From an uncultured Candidatus Saccharibacteria bacterium (GTDB lineage Bacteria > Patescibacteriota > WWE3 > 2-01-FULL-39-13): a stretch of DNA of 64,000 bases. The stretch lies in contig CAYJKF010000001.1 in assembly GCA_964370865.1 (NCBI GenBank), forward strand, positions 35,703-99,702, written 5' to 3'. The number at the start of each line of letters is the position of its first letter. The first letter of the stretch is position 1. The notes beneath the pieces are model-generated. The model was given only the letters and a program-made list of their open reading frames with translations. It had not been told where the DNA came from and made no database searches. The translations under genes were made by a program, and so were the position numbers. Shown piece after piece: positions 1 to 64,000 of this stretch.

Positions 1-3000
1 GAACCAATTGTTAACTTAGAACCTGGTGCAACCAAGTCACCTTCGGCCACGATGACTTCATCCATAGCATCAAGTGTGTATGTTTCTACTAGTTTATCTT
101 TGCCGGTGGACTCAATGACTATAGTATTATTTCCGTCATCTTTCTCAAATCTTACTTTTCCTGAAAGGCTAGAGATAATTGCTTTTCTCTTTGGTTTTCT
201 AACCTCAAAAATTTCTTCGACTCTTGGTAAACCTTGAGTGATATTTTGAGCAGCAATTCCACCTTTATGGAAAACGTTCATCGTTAACTGTGTTCCAGGC
301 TCTCCGATGGATTGTGCAGCAATAATACCGACGGCAACTCCGTTTTTTACAACTTCGTTTTCGGATAAGTTTATTCCGTAACATTTTGCACAAACTCCAT
401 GGTAGGTATTACAGTGGAATGGAGATCTAATAGTGTATTCGGATACTTCTAAATCGTGAATTAAATCTGCCGCTTCTTTTGTAATTAGCTCGCCCTTCTT
501 TACTATCATTTTATTCCCAGCTTTTATGTCGTTAAGAGTATATCTTCCGATACCTCTTTTGTGCCATGGTGTTAATGGAGTGTCTTCACCCTTAACAATG
601 GTTCTACCTTGAGTAGCACCACAATCATCCTGTCTTACTAATACATCTTGCGCAACGTTAACTAACCTTCTTGTTAAGTAACCTGCGTCTGCCGTACCAA
701 GACCCTTATCCATGTAACTCTTTCTGGTTCCTCTACCGGTTAAGAAATAATCAAAACTTGAAAGACCATTTGAGTAATTCCCTAAAACAGGAATATTAAT
801 TATTTTTCCTTTTGGATCAGCAATCAAACCTTTAATAGCTGAGATTTGTCTCATCTGAACTGGTGAGGCTTTACCTGCCCCGGCAGATATAACAATACTA
901 ACTGGGTTCTCTTTATCCATATGACTTAAGATTGTATTATCAAAGTGATTAATAAATTCACCCCATACTTTTAGTGATAGAGATTCCATTTCTGTTTCAG
1001 TTATAAATCCCATGTGAAAATTTTGTTCAATTTGTGAGATTTCTGCATCAGTTTTTGCTCTGACTTCATCAATATCCGTTGGCCTTACGCAGTCAAAAAT
1101 TGATAATGAAATTCCAGATTTTGTGGAATATTTAAAACCCGCCATCTTCATATCATCGATAAGTTCGATAGTGGCTTCTATCCCTGATTTTTCCATAGTC
1201 TGTTTGATAAGATCTTTAACTTTGGATTTAGATAATGGGTAGTTAACAAAACCGATTTCTTTAGGAACTGATCGGTTAAATATAATTCTTCCGACGGTAG
1301 TTTCTATTAATTTTCCTTCTTTATCCATAACCTTTACTAACTGTCTTAGTTGAATAACATTTGATCCATAGGCACGATGCATTTCCTGGAAGTCAGAAAA
1401 TACTGTCTTTGGCATTGGAATTCTTTCATCAATACTTGTGAAGTAGTAAAGTCCTAAAACCATTTCATGAGATGGAATAGTAACAACAGATCCATCTGCT
1501 GGTTTTAATAAGTTATTAGTAGACAACATTAACTCAATTGCTTCTTCTACAGCTTCATCTGACAATGGTAAATGAACTGCCATTTGGTCTCCATCGAAGT
1601 CGGCATTGAATCCTGAACAAACAACTGGGTGCAATTGAATTGCTTTATTATCAGTTAATTTTGGATAGAAAGCCTGAATACTTAATCTATGTAAAGTAGG
1701 AGCTCTATTTAATAAGACTGGCCTCTTAGCTACTAAACCTTCTAATATGGAATAAACCTCTGGAGTCTTTTCCTCTAAGATATATTTTGCAGTCTTCATA
1801 TTTGGAGCTAGTCCCCTGGACATGATTTCTCTAATTAGGAATGGTCTAAATAGTTCCAATGCCATCTCTGTTGGAAGTCCGCACTCGTTCATTTTTAAAT
1901 GTGGTCCTGAGACAATAACAGCTCTTCCTGAGTAATCGACTCTTTTACCAAGAAGATTAGCTCTAAAGTGTCCTTGTTTTCCTTTTATTGCATCAGCAAT
2001 GGATCTATATGTCTTTCTATCTCTTGTTCTAGTTTTCCTAACCTTTGATGAATCAAATAATGCATCAACAGCCTCCTGTAACATTCTTTTTTCGTTTCTA
2101 ACGATAATATCTGGTGCACCTAATTCTAATAATCTTCGTAATCTATTATTTCTGTTAATTATTCTTCTGTATAAATCGTTTAAGTCGGATGTAGCAAATC
2201 TACCGCCTTCTAATTGAACCATTGGTCTTAAATCAGGAGGTATAACAGGAAGTGTATCCACAATCATTGATTTTGGATCGACTCCACCCTTCAAAAAGTT
2301 ATCTACTACTTTTAACCTTTTTCTAATTTTATCGGCTTTGGTAGACTTTGCGTCCTCTAAATCGGAATGCAATTCTTCACTTAATTTCTTTATATCTACA
2401 TTAGCTAAAATTTTCTGCATTGCTTCGGCTCCAATTGAAACTTCGCAGAATTCATCTAGATATTCTTCTAAGTGAATAACTTCCTTATCAGTCATAACTG
2501 TATATAGCTCAACTTCTTGTAATTTCTTTTCGATTTTTCGAACTTCTAATTCAGCTCTTTCTACAATACTCTGCTCTTGTGACAATAAATCTTCGGATTT
2601 TGATTTGGCTTTTGCTCTAATTTCTTCGGCTTTAGCCTTTAATTTTTCATCACGTTTGTTTTCTGATTGCTTAGATAACGACTTTATCTTATCTTCTGCC
2701 TCAGTTAATAGTGCCTTAGCATCGGCAGCTAGTTGAATCTTTGCTTCTTCTCTCGCTTTTATAATTCTGTCTGGAAATGATTTATTTAATTCTTTTTTAG
2801 CGTCAAAATCGATTTCGGTGACAATAAATGAAGAGAAATATATAACGAGTTCGAGACTTCTAGGTGGAAGACCTAATACAGCAGCCATTACAGATGGAAT
2901 ATTCTTGAAAAACCATACATGTGCAACTGGAGATGATAAATGGATGTGTCCCATTCTTTCTCTTCTTACCTTTGATGTAGTTACTTGAACTCCGCATCTG

Positions 3001-3236
3001 TCGCAAACAACACCTTTGAATCTTACTCTTTTATATTTACCACAGGCGCATTCGTAATCTTTAACAGGACCAAAAATTTTCTCGCAAAACAGACCATCTT
3101 TTTCAGGTTTGAATGTTCTGTAATTTATAGTTTCTGGTTTTGTAACCTCGCCATATGACCAATTCAAAATTTCATCTGAACTTGCGAGTGATATCTTTAG
3201 TGCATCTAAATTTCTAAGTCTGTTAAGATCTATCAT
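1..3236 (-). CDS. rpoC: DNA-directed RNA polymerase subunit beta' (partial; the C-terminal part runs off the window start)
   Basis: The minus-strand translation from the ATG at 3236 reads [71 protein letters not shown]..., with the zinc-binding CxC...CxxC motif typical of the RpoC N-terminus. It lies 13 nt downstream of the rpoB stop. Confidence 0.9.
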
Positions 3237-3249
3237 ATTTTGTAATAAA

Positions 3250-6200
3250 CTATATTTCTGTTGAAAGGTCTGACTCGATTACAGGTTCTTCTGCAGCGGC
3301 CACATCTGCGGCGATTCCACCATCATGATTGATAGGTGTAATAGCTAAACAAAGACCATTTAACTGTCTAACTAATAACTTAAATGATTCAGGTACTTGT
3401 GATTCTGGTATTGGTAATCCTTTAATAATAGATTGGAATGCCATATATCTACCTTTAATGTCGTCTGATTTAATAGTTAACATTTCGTGTAGCATACTAT
3501 CAGCTCCATATGCTTCTAGCGCCCAAACTTCCATTTCTCCAAATCTCTGACCACCGAATTGGGCCTTACCACCTAATGGCTGTTGAGTTATCAAGGAATA
3601 TGGACCAGTTGACCTAGCATGAATCTTCTCTTCGGCCATATGATGCAATTTGTAAATATAAATAGCCCCAACAGTAACTTCTTGATCAAAGTACTCTCCG
3701 GTTCGACCATCTATAAGTCTAGTCTTTCCCGATGCTGGTAACCCTGCATCGACTAATTCTTTTTGAATTGATTCGGTAGAAACCTTTTTAAATGGAGGAA
3801 TTGCATATTTCGTATTCTTAACTATTCCAGCCCAACCTAAATGAGCTTCTAGAACGTTACCAATATTCATTCTTCCTAAAATTGAAACAGGTGAGACAAC
3901 CACATCGACGGCTGTTCCATCTTCCATATGTGGCATATCTGCCTCAGGCATTATTCTTGCGATAACACCTTTCTGACCATGTCTATTTGATAATTTATCT
4001 CCTACGGAAATTCTTCTAAATTCAGCCACCTTAACATTTACTTCTCTAATTACACCCTTCGCCATTTGCTCTTTATCTTTTGGAGTAAGAATTTTCACAT
4101 CAATTACGACTCCACTTCTTCCATGTGGAACTCTAAGTGAGTTATCTTTTACATCCTGTACTCTTTCTCCAAATACTGCTCTTAATAATCTTTCTTCAGC
4201 TGATAATTCTGATTGACCTTTTGGAGCAATCTTACCAACTAAGATATCCTGAGATTTAACTTGTGATCCAATCACAACAATTCCATCAGATCCTAGATTT
4301 CTCAAAGAAGCCTCTGCAACGTTAGGAATATCAGCAGTCAACTCTTCTGGACCTAATTTTGTCTCCATTACTTGAACCGTATAGTCGGAAATATTTATAG
4401 AAGATAATAAGTCCTCTTTTAAAACTCTATCTGAAAGAATAAAAGCATCCTCAAAGTTAAAACCTTCATAACTCATTACCGCAACTTTTAGGTTTGTTCC
4501 AAGTGCTAATTCTCCGTCCTGCGAAGATGGACCCTCTGCTAATAAGTCGCCTTTTTTAACTTTATCTCCATTTTTAACAACGCATACCTGTGTATAACAG
4601 GAATCCATGTTTGATTGAGAGAATGTCACTAAATTATGTTCGAGTTTTAACCCGGATTTTGTTCCTCTTAATATAATTTTATTTGCATCTGCGTATTCAA
4701 TAACTCCATCTTCTTCAGCTCTCATAGTTAAACCAGCGTTATCAGCAATAAATTGCTCGTTTCCGGTACCAACTATTGGAGCTTGTGGTCTAGCTAAAGG
4801 AACTGCCTGAGATGACTGCTGTGCAGCAATCAAAGCTCTCGCAACGTCATTATTAGCGATAAAAGGAATCAATGCTGTTGAAACTCCTAATATCTGTTGA
4901 GACGAAACTTCGATGAAATGTGCATCCCTAGTATTTCCATTGAAAAACTTGATGCCTTTTCTCATTGGTGACTTTTCTGCTGCGATATATCCTTTGTCAT
5001 CGATATCGATATCTCCACCGATGATATTGTAATTTGGTTCATCATAAGCGGCTAAATATTCGAAGTCGTCTGTAACTCTTACTTTTCCATTCTTTTCTAC
5101 AGCGATTCTTGCATATGGAGTTTCTAAAAATCCATACTTATTTACACGTGCATATAATCCCATATATGTAACAAGCCCGATGTTTGGTCCTTCAGGACTT
5201 CTAATAACATCTATTTTTCCATAGTGAGTTGGATGAGCATCTCTAACATCGTAGCTTGCTCTCTCTCTGGTTAATCCACCTTTACCCATAACACTAAGTC
5301 TTCTCTTATGATCCAATGATTCTAGAGGATTAAATTCTCCTAGTAATTGTGATAATTGACCTGAAGATAAGTAAGAAATAATTCTTGCAGAAACAGGTTT
5401 TGGTGAAATCAATACAGATGGATCTGGAAGTTTTTCTCTAGGCTGTAATGCCATTTTTTCTCTAGCCAATCTTTCTAATTGATAAAAACCATATCTAATT
5501 TCTGATTGTAATAATTCCCCGACTGATCTGATTCTTCTATTTGCAAGGCTGTCTATATCATCCATTTCGTAACCTGGCTCTTGTCTGTACATATGAGCTA
5601 GATATTTAATTATTTCAATCAAGTCAGTCTTTTGTAATACCCAATATCTTTCTTCATTAGGAATGTCTCCACCTAATTTCATATTTAATTTAAATCTTCC
5701 GACATCGCCTAGGTTATATCTCTTTATATTGAAGAATAAATTATCTACCAAAGCCTTAGCAGCATCTATTATTAGTGGCTCTCCTGGCCTTACTCTTTTA
5801 TAGATTTCTAAAACCGCTTCATTATAATTTGAACTTGGATCTTTTTCTAAAGTCTTACCAATAACAGCATCTAGTAACTCCCTTGGAAGATCCTTAAATG
5901 CATTCATTATTTCTTCATTTGTTTCTAATCCGAAAATTCTAAGTAAAGTGGTTACCGGTACTTTTCTCTTTCGATCGATTCTTACGCTGATAACTCCCAA
6001 TTTATTAAATTCGAAGTCAATCCATGAACCTGTTTTTGGAAGTATCTTTGCGGTTGGTAAAAATTTTCCTGTTGCAGGGTCAGTGTCACCGCCAAAAAAT
6101 ACACCTTGAGATCTCGCCAACTGGTTTATAACTACTTTTGACACACCATTTACTAAAAAGGTTCCTTCATCCGTCATAATTGGGATATCTCCCATATATA

Positions 6201-6501
6201 TATCTTTAATTTTCTCTTGTTTTGTATTTAATTTGGAAATTTTGGCAGTCATATACCAAGGAGCATCAAAGGTTAATCCTTTTGATTTGGCATCTTCAAC
6301 TGTTCTGTTTGGTTTATCGATACGTGGATTTGAAAATTCTAGCACCCATCCTCTACCTGTTCCATCATGTATCTGGGCTACTTCAGTTAAGGTTTCTTCT
6401 AGACCTTTGTCTAACAACCATTTAAATGAGTCTTTTTGTATTTCAATTGGGTTTGGCAGGGGGAAATCGGTGTTGTGTTTAGAAAAATGTACTCGCATCA
6501 A
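3250..6501 (-). CDS. rpoB: DNA-directed RNA polymerase subunit beta
   Basis: The 1083-aa ORF carries conserved RpoB blocks (e.g. [20 protein letters not shown]-like [14 protein letters not shown]). It sits in the canonical position immediately upstream of rpoC. Confidence 0.95.
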
Positions 6502-6588
6502 TAGTATTTATTAATATATACAAGACTTTCGTAAGGATTGCAGGACTTACTCACGTTAACGGTTAAAAATTTAATTCGCGCGAATGAA

Positions 6589-6617
6589 AATATAACAAAA
6601 CATTACAAGGGTGTCAA
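6589..6617 (-). promoter_or_regulatory. Candidate sigma70-type promoter for rpoB (TTGACA-N17-TATATT), about 80 nt upstream of the rpoB start
   Basis: The reverse complement of 6589-6617 reads TTGACAcccttgtaatgttttgtTATATT. Confidence 0.5.
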
Positions 6618-6681
6618 CAAACACTTACTAGTTTTCTTCTGTAGAATCAATTATCTCACTATATATGGCCATGTAAAGCCC

Positions 6682-7773
6682 CTATAATAACGCAATTGCA
6701 ATACCCAATATGCCAGAAACAACGTTAAAAAGCCAAAATCTGGTAGTTACCTTGGTTTCAGGCCATCCGAGTTTCTCGAAATGATGATGAATAGGGGCAA
6801 CCAAGAAAATCCTAGTACCCCTTGTTTTAACCGACCAAACTTGCAGCAAACTAGATAATATCTCGATAATATAAATCAAACCAACAAGCAGAAGTATTGA
6901 TTCTCGGTTTATAAGGAAAGCGATAACAACCAAAAACATGCCGAGTGGCAAAGTGCCAACATCAGACATTTCCATTCTTGCTGGATATATATTGAAATAG
7001 AGAAATGCCATCTCAGCGCCAGTAATGATGAAACTCAAAATTGCGACATCCGCATATCCTAAAGCAAGAGCAATTATTCCCAAGAAAGCAAAGCTGACCG
7101 TATGAGTCCCTGCCGATAAGCCATCCATTCCGTCAGTAACACCAAAGGCGTTGGCAAAGAATAACAAAGTAATAAATAGGATTAAATAATATAAAGATCC
7201 AAGGTCAAGATATGTGCTTGGCAAAAGATATAACTGGGTATTTTCACTTAGATAGTAAAAAAACATTACGATAACACTCGAGACCCCCATATGCATTAGT
7301 AGCTTATAATGACTCTTTAAACCTCGTTGTTGGCTTCCCATGGCACGCAAGTTCTCCTCAAAAAATTTCCACGGCGTCAGTAAGATGTTTTTAGCCACAA
7401 GCGCAGCTCCTCTGAAGGTAAAAAAACTTTCACCTTTACTTATACGAAGTGCCTTAATTGTGCGACCCAGCGTATTTGTATATTCGTCAATAGCACCGAC
7501 TGTTCCACCTAATACAGACACTAAAATAATTAACCAGTAGTATTCCCATTCCCAAAGAAAAAAAGTAGAAAGAATAATCAAAGAGATAAGTATCAACCCT
7601 CCACCCATAATTGGAGTTCCCAATTTAATTTGACGTCCTGGTAAAACTGAATCTAAATCGCTTTTTGAGATTCTACGGATATTGTATTTATATAGTAATT
7701 TAATATAAGGAAGCGCAATTAAGCAGGTTAAAACCAATGAAGCGAGTAGAATAAACAAAAAACCTGAAATCAT
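6682..7773 (-). CDS. mraY: Phospho-N-acetylmuramoyl-pentapeptide transferase
   Basis: A polytopic membrane protein with MraY motifs NAFGVTDGMDGL and APIHHHFE. Confidence 0.85.
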   Translation of the reverse strand: MISGFLFILLASLVLTCLIALPYIKLLYKYNIRRISKSDLDSVLPGRQIKLGTPIMGGGLILISLIILSTFFLWEWEYYWLIILVSVLGGTVGAIDEYTNTLGRTIKALRISKGESFFTFRGAALVAKNILLTPWKFFEENLRAMGSQQRGLKSHYKLLMHMGVSSVIVMFFYYLSENTQLYLLPSTYLDLGSLYYLILFITLLFFANAFGVTDGMDGLSAGTHTVSFAFLGIIALALGYADVAILSFIITGAEMAFLYFNIYPARMEMSDVGTLPLGMFLVVIAFLINRESILLLVGLIYIIEILSSLLQVWSVKTRGTRIFLVAPIHHHFEKLGWPETKVTTRFWLFNVVSGILGIAIALL

Positions 7774-7837
7774 ATGAATTTATTATATTACGTTTGACTA
7801 TGTAATAAAACGCGCAGATTCAAGAATTATCACACTA

Positions 7838-8575
7838 TTAGTTTGCCTGTACGCCATTAACTTTCTTATACCAGTAGTTGCCAGCTTTCAGTAAACCATC
7901 AAAGGTTCCAGTATCTTGCCAATATCCCTCCAAAATCTTCACTCTTAATTTATCTTGGGAAAGATATATTTTGTCGACATCTACGGTGTAATATTCCCCG
8001 TTCAATCCGGGATTTATTTTTTCGATATATTCGAATAAATGTTTATCGTAAATAGCCATACCCGTAGTCGCTAGGTTACTTTTTGGATTTTCTGGTTTTT
8101 CCTCAATTGATAAAACCTCCCCCTCCTCACCTAACTCCACAACTCCGAATCTCCTTGCATCTATAACAGGATAAGCGAAAACCAAAGCGCCTTCCTCAAA
8201 ATTTCTTACATCCTCTGATATATCCACATCGAAATTACCATCGGCAAATGCGACTAAAACATTATCACCTTTCACAAATTCCTTGCCATAATAGATTGCG
8301 CTCGCAGGACCTTTTTTTACTGGAGTATCATTCTCGTAGTGCAGTTTTAATCTAAAGTCCATGCCACTGCCAAGAATATACTTCAAATCATCCATATAAT
8401 TATTTTCAGCAATTACGCAAACCTCAGTAATTCCTGACGCTCTCATTAATTCTAGGGAATAGTAAATACTGGGCTTATTGTATACAGGCAACATACTCTT
8501 GTTAACTAAGAGAGATGTTGGACGTAATCTAGCGCCGGTTCCCCCGGCAAGAAGTATACCTTTCATGGTGTACAT
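7838..8575 (-). CDS. Sugar-phosphate nucleotidyltransferase (glucose-1-phosphate thymidylyl/uridylyltransferase-like)
   Basis: The N-terminal motif GILLAGGTGARLRPTS is the nucleotide-binding signature of the NTP-transferase family. Confidence 0.7.
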   Translation of the reverse strand: MYTMKGILLAGGTGARLRPTSLLVNKSMLPVYNKPSIYYSLELMRASGITEVCVIAENNYMDDLKYILGSGMDFRLKLHYENDTPVKKGPASAIYYGKEFVKGDNVLVAFADGNFDVDISEDVRNFEEGALVFAYPVIDARRFGVVELGEEGEVLSIEEKPENPKSNLATTGMAIYDKHLFEYIEKINPGLNGEYYTVDVDKIYLSQDKLRVKILEGYWQDTGTFDGLLKAGNYWYKKVNGVQAN

Positions 8576-8610
8576 TATTATATCTCTATTCCAGTATTAG
8601 AAAAGCAGTA

Positions 8611-9504
8611 CTATAACTTCGTCTTTCGCTTAAAAACGGATAAAACATATAGTAAGGGAGATGCAACAAATGGGGATGAGTAAGTTCCAAGAATGGTTCC
8701 AATCAAAAGAGCTACGACAAACCATTTTATAGTTATTCCACCAAATAGGAACAAACAAGTTAACATAAAAATTATAGTAAGTGAGTTATTCAATGACCTT
8801 GGTAATGTCGTTAGAATTGACGTATCAATAATATTTTCTAGAGATTGACCAGTATTCTTACGAAGATTTTCGCGGATTCTATCAAAAACTACGATAGTAT
8901 CATGAACGCTAAAGCTCAAAGTGGTAAGAACAGCTGTAACAAATAAGGTATCTACCTCAACACCTAAAAATTTGCCAAAAATTGCGAAAAATCCTAGCAA
9001 AATTACAGTATCATGAATAACTGCCAAGATTGCAGCAATTCCATATTTTTTATCTTTAAACTGATAAGCAACATAACCCATTATTAGAAGACTTGCGATC
9101 AGTACAGCAATACCAGTTTTAATCAAAAGTTCCTTACCTAAAACAGCGCCGACTGATTCAAATCTTAATTCTTCAAGATTACTACCAATCTTTTCTTCGA
9201 GTTTTGCTTTTAGCTCAGCCTTTTTCGCTTCGTTAATTGAATTCGTCCTTAAAATGTAGGACGAGGTTTCTTGCGAGTACTGTATCGTATATACGCTTAA
9301 ATCAGGAACTTCAGATGCATATTGCTCAATTGTTTCTGAGCCAATTTCTTGTGTTTGGTCTTGGACTCTAATTTCATAAATCGCTCCACCCACAAAATCA
9401 ATTGAAGGTCTTAATCCCCAAACTATTAAGGATATTAGCGAAATCAAAAGGAGTGACCCAGATATTGCGAAATAAATTGTTCGATAATTTATAAATTTAA
9501 TCAT
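8611..9504 (-). CDS. secF: Protein translocase subunit SecF
   Basis: A SecF-like 6-TM protein lying downstream of secD. The ORF in the track extends to 9585, but the ATG at 9504 (MIKFINYRTIYF...) lies 5 nt after the secD stop and is the more plausible start. Confidence 0.8.
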   Translation of the reverse strand: MIKFINYRTIYFAISGSLLLISLISLIVWGLRPSIDFVGGAIYEIRVQDQTQEIGSETIEQYASEVPDLSVYTIQYSQETSSYILRTNSINEAKKAELKAKLEEKIGSNLEELRFESVGAVLGKELLIKTGIAVLIASLLIMGYVAYQFKDKKYGIAAILAVIHDTVILLGFFAIFGKFLGVEVDTLFVTAVLTTLSFSVHDTIVVFDRIRENLRKNTGQSLENIIDTSILTTLPRSLNNSLTIIFMLTCLFLFGGITIKWFVVALLIGTILGTYSSPFVASPLLYVLSVFKRKTKL

Positions 9505-10921
9505 TTTGTATTTTCGGATGATAGAAAACTCTAACCAAATTTCTAGTAATAAAAACTCCGGTAAATAAGCTAATGATAATTCCAAGTGAAAGGGTTAAAG
9601 CAAATCCGCGAACCAGGCCTGAAGTTGGTAAAAATCCCCAATCAAATGGATTGAATAAAATAAATGCAGTTAACAATGTAGCGACGTTTGCATCCCTTAT
9701 TGAATCCCAGGATCTTCCAAATCCATTTTCAAGAGCAATTGAAAGAGGTTTTTTCATACGCAATTCTTCTTTAATTCTTTCGAAAATTAAAATATTAGCA
9801 TCAACGGCCATTCCAATTGAAAGTATAAATCCAGCAACTCCTGGCAAAGTTAAAACGACAGGTATTAAACGGTACAGAGCTAGAGTAATCAAACTGTAAA
9901 TAACAAGTGCAATACTCGCGAAAAATCCTAAACGTCCATAATAAATAATCATAAAAGCAACGACTAAAATAAGTCCTAAAAGTCCGCCAATAATACTTTT
10001 ATTAACTGACTCTTGTCCTAATGAAGGCCCTACTGTTCGCTGTTCTAAAATACTTACAGGTACAGGTAAAGCTCCCGCGTTTAACTGCGTAGTAATGAAC
10101 TTTGCTTCTTCTGGAGTGAACTGCCCAGTTACAACAGCAACACCATCTGTAATAACGGATTGCACAACTGGTGACATCAAAACTCTATCATCCAAATAAA
10201 TTGCGACAGGCTGGTTTAAATTTTTTTGAGTGATCTCTCTAAATTTTTTAGTACCTTCGGCATTAAATGTTAGTTGAATTTGAGGAGTACCAGAGGTTAA
10301 TGTGCCACTTTGATCGGTGACCACTAACGCTTTTCTTAAATCAGCGCCAGTAAGTCCAGTTGAAACAAATTGGTCTTCTAATGCAACCTCGATTGGGTCT
10401 GGTTCCTCGCTTCCCTCTGCTTTTACTTCTAAAGGTTTGATTTCTCGAAAATCTAGCAATGCAGTTTGACCAATTACTTCTAGTGCTTCTCCCGGGTCAT
10501 CGACTCCAGCAAGTTCGACAATAACTCTATAAGTATCACCCTGCTTTGAAGTTTGAACAGTCGCCTCTGATAATCCTAATAGATTCACACGCCTTTCGAT
10601 TATATTTTTAAGTGAGTCGAGAGCATCGTTTCGATCAGGTTCTACAATCTTACTCATATCGGCTTGTAGTAATACACTTACACCGCCTTCTATATCCAGT
10701 CCTTTTTTAATTTCTAAATCACGTTGAATTGCCCCACCAAAAAGAGAAAAATTATATCCACCAATTTCTGTATCAACATCCAATCTCTTACCATCCATAA
10801 AAGGAATTTCAAATCCGAATTTAACCGGAGTACGAGGCAAATTTATTAGTATCGTATAAAACGTAATTAGTGCAATTACAAATAAAATAAATTTAGGTTT
10901 TTTAATAGTTTTCCAATACAT
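9497..10921 (-). CDS. secD: Protein translocase subunit SecD
   Basis: A 474-aa protein with an N-terminal TM segment, a periplasmic domain and a C-terminal 6-TM SecD/SecF/RND-type domain, immediately upstream of secF. Confidence 0.85.
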   Translation of the reverse strand: MYWKTIKKPKFILFVIALITFYTILINLPRTPVKFGFEIPFMDGKRLDVDTEIGGYNFSLFGGAIQRDLEIKKGLDIEGGVSVLLQADMSKIVEPDRNDALDSLKNIIERRVNLLGLSEATVQTSKQGDTYRVIVELAGVDDPGEALEVIGQTALLDFREIKPLEVKAEGSEEPDPIEVALEDQFVSTGLTGADLRKALVVTDQSGTLTSGTPQIQLTFNAEGTKKFREITQKNLNQPVAIYLDDRVLMSPVVQSVITDGVAVVTGQFTPEEAKFITTQLNAGALPVPVSILEQRTVGPSLGQESVNKSIIGGLLGLILVVAFMIIYYGRLGFFASIALVIYSLITLALYRLIPVVLTLPGVAGFILSIGMAVDANILIFERIKEELRMKKPLSIALENGFGRSWDSIRDANVATLLTAFILFNPFDWGFLPTSGLVRGFALTLSLGIIISLFTGVFITRNLVRVFYHPKIQND

Positions 10922-10926
10922 ATGTA

Positions 10927-11508
10927 TTATTGAGCAAGATATTTGTTGGCAGATCCAAGTAACAGGATATTCGGAGAAATCAAAAATGACAATAAGAAAT
11001 TTTCTCGTCTAGCTATGGTGTTTGTAAATTCGTCATCTTTTAAGACAGTGTAGTTAATATCTCTACCAATTTTTCGCGTCGCATCTTTAACAATATCTTC
11101 TAGCATTGCTAAATTTATGTCACCAACTAATAATAAATCCAATTGATCTGGTCTTGATATTCTTCCTTCAAAAAATTCGGCAGACATAAGAGCTAATCTA
11201 ACTTTTCCTAAATGTGGTTCGTTTTGAATTAATGAATTACCTAAGTGGATTTCTTTGGCAACCATTGATAATAATTCGTAATAATATGGGTGCTCTCTTT
11301 TTACTAAATAGTAAAGCCTATTCCCTCTTTGTTCTTTTTTTACTATTCCTGCTTTTGTTAATCTTTTGAGTTCCCGACGTATAGCGTTAACCTCGGTACC
11401 CACTCTTCTAGTGAGCTCTCTAACATATAAATTGTTGTTCACTTCAGAAAAAAGCTCGATTATAAGTTTGACTCTTACTTCCGAAGTTATTAGATCCTCT
11501 AGAAACAT
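10927..11508 (-). CDS. Winged-helix DNA-binding transcriptional regulator (ArsR/MarR-like wHTH with a C-terminal domain)
   Basis: An HTH-like segment (LYVRELTRRVGTEVNAIRRELKRLTKAGIVKK). There are no catalytic motifs. Confidence 0.45.
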   Translation of the reverse strand: MFLEDLITSEVRVKLIIELFSEVNNNLYVRELTRRVGTEVNAIRRELKRLTKAGIVKKEQRGNRLYYLVKREHPYYYELLSMVAKEIHLGNSLIQNEPHLGKVRLALMSAEFFEGRISRPDQLDLLLVGDINLAMLEDIVKDATRKIGRDINYTVLKDDEFTNTIARRENFLLSFLISPNILLLGSANKYLAQ

Positions 11509-11569
11509 ATTTATATTATACCCAAAATTTACTCGTTTTTTAATATTTTATTTTTGAGAGTGTAAACTC

Positions 11570-13027
11570 TTACGGAGTTATTGTCGAGGATGAGTCTGAT
11601 TGGTATGAAACTTTATTTGTAGATGGAACTAACTGAACCCAGATTTGCCCTCTATTAAACACAACTTCTTCTCCATCTTTTGTTTTGTAGACATCCATTT
11701 CATCATGAGTAGATCTTGACCAAGTTGCTTCAATAACTTTTCCGTCCAGAAAAATAAGAGCATTACCTGTACCAGTTATTTGTTGGTATAAATGAGCTTT
11801 CTTATCACCGACCTTGGTTTCAACTGTAAATCGCACGATAACATTTTTAGCTCTTAATTCTTGATTATTTAAAAAGTCGGTTTGTTTAACACCACCTTGA
11901 TATCTAATATATTCATTTTTCTCTTTGTCGTATACCCACTTAACACTAAAATCAGGCATTGTATCCCAGTAGGTATATGTAATTGGAATATCAAGTCCAA
12001 TAGTTCCTCTTTCTTCCATACTTGCCTCATCCTTAAATTTCCAAGAAGTAAATGGAGCAAATTGGTGCCAAGCTTCTTGAGGTCTAATTTCTTTTGCCAA
12101 CTGATAAATTAATGGTAATTTGACACCTGCCGTATGTTCTAATGCTACTCCAGCAGAAAGTTTCGCTTGATCTCTACCAAACGCACAATCTGACCGATCG
12201 CAGGAATAGTTTCCTCCATCTAGATTTGGAAGTCCTAATTTAACAATGCGGTCATATGCATCAGTATCGGGTTCAGTTTCTTTTGGACAAGTTCCTGCCT
12301 TTTGACATGGAGGAACATGAGCAGCACCCCAGTGAATAAAATGTGGACTATATGGAGCTGCTAATTCTGCAAAGTAATATCGTGCCGATCTAACCGAAGT
12401 AACTTGCTCAGGAATTTTTGAGTGGAATATTGGCATTAAACGCGTAATACCACCTTCTGCGACAACTTCGTAAACTATATCTGCAAAGGAAAGGCCAGAG
12501 CTTGGACGTGCAACCACATAATTATTAACCATGACTGCGATTGGTTTTCTATCTTTAAAATTCTTAGCCTCATCCTGCGAGACATAGACACCGTTAATCG
12601 GGCTTTCAAACATATCAGACGAGTCAACATTGTCGTTTCCTGATGCGGCCTGGTTATCCTTTGCCTTACGTGGATCCATATAATTTTCGGGTTTTGCGAT
12701 TAAGATATAGGCACCAACTCCGATAATTAATAGTAAAAATATTCCCAGAAGTATTCCAAATAATTTCTTCTTACTCTTCACTGGTTGAGAACCTAAATTC
12801 ATTGTAGAACCAGAGCCATTTAAATTTATCTTCGCTGGTTTTTTAGGAATAGAAGTACTCGCAGGAACTTCTTTTGCTACTGGGGTCGCGAGGTTCACCG
12901 GTTCTGGATTGCCTCCTAATGAAGGAATCTCGGAAGTGTTACCCAAATTAGGATTAAGTGAAAATCCACCAGACTGTTCGGCAGATGCTTTATTTATTTC
13001 GGAAAAAAATGATTCTTTATCAGGCAT
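11570..13027 (-). CDS. DUF3048 (YerB-like) domain protein, membrane-anchored, extracytoplasmic
   Basis: An N-terminal low-complexity region, one TM segment, then the block PIAVMVNNYVVARPSSGLSFADIVYEVVAEGGITRLMPIFH, which is characteristic of DUF3048. Confidence 0.6.
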   Translation of the reverse strand: MPDKESFFSEINKASAEQSGGFSLNPNLGNTSEIPSLGGNPEPVNLATPVAKEVPASTSIPKKPAKINLNGSGSTMNLGSQPVKSKKKLFGILLGIFLLLIIGVGAYILIAKPENYMDPRKAKDNQAASGNDNVDSSDMFESPINGVYVSQDEAKNFKDRKPIAVMVNNYVVARPSSGLSFADIVYEVVAEGGITRLMPIFHSKIPEQVTSVRSARYYFAELAAPYSPHFIHWGAAHVPPCQKAGTCPKETEPDTDAYDRIVKLGLPNLDGGNYSCDRSDCAFGRDQAKLSAGVALEHTAGVKLPLIYQLAKEIRPQEAWHQFAPFTSWKFKDEASMEERGTIGLDIPITYTYWDTMPDFSVKWVYDKEKNEYIRYQGGVKQTDFLNNQELRAKNVIVRFTVETKVGDKKAHLYQQITGTGNALIFLDGKVIEATWSRSTHDEMDVYKTKDGEEVVFNRGQIWVQLVPSTNKVSYQSDSSSTITP

Positions 13028-13082
13028 TAGAATTATTCTATATTAGCGTTGAAAACTACACAAGGCACGTTATACTTTCACT

Positions 13083-13382
13083 ATGTCAAAAACAGATAGA
13101 AAAGTTGCACAACAAAACAAAGAACTTAGAAGAAAACTAGAGGCACTAAAAGCAGAAACCAAATATGAGCGATTAGATGTAAAAATTACGCCAACAAGTA
13201 TCGTTGAAAAGTCTAACAATCAACCCGTTGTGGTTAATAAAAAATTATCTGATGTTGATTTAATTCCTTTTGTAAAAAAAGACTTAACAAAAACGATTTT
13301 AGTTGGCGGCATAACAATCTTATTTATTGTTGGGCTAAAAGTCGCAGACTCCCTGGGAATCGATCTCCCTTATCTATACTGA
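13083..13382 (+). CDS. Small hypothetical protein with a C-terminal TM segment
   Basis: A 99-aa ORF lying between convergent genes. The N-terminus is lysine-rich with coiled-coil character and the tail is hydrophobic. Confidence 0.35.
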   Translation: MSKTDRKVAQQNKELRRKLEALKAETKYERLDVKITPTSIVEKSNNQPVVVNKKLSDVDLIPFVKKDLTKTILVGGITILFIVGLKVADSLGIDLPYLY

Positions 13383-14845
13383 TAAGCTTCAAGTATATGG
13401 TTTTTAGCGATTGATTCGGATTTATCTAATAGAGCAATCGTCTTAGCAACACGTAAAACCTTCTCAACTCCTCTTCCAGTTAATGAATGATTATTTTTTA
13501 TTTGCTTGATTATTTCTTTTGCCTGACTATCTAATTCTAAAACTTTTGATAATTCACTTCTAACTCTATTCACCTCGGTATACATATATTCGGATGTGTA
13601 TAAAGTATCAGAATTATTTTTTACGGTGGCAGAGGCGCTTCTTGGACTACAGTTAACATGAATATCAACGCGGTCAAGAATCGATCCGCTAATTTTACGA
13701 GAGTAATTGCGAATTTCTATTTCGGTGCATGTACACTTTAATTTTGGATGCCCATAGTTGCCACACGGACAAAGATTGTAGCTGGCGGCTAATAGAAATT
13801 CGCAAGGGAACACCGCCGAGCCATTTACTCGATTTATTGTAATAACTTTGTCTTCAAGTGGTTGTCTCAATGATTCAATAGTATCCTTATCAAATTCAGC
13901 AAATTCATCCAAAAAAAGTACCCCTTTATGAGCGTACGTTATCTCTCCGGGTTTAACTGGATTACCACCACCTAACATTGCGGCCTTACTGATTGAGTGA
14001 TGAGGAGATCTGAATGGCCTTGCTAAATTATTTTGGAGAACTCCATGTATCAAGTTCACAACTCTCTGCTCATCTTCCGTAATAGGAGGGAGAATAGTAG
14101 GAATAAGTCTAAGCATCATGGTTTTACCGGCTCCAGGAGGCCCTGATAAGGCTATGTGATGATTTCCTGCTACTGCTATAGTAATTGCTCTTTTGGCTAT
14201 ATTTTGCCCTTCTACGTGCGAGTAATTGGAATAATGATGAGGGAGGCTTTGAGTACCTTCTAGTAGATTGACTGAGGAATTGGCAAGTGTTGTTGTTTTT
14301 CCGTAAAACGGAAATCTACCTTGCTGGGTATATGAATCCACTAATTCTTTTAAATTATCTAATTTAAATATTTCACCCTTAACCCATGAAGGAACAACAT
14401 CTTTTGAGCTTACGATAGCTTTCAATTTCTTTTGACCGCATAAATCCAAAATAGTGAGCATACCTTTTACTGGATTTAAATCACCATTTAATGATAGTTC
14501 GCCAAATAAAACATATTTAGAAAAATCATAATTCTTTCCAAACATTCCACTCGCAGACAATATCCCAATTGCTATTGGCAAATCATAGAGAGATCCTTTT
14601 TTTGCAATATCTGCTGGCGCCAAATTAACAGTAATACGTGCTTCTGGAAATTTAAATTTACTATTCTTAATGGCCGATCTGATACGATCTTTTGATTCTT
14701 CAATTTCTTTAGCGGGTAGCCCCACTATATGGAATACTGGAAATCCTTGAAAATCAACGTGCGTTTCAACATTTATTAAGTCTGCCTCAATTCCATTAAT
14801 ACTAGCTGAATATAACCGGCTAAACCCCATCTTTATATTCAACAA
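13370..14845 (-). CDS. comM: YifB/ComM-family Mg-chelatase-like AAA+ ATPase
   Basis: N-terminal Lon-protease-like domain followed by an AAA+ Walker A (LSGPPGAGKT) and a Cys-rich insert. Confidence 0.8.
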   Translation of the reverse strand: MLNIKMGFSRLYSASINGIEADLINVETHVDFQGFPVFHIVGLPAKEIEESKDRIRSAIKNSKFKFPEARITVNLAPADIAKKGSLYDLPIAIGILSASGMFGKNYDFSKYVLFGELSLNGDLNPVKGMLTILDLCGQKKLKAIVSSKDVVPSWVKGEIFKLDNLKELVDSYTQQGRFPFYGKTTTLANSSVNLLEGTQSLPHHYSNYSHVEGQNIAKRAITIAVAGNHHIALSGPPGAGKTMMLRLIPTILPPITEDEQRVVNLIHGVLQNNLARPFRSPHHSISKAAMLGGGNPVKPGEITYAHKGVLFLDEFAEFDKDTIESLRQPLEDKVITINRVNGSAVFPCEFLLAASYNLCPCGNYGHPKLKCTCTEIEIRNYSRKISGSILDRVDIHVNCSPRSASATVKNNSDTLYTSEYMYTEVNRVRSELSKVLELDSQAKEIIKQIKNNHSLTGRGVEKVLRVAKTIALLDKSESIAKNHILEAYQYR

Positions 14846-14885
14846 TATAAAAATGAAATTCTTTTTAAAGATTAGTTAAAAAATT

Positions 14886-15980
14886 CTACTTAATGAAGTT
14901 TTGAACGTTTTGATTATGCTCTTCTAGCGTTCGTGCGAAATATGTCTTACCGTTGTTTCCACTTATATAGAACCAGTAATCACTATCTTCATATTCAACT
15001 ACTGACTCCAGTGCATCTAAACCAGGATTTGCAATTGGTGCTGGTGGTAAACCTTTATTTGTGTAGGTATTGTATTCCGAATCTAGATTTTGATAGTCAT
15101 CTCTAGTAACAATTGGCCACCAATCTTTTTCATTTCCCTTTGCGTACTGCAAGGTTGCATCGGCTTGAAGAGCCCAACCCTCTTGATATCGCTTAATTAA
15201 AATCCCCGCAACGATAGCTCTATCCGCCTTATGATTCATTTCTCTTTCTAAAATTGACGCTAAAATTACCACTTCTTCCTCCGTTAGATTTTTAAATGTA
15301 GCTTGGGATTTTAAATCCGACGAAAATCTTTTCTCAAAAGTATTCCTCATCATCGAAGCCAAATTTGCCGGTTCTAAGTTTGAATCAACAATATAAGTGT
15401 CAGGAAATAAGTACCCTTCTTTAATGTAACTCGAATTAGCAAATTCATCAGCAAATTCGTCGCCCATTGTTTCTCTTAAATAGTCCACATATTCTTCAAC
15501 ACGCCACCCTTCAAGAAAAGTAAGCTTTCTTTCAAAACTTCCGTCTTGAAGTTTTTCTACCAATTGAGCGAGAGTTAATTCACTTAGATCGATTTCATAA
15601 TATCCTGCCTGAATACTCTTATCTGGATTTAAGTACAGATAGGCTTTTAATATCTCTGGCTTGGTAATTAACTTTTCTTCATACAAAAGTTCAGCGATTT
15701 CTGAAACTGACATACCTTTTTCGATAGAGATTTTAAGCATAGAACTGTCGGTATCATAGCTTACCGGACTGTTGATTTCTCTATTATAGTAACCATAAAC
15801 AACGATGGCTCCTAAAAAGGCTAACCCAATAACAACCGCAAATAGAGCGATAATCCATTTAAAAATGTGCAAAGGTTTTTTTTGTTTCATTTTGTTTTTA
15901 TTAAGTTCCTCCTCGTTCTCAATATAATTTTCGGTTAATATAACTGTATCCATAGAGAAGAGATTATCAGAATGAACCAA
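14886..15980 (-). CDS. mltG: Endolytic murein transglycosylase MltG (YceG-like)
   Basis: An N-terminal TM segment and a YceG domain with conserved GYLFPDTY and QADATLQYA blocks. Confidence 0.8.
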   Translation of the reverse strand: MVHSDNLFSMDTVILTENYIENEEELNKNKMKQKKPLHIFKWIIALFAVVIGLAFLGAIVVYGYYNREINSPVSYDTDSSMLKISIEKGMSVSEIAELLYEEKLITKPEILKAYLYLNPDKSIQAGYYEIDLSELTLAQLVEKLQDGSFERKLTFLEGWRVEEYVDYLRETMGDEFADEFANSSYIKEGYLFPDTYIVDSNLEPANLASMMRNTFEKRFSSDLKSQATFKNLTEEEVVILASILEREMNHKADRAIVAGILIKRYQEGWALQADATLQYAKGNEKDWWPIVTRDDYQNLDSEYNTYTNKGLPPAPIANPGLDALESVVEYEDSDYWFYISGNNGKTYFARTLEEHNQNVQNFIK

Positions 15981-16751
15981 ACCAATCTAGAATTTTTATT
16001 AAAGGAAAAATATGGCTACTCAGATACAGAGATTTTTATACTGAAAAAAGACGATCCAAAATTCGATACTTTAGCTACGGATATCAAAAAAGAGATTACT
16101 TTACTTGAGAAAGGTTACCCCATAGATTACATGATTGGATTTACTCATTTTCTTGATTCTAAAATTGATTTAAGTCTTAAACCTCTAATACCAAGACCGG
16201 AAACGGAATATTGGGTTTCAAAGGCACTACAGGATATTTCCCCTAATGAGAATCTTGATATTTTAGACCTTTTTACAGGATCTGGTTGTATCGGGATAGC
16301 TGCTATAAGGTCTCTAGAAAATTCTCGTGTAACTTTTTCTGATATTTCTAATAAGGCGTTAAAACAAGTTGAAAAAAATTTAATCATAAACGGAATTAAA
16401 AATAACTTTGAAATAATTAAGAGTGATATTTTCTCAAAACTCAAAGATAGAAAATTCGATTTAATATTTGCAAACCCTCCCTATATTGATAAAAATGACA
16501 CCAACATTGGTGAAGAAATTAAATACGAGCCCAAAGAAGCCCTTTTTGCAGATTCGGAAGGTTTTGCTGTAATAGAACAATTTTTATCAGATGCATTTCT
16601 ACATCTAAATGACCAGGGCAAAATATATATGGAATTCGGATATAATCAAAAAGAGAAAATTGAAAATTTACTTTCAATAAGTAGATATGAAAGCTGGAAA
16701 TTTAATAAAGATCAGTTTGGAAAGTGGAGGTGGATTGAAATAATCCTATAA
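15972..16751 (+). CDS. prmC: Release factor glutamine N5-methyltransferase (PrmC/HemK)
   Basis: A SAM-binding motif DLFTGSGCIG and the NPPY catalytic motif (FANPPYI). Confidence 0.85.
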   Translation: MNQTNLEFLLKEKYGYSDTEIFILKKDDPKFDTLATDIKKEITLLEKGYPIDYMIGFTHFLDSKIDLSLKPLIPRPETEYWVSKALQDISPNENLDILDLFTGSGCIGIAAIRSLENSRVTFSDISNKALKQVEKNLIINGIKNNFEIIKSDIFSKLKDRKFDLIFANPPYIDKNDTNIGEEIKYEPKEALFADSEGFAVIEQFLSDAFLHLNDQGKIYMEFGYNQKEKIENLLSISRYESWKFNKDQFGKWRWIEIIL

Positions 16752-16777
16752 TAATTAAAACTCCTATATAGATAGCA

Positions 16778-16851
16778 AGAGACCGCCTTTCGGCGGTCTC
16801 TTTGATAAATCCCTGTTTCAAGCAGGTCCGCTCTCTTACGAGAGCGGACCC
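16778..16851. terminator. Two GC-rich hairpins between convergent genes, likely terminators for prmC (+) and the LPKTG protein gene (-)
   Basis: The hairpins are agagaccgcc-tttc-ggcggtctct (16778-16801) and caggtccgctctc-ttac-gagagcggacc (16823-16851). The U-tracts are short, so intrinsic termination is uncertain. Confidence 0.5.
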
Positions 16852-16859
16852 TATTTGAG

Positions 16860-17567
16860 TTACTTAGCTACTTTTCTAAGTCCGTAACCTACTAAGATTA
16901 AACCTAATGAAGTTACGCCTATTAAAGCAACGTTTGGATCGATGAATCCAGTTTTAGGTAAGTGCTTTATTGACTCTTTACCTAATACTTTTCCGTCTAA
17001 TTCTATACAGAAGTTAGCGTAGTCAGTATCCGATTCTTCTTCTCCATTGTCTTCTCTGTCTCCTTTAGCTTTAGCTACGTTAGATACACAGATGTAGTCG
17101 TCGTCAGGTGTTATTCCTCCGAAGTCTACTTTTGCGCTAAAGTCGAATTCTTTTTCCTCACCTGGATCTAAGTCGAATTCATCGAAAACAACTTTGTTTC
17201 CGCTTTCTTCGTCTCCATCTCCGCTGTTGTATTCAATGACTGATGGCATTACGTCGACAAGTTTAATGTCTTCGATTTTAACATCGCCAGTGTTTTCAAC
17301 AACAATGGTGAAGTAGATTTTGTCATCATTATCGAAAGTGTAAGGATGAGATCCATCTTTACGATTGATATGATTCTCATAATCCTTTGACTTCGGATTA
17401 TAGATTTTCTTATCTACTTTTAAATCGGCGTCTTCGTCTACACAAGTTTCGCCTCCCCCATACTGGGTAAAACACTCTTCCGCATAGACGGCGGAAGTTC
17501 CTGTAGTAATTGCCATAACTAGGGCAATCACGGCAGAGAAAAGGGTTAATAAGCCTATGTTTTTCAT
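16860..17567 (-). CDS. Sortase-anchored acidic surface protein (LPKTG cell-wall sorting signal)
   Basis: An N-terminal signal peptide. The C-terminus reads LPKTG followed by a hydrophobic stretch and an RKVAK tail. Confidence 0.75.
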   Translation of the reverse strand: MKNIGLLTLFSAVIALVMAITTGTSAVYAEECFTQYGGGETCVDEDADLKVDKKIYNPKSKDYENHINRKDGSHPYTFDNDDKIYFTIVVENTGDVKIEDIKLVDVMPSVIEYNSGDGDEESGNKVVFDEFDLDPGEEKEFDFSAKVDFGGITPDDDYICVSNVAKAKGDREDNGEEESDTDYANFCIELDGKVLGKESIKHLPKTGFIDPNVALIGVTSLGLILVGYGLRKVAK

Positions 17568-17616
17568 GGCAATTACCTACTTTCTTCTGGGCTGGAAACT
17601 AAAAGTTAATGTGGAA

Positions 17617-17645
17617 ATTATAGTGCAGTAAGGCCGTTTTGTCAA
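17617..17645 (-). promoter_or_regulatory. Consensus sigma70-type promoter (TTGACA-N17-TATAAT) about 40 nt upstream of the LPKTG protein gene
   Basis: The reverse complement reads cctatagcTTGACAaaacggccttactgcacTATAAT. The CTATAG element abuts the -35 box, as in the other cassette promoters. Confidence 0.6.
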
Positions 17646-17660
17646 GCTATAGGACGAGCC

Positions 17661-20600
17661 CTACGTTTTGTACCACAGCACACCAGATATGGTGAAAAGG
17701 CTTAGGATAAGCCAATATCCGATATACTGTAAATATTGCGGAACATATAATATTACATAAGAGGTCGATACTGGGACGAAAATCCATGAATTTGCCCAAT
17801 TATTGGCGACAAAATGCTCTGTAAATACTCGTCTACAAGTAAATGGCGTAGTAATGCCAAACCAGCATGAATCGGCCTCATATAAATTCCACCCGTCTTC
17901 GAACGATTGATTTAAAACTAATACAGCTTTTCCTGGTTTTGAGCTAGAACCTTCCACTTTATAACGAGTCTTTCCCGATTTAACAACATTTGTAATTGCA
18001 TAGGAGTTATCTACATATTTGTGCTCTTTTGTCATTATCGTTAATCCTTTAATAAAGCTATATGGAATTGGTGTAAAAGTGAGATCAGATAGAATGTTTT
18101 CAGAAGGAACTTTGCCAATTGAGTGATTACTAATCCTAAGGTTTAATGGCTCGACGTCGTTATAAGGCGGAACAACTATCGCGTGCGTTCCTGTTAATAG
18201 TCTTTCGGTAAATAAGCATTTTTGAATTCTCTCGGAGTATAAGCACACATCTAATCCCTTTCCAGAAATATTTTGATTAGTAATTTGTACAAGGGCTCCG
18301 GATGATAAGTCTACCTCGCTCAAATCCAAATTATCACAAGAGATTGCGTCGATAGCCCTATATCTAAAATTTCCAGTTATTGGATCTAGCTCTCGCGCAA
18401 ACTCTTCCTCATTATATAAATCACAATTTCTTGAATCTGAATTAAAATCATACAGATTAGGACGAAATACCTTAGAATATTTTTCTATTTCAGGAAAAGT
18501 AATCTTCACAGGAAACTGAGAATTATTAATTTGAATCGTGTAAGGTGACGTGTCGTGATTAGATCCAAAACCCGTACTACCTGTGGCTCGGTATTTTTTA
18601 ACTTCGATATTTTTATATTCCACATTTTGAGTTTCATTTTTGTCTGATGACTCGTTTATCAAAACTAACCTGTATTCACCTGTTTTGAAAACTTCCACAT
18701 AGTCTTCGTATGTTTTATATTTTTCACTCTTTGCAGGAGCGTTTTTATATTTTTCATTTGCGCACTCTCCAGTGACTACATTCTCAATACAATAAATTGC
18801 CTTACCCCCAGAAGTAGTCATGTATTCAAAATGAGTGCTTACAATATCACCTCGGGTCAAAGCAAAACCGTCGTCGAATTTCAAACAAATGTTACGATCA
18901 TAACTTGATAAAACAACACTTCCAGGATATTTACCAATTGATTTTCCAAATGATCCATCCCCACCAAAACAATCCGTTGGTTCGGCAGACGCAACAGAAT
19001 TACTAAATGGATATTCGGCAACTGGCGTCTCATTATAGAACACAAAATTTGGATATGAATTAGAGGTCAGAATAATAGTTTCTTTTTCTCTGAGTTTCTT
19101 TCCATTGATTACAACTCCAATACCAGATGGAACTGAGGTAGAAGTTTTTTTAGTCTGGCCATCTCCATATAATCGTAAATCTTGCCCAGAGGAATCAGTT
19201 ATTACAGGAATCACATCCTCTAAAGTCAAAACGCCTTGAAACAGGTTAACTTTAAGTGGCCACCTACCAAAATCATTAAATCCAAATTGTATCTGCAAAT
19301 TTTCGCCTATAAAATTTTCGTTATATGGAATCTCGAGCGAATTTTCGTTTACGAGTTTAATACTGCTATCATCGGCAAATGGGTATTCAATATCGATTTC
19401 ACTTAATTTCGAATCTAAAGAATATAAATGGGCAACGTTTGAATTTTTATAATACACAGGATCAACTTGGCTATCTTTATATGATTCCCCTGTAATCAAA
19501 TATTTTTGCGGTGCATAAATATCATTACTTACTTCTGAATTTAGATTATTTTCATATTGCCTAGTTGGATATTTTTTAACATATGTATATACACTTAGGT
19601 TATCTTTTTCTGTTAATAAAACGAATTCGAAATCTTCGCTTACCAACTCTTTCATTTTTTGACTATTTACCGAGTTAGGAGAACCAGGAGATATTACAGA
19701 ATCATCAAACATTATTTCAGTTACTCCATATTTCTCAAAAACGAATTTTATTTGTTCGATATTATTTGTGTAGTAAGCATATTGATATTCGTTGTAGAAA
19801 TCCTCGTTTGTTGGAAACCACCTATCAAATTCTCTATCCAGTACAGGATTTTTAGATAAAAACCAAATAAATCCTGCGCCTTGATAAGACGCGTCAACCT
19901 CGTTATCTCTAATCCAGTCATAATATACCCATCCAAAAATGCTATTTGGTGGAGCAGTCGCTACTCTTCTTCCCTCTTCTTTATTTAGTTCATCAAATAC
20001 TTGAAAATATGAATCTGGAATTTTAACTTTAACAATATCGCCAATCAAAAATCCTCTGAATGCTGGGATAAAATAATACGTAAGCAAAATAACTGGGATA
20101 ATTTTTAATATTAGATTGATTTTATCAATCTTGATTTTTTCAAGAAAGTTTAAGAAGAAAAACCCAACAAAAACTGAAAGGCTTAGCATTAGTGGAATCG
20201 AAAACTTCGTATATGGAAACCTTAATGCCTCTTTAATAAGTGGCAACCTATTTTGCATGAAGCCAAACAGAAAACCGAGTGGTGGAGATGTCATTAATAA
20301 GAAAAATACAGAAAGAAAGATAATCGGTAGAAAATATTTAACCTGACTATTAGATGATTTTTTTAGAGAGGTGAAAATAATTCCACCAATGGATAAAGCA
20401 AAAAACAGATATCCGATAACAATCGCGAAAGTCCTAAAATAAAATGCATTCCATTCGACAAAGATACTGTTGAAACTTTCATTTCCAACATGTACTTTCC
20501 AGTTGAATAGATAACCTTTAAGTACCGCTATATTTTGTATGTTCGCGTACTCTAGATTATTCAATATTCCCTCATCACTAACTAGGCTTGTAATCTTAGC

Positions 20601-21380
20601 GTTAGCTACCTCGTCGGCATGATTTGCGGTGAAATATAAAGTCGGTAAAAGCCAATATGAATTTAGTATTAAGGTCGTGACGATTAAAACTGTTACTCTT
20701 TTTAAGCGACTTTGTTTGTTGATTCCTTTTTCAAGAAGAAAAAACATTAGTGCAAAAACCGAAAGCATCATAAAATTTACAAACCAAAGCGTTGGAGTGT
20801 GAGACATCGGCATGGAAAAGAAAGTTACGACAGTATATAAAAGAAAAGTTTTAGGTGACGGATTTTTTAGAAAAAGTAATGCTGTTAAAAATATCCATCC
20901 TATAAAACCGTATAAAGTTGCAAACATTTCAAGTGGAGCAAAAAATGTTTGTAATGTTCCTAGATTTAATAGATAGAACAATCCGCCTATAAAAGCAGCA
21001 TATTTGTAATTATTTTTTCCCTTAAATAAATGGGTTAGCAAATAATAAATCCCGAGTGGTCCAATAATTAGCATTGTGAAAAAATATGCCCATCTTAAAA
21101 AATGTGTTGGAAAGAATATATCGAGTGCCTGCATGTAAAGTACCCTTGGAATTTCTGATGCGTGTGCTTGAGTCGCGACTGCTCCAAGTCCCTGGTGATC
21201 CTGCCATACACTTTGCAAAACTCGTTCCCAATAAATAGAGAAATTCATTTCGGGGTGCAGAGTATCCCAGCCGCTAAGCCATGTTCCTGTCTTATAATTT
21301 GCAATACATAATACAATCGCAAAGCTAGCTAAAAGGAGAGGAAAGAAAATCTTAGGCAGTTCAATTTTCATTCTATTCAA
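17661..21380 (-). CDS. Very large polytopic membrane protein (about 500-aa multi-TM N-terminal domain plus about 700-aa extracytoplasmic domain), putative glycosyltransferase/envelope biogenesis protein
   Basis: A 1239-aa ORF with many predicted TM helices in the first approximately 520 residues and a large soluble domain after them. It overlaps the upstream GT-C-like gene by 8 nt. Confidence 0.5.
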   Translation of the reverse strand: MNRMKIELPKIFFPLLLASFAIVLCIANYKTGTWLSGWDTLHPEMNFSIYWERVLQSVWQDHQGLGAVATQAHASEIPRVLYMQALDIFFPTHFLRWAYFFTMLIIGPLGIYYLLTHLFKGKNNYKYAAFIGGLFYLLNLGTLQTFFAPLEMFATLYGFIGWIFLTALLFLKNPSPKTFLLYTVVTFFSMPMSHTPTLWFVNFMMLSVFALMFFLLEKGINKQSRLKRVTVLIVTTLILNSYWLLPTLYFTANHADEVANAKITSLVSDEGILNNLEYANIQNIAVLKGYLFNWKVHVGNESFNSIFVEWNAFYFRTFAIVIGYLFFALSIGGIIFTSLKKSSNSQVKYFLPIIFLSVFFLLMTSPPLGFLFGFMQNRLPLIKEALRFPYTKFSIPLMLSLSVFVGFFFLNFLEKIKIDKINLILKIIPVILLTYYFIPAFRGFLIGDIVKVKIPDSYFQVFDELNKEEGRRVATAPPNSIFGWVYYDWIRDNEVDASYQGAGFIWFLSKNPVLDREFDRWFPTNEDFYNEYQYAYYTNNIEQIKFVFEKYGVTEIMFDDSVISPGSPNSVNSQKMKELVSEDFEFVLLTEKDNLSVYTYVKKYPTRQYENNLNSEVSNDIYAPQKYLITGESYKDSQVDPVYYKNSNVAHLYSLDSKLSEIDIEYPFADDSSIKLVNENSLEIPYNENFIGENLQIQFGFNDFGRWPLKVNLFQGVLTLEDVIPVITDSSGQDLRLYGDGQTKKTSTSVPSGIGVVINGKKLREKETIILTSNSYPNFVFYNETPVAEYPFSNSVASAEPTDCFGGDGSFGKSIGKYPGSVVLSSYDRNICLKFDDGFALTRGDIVSTHFEYMTTSGGKAIYCIENVVTGECANEKYKNAPAKSEKYKTYEDYVEVFKTGEYRLVLINESSDKNETQNVEYKNIEVKKYRATGSTGFGSNHDTSPYTIQINNSQFPVKITFPEIEKYSKVFRPNLYDFNSDSRNCDLYNEEEFARELDPITGNFRYRAIDAISCDNLDLSEVDLSSGALVQITNQNISGKGLDVCLYSERIQKCLFTERLLTGTHAIVVPPYNDVEPLNLRISNHSIGKVPSENILSDLTFTPIPYSFIKGLTIMTKEHKYVDNSYAITNVVKSGKTRYKVEGSSSKPGKAVLVLNQSFEDGWNLYEADSCWFGITTPFTCRRVFTEHFVANNWANSWIFVPVSTSYVILYVPQYLQYIGYWLILSLFTISGVLWYKT

Positions 21381-23523
21381 ATCCTAACGGTAAACTATTA
21401 TCAGGTTCGCTTGTCTGTCCTCTACTATAAACTTCTGTATGGAATGTTTGATCACCAACATTCCACTTATAATAAGTAGCTGTCTGGCAATCGATTCCAC
21501 AATGGTTTGGTTCTTGGATTGGCCTTTGAATGGCCTGCGACAAATCTATTTCTAAATCATCGTATTCGCACATTCCGGTTCCACCTGTTGGAAGATTATA
21601 TACATCTAAAATACTTCTATGAGGTATGTTCTCAATTTGTACTGTGTAGATGTTATCTGGTTTATAGTCCCCTTTCATTAAATCTAAAATTGCAAAGTGA
21701 CCTGTATAAAAAACATAAGTATGGTTAGGAGTTAATTGTATTGATTCGATTCCATCTCCTGCCCCCGCATCTGTTTTACAAGTCATATTTACTTGGTATG
21801 TAATTTCTTGACCTTTTGGTAAGCGTTTATATATATGTATTTGTGTGTTATCCGGCAAGTCAAAGGATTTTATTAATTCAAAATGTGTGTTTTTACGAGA
21901 CATCATATACATGTTCATCTGCTGTAGAACCTTAAAGTTTCTAAGTCCTTCTGGACCAGGATTTTCTGTAACAAGTACATACCTCACCCCGTTATTATCG
22001 AAGTAATCGAGTATTTCTTGATTTGATGCAAATGGTTCAAATTGAAAATATGGAACAGGCACAAATGCTTTTGTAAACTTTTGCTCTCTTCTTAAGAGCT
22101 CAAAGGTTGCTAGTGAAAAATCTTTTTTATCTAGTAGTGGCGTAACACCAAATCCTTCTTGAAAGTTTCCTGAATCTTCTTTGATGTAATCCCAAATTTC
22201 TTTAACCGGATAATATTTGGCGCTGTATGCATAAAGTTGTGGTTCATAATACCAAACGTCATAGTACTGTCCCGAAAAAACCATTCCGATGTATTTAAGG
22301 TAGTTACTCTGTGGTGTTGCCTGATTAAATGATGTGAAAAAGAATGTAAATGCTAAGTAAGTCAGTAAAACTATGCTTAATATTTTTTGAAATGCTTTTT
22401 GTGATTCCTGTTTTACTTTTCCGATTTGTCCGTAAACAAAATCTACAATTAGATATGCAAATAATGGTGTAAGTGGCATAACATATCTCAGATTTTTATT
22501 ACCGATAACTGTAAATAAAAACATTGGGATGAGGATTGAAGCGAATACAATTATAAAACGTGTTCGTGATTTGAAGAATAAATTTATTAATCCAGCTAAA
22601 GTGAGGATGGATGGAAGTAAGAATATTTGATGTGAAAGTATTCTTTGTGGGTAGTACATTAAGGTTGTTAGGGAGAGCAAATCAGTTGGATCATCGATTT
22701 CTCCTTCTGCAAATATTCTGGAATATTCAATTATTTTTTCGTAGTTGAATATATACCAAGGCATTGCAATCACACAAACTATTAAAAGGAAAATCAGCAT
22801 GTTTATAAAAAATTTCTTGAGTTGTTTTTTGAATTGATATCCCGAGTTCATAACTCCCATTAGGATTGGAGCTATTAAATACAAGAACCCGTACCACTTT
22901 GTAAGCTGGGCAAGTGAAAAGAAAATCGCAAATAATATAACGTATTTTGTGTTAGTGAACGACTTACTTTTTATAAAGCAATAAAGCGCAGATAGTAACA
23001 ATGCAATAAGCGGTAAATCTAAATGAAATACCCTGGACTGCTCATAAATTTGTGGAAGTAAAGAAAATACTAAAGCCGTGTATAAGCCTTTTTTGGAATC
23101 ACCTGTAAGTAAATTGACAACTATATAAATTAATGTAATTGATACGAGGAAAAATATAAGGCTAATAAGTAGTGCTAATTCTGAATAGTAACCGAATATA
23201 AGCATGAAAAATGCTCCTAAAGATTGAATGAAAGGTGGATAATAGTCAGAAGTTTGCAAAAACTGAACAATGTTCATCTCACCCGTCATGAGCATCTTAA
23301 AACTCTCTGCGATATTAAAGCTCATTCCAATATGACCAGCACTATCCCAAGTTTGATTACTTTGATCTAGGACTCTAAAGAACACAAAAACAACTGCATG
23401 AAATATCAGTATTATCGTTAATAGAAGATTATTATTATCTTCTTTATATTTATTTAGGAATTTAGAGAAATTAGAAGTTAAATTTGCTTCATTCATATGT
23501 GATTTTATTCTAGCATTTAACAA
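21373..23523 (-). CDS. GT-C fold membrane glycosyltransferase-like protein (PMT/ArnT-like)
   Basis: A 716-aa protein with an approximately 540-aa polytopic N-terminal region and a C-terminal soluble domain. The topology resembles GT39/GT83 enzymes. No definitive motif was identified. Confidence 0.4.
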   Translation of the reverse strand: MLNARIKSHMNEANLTSNFSKFLNKYKEDNNNLLLTIILIFHAVVFVFFRVLDQSNQTWDSAGHIGMSFNIAESFKMLMTGEMNIVQFLQTSDYYPPFIQSLGAFFMLIFGYYSELALLISLIFFLVSITLIYIVVNLLTGDSKKGLYTALVFSLLPQIYEQSRVFHLDLPLIALLLSALYCFIKSKSFTNTKYVILFAIFFSLAQLTKWYGFLYLIAPILMGVMNSGYQFKKQLKKFFINMLIFLLIVCVIAMPWYIFNYEKIIEYSRIFAEGEIDDPTDLLSLTTLMYYPQRILSHQIFLLPSILTLAGLINLFFKSRTRFIIVFASILIPMFLFTVIGNKNLRYVMPLTPLFAYLIVDFVYGQIGKVKQESQKAFQKILSIVLLTYLAFTFFFTSFNQATPQSNYLKYIGMVFSGQYYDVWYYEPQLYAYSAKYYPVKEIWDYIKEDSGNFQEGFGVTPLLDKKDFSLATFELLRREQKFTKAFVPVPYFQFEPFASNQEILDYFDNNGVRYVLVTENPGPEGLRNFKVLQQMNMYMMSRKNTHFELIKSFDLPDNTQIHIYKRLPKGQEITYQVNMTCKTDAGAGDGIESIQLTPNHTYVFYTGHFAILDLMKGDYKPDNIYTVQIENIPHRSILDVYNLPTGGTGMCEYDDLEIDLSQAIQRPIQEPNHCGIDCQTATYYKWNVGDQTFHTEVYSRGQTSEPDNSLPLGFE

Positions 23524-23557
23524 CCTTCCAAATCAGTTTGAAAGACTCTTAAATGCG

Positions 23558-23640
23558 TGAGGCGGGGTAGAGTGTTTTGAATAGTGTTTTGATTGGAAAA
23601 ATCCCAGTCAAATCTTTTTCGAACACTCTGCCCGCCTCAT
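23558..23640. repeat. Long imperfect inverted repeat (about 18-bp stem with a 45-nt loop) at the left edge of GC-rich patch 1, followed by a second hairpin
   Basis: The arms are tgaggcggggtagagtgtt and aacactctgcccgcctca. The second hairpin, gtagctc...gagctac, lies at about 23650-23682. Confidence 0.5.
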
Positions 23641-23704
23641 TTGTAGCTCCGCTACCTCACGGTATGAGAGCTACTCCCAACGCATCTTGGCCTAGTCGGC
23701 GAGA

Positions 23705-24754
23705 TTAGTCTTCGATGAAGACCTCGCTGACAGTTCTGCTGCCGTTGTCGCTCTCGCGTGTTTTCCACTCAGCGAGTGTTTCGACTGACGGTCGACTTTC
23801 GAACGCGCAAGCGTACATGTGTGCCGTTCCCTCGGAACTATATCCAAGACCTTCGATCTGGACGTTCTGCCCCGGTTGGACAAGCAAGAGAACACGATCT
23901 CCGTACTGAACTTGATTCACACGTGCGGGATCCATCCCTGCCAAGACCCACAGGTCACTGTTGACGACCACCATGTCAGCTTGCGGATTATCGTATCCCA
24001 CAAGGAATGATGTGTCGTCTGGAACACATGTGACTACTGGTACTTCTTCGGTAACTTCAACTGCCGTATCTGCAGGCACCTCGACCGGGATGGTCTCGAT
24101 GACTGTTGAGGTTGTCGCCGCTGTTGCGGTGACGACGGTTGTTGCCACTGTGGCGAGGGCCACGACGGCGCCGGTGCGATGATCCACGACATCCACAACA
24201 TACGATACATTGTCTGACTGTGCCTGACGACGTTGCTCGATTGTGACCGGCGAAAGCATGTTGCTGCATTCGGGATAGGCATTAACGCTACCTGATGGCG
24301 ACAGAAGAGTCACCACGCGATAGGCACCTGGCCCCAAAAGCAGAACAGCAGACTTGCCACTCGACAGAGTAGCTCCGGTTAGCAGATCGTACAAAGTGTA
24401 AGGATCGGTCGTGACGATGCACTCATATGACTGTGGAACAACCATCGTGCCATCGCCGAGAGCCCAACCTGGCATGATTTGGTTTTGACCAAGAGTCGGA
24501 TATGCCGGACTTTTTGGCTCAACCGAAACCAAGACGATAGGAACTGCAGGGACTTCTGCGATGAGGAGAGTATTAGTCTCAACCTCGGACGCCTCAACAA
24601 CAGGCTCACCCTCGACCGGGATGGTCTCGGACTTGACTGTCGTGGCACTGTCACTGGTCGTAACTTGGGCTGGGGCCGAAGCCGGAGCCGGTGTCGCGCA
24701 TGCTGACAGAACCAACAAAACAACAAACAAACTACCTACAAGAAACTTGTTCAT
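23705..24754 (-). CDS. Secreted lipoprotein, hypothetical (GC-rich gene)
   Basis: A signal peptide with a lipobox (LVLSAC). The mature part is rich in V, T, A, P and E. The signal-peptide codons are AT-rich, but the mature part uses GC-ending codons (gtc, acc, ccg, atc). Confidence 0.6.
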   Translation of the reverse strand: MNKFLVGSLFVVLLVLSACATPAPASAPAQVTTSDSATTVKSETIPVEGEPVVEASEVETNTLLIAEVPAVPIVLVSVEPKSPAYPTLGQNQIMPGWALGDGTMVVPQSYECIVTTDPYTLYDLLTGATLSSGKSAVLLLGPGAYRVVTLLSPSGSVNAYPECSNMLSPVTIEQRRQAQSDNVSYVVDVVDHRTGAVVALATVATTVVTATAATTSTVIETIPVEVPADTAVEVTEEVPVVTCVPDDTSFLVGYDNPQADMVVVNSDLWVLAGMDPARVNQVQYGDRVLLLVQPGQNVQIEGLGYSSEGTAHMYACAFESRPSVETLAEWKTRESDNGSRTVSEVFIED

Positions 24755-24971
24755 CTTATTCCTCCTCGGAATTTTACTGCAAGACCTGCAAGGTTGTTGT
24801 TGTAAACACAGAGATGCTGGGGGACAAAAAGACTCTCCAAACTAAATTGAAGCTCCTATTTGTCCGCCAACATTCTTTTATTAAATGCGTTGGGAATGAT
24901 TCATATCTAAGTAATCCTCATCAGCAATAGATGAATCTACAAAAGATAAAATCAAGTTATTTTAAAGTTCA

Positions 24972-25022
24972 ATGGCATGCTATATGCCATCAAATTGAAG
25001 TCAACGAATAAATTCCTTGACT
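24972..25022. promoter_or_regulatory. Perfect palindrome ATGGCAT-N5-ATGCCAT next to copy 1 of the W motif (gtcaacgaataaattccttgact), upstream of the lipoprotein gene
   Basis: Read directly from the sequence. The W motif recurs at 27126-27148 and, in partial form, at 29410-29421. Confidence 0.4.
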
Positions 25023-25124
25023 CATTCAAAGTTTCGATTTCTCGAAAGCTTGAATGATCTGCGGCGGCGTTTATAGGTATTTGTAATTCGAGACAGAGTC
25101 CCTACCGATAAACGTCGCCGCTAG

Positions 25125-25331
25125 TCAGATCAGTGCCAGCCACTCCAGAATCACGATGCTGGCGACTATTACTACTACTAGTACAACGACAGCGAGGACG
25201 ATCTTGACGACCATCCTGGCGACATTCGGCCTCCAAAGTGCTCCTGTAAGGAGCAAGAAAGCCAAAAGACTCGAAGCGAGAATGATACTCGCATTGAGCC
25301 GGAGATACTCAACCATCCAATCTTGATTCAT
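25125..25331 (-). CDS. Small two-TM membrane protein, hypothetical (GC-rich)
   Basis: A 68-aa protein with two hydrophobic helices. It lies downstream of promoter X-A. Confidence 0.45.
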   Translation of the reverse strand: MNQDWMVEYLRLNASIILASSLLAFLLLTGALWRPNVARMVVKIVLAVVVLVVVIVASIVILEWLALI

Positions 25332-25560
25332 GGTCTACTCCCTATTCTGGTAAGTGATTACTGCACGATTGCCGAATGTAAAAGGATTCGACTCCTCTTA
25401 TATCCGACAACCGTTCTGATCTGCTATTTTTTAGTAAATGTGCTCTAGTATTTCTACTAGTTGTGTAAATCAACAAAGGCAATCTTTATTGACTCCTTTA
25501 GAACAAAAAATAATTTTTATCCTAAGGGATAAGGTGGTACTTTCTCTCAAAAGTGTGTCG

Positions 25561-25590
25561 ATTATACTATAGGGCCCCTACTTTTGTCAA
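25561..25590 (-). promoter_or_regulatory. Promoter X-A (cctataggaTTGACA-N18-TATAAT)
   Basis: The reverse complement of 25561-25598 reads cctataggATTGACAaaagtaggggccctatagTATAAT. The CTATAGG/CCTATAG inverted repeat brackets the spacer. Confidence 0.55.
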
Positions 25591-25659
25591 TCCTATAGGT
25601 CGCTTAAATTAAGAATAACCACCTTATATAATGTGCTTCCAACGATTGAAACAATCCTT

Positions 25660-25701
25660 GGATTGTAAAAAGGATCTGTGTCCTGCCCAGTCACAAATCC
25701 T
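25660..25701 (-). terminator. Terminator module Y-A (11-bp stem hairpin plus a U-run on the minus strand), downstream of gene 25851-26900
   Basis: The minus strand reads aaggatttgtg-actgggcagga-cacagatcctt followed by tttacaa. Confidence 0.55.
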
Positions 25702-25850
25702 TATACAAATCATTAATAAGTCTCAACTTACTTTTACCTTCGACTTAGATGTCAAAAACAAAAGTAAATTGGATCCAGAAAGAAATTAAAAAGTGTTGTG
25801 TGCGTGCTTGTTAGCATGCTCTTTTTAATCCTTCCTGGATCCATGGTTGT

Positions 25851-26900
25851 CTAGCGGGCGACGAAGGCGAGGTGAATCTTGTATGGAGAGAAGAAAAACT
25901 TCTGGAAATACATCCGTAGAGGCGACCGATCAGGGTCAAAAACGAGTTCGATTGTCTCAAACTCATACTCAACCACTACTAGGTCAACATCTTGGAAATT
26001 CTTCCAGAACTTTCCATCCACGTATACGTTGACCGACTCGACTTTGCAGCCAAAATTCAACTGTAAGTTGTTTCCATCCATTGTCCACAAGAAATTCGTG
26101 GGATGAGGTGTACTACAACTTGTAGGCGGTGGGGTGACACTGGGTGTCGGGAACACAACGAGTGTTGCAGTTGGCGATGGCGACGGTGTTGAGGTGGGAG
26201 CTGGTTCAATAGACCCAAATAGTTCTTCCCAAGTCAAATAGACCTTGGAATTTTGACCATCTGGATCAATCGCGAGCTCCATATCAACCACAAAATCCGA
26301 TTTGTTCACACGAACGACACCACCAGCCTCACTTCGGACAAATTCACCATCAAGATACAGATTTGCAATTTTGTTGCAGTCCCATCTGATGATGACTTCA
26401 TCCTCTACCACTTCCCATAATGAAAGACATACAACGGGAACCTCGGTTTCCGTTGGTGTTACCGTCATGGTAGAGACTGCTGTTGGTGAAATTGTTGGGT
26501 TGGGTGTCACCGGAACTAGATCCAGAAACAAGTAAACCTGATTGTCAGTCTCGTCTGTCTCAACAATCAAATTGTCTGGATCGAGCACGACTTCCAAACT
26601 TGTTTCTGGGCATCCCCGCACCAACAAAATCTCCGTTGGCGAAACCTCATTTCGACCAATATTTGTGTAATGGTCGAATTCCCCATCAACGTAGATATGA
26701 ACGATGATAGTGGCCTCTATCAATTCTGGGTTCTGAACTGCAAATTCCAAAATGACGAAGCACTGATCATCATGCGAAACAATATTAAACGTCCCGACTG
26801 AAATATTCGGAAGAGTCTCCGCCCGAACAACCGACACGGTCAAGCCTATAACCATAACAAGCGCCATGGCGACCAAGAACAAACTACACATCTTCTTCAT
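25851..26900 (-). CDS. Secreted protein with three internal approximately 100-aa repeats joined by Pro/Thr-rich linkers, hypothetical
   Basis: A signal peptide. The motifs HIYVDGEFDH, LYLDGEFVRSE and NVYVDGKFWKN recur, each followed by a DPD motif. PT-rich linkers separate the repeats. Confidence 0.6.
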   Translation of the reverse strand: MKKMCSLFLVAMALVMVIGLTVSVVRAETLPNISVGTFNIVSHDDQCFVILEFAVQNPELIEATIIVHIYVDGEFDHYTNIGRNEVSPTEILLVRGCPETSLEVVLDPDNLIVETDETDNQVYLFLDLVPVTPNPTISPTAVSTMTVTPTETEVPVVCLSLWEVVEDEVIIRWDCNKIANLYLDGEFVRSEAGGVVRVNKSDFVVDMELAIDPDGQNSKVYLTWEELFGSIEPAPTSTPSPSPTATLVVFPTPSVTPPPTSCSTPHPTNFLWTMDGNNLQLNFGCKVESVNVYVDGKFWKNFQDVDLVVVEYEFETIELVFDPDRSPLRMYFQKFFFSPYKIHLAFVAR

Positions 26901-27145
26901 GTTATCTCCTTGTGATAGTGTTGCGAAACAACCAAATAGAAAGCCATTTAAGCTACCTATTAGGTTGTTCCACAGAAACTAACCAAAGAGAATTTTCCGC
27001 TAGACTATTGTCAATATGAAACATATCCTTCTCCGCTTATGGATTGGAAAATTTCATACTATATTAATGTTCGATGAGTAAACTCATCAATATAAACCTA
27101 AGAAGCAAATTCTTCGGTTCATTCAGTCAACGAATAAATTCCTTG

Positions 27146-27187
27146 ACTTGTAAAAAGGATTCGTGTCCTGCCCAGTCACGAATCCTT
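27146..27187 (-). terminator. Terminator module Y-B (near-identical copy of Y-A), immediately preceded by W motif copy 2
   Basis: The minus strand reads aaggattcgtg-actgggcagga-cacgaatcctt followed by tttacaag. The stem is perfect. Confidence 0.55.
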
Positions 27188-27325
27188 ATACAAAAGTTGC
27201 GAACTGTCTAGTGTACTATTTAATTGTTATAAGTCTAGAGAATATTTTAGGCAGGGCGGGTTGCGATGAATCAGATTTGGGCCTGCGTAAAATAATCCTC
27301 TGTAATTCAATTGCGCGGCAAGTAT
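27150..27325 (-). ncRNA. Candidate approximately 170-nt small transcript or attenuator leader between promoter X-B and terminator Y-B
   Basis: A near-consensus promoter sits at 27321-27349 (minus strand). An intrinsic terminator follows about 130 nt downstream at 27146-27187. No convincing ORF lies between them. The next gene starts about 250 nt beyond the terminator. Confidence 0.35.
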
Positions 27326-27349
27326 ACTATAGGACTATATTTTTGTCAA
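27321..27349 (-). promoter_or_regulatory. Promoter X-B (cctctaggaTTGACA-N17-TATACT)
   Basis: The reverse complement reads cctctaggATTGACAaaaatatagtcctatagTATACT. Confidence 0.5.
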
Positions 27350-27458
27350 TCCTAGAGGTAAACCAATCCGCAGTTTAGAAGCTCAATTACCGCCAAATTC
27401 CTCTGCTATAGGTTTTGACAACATTGGATATTTATGCTAAATTTCAAGCACTAAAACC

Positions 27459-27493
27459 TCCCACGACACCGCAAGGTCTTCGTGGGATTTTTA
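27459..27493 (+). terminator. Intrinsic-terminator-like hairpin (cccacga...tcgtggg followed by ATTTTT)
   Basis: Read directly from the sequence. It may be bidirectional, since an A-tract lies upstream. Confidence 0.5.
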
Positions 27494-27502
27494 TTAAAAT
27501 AA

Positions 27503-28036
27503 ATGCCCAAAACAAGAACAACAATACTAATAGATGGCAGCAACTTCTACTTCAAACTAAAGGAGCTTAAACTTCACAACCTACTGAAATTCAACTTTGC
27601 TGAATTTGCTAGAGACCTGGCGGGAAAAGACCAAATTATCACCACAAACTACTATGTAGGAGCAGTCAAAACTGATGGAACACCAGCTATGCAAAAGAAC
27701 TTCGATAACCAACGTAAACTACTATCCCACCTTAAAAAACAAAAAATTAACTACACACTAGGATATTTATTAAAAACAGACGGAAAATTACACGAAAAAG
27801 GCGTAGATGTGCAGATTGCCGTTGATATTCTCGTCACGGCATATGAGAAAATCGCTGATCATATAATCATAATATCTTCAGATACCGACCTAGAACCAGC
27901 CATAAAGAAAGCCATCTCTAAAGGAGTCACCATAGAATATATTGGCTTTAAACACCAGCCTAGCCTAGCAATGAAGAGATTTTGTAATAAATATAAGTTG
28001 CTAGAGAAAAAGTACCTTAAGAAATATATAAAATAA
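27503..28036 (+). CDS. NYN/LabA-like domain protein (putative RNase)
   Basis: Motifs ILIDGSN, GVDVQIAVDIL and ISSDTDLEPAI are typical of NYN/LabA (DUF88). Confidence 0.7.
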   Translation: MPKTRTTILIDGSNFYFKLKELKLHNLLKFNFAEFARDLAGKDQIITTNYYVGAVKTDGTPAMQKNFDNQRKLLSHLKKQKINYTLGYLLKTDGKLHEKGVDVQIAVDILVTAYEKIADHIIIISSDTDLEPAIKKAISKGVTIEYIGFKHQPSLAMKRFCNKYKLLEKKYLKKYIK

Positions 28037-28039
28037 CAA

Positions 28040-28594
28040 TTAAGATTTCTGAGCAATAAAGCTAAAGAAATGCCAGAACTTAGGTTCATTTTTTTGAGTA
28101 AAACCATACTTCTTAAGCTCAACAAGTTTAATGATATTGAACTTAGATAGTAGCTTACGCACATCCATCTCACTATGAAAAGTAATATTCTGGCTAGTTA
28201 AAGCCCACTCATCTTCAACACCAAAAAATTGACCTACAAAATACCCTCCTAACTCCAGAGAGGCGTGAATATTCTCCAAAAGTACAGAAATAAACCTCGA
28301 ATCCACAAAAGGTAAAACTGCTTGAGCGTTTACAACATCAAACTCCTGAGAACCTAGATTCACATTCTCCGCATAGTCACATATAACTTTTAGATTTGCG
28401 TCCTTAAATCTCGCCATCTTTTCAGTAATAGAAGCCTTATTCTTATCAATTGCCGTCACGGTAAAATCATTATTGAGCAAAAAGAAGGTATCTCGACCAT
28501 CACCACAGCCTATATCCAGAGCATTTCGCCGCGAGAATTTATGCTTAGAAACTGTTTCTACAAGAAAATGGGACGGAATAAGTGAATTTCTCAT
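28040..28594 (-). CDS. TehB-like class I SAM-dependent methyltransferase
   Basis: The SAM-binding motif LDIGCGDGRDT. The ORF in the track extends to 28675, but that extension contains a 15-bp-stem hairpin (28621-28655), so the start at 28594 (MRNSLIPSHF...) is preferred. Confidence 0.65.
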   Translation of the reverse strand: MRNSLIPSHFLVETVSKHKFSRRNALDIGCGDGRDTFFLLNNDFTVTAIDKNKASITEKMARFKDANLKVICDYAENVNLGSQEFDVVNAQAVLPFVDSRFISVLLENIHASLELGGYFVGQFFGVEDEWALTSQNITFHSEMDVRKLLSKFNIIKLVELKKYGFTQKNEPKFWHFFSFIAQKS

Positions 28595-28620
28595 GGCGAT
28601 AAGTACTAAATAAGAACTCT

Positions 28621-28655
28621 GGCCGGGCAGATCGCTAAAAGCGATTTGCCCGGCC
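28621..28655 (-). terminator. Strong hairpin (ggccgggcagatcgc-taaaa-gcgatttgcccggcc), likely the terminator of the upstream GC-rich gene
   Basis: A 15-bp stem with one G-U pair. It lies just 3' of the stop of gene 28695-29354 on the minus strand. Confidence 0.5.
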
Positions 28656-28694
28656 GCGTGGCTGGGTTCAAACAACTAGCTCTGCACCTAGCAA

Positions 28695-29354
28695 CTAAGC
28701 AAGCTGAACCTCAAACTCGGCAGGTCCAAGGTCTACGGTTGTAGGAGCGCAAACACATTTGACAGGTATATCATCTGGAAGCATATAAAAGAGCGAAGAC
28801 TTCTTGCCCTTATCCTTATCTGTTTCCAAGATGCATTTACCTACATCTTCTTTGCACTCTCCACAGTCGCCACATTCACCAGTACACCGACCAGCACCGT
28901 CATCACAAATCGGTGGCTTCAAAATACATGTAGCCATCGAGTAGCCATTCCAGATAGGATGCAAGTCTCCAAAAACCGCCTCGTAGGCATCTTTGAAATT
29001 AACCGCACCATCCGGATCAAGTGGAGCCCTGGCTGTCTTTGGAGCATGATGCAAATAGCCACCATACACACTAAAACAAAAACCAGCATATTCGTTCGTG
29101 AACAAAATATGCGCATGCCAGACCTCGTCAACATCCTTACTGCACATAGACATCCTTGAAGTACCAAGGGCAGCCAAGAAGAGAAACTTACGATACTCGT
29201 CGACCGCATCTGCAACCCTGTCTGCAGACATACCAGTCTCGCTAAGAACCCGGTCAGTAACATCCGAAAGGTCCACTTCGGCAATCTCCGCGAACGCAGG
29301 ATGGTACAACAACTCAGTTCTTTCCTCACATGCCTCACGAAATGCCTTGTACAT
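28695..29354 (-). CDS. GRDP-like (DUF1399-type) domain protein with a Cys-rich C-terminus, hypothetical (GC-rich)
   Basis: The motif DVDEVWHAHILFTNEYAGFC resembles the conserved D-x-D-x-VWH-x-H-x-L block of glycine-rich-domain protein/DUF1399 family members. The C-terminus carries CTGECGDCGECKEDVGKC. Confidence 0.4.
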   Translation of the reverse strand: MYKAFREACEERTELLYHPAFAEIAEVDLSDVTDRVLSETGMSADRVADAVDEYRKFLFLAALGTSRMSMCSKDVDEVWHAHILFTNEYAGFCFSVYGGYLHHAPKTARAPLDPDGAVNFKDAYEAVFGDLHPIWNGYSMATCILKPPICDDGAGRCTGECGDCGECKEDVGKCILETDKDKGKKSSLFYMLPDDIPVKCVCAPTTVDLGPAEFEVQLA

Positions 29355-29485
29355 CAGTTCCTCCTCTTACTTCTAGAAATCTCAATCCCAGCCTGAAGTA
29401 AATTTAGATTCAACGAATAAAAAATGGATGAAAACAAATTTAAAAGTAATTAATAATTTTTTAAACCACCTGTGATACGATCAGA

Positions 29486-31150
29486 TTGATGCCATATATA
29501 AAATTAAAAAATGAGAAATCAATCACAACCATAGAAGAGTTATATGAGTCTCTTCTTCAACTTAGAAATTTCACTGAAGAAGAAATTTCTAACTCAAAGC
29601 ATCCTTCAGAATATATAGAGACATTATTTGAGAAAGAATATTTTCAAATTCAAAAAGCGGTAGAAATCATAAAAGAGCACTTGTATGATAAGAAATTAAT
29701 AATAATTCATGGAGATTATGATGCTGATGGTCAAACCGCCACTGCGATTCTACAAAGAACAATTAGAGACGATTTAGGAAAAAAGAATGTCATTGCGTAC
29801 ATTCCTAATAGATTTGATGAAGGATACGGTCTTAGCACCGAAAGTATAGATGGAATGGAAAAGAGAACAATTCAAGAAGGATTTACTCCAAATCAAACAC
29901 TCATAATAACAGTAGATTGTGGAATTGTTTCGCCAAGCGAAGCAAAAATACTAAAAGAAAAAGGATTCACAGTAATAATTACAGACCATCACTCTAAAAC
30001 TGACAAAATTCCAGAAGTAGATGCAATCGTTTGGACAGATAAAGCCACAGGAGCTGGAATTGCATGGACTATTTCTAACAACCTAATTACAAGCAAATTT
30101 CCTCATGAAAAAAATAAATATTCTGACCTTGCAGCAATTGGAACCATATGTGACTTACAACCTCTAACCGATTTTAATAGAAGTATTTCGAAAATGGGTT
30201 TATTAGGACTAAATACAAATTCAAATTTAGGAATAAAAAAATTATTAGAAGTAGCAGGAGTTAAATTTCCAATAGATACATATGAAATCGGATGGGTAAT
30301 TGGTCCAAGACTAAACGCCACTGGAAGACTTGAAAATGCGATGGACTCATTAAATTTGTTAATCTCTGATGATCCAACTGACGCATTAAGAATTTCTAAA
30401 GAACTTAATTTGCTGAATCAAACAAGACAAGATAAAACATTTGCAGGATTTGAAATGGCGTCCAAAAAGATTGGGGAAAATAATATTCCTAATTTTATAA
30501 TTTCTTCTGACGAAAATTATCATGAAGGAATAATTGGATTAATAGCAGGAAGACTAACTCAAAAATTTAATCATCCAGCGATTGCGATTTCGATAGACAA
30601 AAATTCTGGACTCGCGAAAGGATCAGCCAGATCGATTACTGGAATATCAATTGTGGATTCACTAAGAGAAGTAGAAACTCTATTTGAAAAGGTCGGCGGC
30701 CATGAAATGGCCGCCGGATTCACCATCAAAACAGAAAACATCGAAAAGTTAAATGAATTTCTAAATAAAACATTAAAAATAGACCTATCCATTTTCGATA
30801 AAAAAATAGAAGCCGACCTTGAACTTCCCTCTTCATTAATTAGCCTATCCGCCTACGAAAAAATTCAAAGACTAAAACCATTTGGAACGGGCAATCCAGA
30901 ACCTACTTTCCTAACAAAAAATCTTAAAGTATTTAATAAAATCGTATTTGGAAAAGAAAACACACATCTTAAACTATTCTTACTAGACGAAAATCAGAAT
31001 GAATTTACAGCACTCGGATTTGGAAGAAGTTACATGAGCAATAAAATAAACATCGGAGAAAGCATCGACCTTTGCTATAACTTCTCTCTCAATGAATGGA
31101 ACGGCAATCGAAATTTAGAATTAAAAATAAGAGAAATATTGTCTAATTAG
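29486..31150 (+). CDS. recJ: Single-stranded-DNA-specific exonuclease RecJ
   Basis: DHH-family motifs (IIHGDYDADGQTA, ITDHH) and a DHHA1-like C-terminal half. Confidence 0.85.
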   Translation: MMPYIKLKNEKSITTIEELYESLLQLRNFTEEEISNSKHPSEYIETLFEKEYFQIQKAVEIIKEHLYDKKLIIIHGDYDADGQTATAILQRTIRDDLGKKNVIAYIPNRFDEGYGLSTESIDGMEKRTIQEGFTPNQTLIITVDCGIVSPSEAKILKEKGFTVIITDHHSKTDKIPEVDAIVWTDKATGAGIAWTISNNLITSKFPHEKNKYSDLAAIGTICDLQPLTDFNRSISKMGLLGLNTNSNLGIKKLLEVAGVKFPIDTYEIGWVIGPRLNATGRLENAMDSLNLLISDDPTDALRISKELNLLNQTRQDKTFAGFEMASKKIGENNIPNFIISSDENYHEGIIGLIAGRLTQKFNHPAIAISIDKNSGLAKGSARSITGISIVDSLREVETLFEKVGGHEMAAGFTIKTENIEKLNEFLNKTLKIDLSIFDKKIEADLELPSSLISLSAYEKIQRLKPFGTGNPEPTFLTKNLKVFNKIVFGKENTHLKLFLLDENQNEFTALGFGRSYMSNKINIGESIDLCYNFSLNEWNGNRNLELKIREILSN

Positions 31151-31841
31151 GGTAAGAAGCAAATTCACTACCAGTACTTACTTTCCATATATTCTTTACT
31201 TCAACCTTTTCAATATCAGTCAGAAACCTCTCGTATTTTTGCTCCATAAGCGGGAGACCTGTTTCATCAAAGCTATCTCTTGAAACGCCAAACCTATTGA
31301 TTTCAGGCTCAAAGGTAAAAAACGCCTCTAATTGATGATGAACAGAATTATGTCCCATACCACTTATACCAAAGGCAAGAAAGTTCTCCTCAGAACACAT
31401 CGTAAATTCTAATTTACTCTTACAATCAAATATTATGAATGAATGTGGTTTTTCCTGATAATAAAGTAGAAAAGTATTAGCGCGATTAAGACCTAGAATC
31501 ACCCCATTATAAAAGTATGCCTTTTCATCAAAGAATACCTCCTTACTAAGGGTAAATTCACTTTTTAGTTGCTCGAGCTCCAAGGACTCCATAGATCTAG
31601 AACCTGCCTCTACTTCTGACGATGCAGATATAAAATGCCAAAGTCCATCCCGGAATCTAGTAAAAGGTTTATCTATCGAAAATGGACTCTCTATTTCTCC
31701 TCCATAATCGCTATTTTCCACATCATAATTGGGGATAACGATACCATTCAATAATAGATATGATGCGATTAAGGTTCGAGGAAGTTGAGGATGATCTTCA
31801 ACAAGTTGGTTTTCATTTGGGTTCCGAATAGAATCTTCCAT
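31143..31841 (-). CDS. Hypothetical protein
   Basis: A 232-aa ORF with no recognisable motif. Confidence 0.4.
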   Translation of the reverse strand: MEDSIRNPNENQLVEDHPQLPRTLIASYLLLNGIVIPNYDVENSDYGGEIESPFSIDKPFTRFRDGLWHFISASSEVEAGSRSMESLELEQLKSEFTLSKEVFFDEKAYFYNGVILGLNRANTFLLYYQEKPHSFIIFDCKSKLEFTMCSEENFLAFGISGMGHNSVHHQLEAFFTFEPEINRFGVSRDSFDETGLPLMEQKYERFLTDIEKVEVKNIWKVSTGSEFASYPN

Positions 31842-31947
31842 AAATTGTAAAACCCATTATATACTATAGGAATAATGAAACGTACTTACATCAACCAAAT
31901 CTCAAAATATATTGGACAAGAGATGTTAAACGATTGACACCACAATC

Positions 31948-32442
31948 ATGAATCAAATACCGACAAATGTGGGTACCACACTTACAAAAAGGATAGTCGA
32001 AGCTCTAAATATAGCCTCTGTACCATATACAATCTCAACTCACGAACCTGTTAGAACCAGCGCCGAGGCAGCTTTGGTACGTGGATCCAACGAAGCAGAA
32101 GGAGCAAAAGCATTAATCTTTCGGGCAGACGGAAAACCAATACAAATTGTTCTTCAAGGAACTCGAAAGGTCGATAAGGACAAATTCAAGGCAAATTACA
32201 ATATTAATAAGCTCAAAATGGTCTCGGCTGAAGAAGTTTTAGAAATAAGTGGGGTTGAACCTGGAGGCGTTCCTCCTTTTGGTAATTTATTTGAGCCGGA
32301 AATTCCTGTATATTGTGATGATAATCTATTAAAATTAGATGACATTGAATTTAATGCGGGAGATAGGAGTGTAAGCATCCGCATGAAATCCCATGATTGG
32401 CAAAAGGTAGTAAATCCTGTCCTAGGAAATTTCACAGAATGA
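31948..32442 (+). CDS. YbaK/ProX-type aminoacyl-tRNA deacylase
   Basis: Similarity to the YbaK editing domain, including conserved GxxGGVPPFG. Confidence 0.7.
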   Translation: MNQIPTNVGTTLTKRIVEALNIASVPYTISTHEPVRTSAEAALVRGSNEAEGAKALIFRADGKPIQIVLQGTRKVDKDKFKANYNINKLKMVSAEEVLEISGVEPGGVPPFGNLFEPEIPVYCDDNLLKLDDIEFNAGDRSVSIRMKSHDWQKVVNPVLGNFTE

Positions 32443-33482
32443 AACCAACCCAAAATAGAAAGCTAAAAAAGAAACAAGACTCACATAAAGCCACGTACGA
32501 GGCTCCAAAAAACCACTCCATTTTTACGAGTATCCTATTAATACTATGTTTTCTAGCAGTATTATCAGGAGGAGCCGTGTTTTATTCCAGATACCCAAAT
32601 GGCATTGAACCACGTAAATCCGATGTAATGGTCGAACCGGCGACAACCAGCGCAGTATTATCCGCAAAGTCTCAAAAAGAACTTGTAACAGAAAATATAA
32701 CTACCAAAACTGATGCACCACAGATAACGGCTAAATCATATGGAATTTACTACCGAAAGAAAAATACTCCAAATGAATATGTAAAAATCGTAGAACGTGA
32801 GCCACAACAGATTTTGCCAATGGCCTCATTGACAAAGTTAATGACGGCATTAGTAGCATTAGAAAAATATCCGCTCGATAAAGAAATTACTATACCAGCA
32901 GTTTGCACAACCATAGTCGATGGAAGTAATGTTGGATTAAAAGCCGGCGAAATTTTTACCTTACAAGATCTACTGTTTGGCTTATTAGTAAAATCAGGAG
33001 CCGACGCTGGATGCACAATTGCAAACATAGAAAACCAGGAACAATTTATGAAGGAAATGAACGAAAAAGCTTCCTCCCTTGGAATGAAAGATACAAAATT
33101 TCAAAACGCAATTGGATTTGATTCAGGAACGACTCACGTTTCAACAATTAACGACCTTAAAATTCTATCAGAAGAAGTTTTGAAATCTAACGTACTTCGA
33201 AAAATCATAAGTACTCAAATTATTGAAATATCTCCTGAAAATTCGGCGAATGTTTATAGATTCAGTACAACAAATGATTTACTAAAATCGATCCCTGGTA
33301 CAGTTGGAATTAAAACCGGGTTTACTGAACTTGCAAAAGAATGCCTATCGTATCTTTACGAAGACAATCATTATGAAATCATGATTATATTATTGGGATC
33401 AGAAAAAAGATTTGAAGACACCAAGTCACTATTAGATTGGGCTAAAAAAGAAATAGAAAATAGTCAGACTCCTAATCCCTAA
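32439..33482 (+). CDS. D-alanyl-D-alanine carboxypeptidase (serine-type, PBP5/DacA-like)
   Basis: The active-site SxxK (ASLTKLMT), an N-terminal TM segment, and an ATGA start/stop overlap with the ybaK-like gene. Confidence 0.75.
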   Translation: MKPTQNRKLKKKQDSHKATYEAPKNHSIFTSILLILCFLAVLSGGAVFYSRYPNGIEPRKSDVMVEPATTSAVLSAKSQKELVTENITTKTDAPQITAKSYGIYYRKKNTPNEYVKIVEREPQQILPMASLTKLMTALVALEKYPLDKEITIPAVCTTIVDGSNVGLKAGEIFTLQDLLFGLLVKSGADAGCTIANIENQEQFMKEMNEKASSLGMKDTKFQNAIGFDSGTTHVSTINDLKILSEEVLKSNVLRKIISTQIIEISPENSANVYRFSTTNDLLKSIPGTVGIKTGFTELAKECLSYLYEDNHYEIMIILLGSEKRFEDTKSLLDWAKKEIENSQTPNP

Positions 33483-33879
33483 CGCTATCCAAATATCGAG
33501 ATAAAATCTCTGCTGCTGCGAAAGAATCATCTAGATTACGCTTGTTCTTCGCAATACCTGCATTAACCATCGTCTCCTTAGTGCTATCGGATGTTTTATA
33601 TTCATCTACAAAATTAATTTCAATATGTGAGGGAATATTCTGTTTTAAATTATATAGAAAGTCTTTAAATTCCTTGCTGTCTTCGTATCCTAAATTTCTT
33701 CCTATAATTACTTCTTCTATATATTCCTCATTAATTATTTTCATGATTTGAGAAATATTTTCATTCTCAACTACATGACCTGATATATTATTGAGGATTT
33801 TTAGCGGGCGGATAAAATTATTAACTGAAATAGCTAACCCAATTTTTTTAGTTCCGTAATCAATTCCTAGTATTCGCAT
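33472..33879 (-). CDS. ruvX: Putative pre-16S rRNA nuclease/Holliday junction resolvase-like YqgF (RuvX)
   Basis: An N-terminus MRILGIDYGTKKIGLAIS, typical of YqgF. Confidence 0.8.
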   Translation of the reverse strand: MRILGIDYGTKKIGLAISVNNFIRPLKILNNISGHVVENENISQIMKIINEEYIEEVIIGRNLGYEDSKEFKDFLYNLKQNIPSHIEINFVDEYKTSDSTKETMVNAGIAKNKRNLDDSFAAAEILSRYLDSVRD

Positions 33880-33891
33880 AATATTCGTAAA

Positions 33892-35466
33892 CTATTTATC
33901 AAGTTTGACGTTTATATTATCTTTTCGCATTGGAAGGCGTAGAAGTGCACCAGGCAAACGTGGAGATAATTCAATTCCATAGCTTTCAATATTATTGAGT
34001 CCGGATAAATATCGTTCGGCATCGGATAAAGAGTTACCAGTCAATTCTCTTTTGATTTCTTCAATATCAACCTTTGGCATAATGTGACTTCTAAGTTTTA
34101 CTTGAATATTTAGTACATTCTTATCTGTTGCATCAATTGTGGCAGCAGTTTCATAATCTATATTTTCACTATCTAGATTAAAGCTTTCAGGAACAACTCC
34201 CTTGGCAGATTCTTTTACAACCATATCCAAATCATCTTTTGAATAAGCAAGTCCATTACCCGACATCGTTAAATCTAATTTTAATTCTTCGGCTTCTTCA
34301 TCGAGCTTTTTATCGTAAGTAGCGGTCAGTGTTTCAAATTGAATAGATGATTCAGAAAGCTCTTGTGTAGAAATCTTTTTTCGTTTAATCGACTCAGCAA
34401 CTGTTTTCTTTAGGTTCTCTTCTAATTCTCGTTTTAAATTATCTAAGTCAATCTGGGCAACCACTTTTATTTCTTCTTGTTTTCCACCAGATATTTTCTC
34501 GTCATTCTCACCAACTAAATCATCAGTATCAAAATCACCAATTTCAAATTTCTCACCATCATCCACATTATATTTCTCACCAAACTCTAATGCCTCAATA
34601 TCCACTTCCTTTTCACCTGGCGTTATAGTTGTTACCATCTCAACTGTCTCTGAAGTTTGTTTTGGAATTGTTACTTCTTTCGTAATAATATATTTAAGAT
34701 TTTTATCATCAGTCGAGATTGCTTTTACCTCAGTACCTTTTTTAAGTTTTTCTTCTTCATCGGTCTTGTTATAAATAGTTATTTTTCCAGTTGCTTTATC
34801 TCCTATTAATTTAGTACCAGTTGTTGCGATCGATTTACTCTCCGTTTCGGTAACACTGATTGCTAGCGATGGAATTGTCTTATCTTCGACGCTCACCTTT
34901 GCATCTTTAATCGCTTTCATATCTAAAAGTTTTATTAGAACCTCTGATTTAACTTTTACAGTTACATTTGCCATCGGAATATAAGTTAACGCAGCGTAAG
35001 CTGATCCACCAACCAATAACAATATAATGAAAGAAATAATTATTGGTTTGAAAAATCTTTTGTACTTACCCGGAAATGAACTGCCAATCATATAACTTGC
35101 ATCATCATTTGCGTAGTAATTATTTTTTTTCTTAAAAAATCTCGATGGCTTTAACGCCGATAGAAAGGCAAATCTGGACCCTGCTGAAGCACTTGAATCA
35201 TAATCGATGTCTATTTCTGGCGTATTGAATTCTAAACGATCTTCATTTACTGCATTGATATAATCAAGATGATTTTTATCTTCAACAGCAAACTTTAAAT
35301 TCTTTTCATGATCTTTTGCAACTTTTTGAAGAATTTTTAGATTAGATGCATTCTCATATAATTTAGCCTTCTTCTCGAAAAATACCTCCAACTCTAAATC
35401 TTCAGAGTTCTTAATGAGTTCAATAATTTTATATAAATTTTGATCGTTACTTACTTTTATTTGCAT
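33892..35466 (-). CDS. Bitopic membrane protein with a large acidic extracytoplasmic domain, hypothetical
   Basis: A 524-aa protein with a single TM segment at about residue 155-175. It lies downstream of the actin-like ATPase gene. Confidence 0.45.
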   Translation of the reverse strand: MQIKVSNDQNLYKIIELIKNSEDLELEVFFEKKAKLYENASNLKILQKVAKDHEKNLKFAVEDKNHLDYINAVNEDRLEFNTPEIDIDYDSSASAGSRFAFLSALKPSRFFKKKNNYYANDDASYMIGSSFPGKYKRFFKPIIISFIILLLVGGSAYAALTYIPMANVTVKVKSEVLIKLLDMKAIKDAKVSVEDKTIPSLAISVTETESKSIATTGTKLIGDKATGKITIYNKTDEEEKLKKGTEVKAISTDDKNLKYIITKEVTIPKQTSETVEMVTTITPGEKEVDIEALEFGEKYNVDDGEKFEIGDFDTDDLVGENDEKISGGKQEEIKVVAQIDLDNLKRELEENLKKTVAESIKRKKISTQELSESSIQFETLTATYDKKLDEEAEELKLDLTMSGNGLAYSKDDLDMVVKESAKGVVPESFNLDSENIDYETAATIDATDKNVLNIQVKLRSHIMPKVDIEEIKRELTGNSLSDAERYLSGLNNIESYGIELSPRLPGALLRLPMRKDNINVKLDK

Positions 35467-35472
35467 ATTATT

Positions 35473-36651
35473 TTATTCTGGCGAGCTTAATTCTACTCTA
35501 ACTGCACACAGACTTGCTGGTACAAAAAACATAGTACCACCAATTAACTTTAATTCATCATCGACAATTTCTGACCAGTATTTATTTCCTACTTTTTCTA
35601 TTTCCAAGGAATTGGCAAATGGAATTGATTGTTTCCAATCCTCTTCATATAATAATTCTTCTATCAAAGGTAAATTAGCACCACCACCACTTAAAAATAT
35701 TTTACTTGGAAAACTTTTTATACCAGTCATTGAAGATAGTGTTGCCTCTAATGCTGATCTCCAATCTTTTCCTGACTCATATAATACATCTCCTACATTA
35801 TCATGCTCATCCTCTGAAATACTATTAAGCGAATACGATTCTTTTTTGCCTTGTGCTTTCTTAAAATCTAAACTCATTGAATTAGCTAAATGTTCGGTAA
35901 AATAATTTCCACCTATTTGAAAGGATTTAGTCTGAACTATATCCTTACCGAAAATTACAGCAATATCGGTATATTCCCCTCCTATATCTACCAAAATGTA
36001 GTTTTTATGTTCCTCTGATAATAATTTAACCTGAGAATATAATGTCGTAGTAATTGTAAGTGGCTCAATGCCAAGTGTTGCAAGGGTATTAACCACTTTT
36101 GTGTAAAACGTCTTAACGGCATATGAACAATAAACGGCAATTTGCACATAAGACACGTTGTTTCCTACTGGATCTTCTACTTTTCCTTCATCCGTTTCAA
36201 AAGAAGTTACAACCATATCAAGTGGAACGAAATCATTATCATCTGGATGAAATACAGACCATCTCTGTTTTGCCTGCTTCTCTGAAATATCTTTAACTTT
36301 AGAATAGAATCCTTCAAGTTCTTTTTCAGTAACTGGCCTAGATGAATCAGATCTATTTATTTTTAATATAAGCATAAAACCAAATACATTTGGTCCACCT
36401 AATCCCACTATTGTATTTGTGGTCTCTGAATCAGCCTGAACAAAACTTTCTCGAACAGCTTGAGATACTACGTGATCGAATTCTTCTTTTTGATAAGAGT
36501 TTTTAACAGATGCTCCTTTTATTGAGAATGGTTGAGATGCACCGCTTATAAACAAAGATTTGACTGAATTGTCTGTTATATCAAGAACTAAGAAGTCGTC
36601 GGGGGAACCATTTTTGGTCGATGTGGACTTTTTTTTGATGGGCAGTTTCAC
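35473..36651 (-). CDS. Actin-fold ATPase of the PilM/FtsA family
   Basis: A 392-aa protein with architecture and length typical of PilM/FtsA. The sugar-kinase/actin fold is inferred from LVLDI...GG...DIGG patterns. Confidence 0.45.
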   Translation of the reverse strand: MKLPIKKKSTSTKNGSPDDFLVLDITDNSVKSLFISGASQPFSIKGASVKNSYQKEEFDHVVSQAVRESFVQADSETTNTIVGLGGPNVFGFMLILKINRSDSSRPVTEKELEGFYSKVKDISEKQAKQRWSVFHPDDNDFVPLDMVVTSFETDEGKVEDPVGNNVSYVQIAVYCSYAVKTFYTKVVNTLATLGIEPLTITTTLYSQVKLLSEEHKNYILVDIGGEYTDIAVIFGKDIVQTKSFQIGGNYFTEHLANSMSLDFKKAQGKKESYSLNSISEDEHDNVGDVLYESGKDWRSALEATLSSMTGIKSFPSKIFLSGGGANLPLIEELLYEEDWKQSIPFANSLEIEKVGNKYWSEIVDDELKLIGGTMFFVPASLCAVRVELSSPE

Positions 36652-36707
36652 CCTTTTATTCTAACAGATAGGGTCCGCTCGTGTCATTGGTCGGGACACC
36701 TTTTCTT

Positions 36708-37181
36708 TTACCAAATGATAAACATTAGCCAAACAAAGAGAACTAGCGTTATAACGAATTTAAGGGCAATACCGCTAATGTAACCTATAACTGTACCGAG
36801 CGAGGCTTTCATGGCTTTCTCGATATCTTTTTTATCGAGTAATTCTGATATAAAAACGCCTAGAAACGCTCCAATTATTGCACCGAGTGGAAAGAATAAT
36901 ACAAATCCAATTAAGCCTCCAATTATTGAGGCTCCGATCCCTCTTGAGTTCGCACCGTATTTTTTGGCGCCTAGTAGAATTGCTAGATTATCTATAAAAA
37001 GTGAAATTATAGTTACAACTGCAAAAGAAATATAAACAAAGTTTGGAACGATGACACCTTCCTCAAAGAGTCCGTAGATTATTAATCCAAGTAAGACTAA
37101 AAAGATACCAGGAAAACCTAGCACAGCGACTCCCAATCCAAATAAGCTTATGAGGGTTATAAGAATCTGTATTTCGTACAT
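36708..37181 (-). CDS. Small polytopic membrane protein (DUF456-like)
   Basis: A 157-aa protein with four hydrophobic helices. Confidence 0.4.
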   Translation of the reverse strand: MYEIQILITLISLFGLGVAVLGFPGIFLVLLGLIIYGLFEEGVIVPNFVYISFAVVTIISLFIDNLAILLGAKKYGANSRGIGASIIGGLIGFVLFFPLGAIIGAFLGVFISELLDKKDIEKAMKASLGTVIGYISGIALKFVITLVLFVWLMFIIW

Positions 37182-37194
37182 ATTATCTTTAAAA

Positions 37195-39048
37195 TTATTC
37201 TAGCACAGCCTTTATTCTTCTAACTCCTTTTGCAACAGCTTCTTCTTTTAAAATTTTAAAGTGACCAAGTTCTGAAGTATTTCCTACATGTGGTCCACCG
37301 CAAAATTCTTTTGACCATGCCGATTCGATTGTTTCTCCAACATAATAAACGTTTACCATGTCTGCATATTTTTCACTAAAAAAATGAATTGCACCAGTCG
37401 CCTCGGCTTCTTTTATTGGAAGAACAACTTTATTCATTGGAAGTTTTTCTGAAATTTTTTGATTTACGAGTTGTTCGACTAACGCAATTTGTTCCACGGT
37501 CATCTTTTCATTATGCGAAAAATCAAAACGCAATCTTTCTGGCGTAATATTACTTCCCATTTGTCCAACATGTGTTCCTAATATTTCTCTAAGTGCGCTG
37601 TGTAATAAATGGGTAGCTGTATGAAGTTTTGTTGTTTCATAGGAATGGTCACCAAGCCCTCCTTTAAATCTATCACCCATATTTGCACGAGATTTTTCTT
37701 GATGCTCTTCGAGTTGTTTTTCGAAATCAGTAAAATCTACTTCTAAATTTAATTCTTTAGCGAGATTTTCAATTAAATCTTTTGAAGCGCCTTGTGATTG
37801 GTAAATATCAAATGGATTGTCGATTTTAGATAAAGCTTTGTTTACATATGTATGTGTTATAAAATTTCTTGTTCGATTAAATACTTCTTTATATAAATTA
37901 ACTTCATCGTTTATAACTTTAAAAATATGCGCCGTGTTATCAAGTTCTGGATAGATGTGTTTGTTTTTTTCAATAACCATTAATGCTATCTGATCAATTT
38001 GATCTGGGTTTATATATAGGTTCCACAGGCATTCATCAAATATCCTTCTTATAAGTCTTCTTAATACATATCCTTGATCTTTGTTTGATGGATATAAATT
38101 TTCAGCAATCAAAAAAGTTACAGTTCTAATATGGTCAGCGACCCTTTGAACTCCTGTTTTAATAGTTGTTTGCTCAATTGTAGTTGGATTTACTAAAGCG
38201 TCTTGAATTTTTTCGGATTCAGAACTTAAAGCAATTATTTTATTTATTATTTCGGAAAAAACATCTGTTTCATAAACAGAATCCACGTGCTGAATAAGTG
38301 TTGTCATTCGCTCAAGGCCTGAACCGGTATCAACAGATAAAGCAGGAAGTGGAGTTAGTTTTCCATCTTCTCCACGATTAAATTGCATAAAAACTCCTGC
38401 ATTCCAAATTTCTAAGTATCTTGGATTATCAGTTAGTCCTGGTCGATCTTCTTTTGGACCAAATTCTTCTCCTCTATCATATAAAACTTCAGTGCAGGGA
38501 CCACATGGACCAACGGGACCTGGAGCCCACCAATTTTCACTCCCTGGCAATTTTGAAATGTGAGATTCAGGTACTCCAACTGATTTCCATGCCTCAATGG
38601 TTTCAGTATCTTCGGGGCATTCTTCGTTTCCTTCAAAAACAGTCGGACGGAATTTTGTAGCATCAAATCCGAATCCGTATTCTTTGTTTGTTAACAAATC
38701 AAATGCAAACTGAATGGCTTCTTTTTTGCCATAATCTCCAATTGACCAGTTACCAAGCATTTCGAAAAATGTAAGGTGATATTTACTTGTTCCAACAATA
38801 TCTAAATCTCCAGTTCTAATACATTTCTGTGAGCTACAAAGTCTCTTCGAACCAAAATCTTTCTCGGCATCCCTCTCACCTAAAAAATAAGGCGTAAATT
38901 GAACCATTCCAGAATTTGTAAAAAGCAATGTTGGATGATTTTCGGGAATAAGTTTACTCGATGAAACCTCAATATGAGGATATCCACGTTCAGCCAAAAC
39001 CTTAACAAAATAATCAATAAATCTCTTACGGATTTCAGTAGATGTCAT
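37195..39048 (-). CDS. alaS: Alanine--tRNA ligase (short form lacking the C-terminal domain)
   Basis: An N-terminus MTSTEIRKRFIDYFVKVLAERGYPHIEVSSSKLIP...LLFTNSGM, the class II core, and an editing-domain HxxxH motif (TATHLLHSALR). The longer ORF in the track, ending at 39210, overlaps the conserved repeat, so M55 is the more likely start. Confidence 0.8.
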   Translation of the reverse strand: MTSTEIRKRFIDYFVKVLAERGYPHIEVSSSKLIPENHPTLLFTNSGMVQFTPYFLGERDAEKDFGSKRLCSSQKCIRTGDLDIVGTSKYHLTFFEMLGNWSIGDYGKKEAIQFAFDLLTNKEYGFGFDATKFRPTVFEGNEECPEDTETIEAWKSVGVPESHISKLPGSENWWAPGPVGPCGPCTEVLYDRGEEFGPKEDRPGLTDNPRYLEIWNAGVFMQFNRGEDGKLTPLPALSVDTGSGLERMTTLIQHVDSVYETDVFSEIINKIIALSSESEKIQDALVNPTTIEQTTIKTGVQRVADHIRTVTFLIAENLYPSNKDQGYVLRRLIRRIFDECLWNLYINPDQIDQIALMVIEKNKHIYPELDNTAHIFKVINDEVNLYKEVFNRTRNFITHTYVNKALSKIDNPFDIYQSQGASKDLIENLAKELNLEVDFTDFEKQLEEHQEKSRANMGDRFKGGLGDHSYETTKLHTATHLLHSALREILGTHVGQMGSNITPERLRFDFSHNEKMTVEQIALVEQLVNQKISEKLPMNKVVLPIKEAEATGAIHFFSEKYADMVNVYYVGETIESAWSKEFCGGPHVGNTSELGHFKILKEEAVAKGVRRIKAVLE

Positions 39049-39082
39049 GAAGGTATTATATAGGATTTTGTCTTTGGAAAAA

Positions 39083-39207
39083 GGGTACTGCGGCTGATAG
39101 GGTGAAAGAAAAAGTTTTGTATTCAAAAGAATACATGTTTTGGTCGAAATGACCGAAACAGATCTATGAAGATCAACTTTTCTCTCAACCCTATCAGCTT
39201 TTTTTAT
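39083..39207 (+). ncRNA. Structured repeat element copy 1 (candidate small RNA). It has a long closing stem, two internal perfect hairpins and a T7 run.
   Basis: The outer stem is gctgatagggtgaaagaaaaagtt / aacttttctctcaaccctatcagc. Inside are the hairpins gtattc-aaaa-gaatac and ggtc-gaaat-gacc. The element ends in TTTTTTT. A -10-like TATTATAT lies about 25 nt upstream. A second copy, about 90% identical, is at 40312-40437. The strand assignment is tentative. Confidence 0.4.
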
Positions 39208-39310
39208 CAAATGAATTCATTTTATTTTTCTTAGCACGATTGCCAAGAATTTTTTTACTATTTTAATGCGGTAAAGCTATGTAAACAACTCCTCGCGGAA
39301 TTGTTAAAAA

Positions 39311-39345
39311 GAAGCAGAACCCGGGACGGGGGTTCTTTTCTTTGT
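39311..39345. terminator. Bidirectional intrinsic terminator hairpin (agaaccc-ggga-c-gggggttct, flanked by an A-run and a T-run) after gene 39348-39875
   Basis: Read directly from the sequence. Confidence 0.6.
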
Positions 39346-39347
39346 GT

Positions 39348-39875
39348 TCATCGCTTTACCGCGAGGACGACATGGAGTCCTCCATTGCTGGAGCTCCCGG
39401 CAACCCAAAGTTTAGCACGAGGCTGTTCGGTACTTGGATCAAGCCAAGTATAAGTTTGCCCTGGCCAAACAATCCATCCATCTACAAAGACTTCCGAGAC
39501 AACTGTGCCTTCCTTCCCGTAGGGAGGAGTCATCCGGATGAATAACTCATCCTTCATGATTCCATAACCTATGAGGTCGGCTTCTATGTTGTACTGATCG
39601 AGGACGGGGAAGCCCTTGTCGATTGGAAACAACTCTGGCATACGGCCAGGTAATGCTGGAAGATTTTGGATAACATACATGTTGACTGGGCTATACCCAA
39701 CTTGGAGTATCTCCCAATTCTCGTCCGCCGTAGGAAGCGCTGTCAGTGTCGATACTTCAGTTGGCATCTCCATAGAAGTCGATGGAAGTGCTTCCCCGAC
39801 TCTTTCGGATACTTTGCATACCAAAAAAGATATCAACAGTCCAACACACACCAAAAATCCCAGTAGCTTACTCAT
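39348..39875 (-). CDS. Secreted hypothetical protein (cassette copy 1; moderately GC-enriched)
   Basis: A signal peptide (MSKLLGFLVCVGLLISFLVC). The C-terminal segment EVFVDGWIVWPGQT resembles EVFLNGIPVEPGIT in the gene at 40579-41811. An AGGAGG ribosome-binding site lies upstream. Confidence 0.55.
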   Translation of the reverse strand: MSKLLGFLVCVGLLISFLVCKVSERVGEALPSTSMEMPTEVSTLTALPTADENWEILQVGYSPVNMYVIQNLPALPGRMPELFPIDKGFPVLDQYNIEADLIGYGIMKDELFIRMTPPYGKEGTVVSEVFVDGWIVWPGQTYTWLDPSTEQPRAKLWVAGSSSNGGLHVVLAVKR

Positions 39876-39944
39876 CTAGTACCTCCTAGGTACTTAAACA
39901 CCAGTGGATTATTAAGGTGCATCGCGATAAATTGCGATTTGATT

Positions 39945-40006
39945 CTCTTTCCCCAAAAGCTGGATTCCTCGCACCACGAGAGGTTTCCTTGGGCGTCCCG
40001 AAAGAG
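39945..40006 (-). promoter_or_regulatory. Conserved multi-stem 5' leader element (copy 1) in the long leader of gene 39348-39875
   Basis: On the sense strand the stems are P1 cucuuuc/gaaagag, P1b cccaa/uuggg and the hairpin cucg-uggu-cgag. The same three helices are preserved in copy 2 (41888-41955) despite loop and linker differences. Confidence 0.4.
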
Positions 40007-40184
40007 CAAACAACCAGATAATGACTTATGTCGCTGTCTAGTTGCTTACTTATTCAAGACTAAAAGAAAAATATCCCTAAGAATTCATTTTATTATTAAT
40101 GTACTCGAAACATCGTTAGCAAAGCCTATTTGCACCGTGTTGTCGAAAGATGTTCAGCTTGAAATGTTTTAAGCAGAACGCCTA

Positions 40185-40219
40185 ATTATATCGCAAATTA
40201 GCACAAACTCAACCTATAG
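40185..40219 (-). promoter_or_regulatory. Cassette promoter, copy 1 (ctataggTTGAGT-N16-TATAAT)
   Basis: The reverse complement reads ctataggTTGAGTttgtgctaatttgcgaTATAAT. Confidence 0.5.
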
Positions 40220-40311
40220 TAATCTAGCCAGGCTCGATTACTTGGTCAAAATTTTCTTCAATTTTTGCTGATGTCAGGATGATGTTATATAGATTTTTAT
40301 ATTGTGAGAAA

Positions 40312-40437
40312 GGGTACTGCGGCTGATAGGGTGAAAGAAAAAGTTTTGTATTCAAAAGAATACAATGTTTTGGTCGAAATGACCGAAACAGATCTTAAAT
40401 GATCAACTTTCCTCTCAGCCCTATCAGCTTTCTTTGA
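40312..40437 (+). ncRNA. Structured repeat element copy 2 (candidate small RNA)
   Basis: It has the same stem/hairpin architecture as copy 1. It is preceded by an extended -10-like TGtTATATA. Confidence 0.4.
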
Positions 40438-40578
40438 ATCAAATGAATTAATTTATTTTTCTTAGCACGATTGCCAAGAAATTTTTCTTTCTACAGCAAC
40501 TGCTATATGAACAATTCCTCACGGAACTGTTAGAAAGAAGCAGAACCCGGGACGGGGGCTCGACTTCTCTTCTCATCT

Positions 40579-41811
40579 CTACCTTGCGGTAGGGACGAGG
40601 GGTGATTCAGCGGTGCCCGCAAGGCTTGTTTGCCCTGGGCAAAGTGACAGCTGGAAAGCTCTCCCGACGATGAGGACATCTCCTCGAACTATGTCGTCAT
40701 AGCGAACTTTTAGGACCCAATTGTCTCCCCACCTCGTGATACCTGGTTCAACCGGAATGCCGTTCAAGAACACCTCTTGAATGAAGAATACATTCTCCTG
40801 GTTGAACTGAACAATATGGACCTGAATGAGATCTCCACCATTAGTGAGGTCAAATAGGCCCTCGCCATGCAAAGACCACTCTGGTCCTTCTACTTCTTCC
40901 TGCCAGGAAGTCTCAACTGCAGACGTCGTGATGACGCTGACGTAGGGATCTCCCGAACCACGGACGAGGTAACATTTCTCGCCATCATCAGGCTCCGGAG
41001 TTGATGTTGCCTCGACGTTGGGCATTGGTGTTGGAATTTCCGTAGGTTGTTCTGTGGGAACTTCCGTTGGTTGTTCTGTAGGAACTTCCGTTGGTTGTTC
41101 TGTGGGAACTTCCGTTGGTTGTTCTGTAGGAACTTCCGTTGGCTGTTCTGTAGGAACTTCCGTTGGCTGTTCTGTGGGAACTTTCGTTGGTTGTTCTGTA
41201 GGAACTTCCGTTGGCTGTTCTGTGGGAACTACCGTTGGCTCGTCTGTTGGGACTGCCGTTGGTTCGTCTGTTGGGACTACCGTTGGCTCGTCTGTCGGGA
41301 CTGCTGTTGGCTCGTCTGTTGGGACTGCCGTTGGTTCGTCCGTCGGGACTGCCGTTGGTTCGTCCGTCGGGACTGCCGTTGGCTCGTCTGTTGGGACTAC
41401 CGTTGGCTCGTCTGTTGGGACTACCGTTGGCTCGTCGTCTGTTGGGACTGCCGTTGGTTCGTCTGTTGGGACTTCTGTACACTCTGGTGTGGGAACTTGA
41501 GTAGGAACCTCTGTCGGCTTCGGGGTTTTTGTGGGTTTATCACCACCACACCAACCTTCGTTACCATCGGCTCTATCTTCATCGTTACCACATCCATTAT
41601 TATCGTGTGGCTTTCCCTCCCCAGGATCAGGTGTGCCTTGATCTCGATCTGGCCCATGACCATCATTGTCTGGCTCGTTGAAACCTCGGGTCGGCTCCGG
41701 CAAAGGAGAATCCTTCGATCCATTTGCACTCACCACACGAGGAAGCATTATCATTGTGCCAAGCAAGGCCACAATAATAATTACACTGAATACCGCAAAC
41801 AACTTGCGCAT
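40579..41811 (-). CDS. Secreted protein with a long (PTDEPTAV)n/(PTEQPTEV)n Pro/Thr-rich tandem-repeat region (cassette copy 2; GC-rich)
   Basis: A signal peptide, an acidic Gly/Asp-rich N-terminal region, about 20 eight-residue repeats and a C-terminal globular part. It has the same flanking leader and 3' repeat elements as copy 1. Confidence 0.65.
   Translation of the reverse strand: MRKLFAVFSVIIIVALLGTMIMLPRVVSANGSKDSPLPEPTRGFNEPDNDGHGPDRDQGTPDPGEGKPHDNNGCGNDEDRADGNEGWCGGDKPTKTPKPTEVPTQVPTPECTEVPTDEPTAVPTDDEPTVVPTDEPTVVPTDEPTAVPTDEPTAVPTDEPTAVPTDEPTAVPTDEPTVVPTDEPTAVPTDEPTVVPTEQPTEVPTEQPTKVPTEQPTEVPTEQPTEVPTEQPTEVPTEQPTEVPTEQPTEVPTEQPTEIPTPMPNVEATSTPEPDDGEKCYLVRGSGDPYVSVITTSAVETSWQEEVEGPEWSLHGEGLFDLTNGGDLIQVHIVQFNQENVFFIQEVFLNGIPVEPGITRWGDNWVLKVRYDDIVRGDVLIVGRAFQLSLCPGQTSLAGTAESPLVPTAR
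41018..41500. repeat. 24-bp coding tandem-repeat array (about 20 units, two subfamilies) inside gene 40579-41811
   Basis: Units such as ggaacttccgttggttgttctgtg and ggactgccgttggttcgtctgtt repeat head to tail. They translate on the minus strand to VPTEQPTE and VPTDEPTA. Confidence 0.85.
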
Positions 41812-41887
41812 GGGAATTTTCCCTCCTTTGCGCTAAAAACTTGACCTAACGTTACCAATAGTGCATCGCTTTCGCGATTCTGATTCC

Positions 41888-41955
41888 TCTTTCCCCCCAA
41901 AAAACTGGATCCTCGCACTACGAGAGAGATCACTTGGGTTTGTCCCGAAAGAGAG
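41888..41955 (-). promoter_or_regulatory. Conserved multi-stem 5' leader element (copy 2)
   Basis: See copy 1. Confidence 0.4.
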
Positions 41956-42168
41956 AGCGATAAGATAACGATCGTTATCTTTACCTTATTGCTCAATCCT
42001 TAGGAAATATAGAAAGAAAAATATCCCTTTAAAATATTAAATTCATTTGATTGTTAAGGTACGTCATTTGAAGGGATTATTATAAGCGAAGCATCTTCGC
42101 TCGTATTTCTTCAAATCGAGTTCAGACACATGTTATATAGAATATATAGCAGGGTAAGAACAAGGCCT

Positions 42169-42203
42169 ATTATACTACATTTTTAGTATAAATCAACCTA
42201 TAG
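42169..42203 (-). promoter_or_regulatory. Cassette promoter, copy 2 (ctataggTTGATT-N16-TATAAT)
   Basis: The reverse complement reads ctataggTTGATTtatactaaaaatgtagTATAAT. Confidence 0.5.
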
Positions 42204-42211
42204 TACGTTGG

Positions 42212-43267
42212 CTAGAGCCTTAAGACAATCTCAAACTCCTCCTCAATATGCTCTGCTGACGTAACAATAGTCTGATATTTTTTCATTACGCTGGTTATAT
42301 TCTCCCTAAAATTGTCATCTAGCTCACTGAAAATATCGTCGAGTAAAAGAGTGGGAACTACTTTTGTCTCCTTTTCGATATATTGGAGCTCAAGGATTTT
42401 GAGGGCGAGGGCAGCAGTTCGCTGCTGCCCCCTAGAACCATAACTCTGAAGATCTAAATTCCTACTATCCTTAGCTATAATAAAATCAAAATCATCCCGA
42501 TGAGGTCCAACAGAAGTAGAGCCTTTGGATAAATCCCTACCTCGGCTCGCCTCTAAGGAACTTGGCGTAATAAGCACCGGCTTATAATCCAACTGCAATA
42601 AATATTCATTCCCAAACAATTCACCAGACACCTTATCTAAATTTTCCTTAGCAAATTCAAAAAACATCTTTCTAGACTGTTGTACATACATTCCTGCATC
42701 GGTTAATTGCTTATCCCAAACTTCTAATTGGTTCTCAAATATATTATGAATAACTTGTCCTTCAGCCATATCCAAAAGTTTGTTTCTATGTTTAAGTAGT
42801 CGTTCATACCTGTGAATGGTTCGATAATATTCTGACGAAACCTGTGAAAGTAAACCATCCACATAATCTCTGCGCCTAGAAGGCGAACCAATTACAAGCC
42901 TAATATCTTCGGGGTTAAATAAGACCGCTTTAAAAATACCAACAAAATCTTTTGACTTCTTTACGACTCCATTCTTTTTGAAAGTCTTTTTAACACGTCC
43001 CATTCCCGATCTTTCCTCTATAAACTCAAGCTTAGTATTATCTTCAAAAACCCCAACAGTTCTACAAAAGTTGGAATCAATATTAATCATCTCCTTTTCA
43101 GTAACCGCACGAAATGATCTTCCTTTACTTAAAACGCTAATTGCCTCAAGAATATTCGTCTTTCCTGAACCGTTCGAGCCTGATATCAAAGTAGTAGTAC
43201 TAGAAAGACTAACTTCTTTTTTAAGATGATTTCTAAAATTTTGTAACTCAATCGTTCGAATTTTCAT
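42212..43267 (-). CDS. recF: DNA replication and repair protein RecF
   Basis: An N-terminal Walker A (ISGSNGSGKTNILEAI) with the SMC-like RecF architecture. Confidence 0.85.
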   Translation of the reverse strand: MKIRTIELQNFRNHLKKEVSLSSTTTLISGSNGSGKTNILEAISVLSKGRSFRAVTEKEMINIDSNFCRTVGVFEDNTKLEFIEERSGMGRVKKTFKKNGVVKKSKDFVGIFKAVLFNPEDIRLVIGSPSRRRDYVDGLLSQVSSEYYRTIHRYERLLKHRNKLLDMAEGQVIHNIFENQLEVWDKQLTDAGMYVQQSRKMFFEFAKENLDKVSGELFGNEYLLQLDYKPVLITPSSLEASRGRDLSKGSTSVGPHRDDFDFIIAKDSRNLDLQSYGSRGQQRTAALALKILELQYIEKETKVVPTLLLDDIFSELDDNFRENITSVMKKYQTIVTSAEHIEEEFEIVLRL

Positions 43268-43292
43268 TTTATAGCTCGATGATAGAATATAC

Positions 43293-43955
43293 TTGATGGA
43301 TTACAAGGATAAGAAACTCGAATTAGATGCATTGGCTGAGCAAATAAAAATATGCAGAAAGTGTAGATTATGTGAAACCGCAACCAATGCAGTCCCAGGA
43401 CATGGAAATCCCAATTCAGAAATAATATTTGTAGGAGAAGCCCCCGGCGCAAATGAAGATTTGACTGGCCTTCCTTTTGTAGGGCGGGCGGGAAAGTTGC
43501 TAGACTTTATGCTCGCACAAATAAAGATGAAACGTGAAGATGTCTGGATAGGCAATATAATCAAACACCGCCCGCCACAAAATAGAGACCCACTTCCAGA
43601 TGAAATCGAAGCCTGCAAACCATATCTCACAAAACAAATAGAAATAATAAAACCGAAAATAGTAGTGACACTTGGCAGGTTTTCCATGAACTATTTCCTA
43701 CCAGAATCAAAGATATCTGATGTACATGGAACAATCCAAAAAGTAGGCAATCTAAATATTTATCCCTTATATCATCCAGCTGCGGGTCTTCGCAATCCAA
43801 AGATGAAAATCGCTTTGCTTGCAGACTTTTTGAAAATACCAGATATAATATTAGGCAAAGAGGTATCTTCCTCATCCGCTTTTATGAATGGCACGCAACA
43901 AACACCCTTAGATAAAAGTACAAGTAATAATTTTCAGGAAGGACTTTTTAAGTAA
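43293..43955 (+). CDS. Uracil-DNA glycosylase, family 4
   Basis: A CxxC Fe-S motif (CRKCRLC) and GEAPGANED....GRAG, typical of UDG family 4. Confidence 0.8.
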   Translation: MMDYKDKKLELDALAEQIKICRKCRLCETATNAVPGHGNPNSEIIFVGEAPGANEDLTGLPFVGRAGKLLDFMLAQIKMKREDVWIGNIIKHRPPQNRDPLPDEIEACKPYLTKQIEIIKPKIVVTLGRFSMNYFLPESKISDVHGTIQKVGNLNIYPLYHPAAGLRNPKMKIALLADFLKIPDIILGKEVSSSSAFMNGTQQTPLDKSTSNNFQEGLFK

Positions 43956-43959
43956 ATAT

Positions 43960-45681
43960 ATGATTGATGAAAATCAAAACAAAACCGTATCTACACTGAT
44001 GAATTTTCAGAACGATACAACAAAACCCGCATTAAAGATCATCCCGATCGGCGGTACCACAACCGTACAAAAAAACATGTACGTTTATGAATCAGGGAAT
44101 GACATTTTAGTTATGGACTGCGGAGTCGGATTTCCCGACCTCTTCACTCCAGGAGTTGATGTAATACTTCCAGACTTTACATATATTCTCGAAAGACGAG
44201 AAAAAGTAAGAGGAATTGTTATCACACATGGACATGATGACCACAGAAGTGCTCTGCCATATCTTTTAAAGGAATATCCTTTTGAAGTTTATGCAGCACC
44301 TTTTGTTAAAGCATTAATCGACAATCAGTTAGAGGAATTCACAAATCTTACAACCAGAAATATTAATGCATATGATGCTGATAAGCCATTTCAACTTGGA
44401 GTATTTAGGTTGACACCATTTAGAGTCAATCACTCTATTCCAGATACGTTGGGATTTGCTATCGATACACCACAAGGAAGATGTTTTCATGTTGCTGATT
44501 ACAAATTCGATTGGTCTCCGGTAATGGGTAAACCATTTGAAATACAAAAGGCAGCCATGTTAGCAGGAGAATCTCCAAACGGAGTTCTCGCGATGTTATC
44601 AGACTGTTTAGGATCAACCACCGAAGGTTTTTCAAGAACAGAAAAAGTAATTGGCGAGACATTTGACCAAATCATTGGCGATTCAAAAGGAAAGCAGGTT
44701 TTTATAACTACTCTTTCTTCTAACATCTCAAGAATTAAACAGGCAATCGAAGTCTCCCTAAAGCATGGACGTAAAATCGTACCAGCAGGAAGATCAGTTC
44801 GCGACACAATGAGAATTGCTAGAGATTTTGGTTACATAGATTTTCCAGATAATATTTTTGTGGACGAGAGAGAGTCATCTCAATTTCCACAAGATAAATT
44901 AACTTACATAATAACTGGTAGTTATGCGCAAAAAAATGCCGGCTTAGTTAGAGTCGCAAGTGGAGAACACAAAGCAATCGTAATTGAAAACGAAGCTGTC
45001 GTAATCTTCTCCGCAGATCCAATTCCAAATTCTGTTGGAGCAGTAAATATGATGATTGATGAACTTTATCTAAAAGGTGCGGAAATTTATTATTCCCAAA
45101 TCCAAGATAATCTTCATGTTTCAGGTCACGGACTACAAGGCGATATGATTCTGTTAGCTAACGTTGTTAAACCAAAATACTTCATACCAATTGGAGGAAA
45201 TGTAAAACACATGCGCGCTTACTCAGAATTAATGGGCACATTAGGAATTGATGAAAAACGCGTACTTCAATTAATTGACGGACAAAGCGTCGTATTTAAA
45301 AATGGCGAAATGAAATTTGGAGACAAATTAAACTTACGCGAAATTTATGTAGACGGAAATCTTGTCGGTGATGTTGGAGCACAAATAATCGATGAAAGAA
45401 TTCAAATGTCCAGCAATGGAATCGTCGTGGTTATGATGTCACAAGACAAAATCGACATCGTCACTCGTGGATTTATTTTTATTAAAGAGTCAAAAGATTT
45501 AATTGAAAAAGCAAAATTAATCGCTAAAAAATCTTTCGATAAAAATTCTGCAAAAAAAGCTGCCGCAAACGACAAAAAATCACATTACCAAGTTTTACGA
45601 AGAGTCGAAATGGATTTAGCCACATACTTCTTCAAAGAAACTGGCAGAGAGCCATTAGTTGTAATTAATACGACCAAATAG
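43960..45681 (+). CDS. rnj: Ribonuclease J
   Basis: A metallo-beta-lactamase motif ITHGHDDH plus a beta-CASP and C-terminal domain arrangement. Confidence 0.85.
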   Translation: MIDENQNKTVSTLMNFQNDTTKPALKIIPIGGTTTVQKNMYVYESGNDILVMDCGVGFPDLFTPGVDVILPDFTYILERREKVRGIVITHGHDDHRSALPYLLKEYPFEVYAAPFVKALIDNQLEEFTNLTTRNINAYDADKPFQLGVFRLTPFRVNHSIPDTLGFAIDTPQGRCFHVADYKFDWSPVMGKPFEIQKAAMLAGESPNGVLAMLSDCLGSTTEGFSRTEKVIGETFDQIIGDSKGKQVFITTLSSNISRIKQAIEVSLKHGRKIVPAGRSVRDTMRIARDFGYIDFPDNIFVDERESSQFPQDKLTYIITGSYAQKNAGLVRVASGEHKAIVIENEAVVIFSADPIPNSVGAVNMMIDELYLKGAEIYYSQIQDNLHVSGHGLQGDMILLANVVKPKYFIPIGGNVKHMRAYSELMGTLGIDEKRVLQLIDGQSVVFKNGEMKFGDKLNLREIYVDGNLVGDVGAQIIDERIQMSSNGIVVVMMSQDKIDIVTRGFIFIKESKDLIEKAKLIAKKSFDKNSAKKAAANDKKSHYQVLRRVEMDLATYFFKETGREPLVVINTTK

Positions 45682-45683
45682 AC

Positions 45684-46547
45684 ATGATTGATCCTGCCCT
45701 AGGAATAAATTCAATCATACAAGAGGAAGCTTCTGAAACTGTTCAGCCTAATCATGCAGAACCTAATTATCCAGAGCCAAATCCTGAATATATTTATGAT
45801 AAAGAAACTTGGGGCGATGCAGAACTTACCTCTTATTTATTAAGATGTGCTGGAAATGGCCCACGTTATACTAGTGAATTCCCTAAATTTCTAGAAGGAA
45901 ATAATTTTATCGCAAGACAGGCAGTTGAATGTGCTATTAGAACGATATTAGGTTCAATGGATAATCCGGAATCACAAATCGAAGAAGGTGTAGCCATTAC
46001 AATGAACCCTTTCGTATATCCAAGCGATATTACTGCACCTTTTAATTTTCACCGAGTTTCCGGCGACAAAAATTGCGTGAATATTCCTCAGTCATTTGGT
46101 GATAATGAAAGAACCATAGCAACTGTCCATTCTCACCCAAGAGAACTACCAAATATTAATCTTACAGCCCCCTCACCTCAAGATATCTATTTGTTAACTC
46201 AAAACTATGGTAGTCCAGATTTAGCATCGGGCATAACAAACGGAAATGAAATATTTATTTTATTTCCCACTATGGAGACTCCTAAATATAATACATCGGA
46301 GAGAATGAGATTGGTCGATATTGCAAATAAGCAAATTGATCGTAGAGTTACGGCAGAAATCAATTATGCCAAAAGAAATTTCGATCCAACTCAGATGTCT
46401 ATTGAAAGACTAATTTATTTCCAAACTATTAATCAGAGAGTCATTAAAGACTGTTCAACTCGTTTAGCAGACCAGCTTGGAATTAAAATGTATCACAAAA
46501 GACTTCAATCTAAATCAGAAGATGAGCGATTTAAACGCTTAGTTTGA
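45684..46547 (+). CDS. Hypothetical protein
   Basis: A 287-aa ORF. It carries a possible weak JAMM-like HSHP...SPQD pattern, which is uncertain. Confidence 0.4.
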   Translation: MIDPALGINSIIQEEASETVQPNHAEPNYPEPNPEYIYDKETWGDAELTSYLLRCAGNGPRYTSEFPKFLEGNNFIARQAVECAIRTILGSMDNPESQIEEGVAITMNPFVYPSDITAPFNFHRVSGDKNCVNIPQSFGDNERTIATVHSHPRELPNINLTAPSPQDIYLLTQNYGSPDLASGITNGNEIFILFPTMETPKYNTSERMRLVDIANKQIDRRVTAEINYAKRNFDPTQMSIERLIYFQTINQRVIKDCSTRLADQLGIKMYHKRLQSKSEDERFKRLV

Positions 46548-47465
46548 TTTGTAATACTCAGTCGTTTTTCTGACTCCATCTTCAAATGATTTGCTTGCCT
46601 TCCATCCCATTTTATCTAAGGCCTTTTGTGGAGAAAGCCTGTTGTGCAACGTATCACCTGGGCGATTCGGTCCATAATTTGCTTTTAGATCCAATGCAAG
46701 AGTAGAAACGAGAACATCAAAGACTTTCTTGTTAGAAGTTCCAACTCCCGTCGCGATATTAAAGTAATCATTCTCTTGATAATTAAGAGCTGCAATATTC
46801 GCATCAACAACATCTCCAACATAAACATAATCACGCGTATGAGATCCATCGCCATTTATAGTTGGCGTTTCGCCCCTTAACATTTTACTTGTGAAAACGG
46901 CAACGATTCCGGCTTCTCTATTTCCATCTTGTCTTGGACCAAATACATTAGCGTACCTCAGCGAAACCCATTTTAGTCCAAACAAATTTCCATATAATTT
47001 CAAATAATTTTCGGCGCATGCTTTTGAAACGCCATAAAAGGAAGAAGGCTTAGTTACAGGAAAATCTTCGACGACCGGAAGATCTTTTTCTTCAACATCT
47101 CCGTAAAACGCTCCGCCAGTATTCGAATAAATAATTTTTGCACCCACTAACTTTGCCGCATCTAAAACATTCATCATTCCTTCAATATTGATATCGTGAT
47201 CTTCATCTGGATGTTCCATCGAATAAGGTACTTCGTTTTGAGCAGCCAAATGAAAAATTGCGGAAGGTTGAAACTCTTCAACAGTTTTTATAACTGCATC
47301 TTTATTTCTTACATCGACTTCGTAAAACTTACTTTTTGAATTTAGGTTATCTAACTTTCCGGAACGTAGATTATCTAGAATCGCAACTTCATGTCCAAGT
47401 TCTAATAACTTATCTTGAATATGAGATCCAATAAAACCTGCGCCACCTGTAATTAAAGTTTTCAT
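46539..47465 (-). CDS. NAD-dependent epimerase/dehydratase (UDP-sugar 4-epimerase-like)
   Basis: A Rossmann motif TGGAGFIGSH and a YxxxK-type SDR architecture. Confidence 0.75.
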   Translation of the reverse strand: MKTLITGGAGFIGSHIQDKLLELGHEVAILDNLRSGKLDNLNSKSKFYEVDVRNKDAVIKTVEEFQPSAIFHLAAQNEVPYSMEHPDEDHDINIEGMMNVLDAAKLVGAKIIYSNTGGAFYGDVEEKDLPVVEDFPVTKPSSFYGVSKACAENYLKLYGNLFGLKWVSLRYANVFGPRQDGNREAGIVAVFTSKMLRGETPTINGDGSHTRDYVYVGDVVDANIAALNYQENDYFNIATGVGTSNKKVFDVLVSTLALDLKANYGPNRPGDTLHNRLSPQKALDKMGWKASKSFEDGVRKTTEYYKSN

Positions 47466-47500
47466 ATAGTAACTTTATCATTAAATAAACCGGGAATGAC

Positions 47501-49285
47501 TTACTTCTGCATTACTTTCCAGAAAACGTCTTGAGGAATTTCTACTTTACCAAATTTACGCATACGTGATTTACCTTTTTTCTGTTTCTCTAACAATTTC
47601 ATTTTACGAGTAATATCTCCACCATATAGATAACCAGTAACATCTTTTCTAACGGGAGAAATATCATCTCTTGCATAAATTTTTGCACCAACTGATGCTT
47701 GAAGTGAGACCTTAAACTGTTGACGAGGAATTAAATTCTTAAGTTTTGCGATTATTCTCTTGCCCTCATCTGCAACGATAGATCGCTGAACAAGTTGCGC
47801 CAAAGGCGCAACTTCATCCCCTGCCACTAAAATATCCATCTTAACAACATCCGTGGCCCTATAATCAGTGAGCTTGTAATCTATCGAACCATATCCTGAT
47901 GTAATAGATTTTAATTTATCAAAGAAATCTATAATCAATTCAATTAAAGGAATTTCATAAGTAATTTTCATTCTCTGACTGTCTACCTGTTTTGAGTCCA
48001 CAAAAATCGCGCGCCTTGATTTACATAAATCCATGCAAACACTCATATAAGTAGGAGTTACATATATGTCCAATAAAGCCCAGGGCTCTTGAACCTCTTT
48101 TATGTATGTAGGATCAGGGAATTCCACAGGAGACTTAATATCAACAGTTTCATCTTTTGTATTCACTAATAAATATCTAACAGATGGAGTTGTAGTTATA
48201 ATTTCAATATCAAATTCTCTCGTGATTCTTTCGCAGATAATATCCGCATGAAGCAAACCAAGAAAACCGCATCTAAAACCTTTTCCCATCGAACCTATAT
48301 TCTCCGGATCAAAAGAAAAAGCCGCATCATTAAGTCTTAACTTTTCAACCGCAGCTCTCAAATCCAAATAATCTGAAGAATCAACAGGATAAATACTCAA
48401 AAAAACAACAGGGACTGGCTCTTTATAACCATGAATTGGCTCTGGCTCTTGGTTTAACAGAGTGATTGTATCTCCAACTCTAACGTCAACAATATCTTTA
48501 AGACCCGTTGCAACAAATCCAACTTCACCTGAACTTAGCTCTTTCACTAACTGTTCTGCAGGATTTAAATATCCCAAATCAACTACCCTAGACTTGGCTC
48601 TCGAGGCCATTAATCTAATATATGAATCGGATTTAATTATCCCAGAGAAAACTCTCACAAAGGCAACCACACCACGGTAATCATCATAAGCGGAATCAAA
48701 AACCAACGCGGTTGTATCCTCTGTTTCAGAAATCTTTGGCGCAGGAATTTTTAAAATAATCTTTTTTATTAAATCATCAACACCTTCGCCAGTTTTTCCC
48801 GAGGTGTAACAAATATCGTTTTCCTCAAAACCCAACTCAATTAGTTGTAGCGCGGTTTCTTCACCCCTAGCTGATGGTAAATCTATTTTATTAATTACAG
48901 GAATAATTTTTATGTTTTCTTGTTTTGCCTTTTCAAGATTTGCGATGGTCTGTGCCTCCACCCCTTGTGAAGCATCAACAAGTAAAAGAGCCCCTTCACA
49001 CGCAGCTAAAGACCTAGAAACTTCATATCCAAAATCCACATGTCCGGGTGTATCAATAAGATTTAACTGATATTCGATTCCATCCAAAGTGTACGGCATT
49101 CGAATAGCTTTTAACTTTATAGTAATGCCCCTTTCCTTTTCTAAATCCATGCTATCTAAAAGCTGTTCTTCCATTTTCTCTTTTCGAACAGAACCAGTTA
49201 ACTCAATAATACGGTCAGCTAAAGTGGACTTTCCGTGGTCAATATGGGCTATTATCGAGAAATTACGTATAACTGCTGTTTTCAT
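47501..49285 (-). CDS. lepA: Elongation factor 4 (LepA)
   Basis: A GTPase N-terminus NFSIIAHIDHGKSTLADR and the LepA-specific C-terminal domain. Confidence 0.9.
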   Translation of the reverse strand: MKTAVIRNFSIIAHIDHGKSTLADRIIELTGSVRKEKMEEQLLDSMDLEKERGITIKLKAIRMPYTLDGIEYQLNLIDTPGHVDFGYEVSRSLAACEGALLLVDASQGVEAQTIANLEKAKQENIKIIPVINKIDLPSARGEETALQLIELGFEENDICYTSGKTGEGVDDLIKKIILKIPAPKISETEDTTALVFDSAYDDYRGVVAFVRVFSGIIKSDSYIRLMASRAKSRVVDLGYLNPAEQLVKELSSGEVGFVATGLKDIVDVRVGDTITLLNQEPEPIHGYKEPVPVVFLSIYPVDSSDYLDLRAAVEKLRLNDAAFSFDPENIGSMGKGFRCGFLGLLHADIICERITREFDIEIITTTPSVRYLLVNTKDETVDIKSPVEFPDPTYIKEVQEPWALLDIYVTPTYMSVCMDLCKSRRAIFVDSKQVDSQRMKITYEIPLIELIIDFFDKLKSITSGYGSIDYKLTDYRATDVVKMDILVAGDEVAPLAQLVQRSIVADEGKRIIAKLKNLIPRQQFKVSLQASVGAKIYARDDISPVRKDVTGYLYGGDITRKMKLLEKQKKGKSRMRKFGKVEIPQDVFWKVMQK

Positions 49286-49325
49286 AGTTGGAAATATTAT
49301 ACAGACATTTGTTAGAATCTAGCTA

Positions 49326-49880
49326 ATGCCTCAATATAATTCAGATTTTAACTTCGCTTCTAAGGAAGAAACTAATTTAAGCTTTAATCAGAAAGTTGTT
49401 GACTGGTCAATACAATCAGGCAAAAAGATCATAATAATAACGGAGGCAATCGTCCTTATCAGCCTATTCGCAAAGTTTAAATTAGTCAGAGATTCTAACG
49501 CCATAAATTATAAATTAGAGAATTTGAAATTAGAAGTATTGCAAAAAACTGAAGAAGAAAAACGTTTCAACGAAATCATATCCGATATAAATAAATTCAA
49601 AGAAATTGAGGCTAGTCAAATTAATTGGGTAGATCGGTTTGTATTAGTTAATAAAAATGTGGCAGACCAAGTTATCCTTACCAGCGCAACATACACTGTC
49701 GATCAAGCCACAATAAAAGCACAAGTGTCAGATATTAGAGCCTTTGGAGTTTTTATAGGAAAAATATTAAGTGAGGATAGAATTACCAGCGCCTCATTAA
49801 TATCAAGTGAGTTTAATCAAGACGATCAACTGTTTATATTTGAAATGGTTTTAAAGATTAAAGATGTCGAGCGACTTTAG
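49326..49880 (+). CDS. PilN-like type IV pilus assembly protein (putative)
   Basis: A bitopic protein with an N-terminal TM segment and a coiled-coil, adjacent to a PilO-like gene. Confidence 0.4.
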   Translation: MPQYNSDFNFASKEETNLSFNQKVVDWSIQSGKKIIIITEAIVLISLFAKFKLVRDSNAINYKLENLKLEVLQKTEEEKRFNEIISDINKFKEIEASQINWVDRFVLVNKNVADQVILTSATYTVDQATIKAQVSDIRAFGVFIGKILSEDRITSASLISSEFNQDDQLFIFEMVLKIKDVERL

Positions 49881-50430
49881 AGAAAGATATAAAACAATTA
49901 AAAATAGTAGGTACTTTTACCTATCACTAACACTTATTATAACAAGTGTTTTTGTCGTATTTGCAATCAGACCCGCCATTGTTGAGGCAATAGATACATA
50001 TAATAACTTACAGGATTTAAAGGAAATCGAAACAATTCTCGAAGAAAAAAGAGTAAAACTAGAACAAGCTAGGGGCCTTATGACTACCTACGTTGTAGAA
50101 AGTTATAAGCTAGACGAGGTTTTTCCATCTGAACCAGAAGAATCAAATTTATTAGCTAACTTTAGCCAGACTGCCCTATCAAATAATGTCGTGATTGAGA
50201 GTATAGTCTTCGATGATTCAAAAGATGAAAATACACCAAATTCAGAATATAAAGAAGCAACTTATCGAATAAATATTGAAGGTAAATATCCTGATATAGA
50301 AAAATTTATTGCCGAAGTTTACAAATACCTAAGAATCACTACCATAAGTTCAGTCCAAATTGATTTAGATGCAATTTTTAAAGAAACAATCGTAGAGGTT
50401 CAATTAGAAGGAGTATATTTTTATAAATAA
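49864..50430 (+). CDS. PilO-like type IV pilus assembly protein (putative)
   Basis: An N-terminal TM segment followed by a coiled-coil (LQDLKEIETILEEKRVKLEQAR) and an alpha/beta domain. Confidence 0.4.
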   Translation: MSSDFRERYKTIKNSRYFYLSLTLIITSVFVVFAIRPAIVEAIDTYNNLQDLKEIETILEEKRVKLEQARGLMTTYVVESYKLDEVFPSEPEESNLLANFSQTALSNNVVIESIVFDDSKDENTPNSEYKEATYRINIEGKYPDIEKFIAEVYKYLRITTISSVQIDLDAIFKETIVEVQLEGVYFYK

Positions 50431-50431
50431 T

Positions 50432-50629
50432 ATGGATTCAAGAAGAGTATTTAATGTAGCCCTATTCACAATAATTACCACCCTCCTATGGTTAGCTACA
50501 AGTATATATTCAAGTTTTTTTAGAGTACCTAATCATCAAATTGAAGAAGGATTGACCGCAGAAATAAAAATTGAAGATTTTGATATAGAATTACTTAGAG
50601 GACTTAACGAGAGAGTTAAATATTACTAG
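50432..50629 (+). CDS. Small membrane protein, hypothetical
   Basis: A 65-aa ORF with one TM segment, third in the pilN/pilO-like cluster. Confidence 0.3.
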   Translation: MDSRRVFNVALFTIITTLLWLATSIYSSFFRVPNHQIEEGLTAEIKIEDFDIELLRGLNERVKYY

Positions 50630-50633
50630 TAAA

Positions 50634-52370
50634 TTACTCTTCGATTACAACTTTCTTATTCTTTATATTCTTGCTCAAAAGAGCTAACCATACATCCTTA
50701 ATGATATTTAATTCCTCAATCCTAAATAATCTCGAGAGAATTATAAATGTAATAAAACCAAAAATTGAAACAGTTCCCGTTAAAAGAATTAAATTTAGAG
50801 TTCGAGTAGTATCGAAAATGAATTTGTCCAGCGCCTTCATCGGCACGTAAAGTGCAATCGCTAAACAATAAGAAACCAGCAACATTCTATTTATAGGACC
50901 AATCAAAAAATTCCAATCAAAACCGCCAAGTTTTTTCGAAAGGCTAAAAAACAACCCGATAACATTTACCATACTACCAATAGAAAAAGCTAAAGCTAAA
51001 CTCCAAACTCCAAGTTCGAGCGTCCTAACAAAGTAAATCGCACAAACAGCATTTACCACTACTGAGATAATACTCCAAATTAAAGGCGTTTTAGTATCTT
51101 TTAGTGCATAAAATCCGCGCGTTAATACAATGGACAGTGATTGAAAAATCAACGAAATGCTAAAGAAACCAAGTGTATAGGATGTCATTACAGTTGCTTC
51201 CCATGAATACTTACTAGCTCCATATGCCAATCTAATTAATGGCACTCTCAATACAAAAAACAATACACTCACTGGTAATACAAAATAGACGACTTGCCGG
51301 ATCGTCTTTAAAAGCAAAATTTTAAATTCTGATTGATCAGCATTCTCGTCATCCTTCAAAGAGTTAACAAAAATTGGAAGAGCAGCTTGTCCAATTGAAA
51401 CTCCAAAAATCCGAACTGGTAAATTTTGAATGTCGTCTGCAAAGGTTAAAATAACGTTCGAAGCAGGTGATATAAATAAAGCGAGATTTGTATTAAGCGG
51501 AACTAAAAACCTCATTCCTGCCTGACCAAAAATTCTAGGCCAAGTAAGCCTATATATTTCTTTTACCCCCTCATGTTTTATAGAAAAATATGGCTTATAT
51601 TTAAATCCTATCTCTCTAACGAATGGCAATTGAATAAGTAAATGAATTAATGCGCCAAAAACTGTACCCCAAGCAGGGGCATAAATCCCTAAATCGTCGG
51701 TAAAAAGATAAATAAAGACGATAACTCCAATATTCATAAAAACAGGAGCTAAGGCAGGGATAATAAATCTTTTAAAGGAATGTAAAATGCTCGTAAAATA
51801 GCTACTAAACAAAAACCCAAGTTGGGCTAGCATCATGATGGTCATTAAATTTTCTAGTAGACGATATTCAGCATCGGTCATTCCCGCGCTATGGCCAATT
51901 AAGTTTCTCGCAAAGAAATCAGAAAAAGTTATCATGACAAGAATAAAGATAAGAATTCCAATCAGTGAGGTATTCATTACTTCCGAGGCTATTTTCCAGG
52001 CTTCTTCTTGACCTTTCTTGTAATACTTTAGAAAAACAGGAACAAATGCTGATGAAATGGAACCAGATACAATTATTGTGAAAATAAGGCTAGGTATATC
52101 ATCAGAGGCGAAAAAAATTCCAAGCTCGTTTGAATCTCCAAAATAATTAGACAGCATTCTATTTCGGACAAATCCAAAAAAAGCTGAAACCAAATAAATT
52201 GATCCTATGACTGATGCTGCTGATAGAATAGTTTGTTGTTGCGAGCTTAGAGCTAAACTGCTACGTTTTAAAAATCCTCTAACCATAAACATGGCGATAC
52301 TACCATATATATTGATATGCCTACAATAACCTGATAAAATACCCCGATATGGCAAACACCAAGCAAGCAA
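50634..52370 (-). CDS. murJ: Lipid II flippase MurJ
   Basis: A 14-TM MOP-superfamily protein with conserved N-terminal helices 1-2 of MurJ. The true start is probably the internal Met (MFMVRGF..., about 52292), which would avoid the overlap with rpsT. Confidence 0.75.
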   Translation of the reverse strand: MLAWCLPYRGILSGYCRHINIYGSIAMFMVRGFLKRSSLALSSQQQTILSAASVIGSIYLVSAFFGFVRNRMLSNYFGDSNELGIFFASDDIPSLIFTIIVSGSISSAFVPVFLKYYKKGQEEAWKIASEVMNTSLIGILIFILVMITFSDFFARNLIGHSAGMTDAEYRLLENLMTIMMLAQLGFLFSSYFTSILHSFKRFIIPALAPVFMNIGVIVFIYLFTDDLGIYAPAWGTVFGALIHLLIQLPFVREIGFKYKPYFSIKHEGVKEIYRLTWPRIFGQAGMRFLVPLNTNLALFISPASNVILTFADDIQNLPVRIFGVSIGQAALPIFVNSLKDDENADQSEFKILLLKTIRQVVYFVLPVSVLFFVLRVPLIRLAYGASKYSWEATVMTSYTLGFFSISLIFQSLSIVLTRGFYALKDTKTPLIWSIISVVVNAVCAIYFVRTLELGVWSLALAFSIGSMVNVIGLFFSLSKKLGGFDWNFLIGPINRMLLVSYCLAIALYVPMKALDKFIFDTTRTLNLILLTGTVSIFGFITFIILSRLFRIEELNIIKDVWLALLSKNIKNKKVVIEE

Positions 52371-52606
52371 AAAAAATGATAAGAAAAACGGTTAAAAAGA
52401 CCAAATACAATAGATGGTGGACATCTAGGGTTAAAAACGCTGTAAAAGCATTAAATACCAATAAAGATGCATCGAAAACACCAGAATTAATGACTTTTTT
52501 ACAAAAAACCATAGATAAGGCCGTTAAATCTAATGTTATTCATAAGAATCGAGGAAACCGAATCAAGTCAAAATCAATGAAAGTATTGCAATCAATAAAA
52601 GATTAA
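52349..52606 (+). CDS. rpsT: 30S ribosomal protein S20
   Basis: MANTKQAKKMIRK..., an 85-aa basic protein typical of bS20. Confidence 0.8.
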   Translation: MANTKQAKKMIRKTVKKTKYNRWWTSRVKNAVKALNTNKDASKTPELMTFLQKTIDKAVKSNVIHKNRGNRIKSKSMKVLQSIKD

Positions 52607-52620
52607 CCTAATATTCAAAT

Positions 52621-53295
52621 ATGGAATCAAAACTGCCCTTATACAAAAACCTTTTAACAATTTCTTCGATTGGATTTTTCTCAGTTCTCGCGTTACTAGT
52701 TCCTTCAAACTCATTTGCAGCAACCGCATTTATTGAGCCCAGCCAGGGAACCATTAATGCCAAAACTTTTCAGGTTGTAATTCACGTCGAGTCAAGTATT
52801 TCTGAACCAGAAATAGCTAGTTCAAACATTAAAATTTCTTACCCAGCTTCAGTAACCGCTACAGAAATCACAGAAGGTGATTTTGACAGCTATTTAGAAA
52901 AAACAATAGATACCACTGCGAGAGTTGTAACCATAAAAGCCGTTAACAATGCTCAAAATTATAAGAGTGGAGATGTCGAGCTAGGTTTAGTTAAGTTCAC
53001 GACGAATCAAGATACTGGTCAGGTTCAATTAGCAATTAGTGAACAAAGCGAAATAACAGGGGCAGGTGGTGAACAATTATTTACTGAATCAATAAATAGC
53101 AATTTCACTTTAAAATATGAAGGTGTTGATACAACTACGGCTACAGACACTACTACCACTACTACTACAACTGATACAACTGGAACTGCACCTGAAACTG
53201 GAATAAATGAAACATTACAATATGTATTGATTTCAGCAGCAATGCTAATCGGTGGACTTTATCTGTCACGAGGTACGCTTAAGATTCGTAAATAA
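52621..53295 (+). CDS. Surface protein with a C-terminal sorting-signal-like APETG, a TM segment and a basic tail; a Thr-rich linker
   Basis: A signal peptide. The C-terminus reads TGTAPETGINE, followed by a hydrophobic helix and RGTLKIRK. A sortase gene lies 750 nt downstream. Confidence 0.55.
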   Translation: MESKLPLYKNLLTISSIGFFSVLALLVPSNSFAATAFIEPSQGTINAKTFQVVIHVESSISEPEIASSNIKISYPASVTATEITEGDFDSYLEKTIDTTARVVTIKAVNNAQNYKSGDVELGLVKFTTNQDTGQVQLAISEQSEITGAGGEQLFTESINSNFTLKYEGVDTTTATDTTTTTTTTDTTGTAPETGINETLQYVLISAAMLIGGLYLSRGTLKIRK

Positions 53296-53303
53296 TATGA
53301 ATT

Positions 53304-54041
53304 ATGAATTCCGTCGAGGCATACAAAGGTTTTATCAGCTTCTTAATTCTTAGTGCAATCGTAGGAATCTCTGTAATAGGTTTTAGATACGTTAACACAA
53401 GTTCAAACACAACATCCTCTGCTACTGAAGCCGATTTAGTGCCATATGTTATTGTTGTTGAAAATGTCTCAACCACCGAAATAAATATTAATTGGAAAAC
53501 TTCAGCAGAAAATGGATCCAAAGTAATTTATGGAAAATCGAAAGACAACCTATCCGAAGTAGCAGCTAATGAAACCCTAACTAAAGAACATAAACTGAAT
53601 ATAAACGGGTTAGACCCCTCTACAACATATTATTATCGAATTCACATGCTTGATGAAAAGTATCACCCTACTACCGAGTTTTTCGATTTTTCAACCAGTA
53701 GTCATCTATTGGCGCCAGTCGAGGTTGAAACGCTCGAGCCGATTCCGACTCCAGCAGAACCCCCGGATATTGATATTGATTTCGAAATAAATCCTAGTCA
53801 ACCTGTTATTCAAAAAAAGAATTTAGAGTATTCAGGATTTGAGAATGTTGTAGAACGTAGTGATGGAAGCACACCAGAGACACTTGGAAAAACTACCAGC
53901 ATAATCGGAGAATCAATTATTGCCGAGTTTAAAGAAGCTCTGATATATAACGATTTAAGATATGATTTCAATGGCGATAAGGAAGTTGGGGCTGATGACT
54001 ATCCTTTATTTATACAATTTATATTAAATTCAGAAGATTAA
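53304..54041 (+). CDS. Secreted or membrane-anchored protein with an FN3-like domain and a dockerin-like Ca-binding repeat
   Basis: An N-terminal TM/signal segment, an FN3-like region (INWKTSAENGSKVIYG...TYYYRI) and a C-terminus DFNGDKEVGADDY that resembles a dockerin repeat. Confidence 0.45.
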   Translation: MNSVEAYKGFISFLILSAIVGISVIGFRYVNTSSNTTSSATEADLVPYVIVVENVSTTEININWKTSAENGSKVIYGKSKDNLSEVAANETLTKEHKLNINGLDPSTTYYYRIHMLDEKYHPTTEFFDFSTSSHLLAPVEVETLEPIPTPAEPPDIDIDFEINPSQPVIQKKNLEYSGFENVVERSDGSTPETLGKTTSIIGESIIAEFKEALIYNDLRYDFNGDKEVGADDYPLFIQFILNSED

Positions 54042-54044
54042 TTC

Positions 54045-54845
54045 TTACTTAACAAGTTTTCCTATAACTGATAGCCGATATTTCGTAGTTCCTGGTGGCA
54101 CGCAAGTAAATAATTCAACCGTACTCTCGTGTTTACCAAGTGTATTGGGATAAGGGTTTCCTAACGGGTCAACTTCCTCTGGATCCTGAATCTTAGAGAA
54201 ATCCACAATGTATCTATATTCTTTACCTTTATATTTGATAGTAAACTCGTCTCCATAATCTAAATCCTCTAATTTTGAGAAAATTGCCGTATAATCCCCT
54301 TCTTTATAATGATTCTTGAAATATGAATAAGTAGAATGACCATAAATGAATGAATTACAACCTTCACCTGGTAAACAGCTACCTTTGAAGTGTCCTATTG
54401 AATCCTGTGGGTCCATTGTGCCCGAATCTATCTCGACCAACGCATCTACTATATCTAGCTTGGGTATTGTTAAATAGAAATAACTGTGCGGTACATCATA
54501 ATTAGTAGTTTCTGCATCACTTTCGTCCTTTGTTAGAATTGGGATATTCGAATTATCATCATATGAAGTTAACTCCTTGTGCTTTTTGGCCTGGGATTCT
54601 AATTCGTTAAATGTAAACCCATTCGATGAGGCTTGGTTTGGAAGTACGCTTAAAGTAACTTTTTGAAGTGGATTAATAATTGGATCTTTTTGCTCTTCGT
54701 AGGCATAACTAACAAAAACTGGAATAATTACATTTTGAGATAATAAATAAAGTCCTGTTAGGAATAAGGCTAGCGCCAGAGTCGACCTTACGATTTTTAG
54801 CAAAACGTGTTCCTTTTTTTGTATAGATTCCTGTGAAATATTCAT
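54045..54845 (-). CDS. Sortase-family transpeptidase
   Basis: An N-terminal TM anchor, conserved His (YGHSTY), the catalytic TLxTC-like ELFTC motif and a downstream Arg. Confidence 0.65.
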   Translation of the reverse strand: MNISQESIQKKEHVLLKIVRSTLALALFLTGLYLLSQNVIIPVFVSYAYEEQKDPIINPLQKVTLSVLPNQASSNGFTFNELESQAKKHKELTSYDDNSNIPILTKDESDAETTNYDVPHSYFYLTIPKLDIVDALVEIDSGTMDPQDSIGHFKGSCLPGEGCNSFIYGHSTYSYFKNHYKEGDYTAIFSKLEDLDYGDEFTIKYKGKEYRYIVDFSKIQDPEEVDPLGNPYPNTLGKHESTVELFTCVPPGTTKYRLSVIGKLVK

Positions 54846-54903
54846 AAGTATAACCCATGGCTATACTAGTCCTATAGTAGAGCTGGGCAGCGCTATTTTA
54901 ATG

Positions 54904-55590
54904 CTAAAATGAGTATATCATAAAATCTTGGATCATCTGTAATTTAGACTTATAAGAATTAGATTTCATGTCAAATTCTAGTTTATAAATGTCCAAAAGG
55001 ATATTTTTTAGCTGGGCAATTTCTAATTTTGAATTTTGTAATTTACTTTTAAAAAACGGACTTATTTTTTTTGAGGTTTCATTTTTTGATTTTATGGATA
55101 AAATATTTCTGACATAAGTTTGCGCTAGACTGGCAAACATAAAAACAGCTGCCTCGTCTTCATCAATATTTAACAGTTTAGTAATCGCGGACTTTTTATC
55201 ATTACGAATAAATAAACAGTCACATATATCAAATGATTGTGAATCGAATTTTTCATCAAATTTAATGAGTTCTACGACTTTTGGTAATGTTTTTGCAGTG
55301 GCAGCCTCTAATTTATAGCTAAGTACGAAATAAAGATTTGTATTTTTAACAATTGGTTCGATTTGTTTTATAAAATCGACTACTTTAGATTTATCGGCTG
55401 GCTCAACTTTAATGATTACTAGTTTATCTCTATCATCAAATAATGAATTTGCGCTAAGTAAATCTTTGATATCTAATTCAGTTTTTATTAAACCCTGAAA
55501 TTCATATACTAAGCTTTTATCAAATTTATTCTTAACATTTGAAATATATTCCTGGATTTTTACTTTATCGTCTCCCGATATTATTTGCAT
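54904..55590 (-). CDS. Hypothetical protein, possibly a short DNA polymerase III delta subunit (HolA-like)
   Basis: Weak resemblance to the N-terminal HolA domain. The length (228 aa) is short. Confidence 0.3.
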   Translation of the reverse strand: MQIISGDDKVKIQEYISNVKNKFDKSLVYEFQGLIKTELDIKDLLSANSLFDDRDKLVIIKVEPADKSKVVDFIKQIEPIVKNTNLYFVLSYKLEAATAKTLPKVVELIKFDEKFDSQSFDICDCLFIRNDKKSAITKLLNIDEDEAAVFMFASLAQTYVRNILSIKSKNETSKKISPFFKSKLQNSKLEIAQLKNILLDIYKLEFDMKSNSYKSKLQMIQDFMIYSF

Positions 55591-56663
55591 TCGGCTTGTG
55601 AGTCGTCACAAAAAAGGTAAGATCTGACTAAGGTTTTAATAGCTTCATATGTCCTCCCTGTAGGAACTAAAACATATTTCCCACTATAAAATTGTTCACG
55701 TTCTTCTTCGGTAGGTGATTCTAACATTCCAGAGCCTAAAACATTTGGATTTTTTAATTCGTTAGATAAAACTATTTTCTTTACATTAAGATTCTCAGTT
55801 GAACTTACCATGTCATAAAAATATAAAATCTCTGAAAGACTAATATCAGTTTCGACATTTTGCTTGTAGGCTTCATATAGTTCTGCGATTTTGCCAGGGT
55901 TAAGTAAGGTTTCGGAAGAAAGAATTTCGTCTTTTAATGCGACTAAAACTTTTTGTTGGCGTCTGGCCCTGGCAAAATCGCCAGCCTCATTAAAATTTTC
56001 TGAATGCCTAGATCTAGCATACTGAAGTGCCTTCTCACCATCCATGGTCTGGATACCCTTTTCAAATCTGACTGTCATATATCTTGCACTTTCAGGTATA
56101 GCATTCTCCATTCCCTCTACTGGATATAAATGGTCAACAAAAGCTTCTTCGACTTCAATGTCTAATCCTCCAACTGCGGTTATTGCATCTTTGAAGGCAC
56201 TAAATCCTACCAATGCTGTGTAATGAATAGGAATTCCTACTATTTCCTCAACTTTTTCCTGAACTTTTTTTACATCCCTACCCCTTCCTTCATAAGGAAA
56301 ATAATTCCATGCATACAACGCATTAATTTTCTCATCAATCTCATCGACCCATAAATCACGAGGAATTGAGACCATTACTGTATTTGAATTATTGTCCCCA
56401 ATTGATAGAACCATAATTGTGTCCGTAAGAACTCCACCCTGTGTACTGCCTGGTGATCTTTGATCTAAACCTAGAACTAGAATATTGGTCCTACCATCTG
56501 TGGATTTGATATCTTGCGCGGTAAAGACCTTCGAAACAACTGAAACGGGCTTAAATAGTGCAGCCGCAAGGCCTCCATTCTTGAAGAATAAAATTGATAC
56601 TATTATCGAAACTATAAATATTAATAGAAAAAAATATTTTAAGACCGGTCCTAATTTGAACAT
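55581..56663 (-). CDS. LytR-CpsA-Psr (LCP) family cell-envelope glycopolymer transferase
   Basis: An N-terminal TM segment and the LCP block ILVLGLDQRS...TDTIMVLSI...VSIPRDLWV. Confidence 0.8.
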   Translation of the reverse strand: MFKLGPVLKYFFLLIFIVSIIVSILFFKNGGLAAALFKPVSVVSKVFTAQDIKSTDGRTNILVLGLDQRSPGSTQGGVLTDTIMVLSIGDNNSNTVMVSIPRDLWVDEIDEKINALYAWNYFPYEGRGRDVKKVQEKVEEIVGIPIHYTALVGFSAFKDAITAVGGLDIEVEEAFVDHLYPVEGMENAIPESARYMTVRFEKGIQTMDGEKALQYARSRHSENFNEAGDFARARRQQKVLVALKDEILSSETLLNPGKIAELYEAYKQNVETDISLSEILYFYDMVSSTENLNVKKIVLSNELKNPNVLGSGMLESPTEEEREQFYSGKYVLVPTGRTYEAIKTLVRSYLFCDDSQAECK

Positions 56664-57304
56664 TTAGAAATTATAGAACTAAATTCAATTGGATCCAATG
56701 CCGAAGTTCCTATCAAAAAGCCTGATATTATCGAATTATTTGTATATTGTTCAACATTTGCACTATTCACACTCCCACCATATATGAAGGACGATAGTCC
56801 TATTTGTTTTTGAACATCATAGATTGATTCCATTGATGCAGGATTTCCAGTACCAATTGATTCAAGTGGTTCATATGCGAAAAGTAATGTTGAAGATGCG
56901 ACATGGGATTTAGCCGAAGTAAATTCACCTAGATTTTTGAAACAAACAATTGGAATAAGGCCTGCTTTCAAAGATAAATCAATTTTGGCTAAGACCTCAT
57001 CATTGCTCTCACCCCTTGTGCGCGATTCAGAATGACCAATAATTACATATTTACAAAAGTCTTTTATTTGACTTGCTCCTACTAAACCAGTTTGGGCTCC
57101 GTTTTCAAACATTGATACATCTTGCCCAGCAATACTTACACCAAGTTCATCCGATAGACGACTTAACATATGTAAATATGGATTTGAAGGGGCAATCACC
57201 ACCTCGATATTGGGCGTTGCTTTATATTCATGACCAAAAGTATCAATCCAATTCTTAACCTCAGATATATTTTTATTTTGTTTCCAATTTGCAATGAAAA
57301 TCAT
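56651..57304 (-). CDS. tpiA: Triosephosphate isomerase
   Basis: Motifs NWK, IIGHSESR (the catalytic His/Glu region) and GGSV. Confidence 0.85.
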   Translation of the reverse strand: MIFIANWKQNKNISEVKNWIDTFGHEYKATPNIEVVIAPSNPYLHMLSRLSDELGVSIAGQDVSMFENGAQTGLVGASQIKDFCKYVIIGHSESRTRGESNDEVLAKIDLSLKAGLIPIVCFKNLGEFTSAKSHVASSTLLFAYEPLESIGTGNPASMESIYDVQKQIGLSSFIYGGSVNSANVEQYTNNSIISGFLIGTSALDPIEFSSIISKCSN

Positions 57305-58164
57305 TTGTTATCTTCTTCCATCTTACCCCTAATTCTTTCACGTGTTGCTGAAAAAATCTCGGGTAAATTCTCTAAATCGCTGTGAGTATAATCATATCCG
57401 ATCGTCGATAAACAGGCAAAAACAGTAGGTATTTGCTTATAAATTCTCGAAGCGTACCCACAGGATATCAAACTGCGAGGGAGGATTGCTACATTCAAAT
57501 CGTCTTCTCCCAAACTTGATAAGTCACATCCCATCGGACATCCCATGCAAGATGGATTATTTCTAGGTTCTACCGTTAATTCTCTATATAAATCGAGGAT
57601 ACTATTATATAGGTTTTCGTATTCGTATATATTCTTTAGGTCTACCGATAAACTTGAGTCGATTTTCAAACTAAGACTATTAATTTGATTTAATTTGGTC
57701 TCAGAGAAATCCCCAAATGAAAAATATCCAAGTGAGAAAACGCCGTGTTCATTTATTATCAAATCAGACTTGTATTTATCCGCTTCTGTTGTGGAAAGAG
57801 TAATTTCGTCTGGGAGTACAGTTAAATCAATAAATGGGGTCTTTTGTTCTCCAACTATAACAATTGCATCTAGGCCAGCATAATTCATTTTTGCGGCTAA
57901 AGTTCCTCCACCATACTTCTCTACGAACTTTCCATTTTCAATTGTTAATAGACATGATTTTGAAATATAAGGAAAATATCCCGATAAAGGTCCAGATGTA
58001 ATAACGATTGGCTTATCCTCGTAATATTCTTCTAATAATTTATAAGCTAGACTTACTCCTCCAATATACTCATACACATCACCAACTATTTTTATTTGAG
58101 CAACTTGCTCAGTTAAATCGAGATGGAGAATATTTTTGTAGTATTTTTCATTTGAAGAAATCAT
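57301..58164 (-). CDS. Stand-alone aldehyde:ferredoxin oxidoreductase N-terminal-domain-like protein (AFOR_N-like) with a Cys-rich tail
   Basis: The blocks ILHLDLTEQ..IGGVSLAYKLL, ITSGPLSG and KYGGGTLAAKMNYAGLDAIVIVGE follow the order and spacing of the AOR N-terminal domain. The C-terminus carries CMGCPMGC. Confidence 0.45.
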   Translation of the reverse strand: MISSNEKYYKNILHLDLTEQVAQIKIVGDVYEYIGGVSLAYKLLEEYYEDKPIVITSGPLSGYFPYISKSCLLTIENGKFVEKYGGGTLAAKMNYAGLDAIVIVGEQKTPFIDLTVLPDEITLSTTEADKYKSDLIINEHGVFSLGYFSFGDFSETKLNQINSLSLKIDSSLSVDLKNIYEYENLYNSILDLYRELTVEPRNNPSCMGCPMGCDLSSLGEDDLNVAILPRSLISCGYASRIYKQIPTVFACLSTIGYDYTHSDLENLPEIFSATRERIRGKMEEDNK

Positions 58165-58166
58165 TT

Positions 58167-58409
58167 TTAATCTCTCGCCTGTACAACTTCAAAGCAGTTT
58201 TGTGGACAGATTTTCACAATCTTTTCTGGAAACTTAATTTTAGAACCATAATCAATTTGAATTTTGTATCGACCAGGTCTCCCTTTTATAACAATCGAGG
58301 AATCTTTTATTCCCAGCTTTCGATTTTCATATACGGAATTTAATAAAGTACAAAGATTACAACCTATACACTTGTGCTCTCTTGGAGCAACTAAGAATTT
58401 ATCTGCCAT
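58167..58409 (-). CDS. 4Fe-4S ferredoxin
   Basis: CIGCNLC...CPQNC cluster motifs in an 80-aa protein. Confidence 0.7.
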   Translation of the reverse strand: MADKFLVAPREHKCIGCNLCTLLNSVYENRKLGIKDSSIVIKGRPGRYKIQIDYGSKIKFPEKIVKICPQNCFEVVQARD

Positions 58410-58411
58410 AT

Positions 58412-59416
58412 TTATTTACAATGATTCAGAAGATCAACAACCCTGTTTGAATAACCCCATTCATTATCGTACCAAGCCATTACTTTCACCATATTCCCAC
58501 TGACTACTCGAGTTAAGTCACCTGCAACTATTGAAGAATATTGAGTTTTAATTATATCGGTGGATACGAGCTGTTGAGTAGTGAAAGCTAATATGTTTTT
58601 ATATTCTTCTTTCCTAGATGCTTCTAAAAAAGCATTGTTAACTTCTTCTACTGTTACCTCTTTTGAAAGAATTGCCGTTACATCGGATATAGATCCGCAA
58701 ACTACAGGAACTCTAAGTGAAACTCCATCAAACTTATTTGCCATTACTGGAAGAGCCTTCGCGGTTGCTTCTGCGGCACCTGTTGAGGATGGAACGATAT
58801 TTTGAGCTGCTGCTCGGCCTCTTCTCATATCTTTAACTGTAGGTGAATCAACTAGGCTTTGTGTCGCTGTATAAGCATGAACGGTTGTCATCATCGATTT
58901 TTCTACACCGAATGAGTCATTTAAAACTTTTAATAATGGCGTTACGTTATTTGTTGTACACGATGCATTCGAAATCAAATTCGCGCTCATATCTGATAAA
59001 TCTGATGCGCCTAATACAATAGTTTTAAACCCATCATCTTTTGCAGGGGCAGTTAAGAGAACCTTCCTTGCGCCGGCTGTAATATGAGCTTGAGCGGATT
59101 CAGATTTTGTAAAAATCCCCGTTGACTCAATAACGACATCAACTCCTAATTCTTTCCAGGGTAATTGTAATGGGTCTTTTTGGGAATAGACGGTGTAATT
59201 TTTACCGCTAACTACCAAATGTGTATCATCAAATGACGTTGGCCTTTCATATCTACCGTAGACGGTGTCATATTTAAGTAAATATTCCAAAGTTTCAGGA
59301 GGAGTCAAATCATTTATAGCTACTACTTCAAAGTCGAATCCCTGATCAATTCTGTCCAATATTATTCTAAAAACGGCTCTGCCAATTCGACCAAATCCAT
59401 TAATGGCAATTTTCAT
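58412..59416 (-). CDS. gap: Glyceraldehyde-3-phosphate dehydrogenase
   Basis: An N-terminus INGFGRIGR and the catalytic SCTTN motif. Confidence 0.9.
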   Translation of the reverse strand: MKIAINGFGRIGRAVFRIILDRIDQGFDFEVVAINDLTPPETLEYLLKYDTVYGRYERPTSFDDTHLVVSGKNYTVYSQKDPLQLPWKELGVDVVIESTGIFTKSESAQAHITAGARKVLLTAPAKDDGFKTIVLGASDLSDMSANLISNASCTTNNVTPLLKVLNDSFGVEKSMMTTVHAYTATQSLVDSPTVKDMRRGRAAAQNIVPSSTGAAEATAKALPVMANKFDGVSLRVPVVCGSISDVTAILSKEVTVEEVNNAFLEASRKEEYKNILAFTTQQLVSTDIIKTQYSSIVAGDLTRVVSGNMVKVMAWYDNEWGYSNRVVDLLNHCK

Positions 59417-59688
59417 TGACTATGTCCTTCTAACCACTGTCTTAATACCGGCTCTACTAATAGACCGATTCGCCTATCAATTTCTTTGCCATCTTTCATG
59501 ATAACTAAGGTTGGAATACTCATCACACCAAATTGTTGTGATTTAGCTTGCTCAACGTCGACATTAACTTTTTCGACGGTGACCTTTTCGGCCATTTCTT
59601 TTGCTACTTTTTGTAAAATCGGATCCATGGCATGACAAGGGCCGCACCAGTCCGCATAGAAGTCTAAAACTGTAATCATACATACCAT
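59413..59688 (-). CDS. trxA: Thioredoxin
   Basis: The WCGPC active site in a 91-aa protein. Confidence 0.85.
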   Translation of the reverse strand: MVCMITVLDFYADWCGPCHAMDPILQKVAKEMAEKVTVEKVNVDVEQAKSQQFGVMSIPTLVIMKDGKEIDRRIGLLVEPVLRQWLEGHSQ

Positions 59689-59801
59689 TCTACTTGCCGA
59701 ACCTCAAAAATCAAATGCAATATTACTCTTAATAAGAAATATTTTAGAGATTTCTAATACGGTTGTTAAATAATTTTAATCGTGTTAGTAATAATAGATA
59801 T

Positions 59802-60869
59802 ATGGTAGAGAAGAAAAAAACAACTAACACAAGTACAAATGAAAAACAAAAATCAGAAGCTCTTGAATCAGCTCTGTCGTTAATTGAGAAACATTACGGT
59901 AAAGGTTCCATTATGAAAATGGGCGAAGGAGTTGTCGATGCCCAAATTGAAATAATACCAACTGGTTCATTAACACTGGATTTAGCACTTGGTGTCGGCG
60001 GTATTCCAAAGGGACGAATCATTGAAATATATGGTCCTGAATCTAGCGGTAAAACCACACTAGCACTTAGCATAGTAGCTCAATCTCAAAAGAAAGGTGG
60101 CAAAGCAGCTTTCATAGATGCAGAGCATGCCTTTGATCCAGGCTATGCAAGAGATTTAGGCGTTAATGTTGAGGAAATGTATATCTCTCAACCCGATGAT
60201 GGCGAACAGGCACTAGACATCGTAGAAACACTTATTAGGAGTGGAGGAATTGATGTAATCGTTGTGGACTCCGTGGCGGCTCTAACACCAAGAGCCGAAA
60301 TCGAAGGAGAAATGGGAGATAGTCACATGGGACTTCATGCACGGCTAATGAGCCAAGCCTTAAGAAAAATCACAGGAATCACAAGCAGAACAAATACAAC
60401 TGTAATTTTCATTAACCAAATAAGAGAAAAGATTGGCATTATGTTTGGCAACCCTGAAACAACTACCGGTGGAAGATCATTAAAATTTTATGCAAGCGTT
60501 AGACTGGAAATCCGAAGAATTCAAACGATTACTGACAAAGGACAAAGCCTAGGAAATCGTACAAAAGTAAAAGTCGTTAAGAATAAAGTCGCACCACCAT
60601 TTAAAGAAGCTGAATTCGATTTAATTTTTGGAGAAGGTATTAGCCGTGAAGGAAGTATTCTTGACGCAGCTATCGATACAGGAGTAATCGAACCAAGTGG
60701 AGCTTGGTTCAAATATAAAGGTGAAAATATTGCGCAAGGTAGAGAAAATGCAAAAACTTATTTAAAGGAAAACGCGAAAATCGCAGGTGAAGTTGAAAAA
60801 GAAGTTTACGAGAAATTAGAGTTGAGAAACACAAAAAAAATTGAGAGTAAAGTCGATAAAGCCAAATAA
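59802..60869 (+). CDS. recA: Recombinase RecA
   Basis: A Walker [10 protein letters not shown] and the L1/L2 loops. The ORF in the track begins at a TTG at 59763, and the ATG at 59802 (MVEKKK...) is the more likely start. Confidence 0.9.
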
Positions 60870-61488
60870 ATCTGTCCCTGGTATCTATATTATAGAATTC
60901 GAGGAATCTAATTCTGTTGCTTATATAGATACAGACTCCCTTATAAAACTAGGATTAAAAAAAGGCCTTGAGGTTGAAAAAGAAAAGGTAGACGAACTAA
61001 TCTACATATCCCCTTCAAAGCTACTTTTTGTGAAACTGAAAAATAGGCTACTACTTAAAAAATATTCGGAGAAACAAATTGTTCGCTATATCTCTACAAA
61101 TAAGATTTATAGGGAAAATAAAACTCAAATAGATATTGATCAAATAATAGAAAGTTTATTAAAGGCTGGTTTACTTGATGATGAAAAATTTGCCAATCGA
61201 ATAATCGAAAAAAGAACTTCTCAAAAAGCAGTAAGTAATAACGCAATCAAGAGAGAACTTCAAATCGCAGGCGTAGATAAAACTATAATTTTAGAACTTA
61301 CAAAAGATTTCAATGAAGAAGACGACATTAGAAAGGTTGATGAGGTCGCCGATAAATTTATTCGAACTAAACGCCTATCCGTAGAGGACAGAAAAGATGT
61401 CGAGAAACTTAAAAGGCACTTGTTATATAAAGGGTATACATTTGATGTCATTAATAGTTTAATTGACAGGCTTTCTCACAATCTTTAG
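60841..61488 (+). CDS. recX: Regulatory protein RecX
   Basis: It lies immediately downstream of and overlapping recA, with a three-helical-repeat architecture. Confidence 0.65.
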
Positions 61489-61666
61489 AATACCCTTAGT
61501 TGAAATCTATAGTGCTTTAGTTATAAGTGTTCTGTTTAGGGAATATACCATTAGAATTTCGCGTAAAATGCATGATAACCAATATAATTGCCATAAAATC
61601 AGTATTATCAAGCTATAAAGACAAATCTTAAACAAGATTCCTTAAATCGAACATAAAATTTATCAA

Positions 61667-63157
61667 ATGGAGTTAGAACTAATGTTGCCGATAATTACGA
61701 GTTTAGGTGCTGTAGCACTAGCTTATTACTTATTTACACGAAAAACCGCGCAAAGCGGAAAAGTCGATATAGAAACGAGTGAAAAAGCTCAATCAATATT
61801 ACTTAATGCCAAAGATGAGGCCATTAAAATCAAGGAAAAGGCCGAAGTTGAAGCAAGAGAAATTAGAAATAAAAGTCTAGAAACGGAAAAAAAGGCAGAA
61901 AGACGATTTGATGACCTTTATCACAAAATAAAGGAAGTAGACGAAAGGGACAAACAAGTAGGAGTTTTGATTGAAAAGTGGAAAAGAAAAAACTCACAGG
62001 TGGAGGAATCTAGAAACGAACAACTTAAAAAATTAGAGGAAGTTGCAGGTTTGCCTAAAGAAGAAGCCAAAAGAATGGTAATGAATAGAGTTGAACAGGA
62101 ACTCGAGTCTGATATAGCAAAAAGAGTGAAAAATGCTGAAGAAGCGATTCAAGCTGAAGTTGCAACAAAATCTAAAGAGTTACTGGTTGATGCTATGCAT
62201 CACGCTTCTACAGATTATGTAGCCGAATATACTATTACCACGGTTAAACTAGCCGATCCTGACGTAAAAGGAAGAATTATAGGTAAAGAAGGAAGAAATA
62301 TAAAAGCTTTCGAAGACATTACCGGAGTTAATGTAGATTTTGAAAATGAGGATGAAGTAAGATTATCAAGTTTCGATTCGGTTAGAAGAGAAGTCGCGAG
62401 AATCTCTCTCGAACAATTAATTAAAGATGGCCGAATTCACCCCGCAAGAATTGAAGAAATCGTTCGAAAAATTAATAACGAAATGGACCGCGTCATTTTT
62501 GAGGCAGGAACCGAACTTTGTCAAAAAGTCGGGGTATTTAATTTACCTAAAGATTTAGTCAAGAAATTAGGAAACTTTAAATATCGAACATCATATGGTC
62601 AGAATATGATTCAACATACTTTAGAAGAAACCAAAATCGGTGTAAAACTTGCCCATGAAGTTGGTGCTGACGTACCAATTACTAAACTTGCATGCCTTCT
62701 GCACGATATTGGAAAAGTCGTAACAGATAAAGAAGGTAATCATATTGAATTAGCAGTAGATTACTTAAGACGATTTAATATCCCTCAAGCTGTATTAACC
62801 GCTGTTGCTGAACATCACGAGGATAAACCATCATCGGTTGAAGGTGTGCTGGTACAAATCGCTGACTCAATCTCTGGATCTAGACCTGGCGCAAGATATG
62901 AAGATTATGAAAACTATATTCGAAGAATGCGAGACTTGGAAGATGCTGCAATGGCATTTGAAGGTGTTGAAAAAGTATTTGCAATTTCAGCAGGAAGAGA
63001 ATTAAGAGTTGTTGTAAATGCAAATGTTGTAAACGATGCTGGTGCGGTTAAGTTAAGTAATGATATAGCTAAAAAGATTGAAGAAGAACAAACTTTTCCA
63101 GGTACAGTAAAGGTTATTGTAATTAGAGAACTCCGAGCGACTGCAACTGCAAGTTAA
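61667..63157 (+). CDS. rny: Ribonuclease Y
   Basis: An N-terminal TM segment, a coiled-coil, a KH domain (IIGKEGRNIKAFE) and an HD domain (LLHDIGK). Confidence 0.85.
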   Translation: MELELMLPIITSLGAVALAYYLFTRKTAQSGKVDIETSEKAQSILLNAKDEAIKIKEKAEVEAREIRNKSLETEKKAERRFDDLYHKIKEVDERDKQVGVLIEKWKRKNSQVEESRNEQLKKLEEVAGLPKEEAKRMVMNRVEQELESDIAKRVKNAEEAIQAEVATKSKELLVDAMHHASTDYVAEYTITTVKLADPDVKGRIIGKEGRNIKAFEDITGVNVDFENEDEVRLSSFDSVRREVARISLEQLIKDGRIHPARIEEIVRKINNEMDRVIFEAGTELCQKVGVFNLPKDLVKKLGNFKYRTSYGQNMIQHTLEETKIGVKLAHEVGADVPITKLACLLHDIGKVVTDKEGNHIELAVDYLRRFNIPQAVLTAVAEHHEDKPSSVEGVLVQIADSISGSRPGARYEDYENYIRRMRDLEDAAMAFEGVEKVFAISAGRELRVVVNANVVNDAGAVKLSNDIAKKIEEEQTFPGTVKVIVIRELRATATAS

Positions 63158-63202
63158 AAAGGTCGTTATTGCAAGCAAATAGCGCTATAGTATTCGGAAA
63201 AG

Positions 63203-63236
63203 ATTGACATAACGCATCTATCCGATGTATTTTACA
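63203..63236 (+). promoter_or_regulatory. Candidate promoter for hup (TTGACA-N18-TATTTT); a strong AAGGAGG ribosome-binding site follows
   Basis: The sequence reads aagaTTGACAtaacgcatctatccgatgTATTTT. Confidence 0.4.
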
Positions 63237-63308
63237 AACATGAAGTAAAATCAACGTATTTTGCTTCTCTCGCAATCGAGTTCACTATTAAGGAGGTGAC
63301 CATTACTA

Positions 63309-63581
63309 ATGACAAAAAACGAATTAATCCAAAAATTAGCAGACGATTTAAATATGCCAAAAGCTCAAGTCAGAAGAATGACCGATGCTATGGTAGATAC
63401 TGTCTCTAAAACTTTAGGAAGAGGAGAAAAAGTACAAATCTCAGGATTAGGTACATTCCATATAAGTAAAAGAAAACAAAGAGAAGGAAGAAATCCTCAG
63501 ACTGGAGCAAAGATGACTATTTCAGCAAGAAATGTTGTCGTATTCAAGACTGCTAAACCATTAAAGGAAACCGTTAAGTAA
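63309..63581 (+). CDS. hup: DNA-binding protein HU
   Basis: MTKNELIQKLADDL....GRNPQTG, typical of HU/IHF. Confidence 0.85.
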   Translation: MTKNELIQKLADDLNMPKAQVRRMTDAMVDTVSKTLGRGEKVQISGLGTFHISKRKQREGRNPQTGAKMTISARNVVVFKTAKPLKETVK

Positions 63582-63604
63582 ATAAAGGTTTAGTTAGCTA
63601 CTTT

Positions 63605-63964
63605 TCAAGACCGACCGCTACTGCGGTCGGTCTTTTTATTAATCAACATACCAACTCTCCTTTTTAATTCACTTCCCAATAACTTAAAATTCGTATTTGC
63701 GGCAAGTAATAAAATCAAAATCGGAATTATGTAGAAAATGATTAACTTATTCTTGTCCCCCATCATCTGTAGAGTTCTTCCAAAAAGAACTGAACTCAAT
63801 AGAGTTCTATTCTGATACAAAAGGTAAAAACGTTCATCAACCATCTTCGAACTGATAATCCAATTCATATCTATAACGGATAATAATTTTAATACCGAAA
63901 GTACAAATGCTATTAATAAGAAAAATGTAATTAGGCTTTCTTTGTATAAATTTTTAATCCGCAT
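63605..63964 (-). CDS. Hypothetical small membrane protein (doubtful)
   Basis: A 119-aa hydrophobic ORF whose 3' end overlaps the hup terminator hairpin. Confidence 0.25.
   Translation of the reverse strand: MRIKNLYKESLITFFLLIAFVLSVLKLLSVIDMNWIISSKMVDERFYLLYQNRTLLSSVLFGRTLQMMGDKNKLIIFYIIPILILLLAANTNFKLLGSELKRRVGMLINKKTDRSSGRS
63608..63640 (+). terminator. Intrinsic terminator after hup
   Basis: A hairpin agaccgaccgc-tact-gcggtcggtct followed by TTTTTATT. Confidence 0.8.
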
Positions 63965-64000
63965 AGATTATGATTACTAATTAATTACTTGCGCCAAGGA

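What the first reader, a model, noticed from the sequence alone, without database searches (positions are those of the whole stretch)
17617..42203. Shared promoter architecture CTATAG(G)-TTGAnn-N16-18-TATAAT upstream of surface and secreted protein genes
Five near-consensus sigma70 promoters on the minus strand carry the same CTATAG(G) element abutting the -35 box. They are at 17617-17645, 25561-25590, 27321-27349, 40185-40219 and 42169-42203. They serve the LPKTG protein, the 68-aa TM protein, the 3-repeat secreted protein or a small RNA, and the two cassette genes. In promoter X-A the CTATAGG/CCTATAG inverted repeat brackets the spacer, which looks like an operator. This points to a co-regulated surface or secretome regulon with a dedicated transcription-factor site.
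Basis: seen in the sequence. Interest (0 to 1): 0.55.

Follow-up and report, generated by a model that had tools for sequence, protein, structure and literature searches.

The report
Conserved palindrome box in surface-gene promoters
A short palindromic DNA box (CCTATAGG) sits against or inside the strongest promoters of cell-surface, secreted-protein and glycosyltransferase genes in this uncultivated Patescibacteria bacterium and its relatives; it is most likely the docking site of an unidentified regulator that controls these envelope genes together.

Summary
All five minus-strand promoters are at the stated coordinates, and I found a sixth on the plus strand (27406-27443, NYN gene). CTATAG is not over-represented in the window (13 copies, 13.2 expected). 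However, 7 of the 13 copies lie in fixed register with near-consensus -35/-10 pairs, against 0.06 expected.

Comparative data show it is functional. The orthologous LPXTG/CLIPPER surface-protein gene keeps CCTATAG(G/C) in 20 of 24 related Patescibacteria contigs (34-99% protein identity) while flanking bases diverge. The box lies either 0-2 nt upstream of TTGACA or inside the 17-nt spacer (TTGACA-N6-CCTATAGG-N3-TAnnnT).

The box also precedes glycosyltransferase operons and orphan secreted-protein genes. It is absent from the housekeeping promoters checked: rpoB, rny, hup, rpsT and alaS.

Two positions, palindromy and gene-set specificity favour a dimeric transcription-factor operator, probably for a repressor, over a basal promoter element. 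No factor is identified.

Caveats: P4 and P5 are paralogues. The second copy abutting the -10 in P2 and P3 resembles a TATAG-TATAAT arrangement that is common in phage promoters, including T7 A1.

This is a new regulon candidate of a familiar kind, in a phylum whose transcriptional control is essentially unstudied.

The parts
17617..17653 (-). P1: CCTATAGC box (17653-17646), then TTGACA, 17-nt spacer, TATAAT. Promoter of the LPKTG/CLIPPER gene.
   Evidence: Orthologues keep the box in L108, L310, L312, L223 and L226.
16860..17567 (-). Target gene: 235-aa sortase-anchored (HLPKTG) surface protein with a DUF11/CLIPPER isopeptide domain.
   Evidence: PMC12617251 was retrieved with the search terms DUF11 and CLIPPER.
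25561..25599 (-). P2: CCTATAGG (25599-25592), one base, TTGACA, 18-nt spacer whose last 7 nt are CCTATAG (25573-25567), TATAAT.
25125..25331 (-). First ORF after P2: a 68-aa membrane protein, reached after a 229-nt leader. The 349-aa lipoprotein gene 23705-24754 follows on the same strand.
27321..27358 (-). P3: CCTCTAGG (27358-27351), one base, TTGACA, 17-nt spacer ending in CCTATAG (27333-27327), TATACT.
   Evidence: A homologous module with CCTATAGC is at L226 1404-1441.
25851..26900 (-). Target of P3: a 349-aa signal-peptide protein, GC-rich with a P/T linker, reached through a 420-nt leader that contains a hairpin followed by a U-run (27187-27150).
27406..27443 (+). P6 (new): CTATAGG, tt, TTGACA, 17-nt spacer (with TGc), TAAATT. 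It is divergent from P3 and precedes the NYN-domain gene 27503-28036.
40185..40220 (-). P4: ACTATAGG, TTGAGT, 16-nt spacer, TATAAT. A 309-nt leader follows, then the 175-aa orphan secreted protein gene (39348-39875).
42169..42204 (-). P5: ACTATAGG, TTGATT, 16-nt spacer, TATAAT. A 357-nt leader follows, then the 410-aa PT-repeat secreted protein gene (40579-41811). P5 is a paralogue of P4.

Best explanation
CCTATAG(G/C) is the core of a palindromic operator. In some relatives it extends to ATCCTATAGGAT or CATCCTATAGGATG. I propose that a sequence-specific, probably dimeric, transcription factor of this Patescibacteria clade binds it. The box is embedded in intrinsically strong sigma70-type promoters and overlaps the RNA polymerase footprint. 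It sits either just upstream of the -35 (centre near -40) or inside the spacer (about -23 to -16), and P2 and P3 carry a copy at both places.

The promoters are already near-consensus, and the site tolerates two positions roughly two helical turns apart. The most likely mechanism is therefore repression by occlusion. On this model one regulator holds a set of envelope genes under common control: the sortase-anchored CLIPPER protein, orphan secreted or membrane proteins, and glycosyltransferase operons.

Shown: the element exists, its position is non-random, it is conserved across species, and it is restricted to a gene set.
Inferred: protein binding, the sign of regulation, and co-regulation.
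For: 1. Placement in the window. Seven CTATAG copies are in promoter register, against 0.06 expected. These promoters are the best sigma70 matches in the window.

2. Phylogenetic footprint at one orthologous gene. Of 24 CLIPPER promoters at 34-99% protein identity, 20 have an exact CTATAG in register. Three have one-base variants (CCTATAAG, CCTATAAT). One (L311) shows none. The spacer and flanks vary freely. In the 12 spacer-type sites, spacer columns 8-12 are invariant and columns 7, 13 and 14 are conserved in 10-11 of 12, whereas columns 1-6 vary freely.

3. Position histogram. Among 222 promoter-like sites in non-redundant clade loci (about 0.47 Mb before duplicate contigs were removed), CCTATAGG with at most 1 mismatch peaks only at -10 to -8 (16 sites), +12 (13 sites) and +15 to +17 (4 sites) relative to the -35 start.

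4. The same gene carries the box upstream of the -35 in the window's subclade and in the spacer in sister groups. This is the behaviour expected of an operator, not of a fixed RNA polymerase contact.

5. Non-homologous targets share it: a GT2 operon (L223 1771, L228 5388), GT4 (L250 680), secreted orphans (window P2-P5, L226 1404, L243 1492, L228 3259, L310 721).

6. Housekeeping promoters lack it: rpoB in the window and in L223, and rny, hup, rpsT and alaS in the window. In a distant relative, tRNA promoters are of the extended -10 type with no -35 and no box.

7. The box upstream of the -35 is not a general promoter feature. In viral contigs it gave 45 sequence clusters, against 21 and 32 for two controls.

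8. Some phages carry two or three CCTATAGG copies around one promoter (L292, L300, L057). This shows the same palindrome used in a classic multi-operator layout.
Against: - No binding protein is identified. The only obvious regulator nearby, the wHTH gene at 10927-11508, is also conserved in lineages that mostly lack the box.
- In the clade loci examined, 12 of 16 intergenic promoters scoring at least 11/12 carry the box. A link to promoter strength as such is therefore not excluded.
- The copy abutting the -10 in P2 and P3 matches a TATAG-TATAAT arrangement that is common in phage consensus promoters and present in T7 A1, which needs no factor.
- Boxes upstream of the -35 often end in C or T rather than G, so they are imperfect palindromes.
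- The sample is biased towards CLIPPER loci because the related loci were fetched with that gene.
- No transcription start-site or expression data are available.
Confidence: 0.55

Rival explanations
1. Intrinsic promoter element. RNA polymerase holoenzyme (sigma region 3 or 4, alpha-CTD, beta-prime zipper) or local DNA flexibility recognises CCTATAG directly. The box would boost promoter strength with no dedicated regulator.
For: The box accompanies the best promoters: 12 of 16 intergenic promoters scoring at least 11/12 have it. TATAG directly before TATAAT is over-represented in phage consensus promoters (4 of 135 background promoters; 54 hits against 0 for the control) and occurs in the factor-independent T7 A1 promoter.
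Against: The same 8-mer works at two places, about -40 and about -20, and its gap to the -35 varies from 0 to 2 nt. It is palindromic, up to 14 bp. The rpoB promoter (11/12) lacks it in two species. The box upstream of the -35 is not enriched in phage promoters. Promoters that already have perfect hexamers gain little from an enhancer.
Confidence: 0.17
2. Activator site. A class II type activator bound at about -40.5 touches sigma region 4 and switches the envelope genes on.
For: The box upstream of the -35 is centred near -40 and abuts the -35. P4 and P5 have weaker -35 hexamers (TTGAGT, TTGATT). The upstream and spacer positions are about 20-22 bp apart, so they face the same side of the helix.
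Against: Most sites flank perfect TTGACA and TATAAT hexamers, which should not need activation. A site at -23 to -16 inside a 17-nt spacer is not a known activator position, except for MerR-type regulators, which need 19-20-nt spacers.
Confidence: 0.15
3. Shared ancestry only. The boxes are relics of promoter or cassette duplication and have no function of their own.
For: P4 and P5 are clearly paralogous, together with their leaders and a roughly 300-bp flanking duplication. P2 and P3 are about 75% identical over 45 nt.
Against: The box persists at orthologous promoters down to 34% protein identity while adjacent positions are randomised. It changes position between subclades. It occurs at unrelated genes, including glycosyltransferases, CLIPPER and orphans.
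Confidence: 0.04
4. Epigenetic switch. A DNA methyltransferase that targets CTATAG or CCTATAGG modifies the promoter and produces phase-variable expression of surface proteins.
For: The core is a 6-8-bp palindrome typical of methyltransferase targets. The targets are surface proteins. 11 of 13 CTATAG copies in the window are intergenic.
Against: No restriction-modification or orphan methyltransferase with this specificity was found; the methyltransferases in the window look like HemK and TehB types. The palindrome extends to 12-14 bp in several species, which fits a helix-turn-helix dimer better. The total hexamer count is as expected, so there is no sign of avoidance.
Confidence: 0.05

Closest known systems
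Repressor operators that overlap core promoter elements (LexA SOS boxes, TetR/tetO, phage cI/Cro operators)
   Same: A short palindromic site lies inside the RNA polymerase footprint of otherwise strong promoters. Several promoters share it, sometimes with two copies per promoter. The position relative to the -35 and -10 is flexible.
   Different: The sequence CCTATAGG matches no operator I know of (own knowledge; literature search). The 8-bp core is shorter than most helix-turn-helix operators. No cognate repressor gene is identified. The organism is an uncultivated Patescibacteria member.
MetJ met-boxes (8-bp palindromic AGACGTCT repeats bound by a ribbon-helix-helix dimer)
   Same: An 8-bp palindromic unit that occurs in one to several copies within promoters of a regulon (own knowledge).
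   Different: Met-boxes are tandemly abutting. Here the copies are about 25 bp apart or single. The sequence is unrelated, and no ribbon-helix-helix gene has been linked to it.
Class II CRP/FNR-type activator sites (centred at -41.5)
   Same: The box upstream of the -35 is centred near -40 and abuts the -35.
   Different: CRP/FNR sites are 22 bp long and accompany weak -35 hexamers. Here the -35 is consensus, and the same box also occurs in the spacer.
Phage T7 A1 promoter (TTGACT-taaagtctaaCCTATAG-GATACT)
   Same: It has an identical CCTATAG heptamer ending the 17-nt spacer, as in P2, P3, L223 1771, L228 3259 and L310 721.
   Different: T7 A1 has no box upstream of its -35 and is factor-independent in E. 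coli. The resemblance concerns only the copy next to the -10 and may reflect a general TATAG-TATAAT preference.

Membership tests
Sigma70-type (housekeeping) bacterial promoter | -35 TTGACA-like and -10 TATAAT-like hexamers separated by 16-18 nt | tested here: met
   The hexamers match consensus at 10-12 of 12 positions, with spacers of 16-18 nt, at all six sites.
Sigma70-type (housekeeping) bacterial promoter | Transcription starts 6-8 nt downstream of the -10 | not testable with these tools
   No transcriptome or 5'-end data are available. Only a conserved CACATTAA box at the expected +1 of CLIPPER promoters was seen.
Transcription-factor operator / regulon | The motif is conserved at orthologous promoters while the flanks diverge (phylogenetic footprint) | tested here: met
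   20 of 24 CLIPPER promoters at 34% identity or more have an exact CTATAG in register. Spacer columns 8-12 are invariant and columns 7, 13 and 14 are conserved in 10-11 of 12.
Transcription-factor operator / regulon | The motif is shared by non-homologous genes of related function and absent from unrelated promoters | tested here: met
   CLIPPER, GT2/GT4 and secreted orphans carry it; rpoB, rny, hup, rpsT and alaS do not. The sample is limited to about 0.47 Mb and is biased towards CLIPPER loci.
Transcription-factor operator / regulon | A cognate DNA-binding protein binds the site | not testable with these tools
   The only candidate is the conserved wHTH gene at 10927-11508. No binding data exist.
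UP element | An A/T-rich tract at -40 to -60 contacted by the alpha-CTD | tested here: not met
   The box has conserved C/G flanks, is palindromic, and also occurs inside the spacer.
MerR-type spacer operator | A dyad in an over-long (19-20 nt) spacer | tested here: not met
   The spacers are 16-18 nt.
Class II activator site | A site centred at -41.5 with a poor -35 hexamer | tested here: inconclusive
   The upstream boxes are centred near -40, but the -35 is consensus at most sites, and the spacer-type sites do not fit.
Invertible promoter (inverton) | Inverted repeats flank a promoter segment of about 100 bp or more, with a recombinase nearby | tested here: not met
   The two copies in P2 and P3 are only 17-18 nt apart, inside one promoter. 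None of the window ORFs scanned against Pfam (the larger part of the gene list) matched a recombinase family.

The most novel reading that the evidence does not exclude
The CCTATAGG box is one part of a lineage-specific expression system for envelope proteins in Patescibacteria. On this reading it is a promoter box read by an RNA-polymerase-associated factor, not a classical repressor. It acts together with conserved leader-RNA modules: a hairpin with an invariant GGGCAGGA loop, and a hairpin followed by a CACAUUAA box that coincides with the +1 of leaderless-type CLIPPER promoters. Together these would couple transcription, RNA processing and translation of surface glycoproteins.
Probability: 0.12. 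Interest if true: 0.75.

Novelty: new member of a known kind. Interest (0 to 1): 0.55.

Why it matters
Two literature searches returned no study of this motif or of promoters and transcription start sites in Patescibacteria (CPR). These organisms are uncultivated, have tiny genomes and very few regulators, and depend on their cell surface to attach to hosts.

A conserved operator-like box would be a concrete, testable entry point. It links the sortase-anchored isopeptide-domain protein, glycosyltransferase operons and fast-evolving secreted proteins. It defines a candidate envelope regulon. It predicts exact transcription start sites. It also gives a bait sequence for finding the regulator by DAP-seq, EMSA or pull-down. 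The near-consensus promoters may be useful parts for future CPR genetics.

Tried and rejected
- Known RNA families. Rfam found nothing at gathering thresholds for the whole window and nothing credible at E up to 5 around the cassettes. There are no tRNA genes in the window.
- A universal promoter feature. The pattern with the box upstream of the -35 was scanned in viral contigs and gave only about 1.4-2 times more sequence clusters than two controls. I rejected it as a general feature. The spacer pattern gave 30 hits against 7, but only about 12 families.
- Tandem upstream promoter. I considered TATAGG acting as the -10 of an overlapping promoter. No -35 lies at the right distance in P1 (read directly from the sequences); the other upstream-box sites were not checked in detail.
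- T7-type single-subunit RNA polymerase promoter. CTATAGG resembles the T7 initiation region, but nothing is conserved upstream of the 8-mer.
- Genome-wide test in the source genome. This was not possible.
- Homologues of the 175-aa cassette protein. There are none, so it is an orphan.
- Literature. Searches for the motif and for Patescibacteria promoters gave nothing relevant.
- Finding the regulator. Remaining window ORFs were scanned against Pfam. Besides RecX and HU, only one wHTH protein turned up. It cannot be tied to the box.


Full report
CONTEXT. The window has about 35% GC and encodes RpoB, SecDF, RecF, AlaRS, RNase J, RecA, PilM/PilO-like proteins, a sortase and an LCP protein. Its RecF and NYN proteins occur in NCBI records named only 'Patescibacteria group bacterium'. 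The same species is assembled in many ENA samples, for example a 405-kb contig. The only GTDB relative found is a Patescibacteria MAG.

THE OBSERVATION. The details are:
- P1: gtCCTATAGC-TTGACA-17-TATAAT
- P2: aCCTATAGGa-TTGACA-18-TATAAT
- P3: aCCTCTAGGa-TTGACA-17-TATACT
- P4: tACTATAGG-TTGAGT-16-TATAAT
- P5: tACTATAGG-TTGATT-16-TATAAT

In P2 and P3 the spacer also ends in CCTATAG, directly abutting the -10. A regular-expression scan found a sixth case on the plus strand: CTATAGGtt-TTGACA-17(TGc)-TAAATT at 27406-27443. It is divergent from P3 and precedes the NYN gene.

The hexamer CTATAG itself is not enriched (13 copies against 13.2 expected). However, 7 of the 13 copies lie in register with promoter-like sites scoring at least 10/12. 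The mean was 0.06 and the maximum 1 in 500 Markov simulations. Four of the five TTGAnn-N16-18-TATAAT matches in the entire window carry it. The sites are the top hits of the independent promoter scan. A relaxed search (promoter score at least 8, box with at most 1 mismatch) adds no further convincing site in the window.

INDEPENDENCE. P4 and P5 are paralogues. Their promoters, their roughly 300-nt leaders and a roughly 300-bp flanking duplication (39032-39335 and 40261-40561, comprising a terminator and the 5' end of alaS) all align. The window therefore holds about four or five independent cases.

COMPARATIVE EVIDENCE. I collected homologues of the LPKTG/CLIPPER protein and fetched their loci. 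I also scanned metagenome contigs with an alignment of these proteins and obtained 41 loci.

In the nearest relatives the box stays just upstream of the -35 while the surrounding sequence changes:
- L108: CCTATAGC-TTGACA
- L310: gCTATAGG-TTGACA
- L312: CCTATAGC-TTGACA
- L223: CCTATAGC-TTGACA
- L226: CCTATAGCAC-TTGACT
- L250: CCTATAGtc-TTGACT

In sister lineages (34-55% protein identity) the same gene has the box inside the spacer at a fixed place, TTGACA-N6-CCTATAGG-N3-TAnnnT. This holds for L228, L229, L230/L238, L232, L233, L234, L240, L243, L245, L248, L251 and L252. In 12 such sites, spacer columns 8-12 are invariant and columns 7, 13 and 14 are conserved in 10-11 of 12, whereas columns 1-6 vary freely. 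In several species the dyad extends to ATCCTATAGGAT or CATCCTATAGGATG.

Of the 24 CLIPPER promoters at 34% identity or more, the tally is:
- 20 have an exact CTATAG in register.
- 3 have one-base variants.
- 1 (L311) shows none; that contig starts only 6 nt upstream of the -35.

More distant orthologues (29-33% identity, higher GC) mostly lack the box or carry variants such as CCTATAAT or CTTATAAT before the -35.

Across about 0.47 Mb of clade sequence there are 98 CTATAG copies, and 32 distinct ones sit in promoters scoring at least 10. The position histogram of CCTATAGG (at most 1 mismatch) over 222 promoter-like sites in the non-redundant loci has peaks only at -10 to -8 (16 sites), +12 (13 sites) and +15 to +17 (4 sites) relative to the -35 start.

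TARGETS. Besides CLIPPER genes, the box precedes:
- GT2-led operons that include the roughly 1240-aa membrane protein (L223 1771, L228 5388)
- a GT4 gene (L250 680)
- signal-peptide or transmembrane orphans (window P2-P5, L226 1404, L243 1492, L228 3259, L310 721)
- a few unknowns, and NYN

The 175-aa P4 product has no homologue in 5.8 billion proteins.

Near-consensus promoters without the box serve housekeeping genes. These are rpoB (TTGACA-17-TATATT, in both the window and L223), and rny, hup, rpsT and alaS in the window. In a distant relative, four tRNA operons use tttTGcTAtAAT promoters with no -35 and no box. The element therefore marks a gene set and not promoters in general. One caution applies: 12 of the 16 strongest intergenic promoters in the sampled loci do carry it.

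IS IT A GENERAL PROMOTER FEATURE? I used viral contigs as a large outside sample of strong promoters.
- Box upstream of the -35: 104 hits in 45 clusters. A shifted-spacing control gave 61 hits in 21 clusters, and a permuted control (CTTAAGG) gave 57 hits in 32 clusters. There is no meaningful enrichment.
- Box in the spacer at +12: 30 hits (about 12 families) against 7 for the control. The enrichment is modest. Several phages have two or three CCTATAGG copies around one promoter (L292, L300, also L057), which is a classic operator layout.
- Copy abutting the -10 (TTGACA-N10-CCTATAG-TATAAT): 54 hits with 32 distinct spacers, against 0 for the control.
- In a background sample of 135 distinct phage consensus promoters, 4 end their spacer in TATAG.
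- T7 A1 has exactly this heptamer.

The second, -10-proximal copy in P2 and P3 may therefore partly reflect a general TATAG-TATAAT preference. It should not be over-read as an operator half.

MECHANISM. Five features fit a dimeric DNA-binding regulator better than a polymerase contact:
- the dyad symmetry
- a variable gap to the -35 (0-2 nt)
- occasional double sites
- restriction to envelope genes

Because nearly all carrier promoters have perfect or near-perfect hexamers, repression by occlusion is the more economical reading. Activation from about -40 cannot be excluded, and P4 and P5 have weaker -35 boxes. The factor is unknown. The only evident regulator in the neighbourhood is a wHTH protein (10927-11508) conserved upstream of secDF, 5-9 kb from the CLIPPER gene. 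It is present in lineages with and without the box, so it is only a candidate.

COMPARISON WITH KNOWN SYSTEMS. The element works like a repressor operator that overlaps a core promoter, as with LexA, TetR, phage cI or MetJ boxes. It is not an UP element, a MerR-type site or an inverton; those features were tested and not met. Literature searches found no report of this motif or of Patescibacteria promoter architecture. PMC12617251 was retrieved with the search terms DUF11 and CLIPPER.

OTHER FEATURES SEEN. The long leaders behind these promoters share modules. One is a hairpin with an invariant GGGCAGGA loop and fully covarying stems (window 27187-27155 and 25702-25670; L226, L228 twice, L250 twice). 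Another is a hairpin followed by (G)CACATTAA. This box also sits at the predicted +1 of CLIPPER promoters. The first 175 nt of the P3 transcript fold with z = -2.98 and end in that hairpin plus a U-run. These features suggest an additional RNA-level layer, which I did not resolve.

VERDICT. The regulon and operator interpretation is the best-supported reading, but it rests on comparative inference only. It is a new example of a familiar kind of element, in a phylum where such knowledge is lacking.

Noticed in passing
window 27187-27155 (-) and 25702-25670 (-); L226 1568; L228 175 and 246; L250 760 and 2039: A hairpin family with an invariant loop, NNNGGGCAGGA (one copy has GGCAGGA), and completely different, fully paired stems of 7-11 bp. 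The hairpins lie in leaders or intergenic regions near the box promoters. The two window copies are followed by a U-run and so look like terminators; the copies in L226 and L250 are not. There is no Rfam match.
   Followed up: partly
window 27071-27064, 25442-25435, 39920-39912, 41864-41856 and 17613-17606 (all - strand); L226 1696; L228 2333 and 3394; L250 2153 and 3476; L310 774: A stem-loop immediately followed by (G)CACATTAA recurs 45-170 nt upstream of the start codons in the long leaders. The box is degenerate in P4 (GCACCTTAA) and P5 (GCACTATTG). The same box sits at the predicted +1 of CLIPPER promoters. It may be a processing site or a 5'-end signal.
   Followed up: partly
window 39032-39335 and 40261-40561: A roughly 300-bp direct duplication at 86-97% identity. 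It covers a terminator, the alaS promoter and the first ~180 nt of alaS. It brackets the P4 cassette, which implies tandem duplication of a promoter-leader-gene-terminator unit between recF and alaS.
   Followed up: partly
window 40957-41484: A 24-nt tandem array encoding 8-aa P/T repeats inside the 410-aa secreted protein. The gene is 418, 370 or 410 aa long in different assemblies of the same species, so repeat number varies.
   Followed up: partly
window 54872-54879 (- strand), 31864-31871, 61507-61512, 63185-63190: The remaining intergenic CTATAG copies. One is ACTATAGG-actag-TATAGC, 7 nt before the ORF-listed ATG (54845) of the sortase gene (20 nt before an in-frame ATG at 54832), with no recognisable -35. 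One lies between the divergent 232-aa and YbaK-like genes. One is in the rny 5' region. One is 13 nt upstream of the hup -35. In total 11 of 13 copies in the window are intergenic.
   Followed up: partly
window 23705-26900 and 39348-41811: Islands of 45-47% GC in a 35% GC genome. They encode signal-peptide or lipoprotein products rich in P, T, V and A. The 175-aa product has no homologue in 5.8 billion proteins. L226 has an analogous GC-rich, PT-linker gene next to its NYN gene.
   Followed up: partly
viral loci L313-L366; T7 A1 sequence in PMC5660091: TTGACA-N10-CCTATAG-TATAAT occurs in 54 viral contigs with 32 distinct spacers, against 0 for a CCTTAAG control. Four of 135 background phage consensus promoters end their spacer in TATAG. 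T7 A1 has the same heptamer. In some phages (L318, L343, L330) an upstream TAGGnn and a spacer nnCCTA form a covarying hairpin around the -35.
   Followed up: partly
viral loci L292, L300, L057: Phage promoters with two or three copies of (TA)CCTATAGG(TA) or CCCTATAGGG. The copies lie upstream of the -35, in the spacer and just after the -10, which is a typical multi-operator arrangement using the same palindrome.
   Followed up: no
window 10927-11508 (-): A 193-aa wHTH (ArsR/TrmB/HVO_A0114-like) protein gene immediately upstream of secD-secF. It is conserved in this position in L108, L223, L226, L228, L235, L241, L243, L250, L256 and L270. It is the only obvious transcription factor near the CLIPPER locus.
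   Followed up: partly
window 17568-17616 and the orthologous 5' UTRs (L223, L226, L228, L230, L310-L312): The CLIPPER genes examined (window, L108, L223, L226, L228, L230, L310-L312) lack a GGAGG Shine-Dalgarno sequence. They share a conserved ...ctgccc...aaag...TGCC-ATG context, unlike the cassette genes, which have a strong Shine-Dalgarno sequence.
   Followed up: no
L261 2160-2290, 8760-8891, 15300-15426, 17545-17674: Four tRNA operons in a distant Patescibacteria relative have T-rich extended -10 promoters (tttTGcTAtAAT) with no -35. These contrast with the TTGACA-containing envelope promoters.
   Followed up: no
window 25603-25632 (+): A weak divergent promoter-like site (CTTAAA-18-TATAAT) shares the P2 palindrome. 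It would give an antisense transcript across the hairpin and the 3' end of the 349-aa gene.
   Followed up: no

Follow-up and report, generated by a model that had tools for sequence, protein, structure and literature searches.

Premature intrinsic terminators in 5′ untranslated regions (UTRs), which give rise to short terminated leader RNAs, have been catalogued by Term-seq in Bacillus, Listeria and Enterococcus. The locus described here lies in a 64-kb window (the whole stretch of DNA that was analysed) of a Patescibacteria (CPR) bacterial chromosome, whose nearest genomes are Patescibacteria MAGs. Like the catalogued examples, it has a promoter, an untranslated RNA of ~100–200 nt that ends in a hairpin and a U-run, and, in the same orientation, a gene without a recognisable promoter of its own. 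Unlike them, it lacks both an anti-terminator and a recognisable sensor, whether riboswitch, T-box, leader peptide or RAT-like overlap, and its terminator lies 246 nt rather than tens of nucleotides from the start codon and is followed by four more conserved hairpins. Riboswitch- or leader-derived RNAs that act in trans, such as those of the Listeria SreA/SreB type, offer a second comparison. Here, too, the terminated 5′ leader could be both a checkpoint in cis and a free small RNA (sRNA), although the analysis identified neither an aptamer nor significant complementarity to a target, the sole lead being an 8-bp match to the loop of the terminator hairpin.

Two further classes of RNA are relevant. 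The mRNAs of S-layer and other major surface proteins, for example Lactobacillus slpA, carry long structured 5′ UTRs behind very strong promoters. The present locus resembles these in that a consensus promoter and a long hairpin-rich leader precede the gene of a secreted or surface protein and in that the leader is more conserved than the protein; it differs in that the protein is an orphan and not a recognised S-layer protein, and slpA-type leaders are, to our knowledge, not known to hold an intrinsic terminator 165 nt in. Classical Hfq-type sRNA genes of enterobacteria possess their own promoter, a seed region and a Rho-independent terminator. The succession of promoter, 5′ hairpin, single-stranded stretch and terminator is the same here, whereas the absence of an Rfam homologue, the short U-run and the physical continuity with a conserved downstream leader are not typical of them. 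In the literature searched, we found no report of native regulatory RNAs or transcription attenuation in Patescibacteria, and a 2024 review mentions none. These bacteria have tiny genomes and few regulators, and they rely on surface contact with host cells.

Layout and conservation of the locus

On the minus strand, the promoter X-B is followed by ~130 nt of untranslated sequence, the terminator-like hairpin Y-B, the palindrome W1, 224 nt with the hairpins P2–P5, gene 1, the hairpin T1 and Y-A, a second copy of Y. Beyond Y-A lie a degenerate W-like hairpin, the promoter X-A, a structured leader, a 68-aa membrane ORF, W3 (a second copy of W) and a lipoprotein gene. Gene 1 (25851..26900, minus strand) encodes a secreted orphan protein of 349 aa. 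It has a signal peptide, and P/T-rich linkers connect its three repeated modules; the protein also gave a weak CARDB-like match. A search of 5.8 billion proteins returned, besides the protein itself, a single match of 28% identity, and as an orphan the protein was ruled out as an anchor for finding relatives of the locus. The lipoprotein gene (24754..23705, minus strand) also encodes 349 aa and is unrelated to gene 1. The flanking genes encode RecJ, a SAM-dependent methyltransferase, a PMT_2 glycosyltransferase and an NYN protein, and the NYN gene (27503-28036, plus strand) is divergent from X-B. A tRNA/tmRNA scan found no such genes.

The window was compared with L017, the sole other known lineage, so that the comparison involves two lineages in all. 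The NYN proteins of the two are 93% identical and the next relatives reach at most 69%, with no intermediates; the other members of the 93% NYN cluster, three further assemblies from other studies (L097–L099), carry an allele identical to that of L017. Clonal contigs from ENA and Logan (L001–L016) are 100% identical and uninformative, the differences in L015 lying at a contig end and a single L013 SNP in neutral-like spacer. Divergence from L017 is 23.9% (83/347) at the third codon positions of the NYN and methyltransferase genes and 23% (14/61) in the 61-nt spacer between the divergent X-B and NYN promoters. By comparison, it is 2.9% (5/174) in the predicted short RNA that ends at Y-B (27316-27143) and 2.8% (6/213) in the leader downstream of it (27142-26930). 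From the X-B start site to just before the ribosome-binding site (RBS), there are thus 11 differences in 387 nt (2.8%). The probability of 11 or fewer changes in 387 nt is ~2e-31 at the third-position rate and 1e-8 at the all-position coding rate, and ~175 nt that cover Y-B, W1, P2 and P3 show zero differences.

Because a divergence of 2.8% stands against ~24% at neutral-like sites, the non-coding stretch reaches the conservation of protein-coding sequence and is, as judged from its sequence, a real and strongly constrained regulatory RNA region, the mode of action of which we infer from its predicted elements. The conserved block ends where functional elements lie, at the −35 box and at the RBS, and the constrained element of ~420 nt (from the −35 box to just before the RBS) extends far beyond the 204 nt considered in an earlier, sequence-only reading of this DNA. 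Since the block edges are functional and a neutral-like spacer lies between two conserved blocks, selection explains the conservation better than a recent recombination tract does. Unpaired linkers are conserved as well, which implies constraint beyond base pairing. Downstream of the RBS the situation is reversed: the 5′ coding sequence of gene 1 is only ~65% identical to that of L017, whereas the leader is ~97% identical, so that, from the sequence comparison, gene 1 is evolving very fast behind a frozen regulatory region. A ~97%-identical non-coding region before a ~65%-identical secreted protein is a testable candidate for the control of a fast-evolving surface protein. The leader gave no match in an nhmmer search against 79 other CPR loci and, by BLAST, was absent from phage and plasmid collections.

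Coding does not explain the conservation, because all small ORFs on either strand fail. The sequence-only reading saw no ORF between X-B and Y-B, and this holds: the sole candidate is a 27-codon TTG frame that has no RBS and contains a stop codon in L017, and gene callers run on 12 public contigs called nothing between the two elements. Two plus-strand frames were also rejected, one of 71 codons in which every change relative to L017 is non-synonymous, and one of 45 codons that has no RBS and lies wholly inside the invariant block.

Promoter X-B and the repeated hairpins

As the sequence-only reading had proposed, X-B (27321..27357, minus strand) is a promoter-like element with a −35 box TTGACA (27349-27344), a 17-nt spacer and a −10 box TATACT (27326-27321) with an associated CCTATAG block, preceded by a CTCTAG box (27357-27352). 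Its hexamers match the sigma-70-type consensus at 11/12 positions and its spacer falls within the range of 16–18 nt. A score of 11/12 alone is not beyond chance, as 5 sites with at least 11/12 matches occur in the window and 2.7 ± 1.4 in shuffled sequences. X-B is nevertheless a credible promoter with a predicted start, on sequence grounds, because it is intergenic, has a CTATAG-type box, shares the extended blocks ACCT[C/A]TAGGATTGACAAAA (18/19) and CCTATAGTATA (11/11) with X-A, and keeps both hexamers and the CCTATAG block unchanged in L017 while three bases of its spacer (27340-27338) are altered and the sequence upstream is 23% diverged. Its paralogue X-A (25561..25600, minus strand) matches the consensus at 12/12 positions and is predicted to drive the structured leader, the 68-aa membrane ORF and the lipoprotein gene. 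The other transcription units of the window have promoter matches of 10–12/12. On the minus strand between Y-B and the ATG of gene 1, no promoter-like site of at least 9/12 was found by a consensus scan, which could miss weak or activator-dependent promoters.

Four promoters of the window (17645, 25590, 27349 on the minus strand and 27415 on the plus strand) carry a CTATAG-type box (CTCTAG in X-B), which precedes TTGACA by 1–4 nt; this makes 3–4 of 21 TTGACA sites against ~0.04 expected, and one of these promoters serves a DUF11 surface-protein gene. The box may characterise a family of promoters, either as an UP-like element or as a regulator site. A third exact copy of CCTATAGTATA, extended to CCTATAGTATATAAT, lies at 31856-31870 (minus strand) directly upstream of a 232-aa ORF (31841..31143), with no recognisable −35 box.

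Y-B (27146..27194, minus strand) has the form of an intrinsic terminator: a stable, G+C-containing stem-loop (27187-27177 paired with 27165-27155) is followed by a U-run (27156-27152) that the plus strand lacks. The 5′ arm AAGGATTCGTG, the 11-nt loop ACTGGGCAGGA and the 3′ arm CACGAATCCTT form 11 Watson–Crick pairs with an energy of ~−16 to −18 kcal/mol, and the sequence is 100% identical in L017 and L099. The perfect 11-bp-stem terminator described in the sequence-only reading is therefore present, in the sense that its pairs and U-run exist and termination is predicted. The outer two pairs consume the first two of the five U's, which join with the upstream AA, so that the element can be read as an 11-bp stem with UUU (tail score −2.5) or as a 9-bp stem with UUUUU (−3.7). 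Y-B was absent from a simple terminator scan, which allowed loops of 3–8 nt, because its 11-nt loop is longer than usual.

The second copy, Y-A (25709-25663, minus strand), lies 3′ of the stop codon of gene 1 and is followed by the degenerate W-like hairpin W2′ (25663-25640). The near-identity of Y-A and Y-B that had been noted is borne out, with 44 of 47 positions identical and zero such matches expected by chance. All three differences fall in the stem, where a C-G pair is compensated to U-A and an A is replaced by G so that a U·G pair results; this U·G pair can form on the minus strand only, where Y-A has an energy of −16.8 kcal/mol compared with −10.4 kcal/mol on the plus strand. Y-A had also been taken to terminate gene 1, and here the reading has to be amended, as a larger hairpin, T1 (25770..25845, minus strand; −31.7 kcal/mol, ~22-bp stem, U-rich tail), comes earlier. 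Because T1 directly follows the stop codon of gene 1, it is the candidate for the primary terminator, and Y-A is a candidate second, tandem terminator.

The same reading regarded the terminator as a repeated unit. A local two-copy duplication flanking gene 1 stands, whereas a general or dispersed module does not: a covariance model built from both copies recovered these 2 from the 64-kb window and nothing but the orthologue from a further 0.94 Mb of CPR DNA, and Y had no match in JGI metagenomes or IMG/VR. The many scattered copies of a REP-, BIME- or MITE-like dispersed repeat were thus not seen. A 21-nt half-Y, AGGAGTCGAATCCTTTTACA, does occur in the X-A leader at 25377-25396, where it is 18/21 identical to the loop end, 3′ arm and U-run of Y-B and follows X-A by 171 nt, a distance similar to the 158 nt from X-B to Y-B. 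Strong structure in the X-A leader (25350-25499) is confined to the minus strand (z −7.2 versus −1.3). As a paralogue of the X-B RNA body it was rejected, since the bodies are unrelated and have only the half-Y in common; H3, a hairpin before W3, was likewise rejected as a decayed Y (p = 0.9).

The palindrome W1 (27125..27148, minus strand; AGTCAAGGAAT-TT-ATTCGTTGACT, 11-2-11 with one G·G mismatch) follows Y-B and is separated by 224 nt from the gene 1 ATG at 26900, in agreement with the arrangement first described. An exact second 24-nt copy, W3 (24999..25022, minus strand), lies 244 nt upstream of the lipoprotein gene, so that identical W motifs precede two unrelated secreted-protein genes at 224 and 244 nt from the ATG. 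The degenerate third copy, W2′, keeps its hairpin potential through compensated changes in the arms. There were 0 matches to W in JGI metagenomes. W is a candidate control element; as a promoter it was rejected, the TTGACT that it contains having no consistent −10 partner in the two copies.

These repeats raise the question of whether the locus acts at the level of DNA. In that case X, Y and W would have no RNA function and would be relics of duplication and protein-binding palindromes or scars of recombination, surrounding an orphan gene that has been inserted. Direct repeats do lie on both sides of gene 1 (Y+W at a spacing of 1485 nt, X at ~1760 nt), a second orphan secreted gene is likewise flanked by repeats (~300 nt, of the alaS leader), W and P3 are palindromes with a 2-nt centre of the kind typical of dimer-binding sites, and folding z-scores in 27000-27199 are similar on both strands. 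Relics, however, would not stay at 2.8% divergence beside neutral-like sites at 23–24%, the unpaired linkers are conserved along with the rest, and the compensated stem differences between Y-A and Y-B, together with the U·G pair of Y-A that forms on the minus strand only, speak for RNA. We consider a purely DNA-level origin very unlikely.

Leader structure and the proposed fate of the transcript

The predicted short RNA of ~165 nt (27150..27316, minus strand) would run from a start at ~27316-27314 to the U-run of Y-B and consists of the hairpin P1 (27301-27237), a largely unpaired AU-rich stretch and Y-B. The leader downstream (26904..27122, minus strand) contains P2 (27122-27092), P3 (27090-27071), P4 (27061-27012) and P5 (26991-26904). 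The whole 416-nt leader folds far better than shuffled sequences (z = −8.3). In a sliding scan, every intergenic region of the locus was hairpin-rich, so that hairpins by themselves do not set the leader apart, and the body that extends from X-B to Y-B was, when taken separately, unremarkable (z ~−1.6). P2–P5 contain 10 G·U pairs on the minus strand and 1 on the plus strand, and they are 2–14 kcal/mol more stable on the minus strand (−40.3 versus −26.2 kcal/mol for P5); because of this strand bias and greater stability, the predicted folds indicate that P2–P5 act as minus-sense RNA.

The comparison with L017 provides 0 compensatory pairs in the leader, for two lineages. Among the 11 leader substitutions, seven affect positions that are unpaired in the predicted fold and one turns an A-U pair into G-U; the other three disrupt predicted pairing, twice in P1 and once in the outer stem of P5. 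As a model, the secondary structure of the leader is plausible. In the predicted fold, the base of P5 pairs with the Shine–Dalgarno (SD) sequence AAGGAGA, but sequestration of the SD sequence by P5 was rejected as not conserved in detail, since the partner in L017 differs and was created by a 14-nt insertion in that lineage.

Such a leader might be a long 5′ UTR in which no real termination takes place. The surface-protein mRNA would then be highly expressed and have a 415-nt UTR whose hairpins, about seven in number and including Y-B, are structural or stabilising, and the short U-run of Y-B would be incidental. The extreme structure and uniform conservation of the whole leader agree with this, as does the likewise long structured leader of the neighbouring X-A unit. 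In addition, only three U's remain past the 11-bp stem (tail score −2.5), and the UACAAG that follows the U's can pair with the UUUGUA that precedes the stem to give a 17-bp hairpin. However, the 9-bp stem with its five-U tail satisfies standard terminator criteria, and a 47-nt Y unit with the same U-run occurs at the 3′ end of gene 1, where a terminator is expected. A UTR in which Y-B has no terminating role is therefore, in our judgement, unlikely.

We favour, tentatively and with a probability of about 0.45, a single leader of ~415 nt driven by X-B, in which Y-B would end most transcripts as a ~165-nt RNA and gene 1 would be expressed by read-through at a level set in trans. According to this model, X-B is a strong sigma-70-type promoter from which one conserved, hairpin-rich leader of gene 1 would be transcribed. 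Y-B, ~165 nt in, would serve as an intrinsic terminator at which many transcripts end as a short stable RNA, and as only read-through transcripts would carry gene 1, it would constitute an early termination checkpoint. Because the RNA has no competing anti-terminator helix, the read-through fraction would either be fixed by the modest U-run or be tuned by a trans-acting factor, and any regulation would need such a factor. Such a factor could recognise P1 and the Y loop, both of which are conserved, or else W, the palindrome directly after Y-B that gene 1 shares with the neighbouring secreted-protein gene. The ~165-nt RNA could also have a role in trans. Transcription from X-B, termination at Y-B in vivo and the supply of gene 1 by read-through are all deduced from these predicted elements.

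Several observations favour the single leader. Constraint is unbroken from the −35 box to the RBS, with no neutral-like break between the short RNA and the region in which a separate promoter would have to lie. P2–P5, which are RNA-type hairpins, begin 3 nt after W1 and leave no room for another promoter; an RNA that contains them would have to start upstream of 27122, where X-B is the sole available promoter. Y meets ordinary terminator criteria and has a paralogue at the 3′ end of a gene, and the stem differences between the two are compensated. Against the single leader, the 246 nt between Y-B and the start codon are unusual for attenuators, and the leader offers 0 compensatory pairs and three substitutions that break predicted pairs.

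The sequence-only reading offered an attenuator leader or a stand-alone small RNA. The geometry on which it was based is real and this pair of options is still the right one, whereas its riboswitch or RNA-switch version is unsupported, because there is no Rfam match, no anti-terminator and no leader peptide and the terminator lies 246 nt from the ATG. In that version, the 120 nt before Y-B would form an aptamer that chooses between terminator and anti-terminator. The geometry fits: a promoter is followed by a strongly conserved RNA, which is closed by a P1-like helix (i1-9/i111-118), and then by a terminator. Nevertheless, a search of the whole window against Rfam 15 gave 0 families at the gathering threshold, and what it returned at E ≤ 10 did not exceed chance level. 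Folds of the nascent transcript truncated at nt 135–150, before the 3′ arm of the terminator, gave alternatives of only 1–2 kcal/mol. The body is not unusually stable, the P1 substitutions disrupt rather than compensate pairs, and gene 1, an orphan secreted protein gene, has no metabolic link. Ribosome-mediated attenuation would require a leader peptide, and the only frame, the 27-codon one, lacks an SD sequence and is interrupted in L017. A ligand-sensing switch is hence hardly credible here, and we rate it as the least probable of the explanations considered.

The other option, a stand-alone trans-acting sRNA of ~165 nt with efficient termination at Y-B, would require gene 1 to have a promoter of its own in the conserved region after W1, either non-consensus or dependent on an activator, and W might be the site of an activator or a repressor. 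The layout is a classic one (a strong promoter of its own, a 5′ hairpin, an AU-rich unpaired stretch, an intrinsic terminator and no ORF), and a predicted promoter and terminator around a conserved non-coding sequence are what a trans-acting sRNA gene would present. The body is 97% conserved, the Y paralogue closes another transcription unit, there is no anti-terminator and the terminator stands 246 nt from the ATG. The Y loop, which is identical in Y-A and Y-B, also pairs over 8 bp with CCUGCCUA in P1 (i62-69) at −15.2 kcal/mol, a match with p ~0.01 against both shuffled sequences and genomic background; the match gives a hint that the RNA docks on the Y-A loop, which belongs to the 3′ end of the neighbouring mRNA, and is suggestive only, given the number of tests run. 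On the other side, no promoter of at least 9/12 lies downstream of Y-B, the RNA-type hairpins with their G·U pairs start 3 nt after W1, and the supposed units are not separated by a relaxed spacer such as that on the other side of X-B. Moreover, the duplex energy of the short RNA with its own leader is no better than that of shuffles (z +0.6), and no target stands out among the translation-initiation regions of the 64-kb window. An independent sRNA gene is the main rival to the single leader, and we regard it as less probable.

The single leader and the stand-alone sRNA do not rule each other out, since a leader that has been terminated can have a function in trans as well, and the element would work like a 5′-UTR premature terminator, a leader-derived sRNA, or both. 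A more far-reaching version, which we regard as speculative and improbable, would make the ~415-nt block a new, lineage-specific multi-hairpin RNA of Patescibacteria, in which a trans-controlled early terminator and W co-ordinate adjacent diversifying surface proteins and CCUGCCUA lets the ~165-nt RNA dock on the identical Y loop in the 3′-terminal part of the same mRNA. If Y-B were merely a constitutive partial terminator, the locus would represent ordinary bacterial gene architecture. As the promoter is of consensus type and the terminator simple, both should function with E. coli RNA polymerase.

Duplicated cassettes and other features of the window

The second orphan secreted gene (39875..39348) is flanked by ~300-nt repeats, 86–97% identical, of the terminator-promoter-leader cassette of alaS. 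As such duplication is seen both at gene 1 and at this gene, duplicated regulatory cassettes around lineage-specific secreted genes are a recurrent feature of the genome, and this recurrent duplication probably accounts for the two copies each of Y and X. The alaS cassette (39032-39335, minus strand, with its copy at 40261-40561) consists of a terminator hairpin, GAACCCCCGTCCCGGGTTC, a TTGGCA-16-TAAAAT promoter and a ~130-nt long-hairpin leader that ends in CCCTTTTTCC; the true alaS ATG is at ~39047. The copy, 1229 nt upstream, precedes a gene for a 175-aa orphan secreted protein and retains a decayed alaS start. The alaS leader belongs to no Rfam family, its best match being Trp_leader_2 at E 0.24, far below threshold.

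A conserved hairpin (CCCACGA...TCGTGGG, 27458-27498) separates the NYN promoter from the NYN ATG; on both strands it has an energy of ~−17 kcal/mol and a U-run. Because the NYN and methyltransferase genes are convergent with a 3-nt gap, this hairpin may stop methyltransferase read-through, which would be antisense across NYN, short of X-B. The NYN start codon has no SD sequence. Downstream of the lipoprotein gene, an inverted repeat of ~18 bp with a ~50-nt loop (23540-23700; z ~−8 on both strands) is probably the terminator of that gene. At 40957-41484, a 24-nt unit is repeated ~22 times in tandem and codes for the P/T-rich repeat (Pfam PT, PF04886) in a protein of 410 aa.

Follow-up and report, generated by a model that had tools for sequence, protein, structure and literature searches.

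In chromosomal integron arrays, such as the repeats (attC sites) of Vibrio cholerae, unrelated ORFs are each followed 3' by an imperfect palindrome of ~120 nt, with >90% identity among the palindromes, and most of the cassette ORFs are orphans of atypical composition. Hypervariable surface loci such as those for capsule and O-antigen undergo flank-mediated allelic replacement between conserved flanking genes, with alleles that segregate between strains. In the vsp and vpma loci of Mycoplasma bovis and M. agalactiae, neighbouring surface-protein genes have highly conserved 5' non-coding regions in common, and divergent coding bodies with many tandem repeats (PMC3365025). These genes also have a conserved 31-amino-acid lipoprotein signal peptide in common; they occur in clusters of 6–13, undergo switching by inversion, and have a gene for a Xer-type site-specific recombinase beside them.

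We analyzed a locus in the genome of an uncultivated bacterium of the Patescibacteria/CPR, within a 64-kb stretch of DNA that we call the window. The interval between recF and alaS contains two tandem copies of a cassette on the minus strand, giving the gene order recF–ORF2–ORF1–alaS with all the genes concerned on that strand. These two copies, both in direct orientation, are the only ones in the window. Each unit runs in the same order through a sigma-70-like promoter, a leader, an RBS and ORF, a terminator, further hairpins, and a branched hairpin; unit 2 is proximal to recF and unit 1 to alaS. Separately, another two GC-rich secreted orphans that have non-coding blocks in common lie in the window at 23.7–27.4 kb. 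The features of the recF–alaS interval, in the direction of transcription, are as follows (L086 is the closest relative found).

42212..42247, minus strand: genuine 3' end of recF (IEEEFEIVLRL*), bounding unit 2 on its upstream side (ORF list; Pfam SMC_N)
42169..42204, minus strand: predicted promoter of unit 2, ACTATAGGTTGA and then TTGATT-16-TATAAT (promoter scan, 10/12)
41865..41953, minus strand: structured 5' leader of unit 2, helices P1–P4, 85% identical to unit 1
41812..41864, minus strand: RBS region of unit 2, non-homologous to unit 1 and matching L086 (AAAGGAG..AAATTCC..ATGCG)
40579..41811, minus strand: ORF2, 410 aa (ORF list; Pfam PT, 3e-32)
41029..41475, minus strand: PT repeat array within ORF2, 18.5 units of 24 nt (repeat analysis; Pfam PT)
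40543..40561, minus strand: predicted intrinsic terminator of unit 2, hairpin hp1 (GAGCCCCCGTCCCGGGTTC plus a U-rich tail; terminator/hairpin scan)
40459..40531, minus strand: hairpins hp2 (40510–40531) and hp3 (40459–40480) of unit 2 (hairpin scan)
40319..40431, minus strand: branched hairpin of unit 2, ~112 nt (dG = -49.8 kcal/mol, z = -7.1)
40224..40277, minus strand: duplication joint (alignment of the units; gene-end remnants)
40185..40220, minus strand: predicted promoter of unit 1, ACTATAGGTTGA and then TTGAGT-16-TATAAT (promoter scan)
39921..40006, minus strand: structured 5' leader of unit 1, helices P1–P4 (alignment and pair bookkeeping)
39348..39875, minus strand: ORF1, 175 aa (ORF list)
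39228..39336, minus strand: predicted terminator hp1 (39316–39336), hp2 (39284–39305) and hp3/promoter-like block (39228–39249) of unit 1 (hairpin scan)
39090..39201, minus strand: branched hairpin of unit 1, ~112 nt (dG = -50.6 kcal/mol, z = -7.8)
39055..39064, minus strand: CCTATATAAT, 6 nt before the alaS ATG, also conserved in L086
37195..39048, minus strand: alaS, 617 aa, the downstream boundary (Pfam tRNA-synt_2c, 3e-118)

A preliminary description of this DNA had recognized a tandemly duplicated expression cassette. Both the identities between blocks and the structure of the joint bear this out, and the two units are real, but each is wider than was described, taking in ~12 codons at the end of recF and 6 codons at the start of alaS. 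At the joint, a remnant of the recF tail (40224–40262; IEENFDQVIEPG*, the last 12 recF codons) is fused to a remnant of the alaS head (40260–40277; LTSAKI, alaS codons 1–6) through a common ATT at 40260–40262, which is a 3-nt microhomology. The copies thus lie head to tail with pieces of recF and alaS joined between them, as in a tandem duplication. Because the joint consists of recF tail plus alaS head, we infer that the whole intergenic cassette was duplicated by illegitimate recombination and not by site-specific insertion. The unit boundary is 42–55 nt beyond the branched hairpin, rather than at it.

L086 (AlaRS 81%) has a single cassette in place of two; its promoter, leader, 3' hairpin and candidate alaS -10 box are homologous to those described here. 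Of the other relatives, L088, L090 and L095 have recF directly against alaS or overlapping it, and L087, L092, L093 and L094 have other accessory genes between the two. Since recF abuts or overlaps alaS in the distant relatives sampled (AlaRS 67–69%), the tight recF|alaS junction is probably ancestral. The cassette would then be an accessory, lineage-specific expression unit for a secreted PT-rich protein, situated in this junction and duplicated in the present species at the ATT microhomology. All of these cassette-free relatives (L087, L088, L090, L092–L095) lack the branched hairpin, so the hairpin came with the cassette and not with alaS.

Conservation between the two units is a mosaic. 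The conserved blocks match at 204/217 positions (94%) and the remaining sequence at 83/117 (71%; Fisher p = 3e-8). Among the individual elements, AGGGATATTTTTCTTT is the same in both units (100% match), the palindromic block that doubles as a promoter-like sequence is 97% identical (32/33), the terminator and second hairpin 90% (47/52), the GC-rich 5' leader 85% (88/104), and the upstream promoter, which is also homologous to that of L086, 80%. The region of the branched hairpin had been noticed as a 125-nt structured element of about 90% identity; it is indeed conserved and structured, but its identity is 95% (125/132). A 34-nt stretch of only 59–77% identity, with indels, sits between the 90% and 97% blocks of the 3' region, and identity falls to 71% in the spacer after the branched hairpin. 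Less conserved spacers and gene-end remnants have 67–77% identity, more than shuffled sequence (p = 0.008–0.034). The remnants taken as neutral are only 24–40 nt each, and some of their positions may be under constraint, for instance as DNA upstream of a promoter, so that the true neutral divergence could be greater than it looks. This alternation of high and low identity argues for selection on discrete elements. Unit-to-unit homology breaks off abruptly where the leader ends and restarts at the terminator.

The predicted promoters of both units are near-consensus and sigma-70-like, with ACTATAGG ahead of each. They would give each unit a 5' UTR of ~300 nt containing the ~86-nt four-helix leader. 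Comparing the 26 base pairs of the leader between unit 1 and L086, we found 19 unchanged, 6 with compensatory changes, none with a one-sided change and 1 broken, in a comparison that spans two lineages only (three instances in two species). The structure is supported by this covariation instead of by single-sequence folding, for which the z-score of the leader is not significant. Compensatory changes in two lineages, and a position between the predicted promoter and the RBS, are features of structured cis-regulatory leaders in general, and this element near the RBS probably controls translation or transcription. Neither the leader nor the branched hairpin matches any of 4227 Rfam families: no covariance model reached its gathering score in the 64 kb, and the matches with E ≤ 10 in the interval 38900–42400 were at chance level only.

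Right after the ORF, both units have a GC-rich hairpin and U-tract, the hallmarks of an intrinsic terminator. Differences between the units in hp2 preserve pairing on the sense strand via G-U pairs, and hp3 of unit 2 overlaps a promoter-like TTGGCA-16-TAAATT. The branched hairpin is 3' of each ORF, with the unit 1 copy just upstream of alaS. Covariance model R1 scores 130 bits on the unit 2 copy, and the homologue in L086 (at 2329–2423; -46 kcal/mol, z = -8.3) has an unchanged architecture. Because the unit 1 copy folds equally well on both strands, the element may function as RNA or may instead be a DNA palindrome. In L086, compensatory substitutions preserve the helices of leader and branched hairpin alike, which suggests that flank conservation stems from purifying selection on RNA signals–a simpler cause than the role in recombination homology that had been proposed alongside expression signals. 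The 3' block as a whole probably terminates transcription, insulates alaS and stabilizes the mRNA.

The coding segments are very different from their flanks. ORF2 consists of an N-terminal hydrophobic segment, a CxND..AD..WC loop, the PT repeats (18.5 units, not the 20 first counted) and a 140-aa C-terminal domain that is predicted, with low confidence, to be all-beta; its GC3 is 44–48%, and our search found no homologues of this domain. ORF1 has an N-terminal hydrophobic segment, its own strong RBS and a GC3 of 48%, and a search of 5.8e9 proteins plus 1.84e9 cluster representatives turned up no homologue of it outside its own species. The hydrophobic segments are signal-peptide-like as judged by eye, in agreement with the initial view of the ORFs as secreted and divergent, and reading both N-termini revealed no lipobox-like motif. 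Comparison of ORF1 with ORF2 gave no significant similarity between the proteins (BLASTP E of at least 0.69; Smith-Waterman z = 1.5) or the nucleotide sequences (Smith-Waterman z = 1.9), and none in alternative frames. Identity over the first 60–90 nt is random, so the signal peptide is not common to both; the RBS regions are at chance-level similarity; and the segment from leader helix P4 to the terminator is non-homologous between units. Alignment of the units, as the preliminary description had suggested, therefore upheld its contrast between well-conserved flanks (blocks of 80–97%) and coding regions that are unalignable at the nucleotide level, although the short C-terminal motifs that it saw in both proteins (EVFxxG, PGQT) are not above chance.

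The single ORF of L086 is orthologous to the N-terminal part of ORF2 (z = 5.5), with the CxND..AD..WC motif and a PT run in common; it is a distant orthologue of ORF2 only, and not of ORF1. Judged from sequence, the RBS, start and N-terminal motif that the recF-proximal ORF2 retains in common with L086 are thereby shown to be the ancestral form, and the alaS-proximal ORF1 an unrelated orphan.

We favor, with moderate confidence, the explanation that the flanks have been kept by selection on both RNA and DNA signals and that the alaS-proximal coding segment was replaced by an unrelated GC-rich orphan. In both copies the non-coding blocks would serve as signals, maintained by purifying selection, as the compensatory changes in the leader and branched hairpin of L086 suggest. 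The RBS and ORF segment of one copy would have been exchanged for unrelated sequence, because point divergence that leaves presumably neutral remnants ~70% identical cannot erase ORFs. Most plausibly, the replacement occurred through recombination with breakpoints in or beside the conserved flanks; sharp homology edges together with ~70% identity in the remnants make this part of the original proposal reasonable. Such turnover of ORFs within a conserved chassis is unusual, and neither RNA motif has an Rfam match.

A less likely reading is that there was no replacement, and that ORF1 and ORF2 are products of one duplicated ancestor that diverged beyond recognition, by slippage and indels in low-complexity PT sequence and strong diversifying selection on a surface protein, under constrained UTRs. 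Even the orthologous pair of ORF2 and the L086 ORF retains just a short motif, with random identity in the signal-peptide DNA, and ORF1 contains a PT-like stretch (MEMPTEVST..LPTADE). Weak collinear motifs (PE.., FIR/FIQ, EVFxxG, PGxT) and all-beta predictions for the C-terminal domains of both proteins would fit with two proteins that share an ancestor but have diverged to an extreme degree. However, synonymous sites would be expected to leave the ORFs alignable, the ORFs and RBS regions are at chance level next to spacers and remnants that are ~70% identical, similarity in alternative frames is absent, and ORF2 resembles the L086 ORF more than it resembles ORF1, even though the paralogous flanks are much closer.

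Concerted evolution, in which gene conversion homogenizes the flanks of the tandem units and the ORFs are too different to pair, strikes us as improbable. Direct repeats 1.2 kb apart are good substrates for conversion, and the 3' block is 90–97% identical over ~250 nt, including AT-rich stretches without obvious function. Nevertheless, identity forms no continuous tract, being interrupted by the 34-nt stretch of low identity and the post-hairpin spacer, and the single-copy L086 conserves the same elements with compensatory changes, so constraint exists without conversion.

We think it very doubtful that the branched hairpin is a regulatory leader of alaS–for instance a tRNA mimic through which AlaRS regulates itself, or an attenuator of the T-box kind–transcribed from a TTGGCA-16-TAAAAT promoter, with the unit 2 copy as a duplicated relic. 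The hairpin is 42 nt 5' of the alaS ATG, resembles a cloverleaf in having three hairpins in a long stem, and has a promoter-like site (10/12) immediately upstream. Yet it has no T-box match, it does not occur in relatives without the cassette, the unit 2 copy is held at 95% without alaS behind it, the supposed promoter is itself a 9-bp palindrome, and L086 has no promoter between its ORF and the hairpin. The conserved TATAAT 6 nt before the ATG suggests instead that alaS transcription starts downstream of the hairpin; CCTATATAAT is a candidate -10 box for a leaderless alaS mRNA, and its unit 2 counterpart (40284–40293) has decayed.

The preliminary description had taken the region for a contingency, antigenic-variation or active gene-conversion locus, and our searches did not bear this out. 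The gene order recF–ORF2–ORF1–alaS is present in 24/24 contigs carrying the identical AlaRS, with no copy-number or recombination variants apart from the length of the PT array. In five loci that we compared over ~20 kb, all differences from the window in the recF–alaS cassettes fall inside this array, and the few others are all outside the cassettes. Assemblies differ in array length, those of ~6x coverage giving shorter arrays, and ~40% of contigs terminate within it; the length differences may be an assembly artefact. Because its 24-nt unit is in frame, the array cannot switch expression on and off, and the variants of 362, 370, 410 and 418 aa are all in frame, unlike in simple-sequence contingency loci. 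Further copies of the flanks were absent from the 64-kb window and from viral contigs, and 10 matches in JGI metagenomes were chance-like. We found no recombinase, integrase, transposase or reverse transcriptase among the Pfam-annotated genes within ±10 kb, or in 20 other window ORFs scanned directly (all but about ten ORFs, at 44–50 kb and 57–63 kb). As for a diversity-generating retroelement, the ORFs checked include no reverse transcriptase, and no coding repeat is paired with a non-coding template. Reading the branched hairpin by eye against the attC expectation (R'', RYYYAAC, on the 5' arm and R', GTTRRRY, on the 3' arm), we found the arm order reversed, with GTTGAGA and GTTAGAG on the 5' arm, CTTTCAC and CTCTTTA on the 3' arm, and imperfect cores. 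In the 24 contigs, the window ORFs checked and the flank-copy searches there is thus no evidence for programmed antigenic variation, and we regard such variation, or an integron-like array whose attC-like sites would be the 112-nt hairpins, as highly improbable despite the resemblance to vsp/vpma loci and integron arrays, the second orphan pair and the differing PT arrays, given a joint made of recF/alaS fragments and only two direct copies.

Like the vsp/vpma loci, the locus has a conserved 5' non-coding region common to its units (promoter 80%, leader 85%; n = 2 copies), but the signal peptides are not conserved, the ORFs checked include no recombinase, and the two copies are direct and without variants in 24 contigs. 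As in integron arrays, near-identical imperfect palindromes sit 3' of unrelated orphan ORFs; unlike in integrons, no IntI was found here, the unit boundary is in recF/alaS fragments and not at the hairpin, and each unit has its own promoter and long conserved 5' UTR. Unrelated coding content between conserved flanks, with the sharp homology borders that flank recombination predicts, is reminiscent of flank-mediated replacement, but in contrast to capsule and O-antigen loci the flanks are non-coding RNA-structured blocks instead of conserved genes, and the two 'alleles' are in tandem in one genome, with no alternative alleles observed. A structured 5' UTR near the RBS that is better conserved than the ORFs and has compensatory changes is a trait of regulon leader RNAs and riboswitches, although this one has no Rfam counterpart and three instances in two species. 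Finally, the head-to-tail copies, the fragments of neighboring genes at the joint and the 3-nt microhomology are those of a plain tandem duplication, but whereas coding and non-coding DNA would be expected to diverge together after a plain duplication, here the ORFs are unalignable and the flanks are 85–97% identical.

The recF-alaS junction of the window holds two tandem copies of an accessory cassette in which the coding cargo has undergone turnover; the feature is real and unusual but small in scale. Its two units lie on the minus strand, unit 2 (with ORF2) next to recF and unit 1 (with ORF1) next to alaS, and each has a structured leader before the ORF and a series of hairpins after it (hp1 to hp3, then a branched hairpin):

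42212, minus strand: end of recF
42204-42169, minus strand: predicted promoter of unit 2
about 350 nt, minus strand: predicted 5' UTR of unit 2
41953-41865, minus strand: four-helix leader of unit 2
41811-40579, minus strand: ORF2, 410 aa, preceded by a ribosome-binding site
41475-41029, minus strand: PT array in ORF2, 18.5 units of 24 nt
40561-40543, minus strand: predicted terminator hp1 of unit 2
40531-40510, minus strand: hp2 of unit 2
40480-40459, minus strand: hp3 of unit 2
40431-40319, minus strand: branched hairpin of unit 2
40277-40260, minus strand: decayed alaS head at the joint, joined via a shared ATT to the decayed recF tail
40262-40224, minus strand: decayed recF tail at the joint, IEENFDQVIEPG versus the true IEEEFEIVLRL
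40220-40185, minus strand: predicted promoter of unit 1
40006-39921, minus strand: leader of unit 1
39875-39348, minus strand: ORF1, 175 aa
39336-39316, minus strand: predicted terminator hp1 of unit 1
39305-39284, minus strand: hp2 of unit 1
39249-39228, minus strand: hp3 of unit 1
39201-39090, minus strand: branched hairpin of unit 1
39064-39055, minus strand: CCTATATAAT upstream of alaS
39048, minus strand: alaS start ATG

Identity between the units is a mosaic of high and low blocks. It is 97% in the hp3/promoter-like block, 95% in the branched hairpin, 90% in hp1 plus hp2, 85% in the leader and 80% in the upstream promoter, and 67-77% in the spacers and gene-end remnants, which still exceeds shuffled sequence (p = 0.008-0.034); the conserved blocks are identical at 204 of 217 positions, compared with 83 of 117 in the spacers and remnants (p = 3e-8). 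ORF1 and ORF2 resemble each other only at chance level, both as proteins (BLASTP E at least 0.69; Smith-Waterman z = 1.5) and as nucleotide sequences (z = 1.9), and so do the ribosome-binding-site regions of the two units. Comparisons of ORF starts and ends gave p = 0.1-0.99, and ORF1 gave no alternative-frame match by tblastn, in the window or in the relatives, that would point to a frameshift or to an origin at another locus. Homology therefore ends at leader helix P4 and restarts at hp1. The preliminary description had proposed duplicated units with flanks far better conserved than the coding sequence, and these comparisons bear it out; the C-terminal motifs that it saw as shared by the two proteins are not significant.

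The bacterium is AT-rich (~35% GC), and the window, part of its core chromosome, carries rpoB, secDF, murJ, a sortase gene, LytR-CpsA-Psr and pilM/N/O-like genes; it also contains a 1239-aa ORF (17661-21380) with an N-terminal hydrophobic segment and without a Pfam match at E <= 1e-5. A scan of GTDB species representatives was uninformative (AlaRS at most 46% identical), and the usable relatives came from a protein search with AlaRS followed by contig look-ups, which yielded a graded series; the nearest named ones carry the label Patescibacteria. In three of them (L088, L090 and L095; AlaRS 67%, 68% and 69%) recF abuts or overlaps alaS; where a relative's junction is tight, the two genes overlap or are 29 nt apart. 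In four others with AlaRS identities of 70-73%, accessory genes (PIN, BrnT/CopG toxin-antitoxin, NYN or glycosyltransferase) lie upstream of alaS (L087 4068-6934, L092 24-317, L093 255-845, L094 2280-3720). Judged from these sequences, the junction was therefore probably tight ancestrally and is now a hotspot for accessory genes in the clade. A database protein of 1016 aa (P0047) is called as a recF-alaS fusion.

Among the relatives sampled, only L086, the closest (AlaRS 81%), has the cassette, in a single copy. Its promoter (ACTATAGGATTAG..GATAAT), leader and branched hairpin (-46 kcal/mol, z = -8.3; 26 bits with covariance model R1) are homologous to those of the window; it also has a TP-rich, putatively secreted ORF of 161 aa, a short hairpin and, before the alaS ATG, the same CCTATATAAT. 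In both species CCTATATAAT stands 6 nt before this ATG, without a Shine-Dalgarno sequence (window 39055-39064, L086 2434-2443). The alaS mRNA may be leaderless, its promoter having arisen through or together with the insertion of the cassette.

The L086 ORF aligns to ORF2 in the N-terminal part of the latter, through CxND..AD..WC and then a PT run (z = 5.5, 0 of 300 shuffles), and the ribosome-binding site and start of L086 match unit 2, not unit 1, which places the ancestral gene in unit 2. The presumed-neutral remnants are still ~70% identical, so ORFs that had changed by point substitution only should still align. Most likely, the segment comprising ribosome-binding site and ORF has been replaced in the alaS-proximal copy. 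The alternative, which we consider unlikely, is that nothing was replaced and that the ORFs diverged extremely through indels in low-complexity sequence. Outside this species, neither ORF1 nor the C-terminal domain of ORF2 has a homologue among 5.8e9 proteins, and a full phmmer search of 1.84e9 cluster representatives gave none for ORF1. Pfam finds nothing in the cassette ORFs beyond the PT repeat, and AlphaFold2 models of the C-terminal domains, made without alignments, have pLDDT values (52 for ORF1, 48 for ORF2) too low for fold searches. The cassette ORFs are GC-rich in both species (GC3 44-50%, versus 18-35% for neighbouring genes), and since the anomaly is common to both, it has not ameliorated since their split. 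More widely, GC3 is 44-58% in several genes, including window 28695-29354, the cassette ORFs and L086 1801-2286, and 18-35% in others.

The joint, with its remnants of recF tail and alaS head, points to a single illegitimate tandem duplication of the whole recF-alaS intergenic segment, and the same remnants exclude an origin by site-specific insertion at the hairpin.

Conservation of the flanks can be explained by structural constraint. Between unit 1 and L086, 19 of 26 leader pairs are unchanged, six have changed on both sides and still pair, none has changed on one side only, and one, a terminal pair, is broken; RNAalifold agrees in part with this tally. By reading, the closing stem and inner hairpins of the 3' element likewise differ from L086 by paired changes. 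The non-coding blocks are thus structurally constrained even where there is one copy, which accounts for their conservation without invoking recombination: the 5' and 3' structured RNA or DNA signals are kept by selection. The folding energy of the 3' element is equal on either strand; hp2 and hp3 contain G-U pairs that function on the sense strand only, and therefore likely act as RNA, and the large branched hairpin may act as RNA or as a DNA palindrome. Rfam returned nothing meaningful, either for the whole window at gathering score or for the locus at E <= 10. Our covariance model of the 3' hairpin recovers the L086 copy, and it also matches a long branched hairpin at 23555-23642 (25 bits, on both strands), which indicates that it mostly picks up long palindromes. 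A 5' UTR motif, AAATGAATT, is complementary to an AT-rich palindrome of the 3' flank, AAATGAATTCATTT (18-22 nt, 81-89%; 40437-40458 with 42031-42052, and 39206-39226); it is absent from L086, and a 5'-3' UTR interaction is conceivable.

The locus had also been described as one of contingency, antigenic variation or gene conversion. Such a system is not demonstrated. The 64-kb window has no further copy of any flank block, and the ORFs checked, all but about ten of those in the window, include neither a recombinase, integrase or transposase nor a reverse transcriptase. Viral contigs gave no hits for the leader pattern or the 3' hairpin pattern. JGI metagenomes gave 10 leader hits, with a rough prior expectation of ~7; all 10 lack the inner and the downstream hairpin, so we regard them as chance matches, and most are coding-like, on contigs of 38-71% GC.

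The same organism is present in ~28-39 ENA assembly blocks of one accession series, and gene order is identical in 24 of 24 contigs. Five loci compared closely are 99.5-99.9% identical to the window across ~20 kb, or ~99.97% with the PT array excluded. Within the cassette region, differences are confined to that array and every variant preserves the reading frame. Assemblies of ~6x coverage give the shorter arrays, ~40% of contigs end inside the array (as do L004, L005, L108 and L109), and an apparent extra 100 nt right after the 3' hairpin in L003 is a 100-N scaffold gap (10797-10896). The array length differences are equally likely to reflect assembly artefact and real slippage, and because the repeats disturb short-read assembly, these assemblies give no safe basis for statements on copy number. 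Outside the array, the ~20 kb differ by small substitution clusters at 30304-30761 and 32371-32642, in recJ and at the boundary between tRNA_edit and peptidase S11, which may mark recombination tracts or be errors of local assembly, and by a lone substitution at 35749.

A second pair of GC-rich, putatively secreted orphan ORFs lies on the minus strand at 23705-27360 (349 aa each; GC3 54% and 49%). Its members are unrelated by BLASTP and match no Pfam family; common to both units are two non-coding blocks, one of 55 nt (91%) and one of 33 nt (88%), which come in a different order in each, and promoters of the form CCTATAGGATTGACA..CCTATAGTATAAT. Between them is a GC-rich 66-aa ORF (25130-25331). 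The branched hairpin of ~90 nt at 23555-23642 lies directly 3' of the GC-rich ORF 23705-24754, which suggests that long palindromic 3' structures recur at GC-rich orphan genes. The pair hints that the cassette pattern recurs in this genome.

It also keeps alive, at low probability, a broader reading whose elements we think quite improbable when taken jointly: in these CPR bacteria the promoter, the four-helix leader and the multi-hairpin 3' block would together be a portable expression chassis for exchangeable cargo. Recombination at borders marked by hairpins would exchange one GC-rich secreted ORF for another, unrelated one, in a cassette system independent of recombinases and distinct from integrons. 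The leader would represent a regulatory RNA of a new class, cargo GC-richness would have been left by frequent recombination or by a donor of higher GC content, for example the host organism, and the pair at 23.7-27.4 kb would be a further instance.

If the main reading, replacement of cargo between conserved signals, holds, one promoter/leader/terminator/hairpin frame surrounds three different secreted proteins, two here and one in the sister species, a concrete case of regulatory RNA structures outlasting the genes under their control. The cassette, seen in two lineages only, provides two candidate RNA motifs without an Rfam match in a phylum where, to our knowledge, regulation is almost unstudied. 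Secreted orphans with fast turnover and odd composition could plausibly mediate the episymbiotic way of life of Patescibacteria, and a defined hotspot with a conserved frame would let orphan turnover be traced in metagenomes.

Our literature search found no relevant report of a comparable system in Patescibacteria. We rejected diversity-generating retroelements (DGR) and T-box elements on their defining features, and an integron array because core-motif order, integrase and boundary position are all unmatched. The vsp/vpma loci have a conserved signal peptide, a recombinase and inversions (PMC3365025), all wanting at the recF-alaS cassette, and a vsp-type locus is rejected accordingly. Short of a demonstrated contingency system, the cassette combines things already known: tandem duplication, conserved leader RNAs and hypervariable surface genes.

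Follow-up and report, generated by a model that had tools for sequence, protein, structure and literature searches.

A conserved structured element beside secreted-protein genes in the recF-alaS interval of a Patescibacteria genome: a possible 3' module of their transcripts

Introduction

Stable structures located 3' of bacterial genes include mRNA stabilisers, of which the REP/BIME stem-loops and the "positive retroregulator", an inverted repeat 3' of the cry genes of B. thuringiensis, are described examples. Small RNAs (sRNAs) that derive from 3' UTRs, with or without a promoter of their own, are another established class. As for palindromes next to aminoacyl-tRNA synthetase genes, the AlaRS of E. 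coli binds one at its own promoter. For Patescibacteria, a search of the literature on leaderless translation or structured RNAs found nothing relevant.

Here we describe a structured element that occurs twice between recF and alaS in a Patescibacteria genome of at least 0.57 Mb. The genome was scanned within a window of 64 kb, which is the whole stretch of DNA that was analysed. As with the 3' structures above, the element lies downstream of protein-coding genes, in this case genes for secreted proteins. An initial annotation had taken it for a 125-nt small RNA candidate of the plus strand, with its own -10 box and a terminator made of seven T (T7).

Results

Fold and copies of the element

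The element is bounded by an imperfect inverted repeat of 24 nt (39093-39116 and 39175-39198) that is 79% complementary. Inside it are the perfect hairpins gtattc-aaaa-gaatac (39119-39134) and ggtc-gaaat-gacc (39142-39154). The closing stem, these two hairpins, the T7 run at 39199-39205, TATTATAT at 39054-61 and the second copy had all been described in the initial annotation, and all are in the sequence. A third inner hairpin, gatct-atga-agatc (39161-39174), had been overlooked; with it, the element is a four-way junction.

The size of the element is about 108 nt. Copy 1 spans 106 nt on the minus strand (39093..39198; covariance model R1, 140.9 bits) and is predicted to fold into a closing stem, P1, of about 23 bp with two 1-nt bulges, and three hairpins termed a (39161-39174), b (39136-39160) and c (39119-39134). 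Copy 2 (40322..40428, minus strand) is 94% identical to copy 1. The changes are in the loop of hairpin a, in a 1-nt indel at the junction and at two closing-stem positions that became G.U or A.C, and these two still pair, as a wobble on one or the other strand. The stem of copy 1 is followed by a single-stranded tail, CGCAGUACCC (39083..39092, minus strand), and then by UUUUU (39078-39082). The distance from 39083, where the initial annotation had placed the start of the element, to the ATG of alaS (39048) is about 35 nt.

The minimum free energy (MFE) lies between -49 and -51 kcal/mol, with z between -7.5 and -10, for both copies and both strands. None of 200 shuffled sequences folded as well, on either strand. 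Judging from its sequence, this is a real, strongly folding and selected structured element.

A tandem duplication of the recF-alaS interval

On the minus strand, the order of features is recF, U2, ORF410, L2, U1, ORF175, L1 and alaS. The gene alaS (37195..39048, minus strand; 617 aa, with its start confirmed by identity to the called protein P0001) has a core promoter, TATAAT, at 39055-39060, followed by 6 nt and then by the ATG (39046-39048), which is a leaderless-type start. ORF175 (39348..39875, minus strand) encodes an orphan secreted protein, is GC-rich and has a strong AGGAGG Shine-Dalgarno sequence. Upstream of it, U1 (39876..40219, minus strand) holds the promoter CTATAGGTTGAGT-16-TATAAT (40185-40219) and a structured 5' UTR of about 300 nt. 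ORF410 (40579..41811, minus strand) encodes a secreted PT-repeat protein of 370, 410 or 418 aa among assemblies, and is preceded by U2 (41812..42203, minus strand), with the promoter CTATAGGTTGATT-16-TATAAT (42169-42203) and a structured 5' UTR. The neighbouring genes are all on the minus strand. Those within about 6 kb include RNase J, UDG, recF, alaS, DUF456, an FtsA-like gene and RuvX, and no recombinase, transposase or reverse transcriptase was found within that distance of the element.

The structure is present twice, as first reported, and the repeat is far larger than 125 nt. L1 (39032-39335) and L2 (40261-40561) are homologous over about 300 nt, with 87% identity, and form part of tandem units of 1.2 and 1.95 kb that also have the U regions in common: U1 (39876-40260) aligns with U2 (41812-42210) at 59-74% identity, depending on the aligner. 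At the duplication junction between L2 and U1 (40224..40277, minus strand), a remnant of alaS (alaS') is fused to a remnant of recF (recF'). A dead alaS start, CTGACATC, is found at 40270-40277, where the intact gene reads ATGACATC. The C-terminal remnant of recF, IEENFDQVIEPG and a stop, is at 40224-40262, and the true C-terminus of recF is HIEEEFEIVLRL and a stop.

These remnants indicate a head-to-tail duplication of one interval, running from the last 12 or so codons of recF into the first few of alaS. The element is present twice only as a result of this duplication of all that lies between recF and alaS. As products of a tandem segmental duplication, the two copies do not speak for a repeat family or for a recombination site. 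The junction falls in the alaS' and recF' remnants, away from the element, which speaks against the recombination site that had been suggested at first.

Relatives and covariation

Relatives were found by AlaRS homology, along a gradient of identity, and the contigs of several were compared. Other assemblies of the source organism carry identical elements. The sole close relative, L085 (AlaRS 81% identical), has the element at the equal place and in the same orientation. The order there is recF, a U-like region (nhmmer E = 1.5e-8), a PT-rich secreted ORF of 161 aa, 163 nt of non-coding sequence and alaS. Within these 163 nt, on the alaS-sense strand, the homologue reads GGCCGAUAGGU...ACCUAUCGGCC, enclosing a GGUCAGUUCGAC hairpin and a GUGC-UCAU-GCAC hairpin. 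It has no hairpin a and is a three-way junction.

A search with nhmmer, using the element against all loci, did not find the L085 copy by sequence alone. A covariance model built from the two window copies alone recovered it with 29.7 bits and E of about 9e-5 in 328 kb, E-values of such models being rough according to the tool's own description. For the alignment, hairpin a, which is specific to the window, was excised, as MAFFT otherwise misplaced the 5' arm of L085. Among the 37 predicted pairs, 7 changed on both sides and are still paired (three sequences, two independent lineages). In the outer stem, all 10 positions pair in each of the three sequences, and in hairpin c and P1c of L085 the sequence differs and the fold is the same. 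Compensatory changes, as expected of a structured RNA, thus maintain the helices of the element, which covary with a homologue from another genome; with two independent lineages, this evidence is thin.

In L085, the approximately 40 nt between the stop of the ORF and the element are filled by a hairpin. Judged by this layout, the element there can hardly be other than 3' UTR.

Both the cassette and the element are absent in seven relatives with an AlaRS identity of 67-74% (L086-L090, L100 and L101). There, recF and alaS are adjacent or overlap, or are separated by toxin-antitoxin and glycosyltransferase genes. Since the element is present in L085 together with the cassette and absent from the seven relatives without it, it travels with the cassette and not with alaS. 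No further copies were found in the 64-kb window, and none in 328 kb of related loci except the syntenic one of L085, so there is no sign of the dispersed copies of a known repetitive extragenic palindrome family. An alaS-anchored scan of GTDB species representatives returned only relatives of 46% identity or less, of no use for the element.

In terms of what fills the recF-alaS gap, we observed PIN or BrnT/CopG toxin-antitoxin genes or glycosyltransferases (L086 3068-5934; L087 24-317; L088 2280-3720). By its contents, this gap is seen as an insertion hot spot in the clade. L101 has a recF-alaS spacer of 224 nt (3777-4000) with a GC-rich, apparently structured stretch (GGGTAGACCCTACGTGTACTCTCGGTGCAGCCC...GGTGCCACGTGTGC) whose sequence is unrelated to the element.

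Conservation and strand of region L

The L regions contain more modules than the element. Immediately 3' of ORF175 is T1 (39316..39336, minus strand), a terminator-like hairpin with a U-rich tail; in its copy 2 equivalent (40543-40561) an A-U pair is changed to G.U on the minus strand. Next, the comparison between copies reveals hairpin 2, AACAAUUCC-GCGA-GGAGUUGUU (39284..39305, minus strand), where the copies differ by two transitions and pairing is preserved on the minus strand only. Lastly, a conserved block at 39219..39246 (minus strand; copy 2 equivalent 40450-40477) reads as a promoter-like site, TTGGCA-16-TAAAAT, on that strand and equally as a hairpin of 9 bp, hairpin 3 (UUCUUGGCA/UGCUAAGAA), with G.U on the sense strand only.

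Conservation along L is a mosaic. The element (94% identity between copies) and its tail CGCAGTACCC (100%) are the best-conserved parts, followed by the hairpin-3 or promoter-like block (93%) and hairpin 2 (86%), and the spacer within L is down to 42%. Beside copy 2, the remnant of the alaS promoter is 70% identical to the alaS promoter region and the alaS' remnant 67%. This alternation of discrete conserved blocks with a diverged spacer speaks for purifying selection on each copy rather than one tract of gene conversion. As copy 2 does not adjoin alaS, selection acts on a function that does not depend on alaS.

The first hairpin after each cassette ORF keeps its loop, CCGUCC (39316-39336), CCGUCC (40543-40561) and UCGUCC (L085 2293-2321), on stems that differ (GAACCC/GGGUUC vs CUCU/AGAG). 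The core of the U 5' UTR contains a complement of this loop, GGGACG/GGACG, which may be a coincidence. When base-pairing between the U 5' UTR and L was evaluated, the full-length duplex energies lay inside the shuffle distribution.

To assign a strand, wobble pairs were counted in the helices common to the copies, each helix being defined identically for both strands. Across the helices of L, about 9-10 independent G.U pairs occur on the minus strand only and 2 on the plus strand only. The minus-only pairs of the window are in T1 (L2), hairpin 2 (L1 and L2, at different positions), hairpin 3 and P1b (one shared and one specific to L2), and those of L085 in hairpin b and in its first hairpin (2-3 pairs). 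The plus-only pairs are in P1a of L2 and in hairpin b of the window copies. Considering only the element, the count is 3 on the minus against 2 on the plus strand. The sense fold is better by 12 kcal/mol in L2 and by 6 kcal/mol in L085, whereas L1 as a whole folds better in antisense (-92.3 vs -88.9 kcal/mol); the MFE of the element is equal on both strands in the window copies. We conclude from these counts and folds that L as a whole probably behaves like an RNA of the minus strand; for the element itself, neither the 3 pairs against 2 nor the folding energy favours a strand.

The two signals that had been assigned to a plus-strand transcript are not maintained. The "own -10 box" is the reverse complement of the alaS TATAAT (39055-39060) and is present in relatives without the element: CCTATATAAT-N6-ATGACATC is kept in the window, L085, L087 and L088, and L086 and L089 have a TATAAT 6-7 nt before the ATG. 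Its counterpart in copy 2 is TGTTAT, in a region that is 70% identical, against 94% for the element. The T7 run is TTTCTTT in copy 2 and has no counterpart in L085. With neither signal conserved and the -10 belonging to alaS, the plus-strand sRNA gene loses both. On the minus strand, U-runs are found 6-10 nt past the stem, as U5, UUUCUC and U6 in copy 1, copy 2 and L085, respectively.

A class of secreted-protein genes and their 5' UTRs

A strong promoter motif, CTATAGG(A)TTGAnn-N(15-19)-TAnAnT, is found at four sites in the window and no others, always on the minus strand and once per ORF (42169-42203, 40185-40219, 27321-27357 and 25561-25598). The four ORFs that share it upstream are ORF410, ORF175, 25851-26900 and 23705-24754, all on the minus strand. 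They have in common a signal peptide or lipobox, a low-complexity and relatively GC-rich sequence, a 5' UTR of about 300-800 nt and a strong AGGAGG, which is rare in this genome. Besides the PT repeats, no known family was assigned to them. ORF175 and ORF410 show no mutual similarity, and a search for homologues of ORF175 and of the C-terminal domain of ORF410, meant to reveal further cassette contexts, left both as orphans. Two of the four promoters are bracketed by an inverted CTATAGG...CCTATAG, which could be an operator.

Long stable hairpins are found 3' of every gene of this class, those at 23551-23644 and 25775-25846 directly after the other two ORFs. The hairpin at 23551-23644 scores 26.6 bits with the model and has a core GGG-C-AGAG...CUCU-AC-CCC and a CGCA tail that are reminiscent of the element. 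It is only a possible third member of the family, because a poor match in a coding region scores 22.6 bits and because it folds better on the plus strand, by 10 kcal/mol.

At the other end of the cassette, the U 5' UTR has a core (39925-40015 and 41870-41962 on the minus strand; L085 1678-1768 on the plus strand) in which 5 of 20 predicted pairs are double-changed and paired. It is composed of an outer helix CUCUUUC/GAAAGAG, a helix CCCAA/UUGGG and an inner hairpin with the loop UGGUG or UGGUA, and has no Rfam match. We regard this core, which precedes secreted-protein genes, as a cis-regulatory RNA candidate. A hairpin in U1, GUACCUAGGAGGUAC, also sequesters the Shine-Dalgarno sequence.

A contrasting picture is seen in the rest of the window, where genes are mostly without a Shine-Dalgarno sequence. 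In many, a TATAAT-like box stands 6-9 nt ahead of the ATG (for example 10927-11508, 55581-56663, 49326-49880 and 37195-39048), and the form CCTATA(G)TATAAT recurs. We infer that leaderless mRNAs are probably the norm in this genome.

Some further features of the class were observed. ORF410 has a 24-nt tandem repeat (40957-41484) that encodes (T/E)(D/E)(E/Q)PT(A/V/E)VP units. The repeat number varies among assemblies of the same organism (L081 and L082 included) and several assemblies break there. By these signs, the product resembles a surface protein of variable size. The long regions upstream of the two ORFs of 349 aa contain a repeated terminator-like hairpin (25655-25700 and 27145-27190, minus strand), AAGGAUyyGUG-ACUGGGCAGGA-CACrrAUCCUU followed by UUUUAC. 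Inside the leader of about 800 nt of the 23705-24754 gene is a small ORF (25150-25331, minus strand), ATGAATCAAGATTGG..., for a hydrophobic peptide, which may be a real small membrane protein.

Searches against known families and collections

Rfam 15 gave 0 matches at the gathering score over the whole window. At E <= 10 with permissive filters, nothing credible was found in 38900-42300, the best sub-threshold matches being at chance level (e.g. Trp_leader_2, 28.6 bits against a threshold of 100). The T-box model (RF00230) had no match at the gathering score and none at E <= 10 over 38900-42300, and ARAGORN found 0 tRNA or tmRNA genes in the window. This agrees with the initial annotation, which had recognised neither a T-box nor a tRNA or tmRNA.

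As for mobile elements, the attC boxes (RYYYAAC...GTTRRRY) are absent at the ends of the element, which are GCTGATAGGG and CCCTATCAGC, and the genes within about 6 kb include no integrase. The element shows no target-site duplication, and the homology between copies runs far past it. REP, ERIC and MITE families have many copies, and here two tandem-duplicate copies only were found in 64 kb. Plasmid and phage collections had no match to the element. Finally, the pattern GATAGG..GGTCANTTCGAC..CCTATC returned 9 GC-rich chance matches in JGI metagenomes, which apparently do not contain this organism, so that the result carries little weight, and 0 in viral contigs. The element is uncatalogued and found in two related lineages only.

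Discussion

The reading that we favour, with a probability of about 0.4, is that the element may serve the cassette RNA of the gene-sense strand as a conserved, structured 3' module, in the role of a stabiliser, terminator or insulator. The cassette would consist of U (promoter and leader), the ORF and L, a conserved non-coding 3' region of which the element would be the terminal module. The minus-strand RNA would be made by read-through from the cassette promoter, or possibly from the promoter-like site within L. A stable multi-branched fold with a single-stranded tail and a U-run could set and protect the end of this RNA. The leaderless core promoter that follows directly downstream (that of alaS for copy 1, that of U1 for copy 2) would thereby be shielded from upstream transcription. 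The "elaborate terminator" that the initial annotation had offered as an alternative comes near to this, on the opposite strand.

In favour of a 3' module, the other two genes with the same promoter also have long stable hairpins directly 3' of their stops, and copy 2, away from alaS, has remained 94% identical while the neighbouring remnant of the alaS promoter decayed to 70%. On the other side, the sense U-run begins 6-10 nt past the stem, unlike that of a canonical intrinsic terminator, and a simple 3' stabiliser would not require anything as elaborate as a four-way junction. T1, a terminator of canonical appearance, is already present upstream in the window and is followed by a conserved promoter-like site, an arrangement that better fits a separate sRNA gene. 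The strand signals are also uneven, with 3 wobble pairs against 2 in the element, a slightly better antisense fold of L1 and the plus-strand preference of 23551-23644.

Such a separate sRNA gene on the gene-sense strand, acting in trans or binding a protein, is the main rival, in our view an unlikely one. Transcription from TTGGCA-16-TAAAAT (39246->39219; copy 2 40477->40450) would begin around 39212 and stop at the U-run after the closing stem, for an RNA of about 135 nt; in L085 the RNA would be released by processing of the 3' UTR of the ORF. The promoter-like site has 10 of 12 positions, is present in both copies within the 93% block and lies downstream of the terminator-like T1, and the element and its tail CGCAGUACCC are what L conserves best. 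The same block, however, is equally well explained by its 9-bp hairpin with sense-only G.U. The site also has no CCTATA(G)TATAAT signature, which marks the clear promoters of this genome, L085 has no room for a promoter, and a canonical terminator is missing. No convincing complementarity was found to the start regions of the cassette genes, alaS, recF or DUF456, by unrestricted duplex predictions that are uninformative. On the opposite strand, a small RNA divergent from alaS that starts after TATTATAT (39054-61) and ends at T7 (39199-39205) is very improbable. The T7 run, directly after the closing stem of copy 1, has good intrinsic-terminator geometry, this strand equals the other in folding, G.U occurs at two helix positions on it alone and the loosely similar hairpin 23551-23644 prefers it. 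Yet the T-run is interrupted in copy 2 and lost in L085, the -10 is the alaS TATAAT read backwards, kept where there is no element and decayed in copy 2, the flanking helices of L have a minus-strand wobble bias, and all neighbouring genes are on the minus strand.

Function at the level of DNA is improbable as well, be it a protein-binding or cruciform palindrome, an attC-like or MITE/REP-like recombination site, or homology arms for cassette exchange. The count of 3 against 2 wobble pairs, with no clear strand bias inside the element, is what a DNA palindrome would give; relatives show the recF-alaS gap to be a hot spot of variation, and the ORFs between the conserved U and L are mutually unrelated. 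Covariation of the inner hairpins, on the other hand, points to single-strand folding. The position of the duplication junction, the lack of recombinase, transposase and reverse transcriptase genes within about 6 kb, of GTTRRRY/RYYYAAC end boxes and of a target-site duplication, and the scans of the 64-kb window, the 328 kb of related loci and the plasmid and phage collections all run against it. Barely credible is a regulator specific to alaS, whether a leader of the T-box kind or a site for AlaRS itself, as an operator or a mimic of tRNA-Ala. Both copy 1 and that of L085 do lie directly upstream of alaS, and the four-way junction of the window is superficially cloverleaf-like. Against this, the L085 form is a three-way junction and not a cloverleaf, the T-box and ARAGORN searches were negative, and a leaderless-type promoter (TATAAT-N6-ATG), kept across the clade, stands between the element and alaS. 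With seven related alaS loci lacking the element and copy 2 conserved away from alaS, the distribution of the element largely refutes this reading.

Going beyond the 3' module, U and L could be the conserved, structured arms, 5' and 3', of a cassette by which this lineage expresses secreted or surface proteins that evolve fast and are made strongly, with the L junction as a dedicated RNA module; we regard this as decidedly unlikely. Four such genes, with one promoter motif in common and mutually unrelated ORFs, are found in the 64 kb. The junction might then, for example, be bound by an RNA-binding protein specific to the lineage, or act as a regulator derived from the 3' UTR through which cassettes are expressed together or to the exclusion of others, and U and L could supply homology for swapping or duplicating the ORF. 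If so, this would be a new type of surface-variation system in an episymbiotic bacterium.

If the element does serve as the 3' stabiliser or insulator of a cassette for hypervariable secreted proteins, it would show how reduced-genome Patescibacteria/CPR-like bacteria organise high-level expression of surface proteins, the cassette genes standing out in a genome that is mostly leaderless and free of Shine-Dalgarno sequences. The lineage, in which hardly any non-coding RNAs are characterised, would also gain two structured RNAs, the uncatalogued element and the one of the 5' UTR. The element is narrow and lineage-specific, being found in two related genomes, and its value is that of a well-defined target for metatranscriptome checks.

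In terms of known systems, the element shares with T-box leaders the position of a structured, RNA-like element upstream of an aminoacyl-tRNA synthetase gene. Unlike them, it lies upstream of the alaS promoter and not in the mRNA, is unmatched by the model, is missing from related alaS loci and is conserved in a copy away from alaS. Similarly to ERIC, Correia, RUP, REP and MITE sequences, it is an imperfect intergenic palindrome of about 100-130 nt that can fold as RNA. It differs from them in having two copies that arose through a tandem duplication of 1.2-1.9 kb, no signature of terminal inverted repeats with target-site duplication, and no match in the collections searched.

The likeness to intrinsic or bidirectional terminators is closer, with a stable intergenic stem, flanked in copy 1 by an A-run and a T-run, at the expected end of the upstream transcript and just before the next promoter. 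Intrinsic terminators are short GC-rich hairpins, whereas the element is a three- or four-way junction of 106 nt with a closing stem of about 23 bp. Its sense U-run is also 6-10 nt off the stem, its plus-strand T-run is unconserved, and T1 already precedes it in the window.

With 3' UTR-derived sRNAs, the element has in common a conserved structured RNA at the end of an mRNA and, in the window, a putative internal promoter. In L085, which has no such promoter, processing would be needed. The element differs in having no canonical terminator and no known target or Hfq/ProQ-type context.

Finally, as in the 3' stabilisers, a large stable inverted repeat is found 3' of genes for highly expressed exported proteins, where it would be expected to block 3'-to-5' exonucleases. 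In contrast to the REP/BIME type, this putative stabiliser is not a dispersed repeat, and its conserved inner hairpins and tail suggest something more specific than a roadblock.
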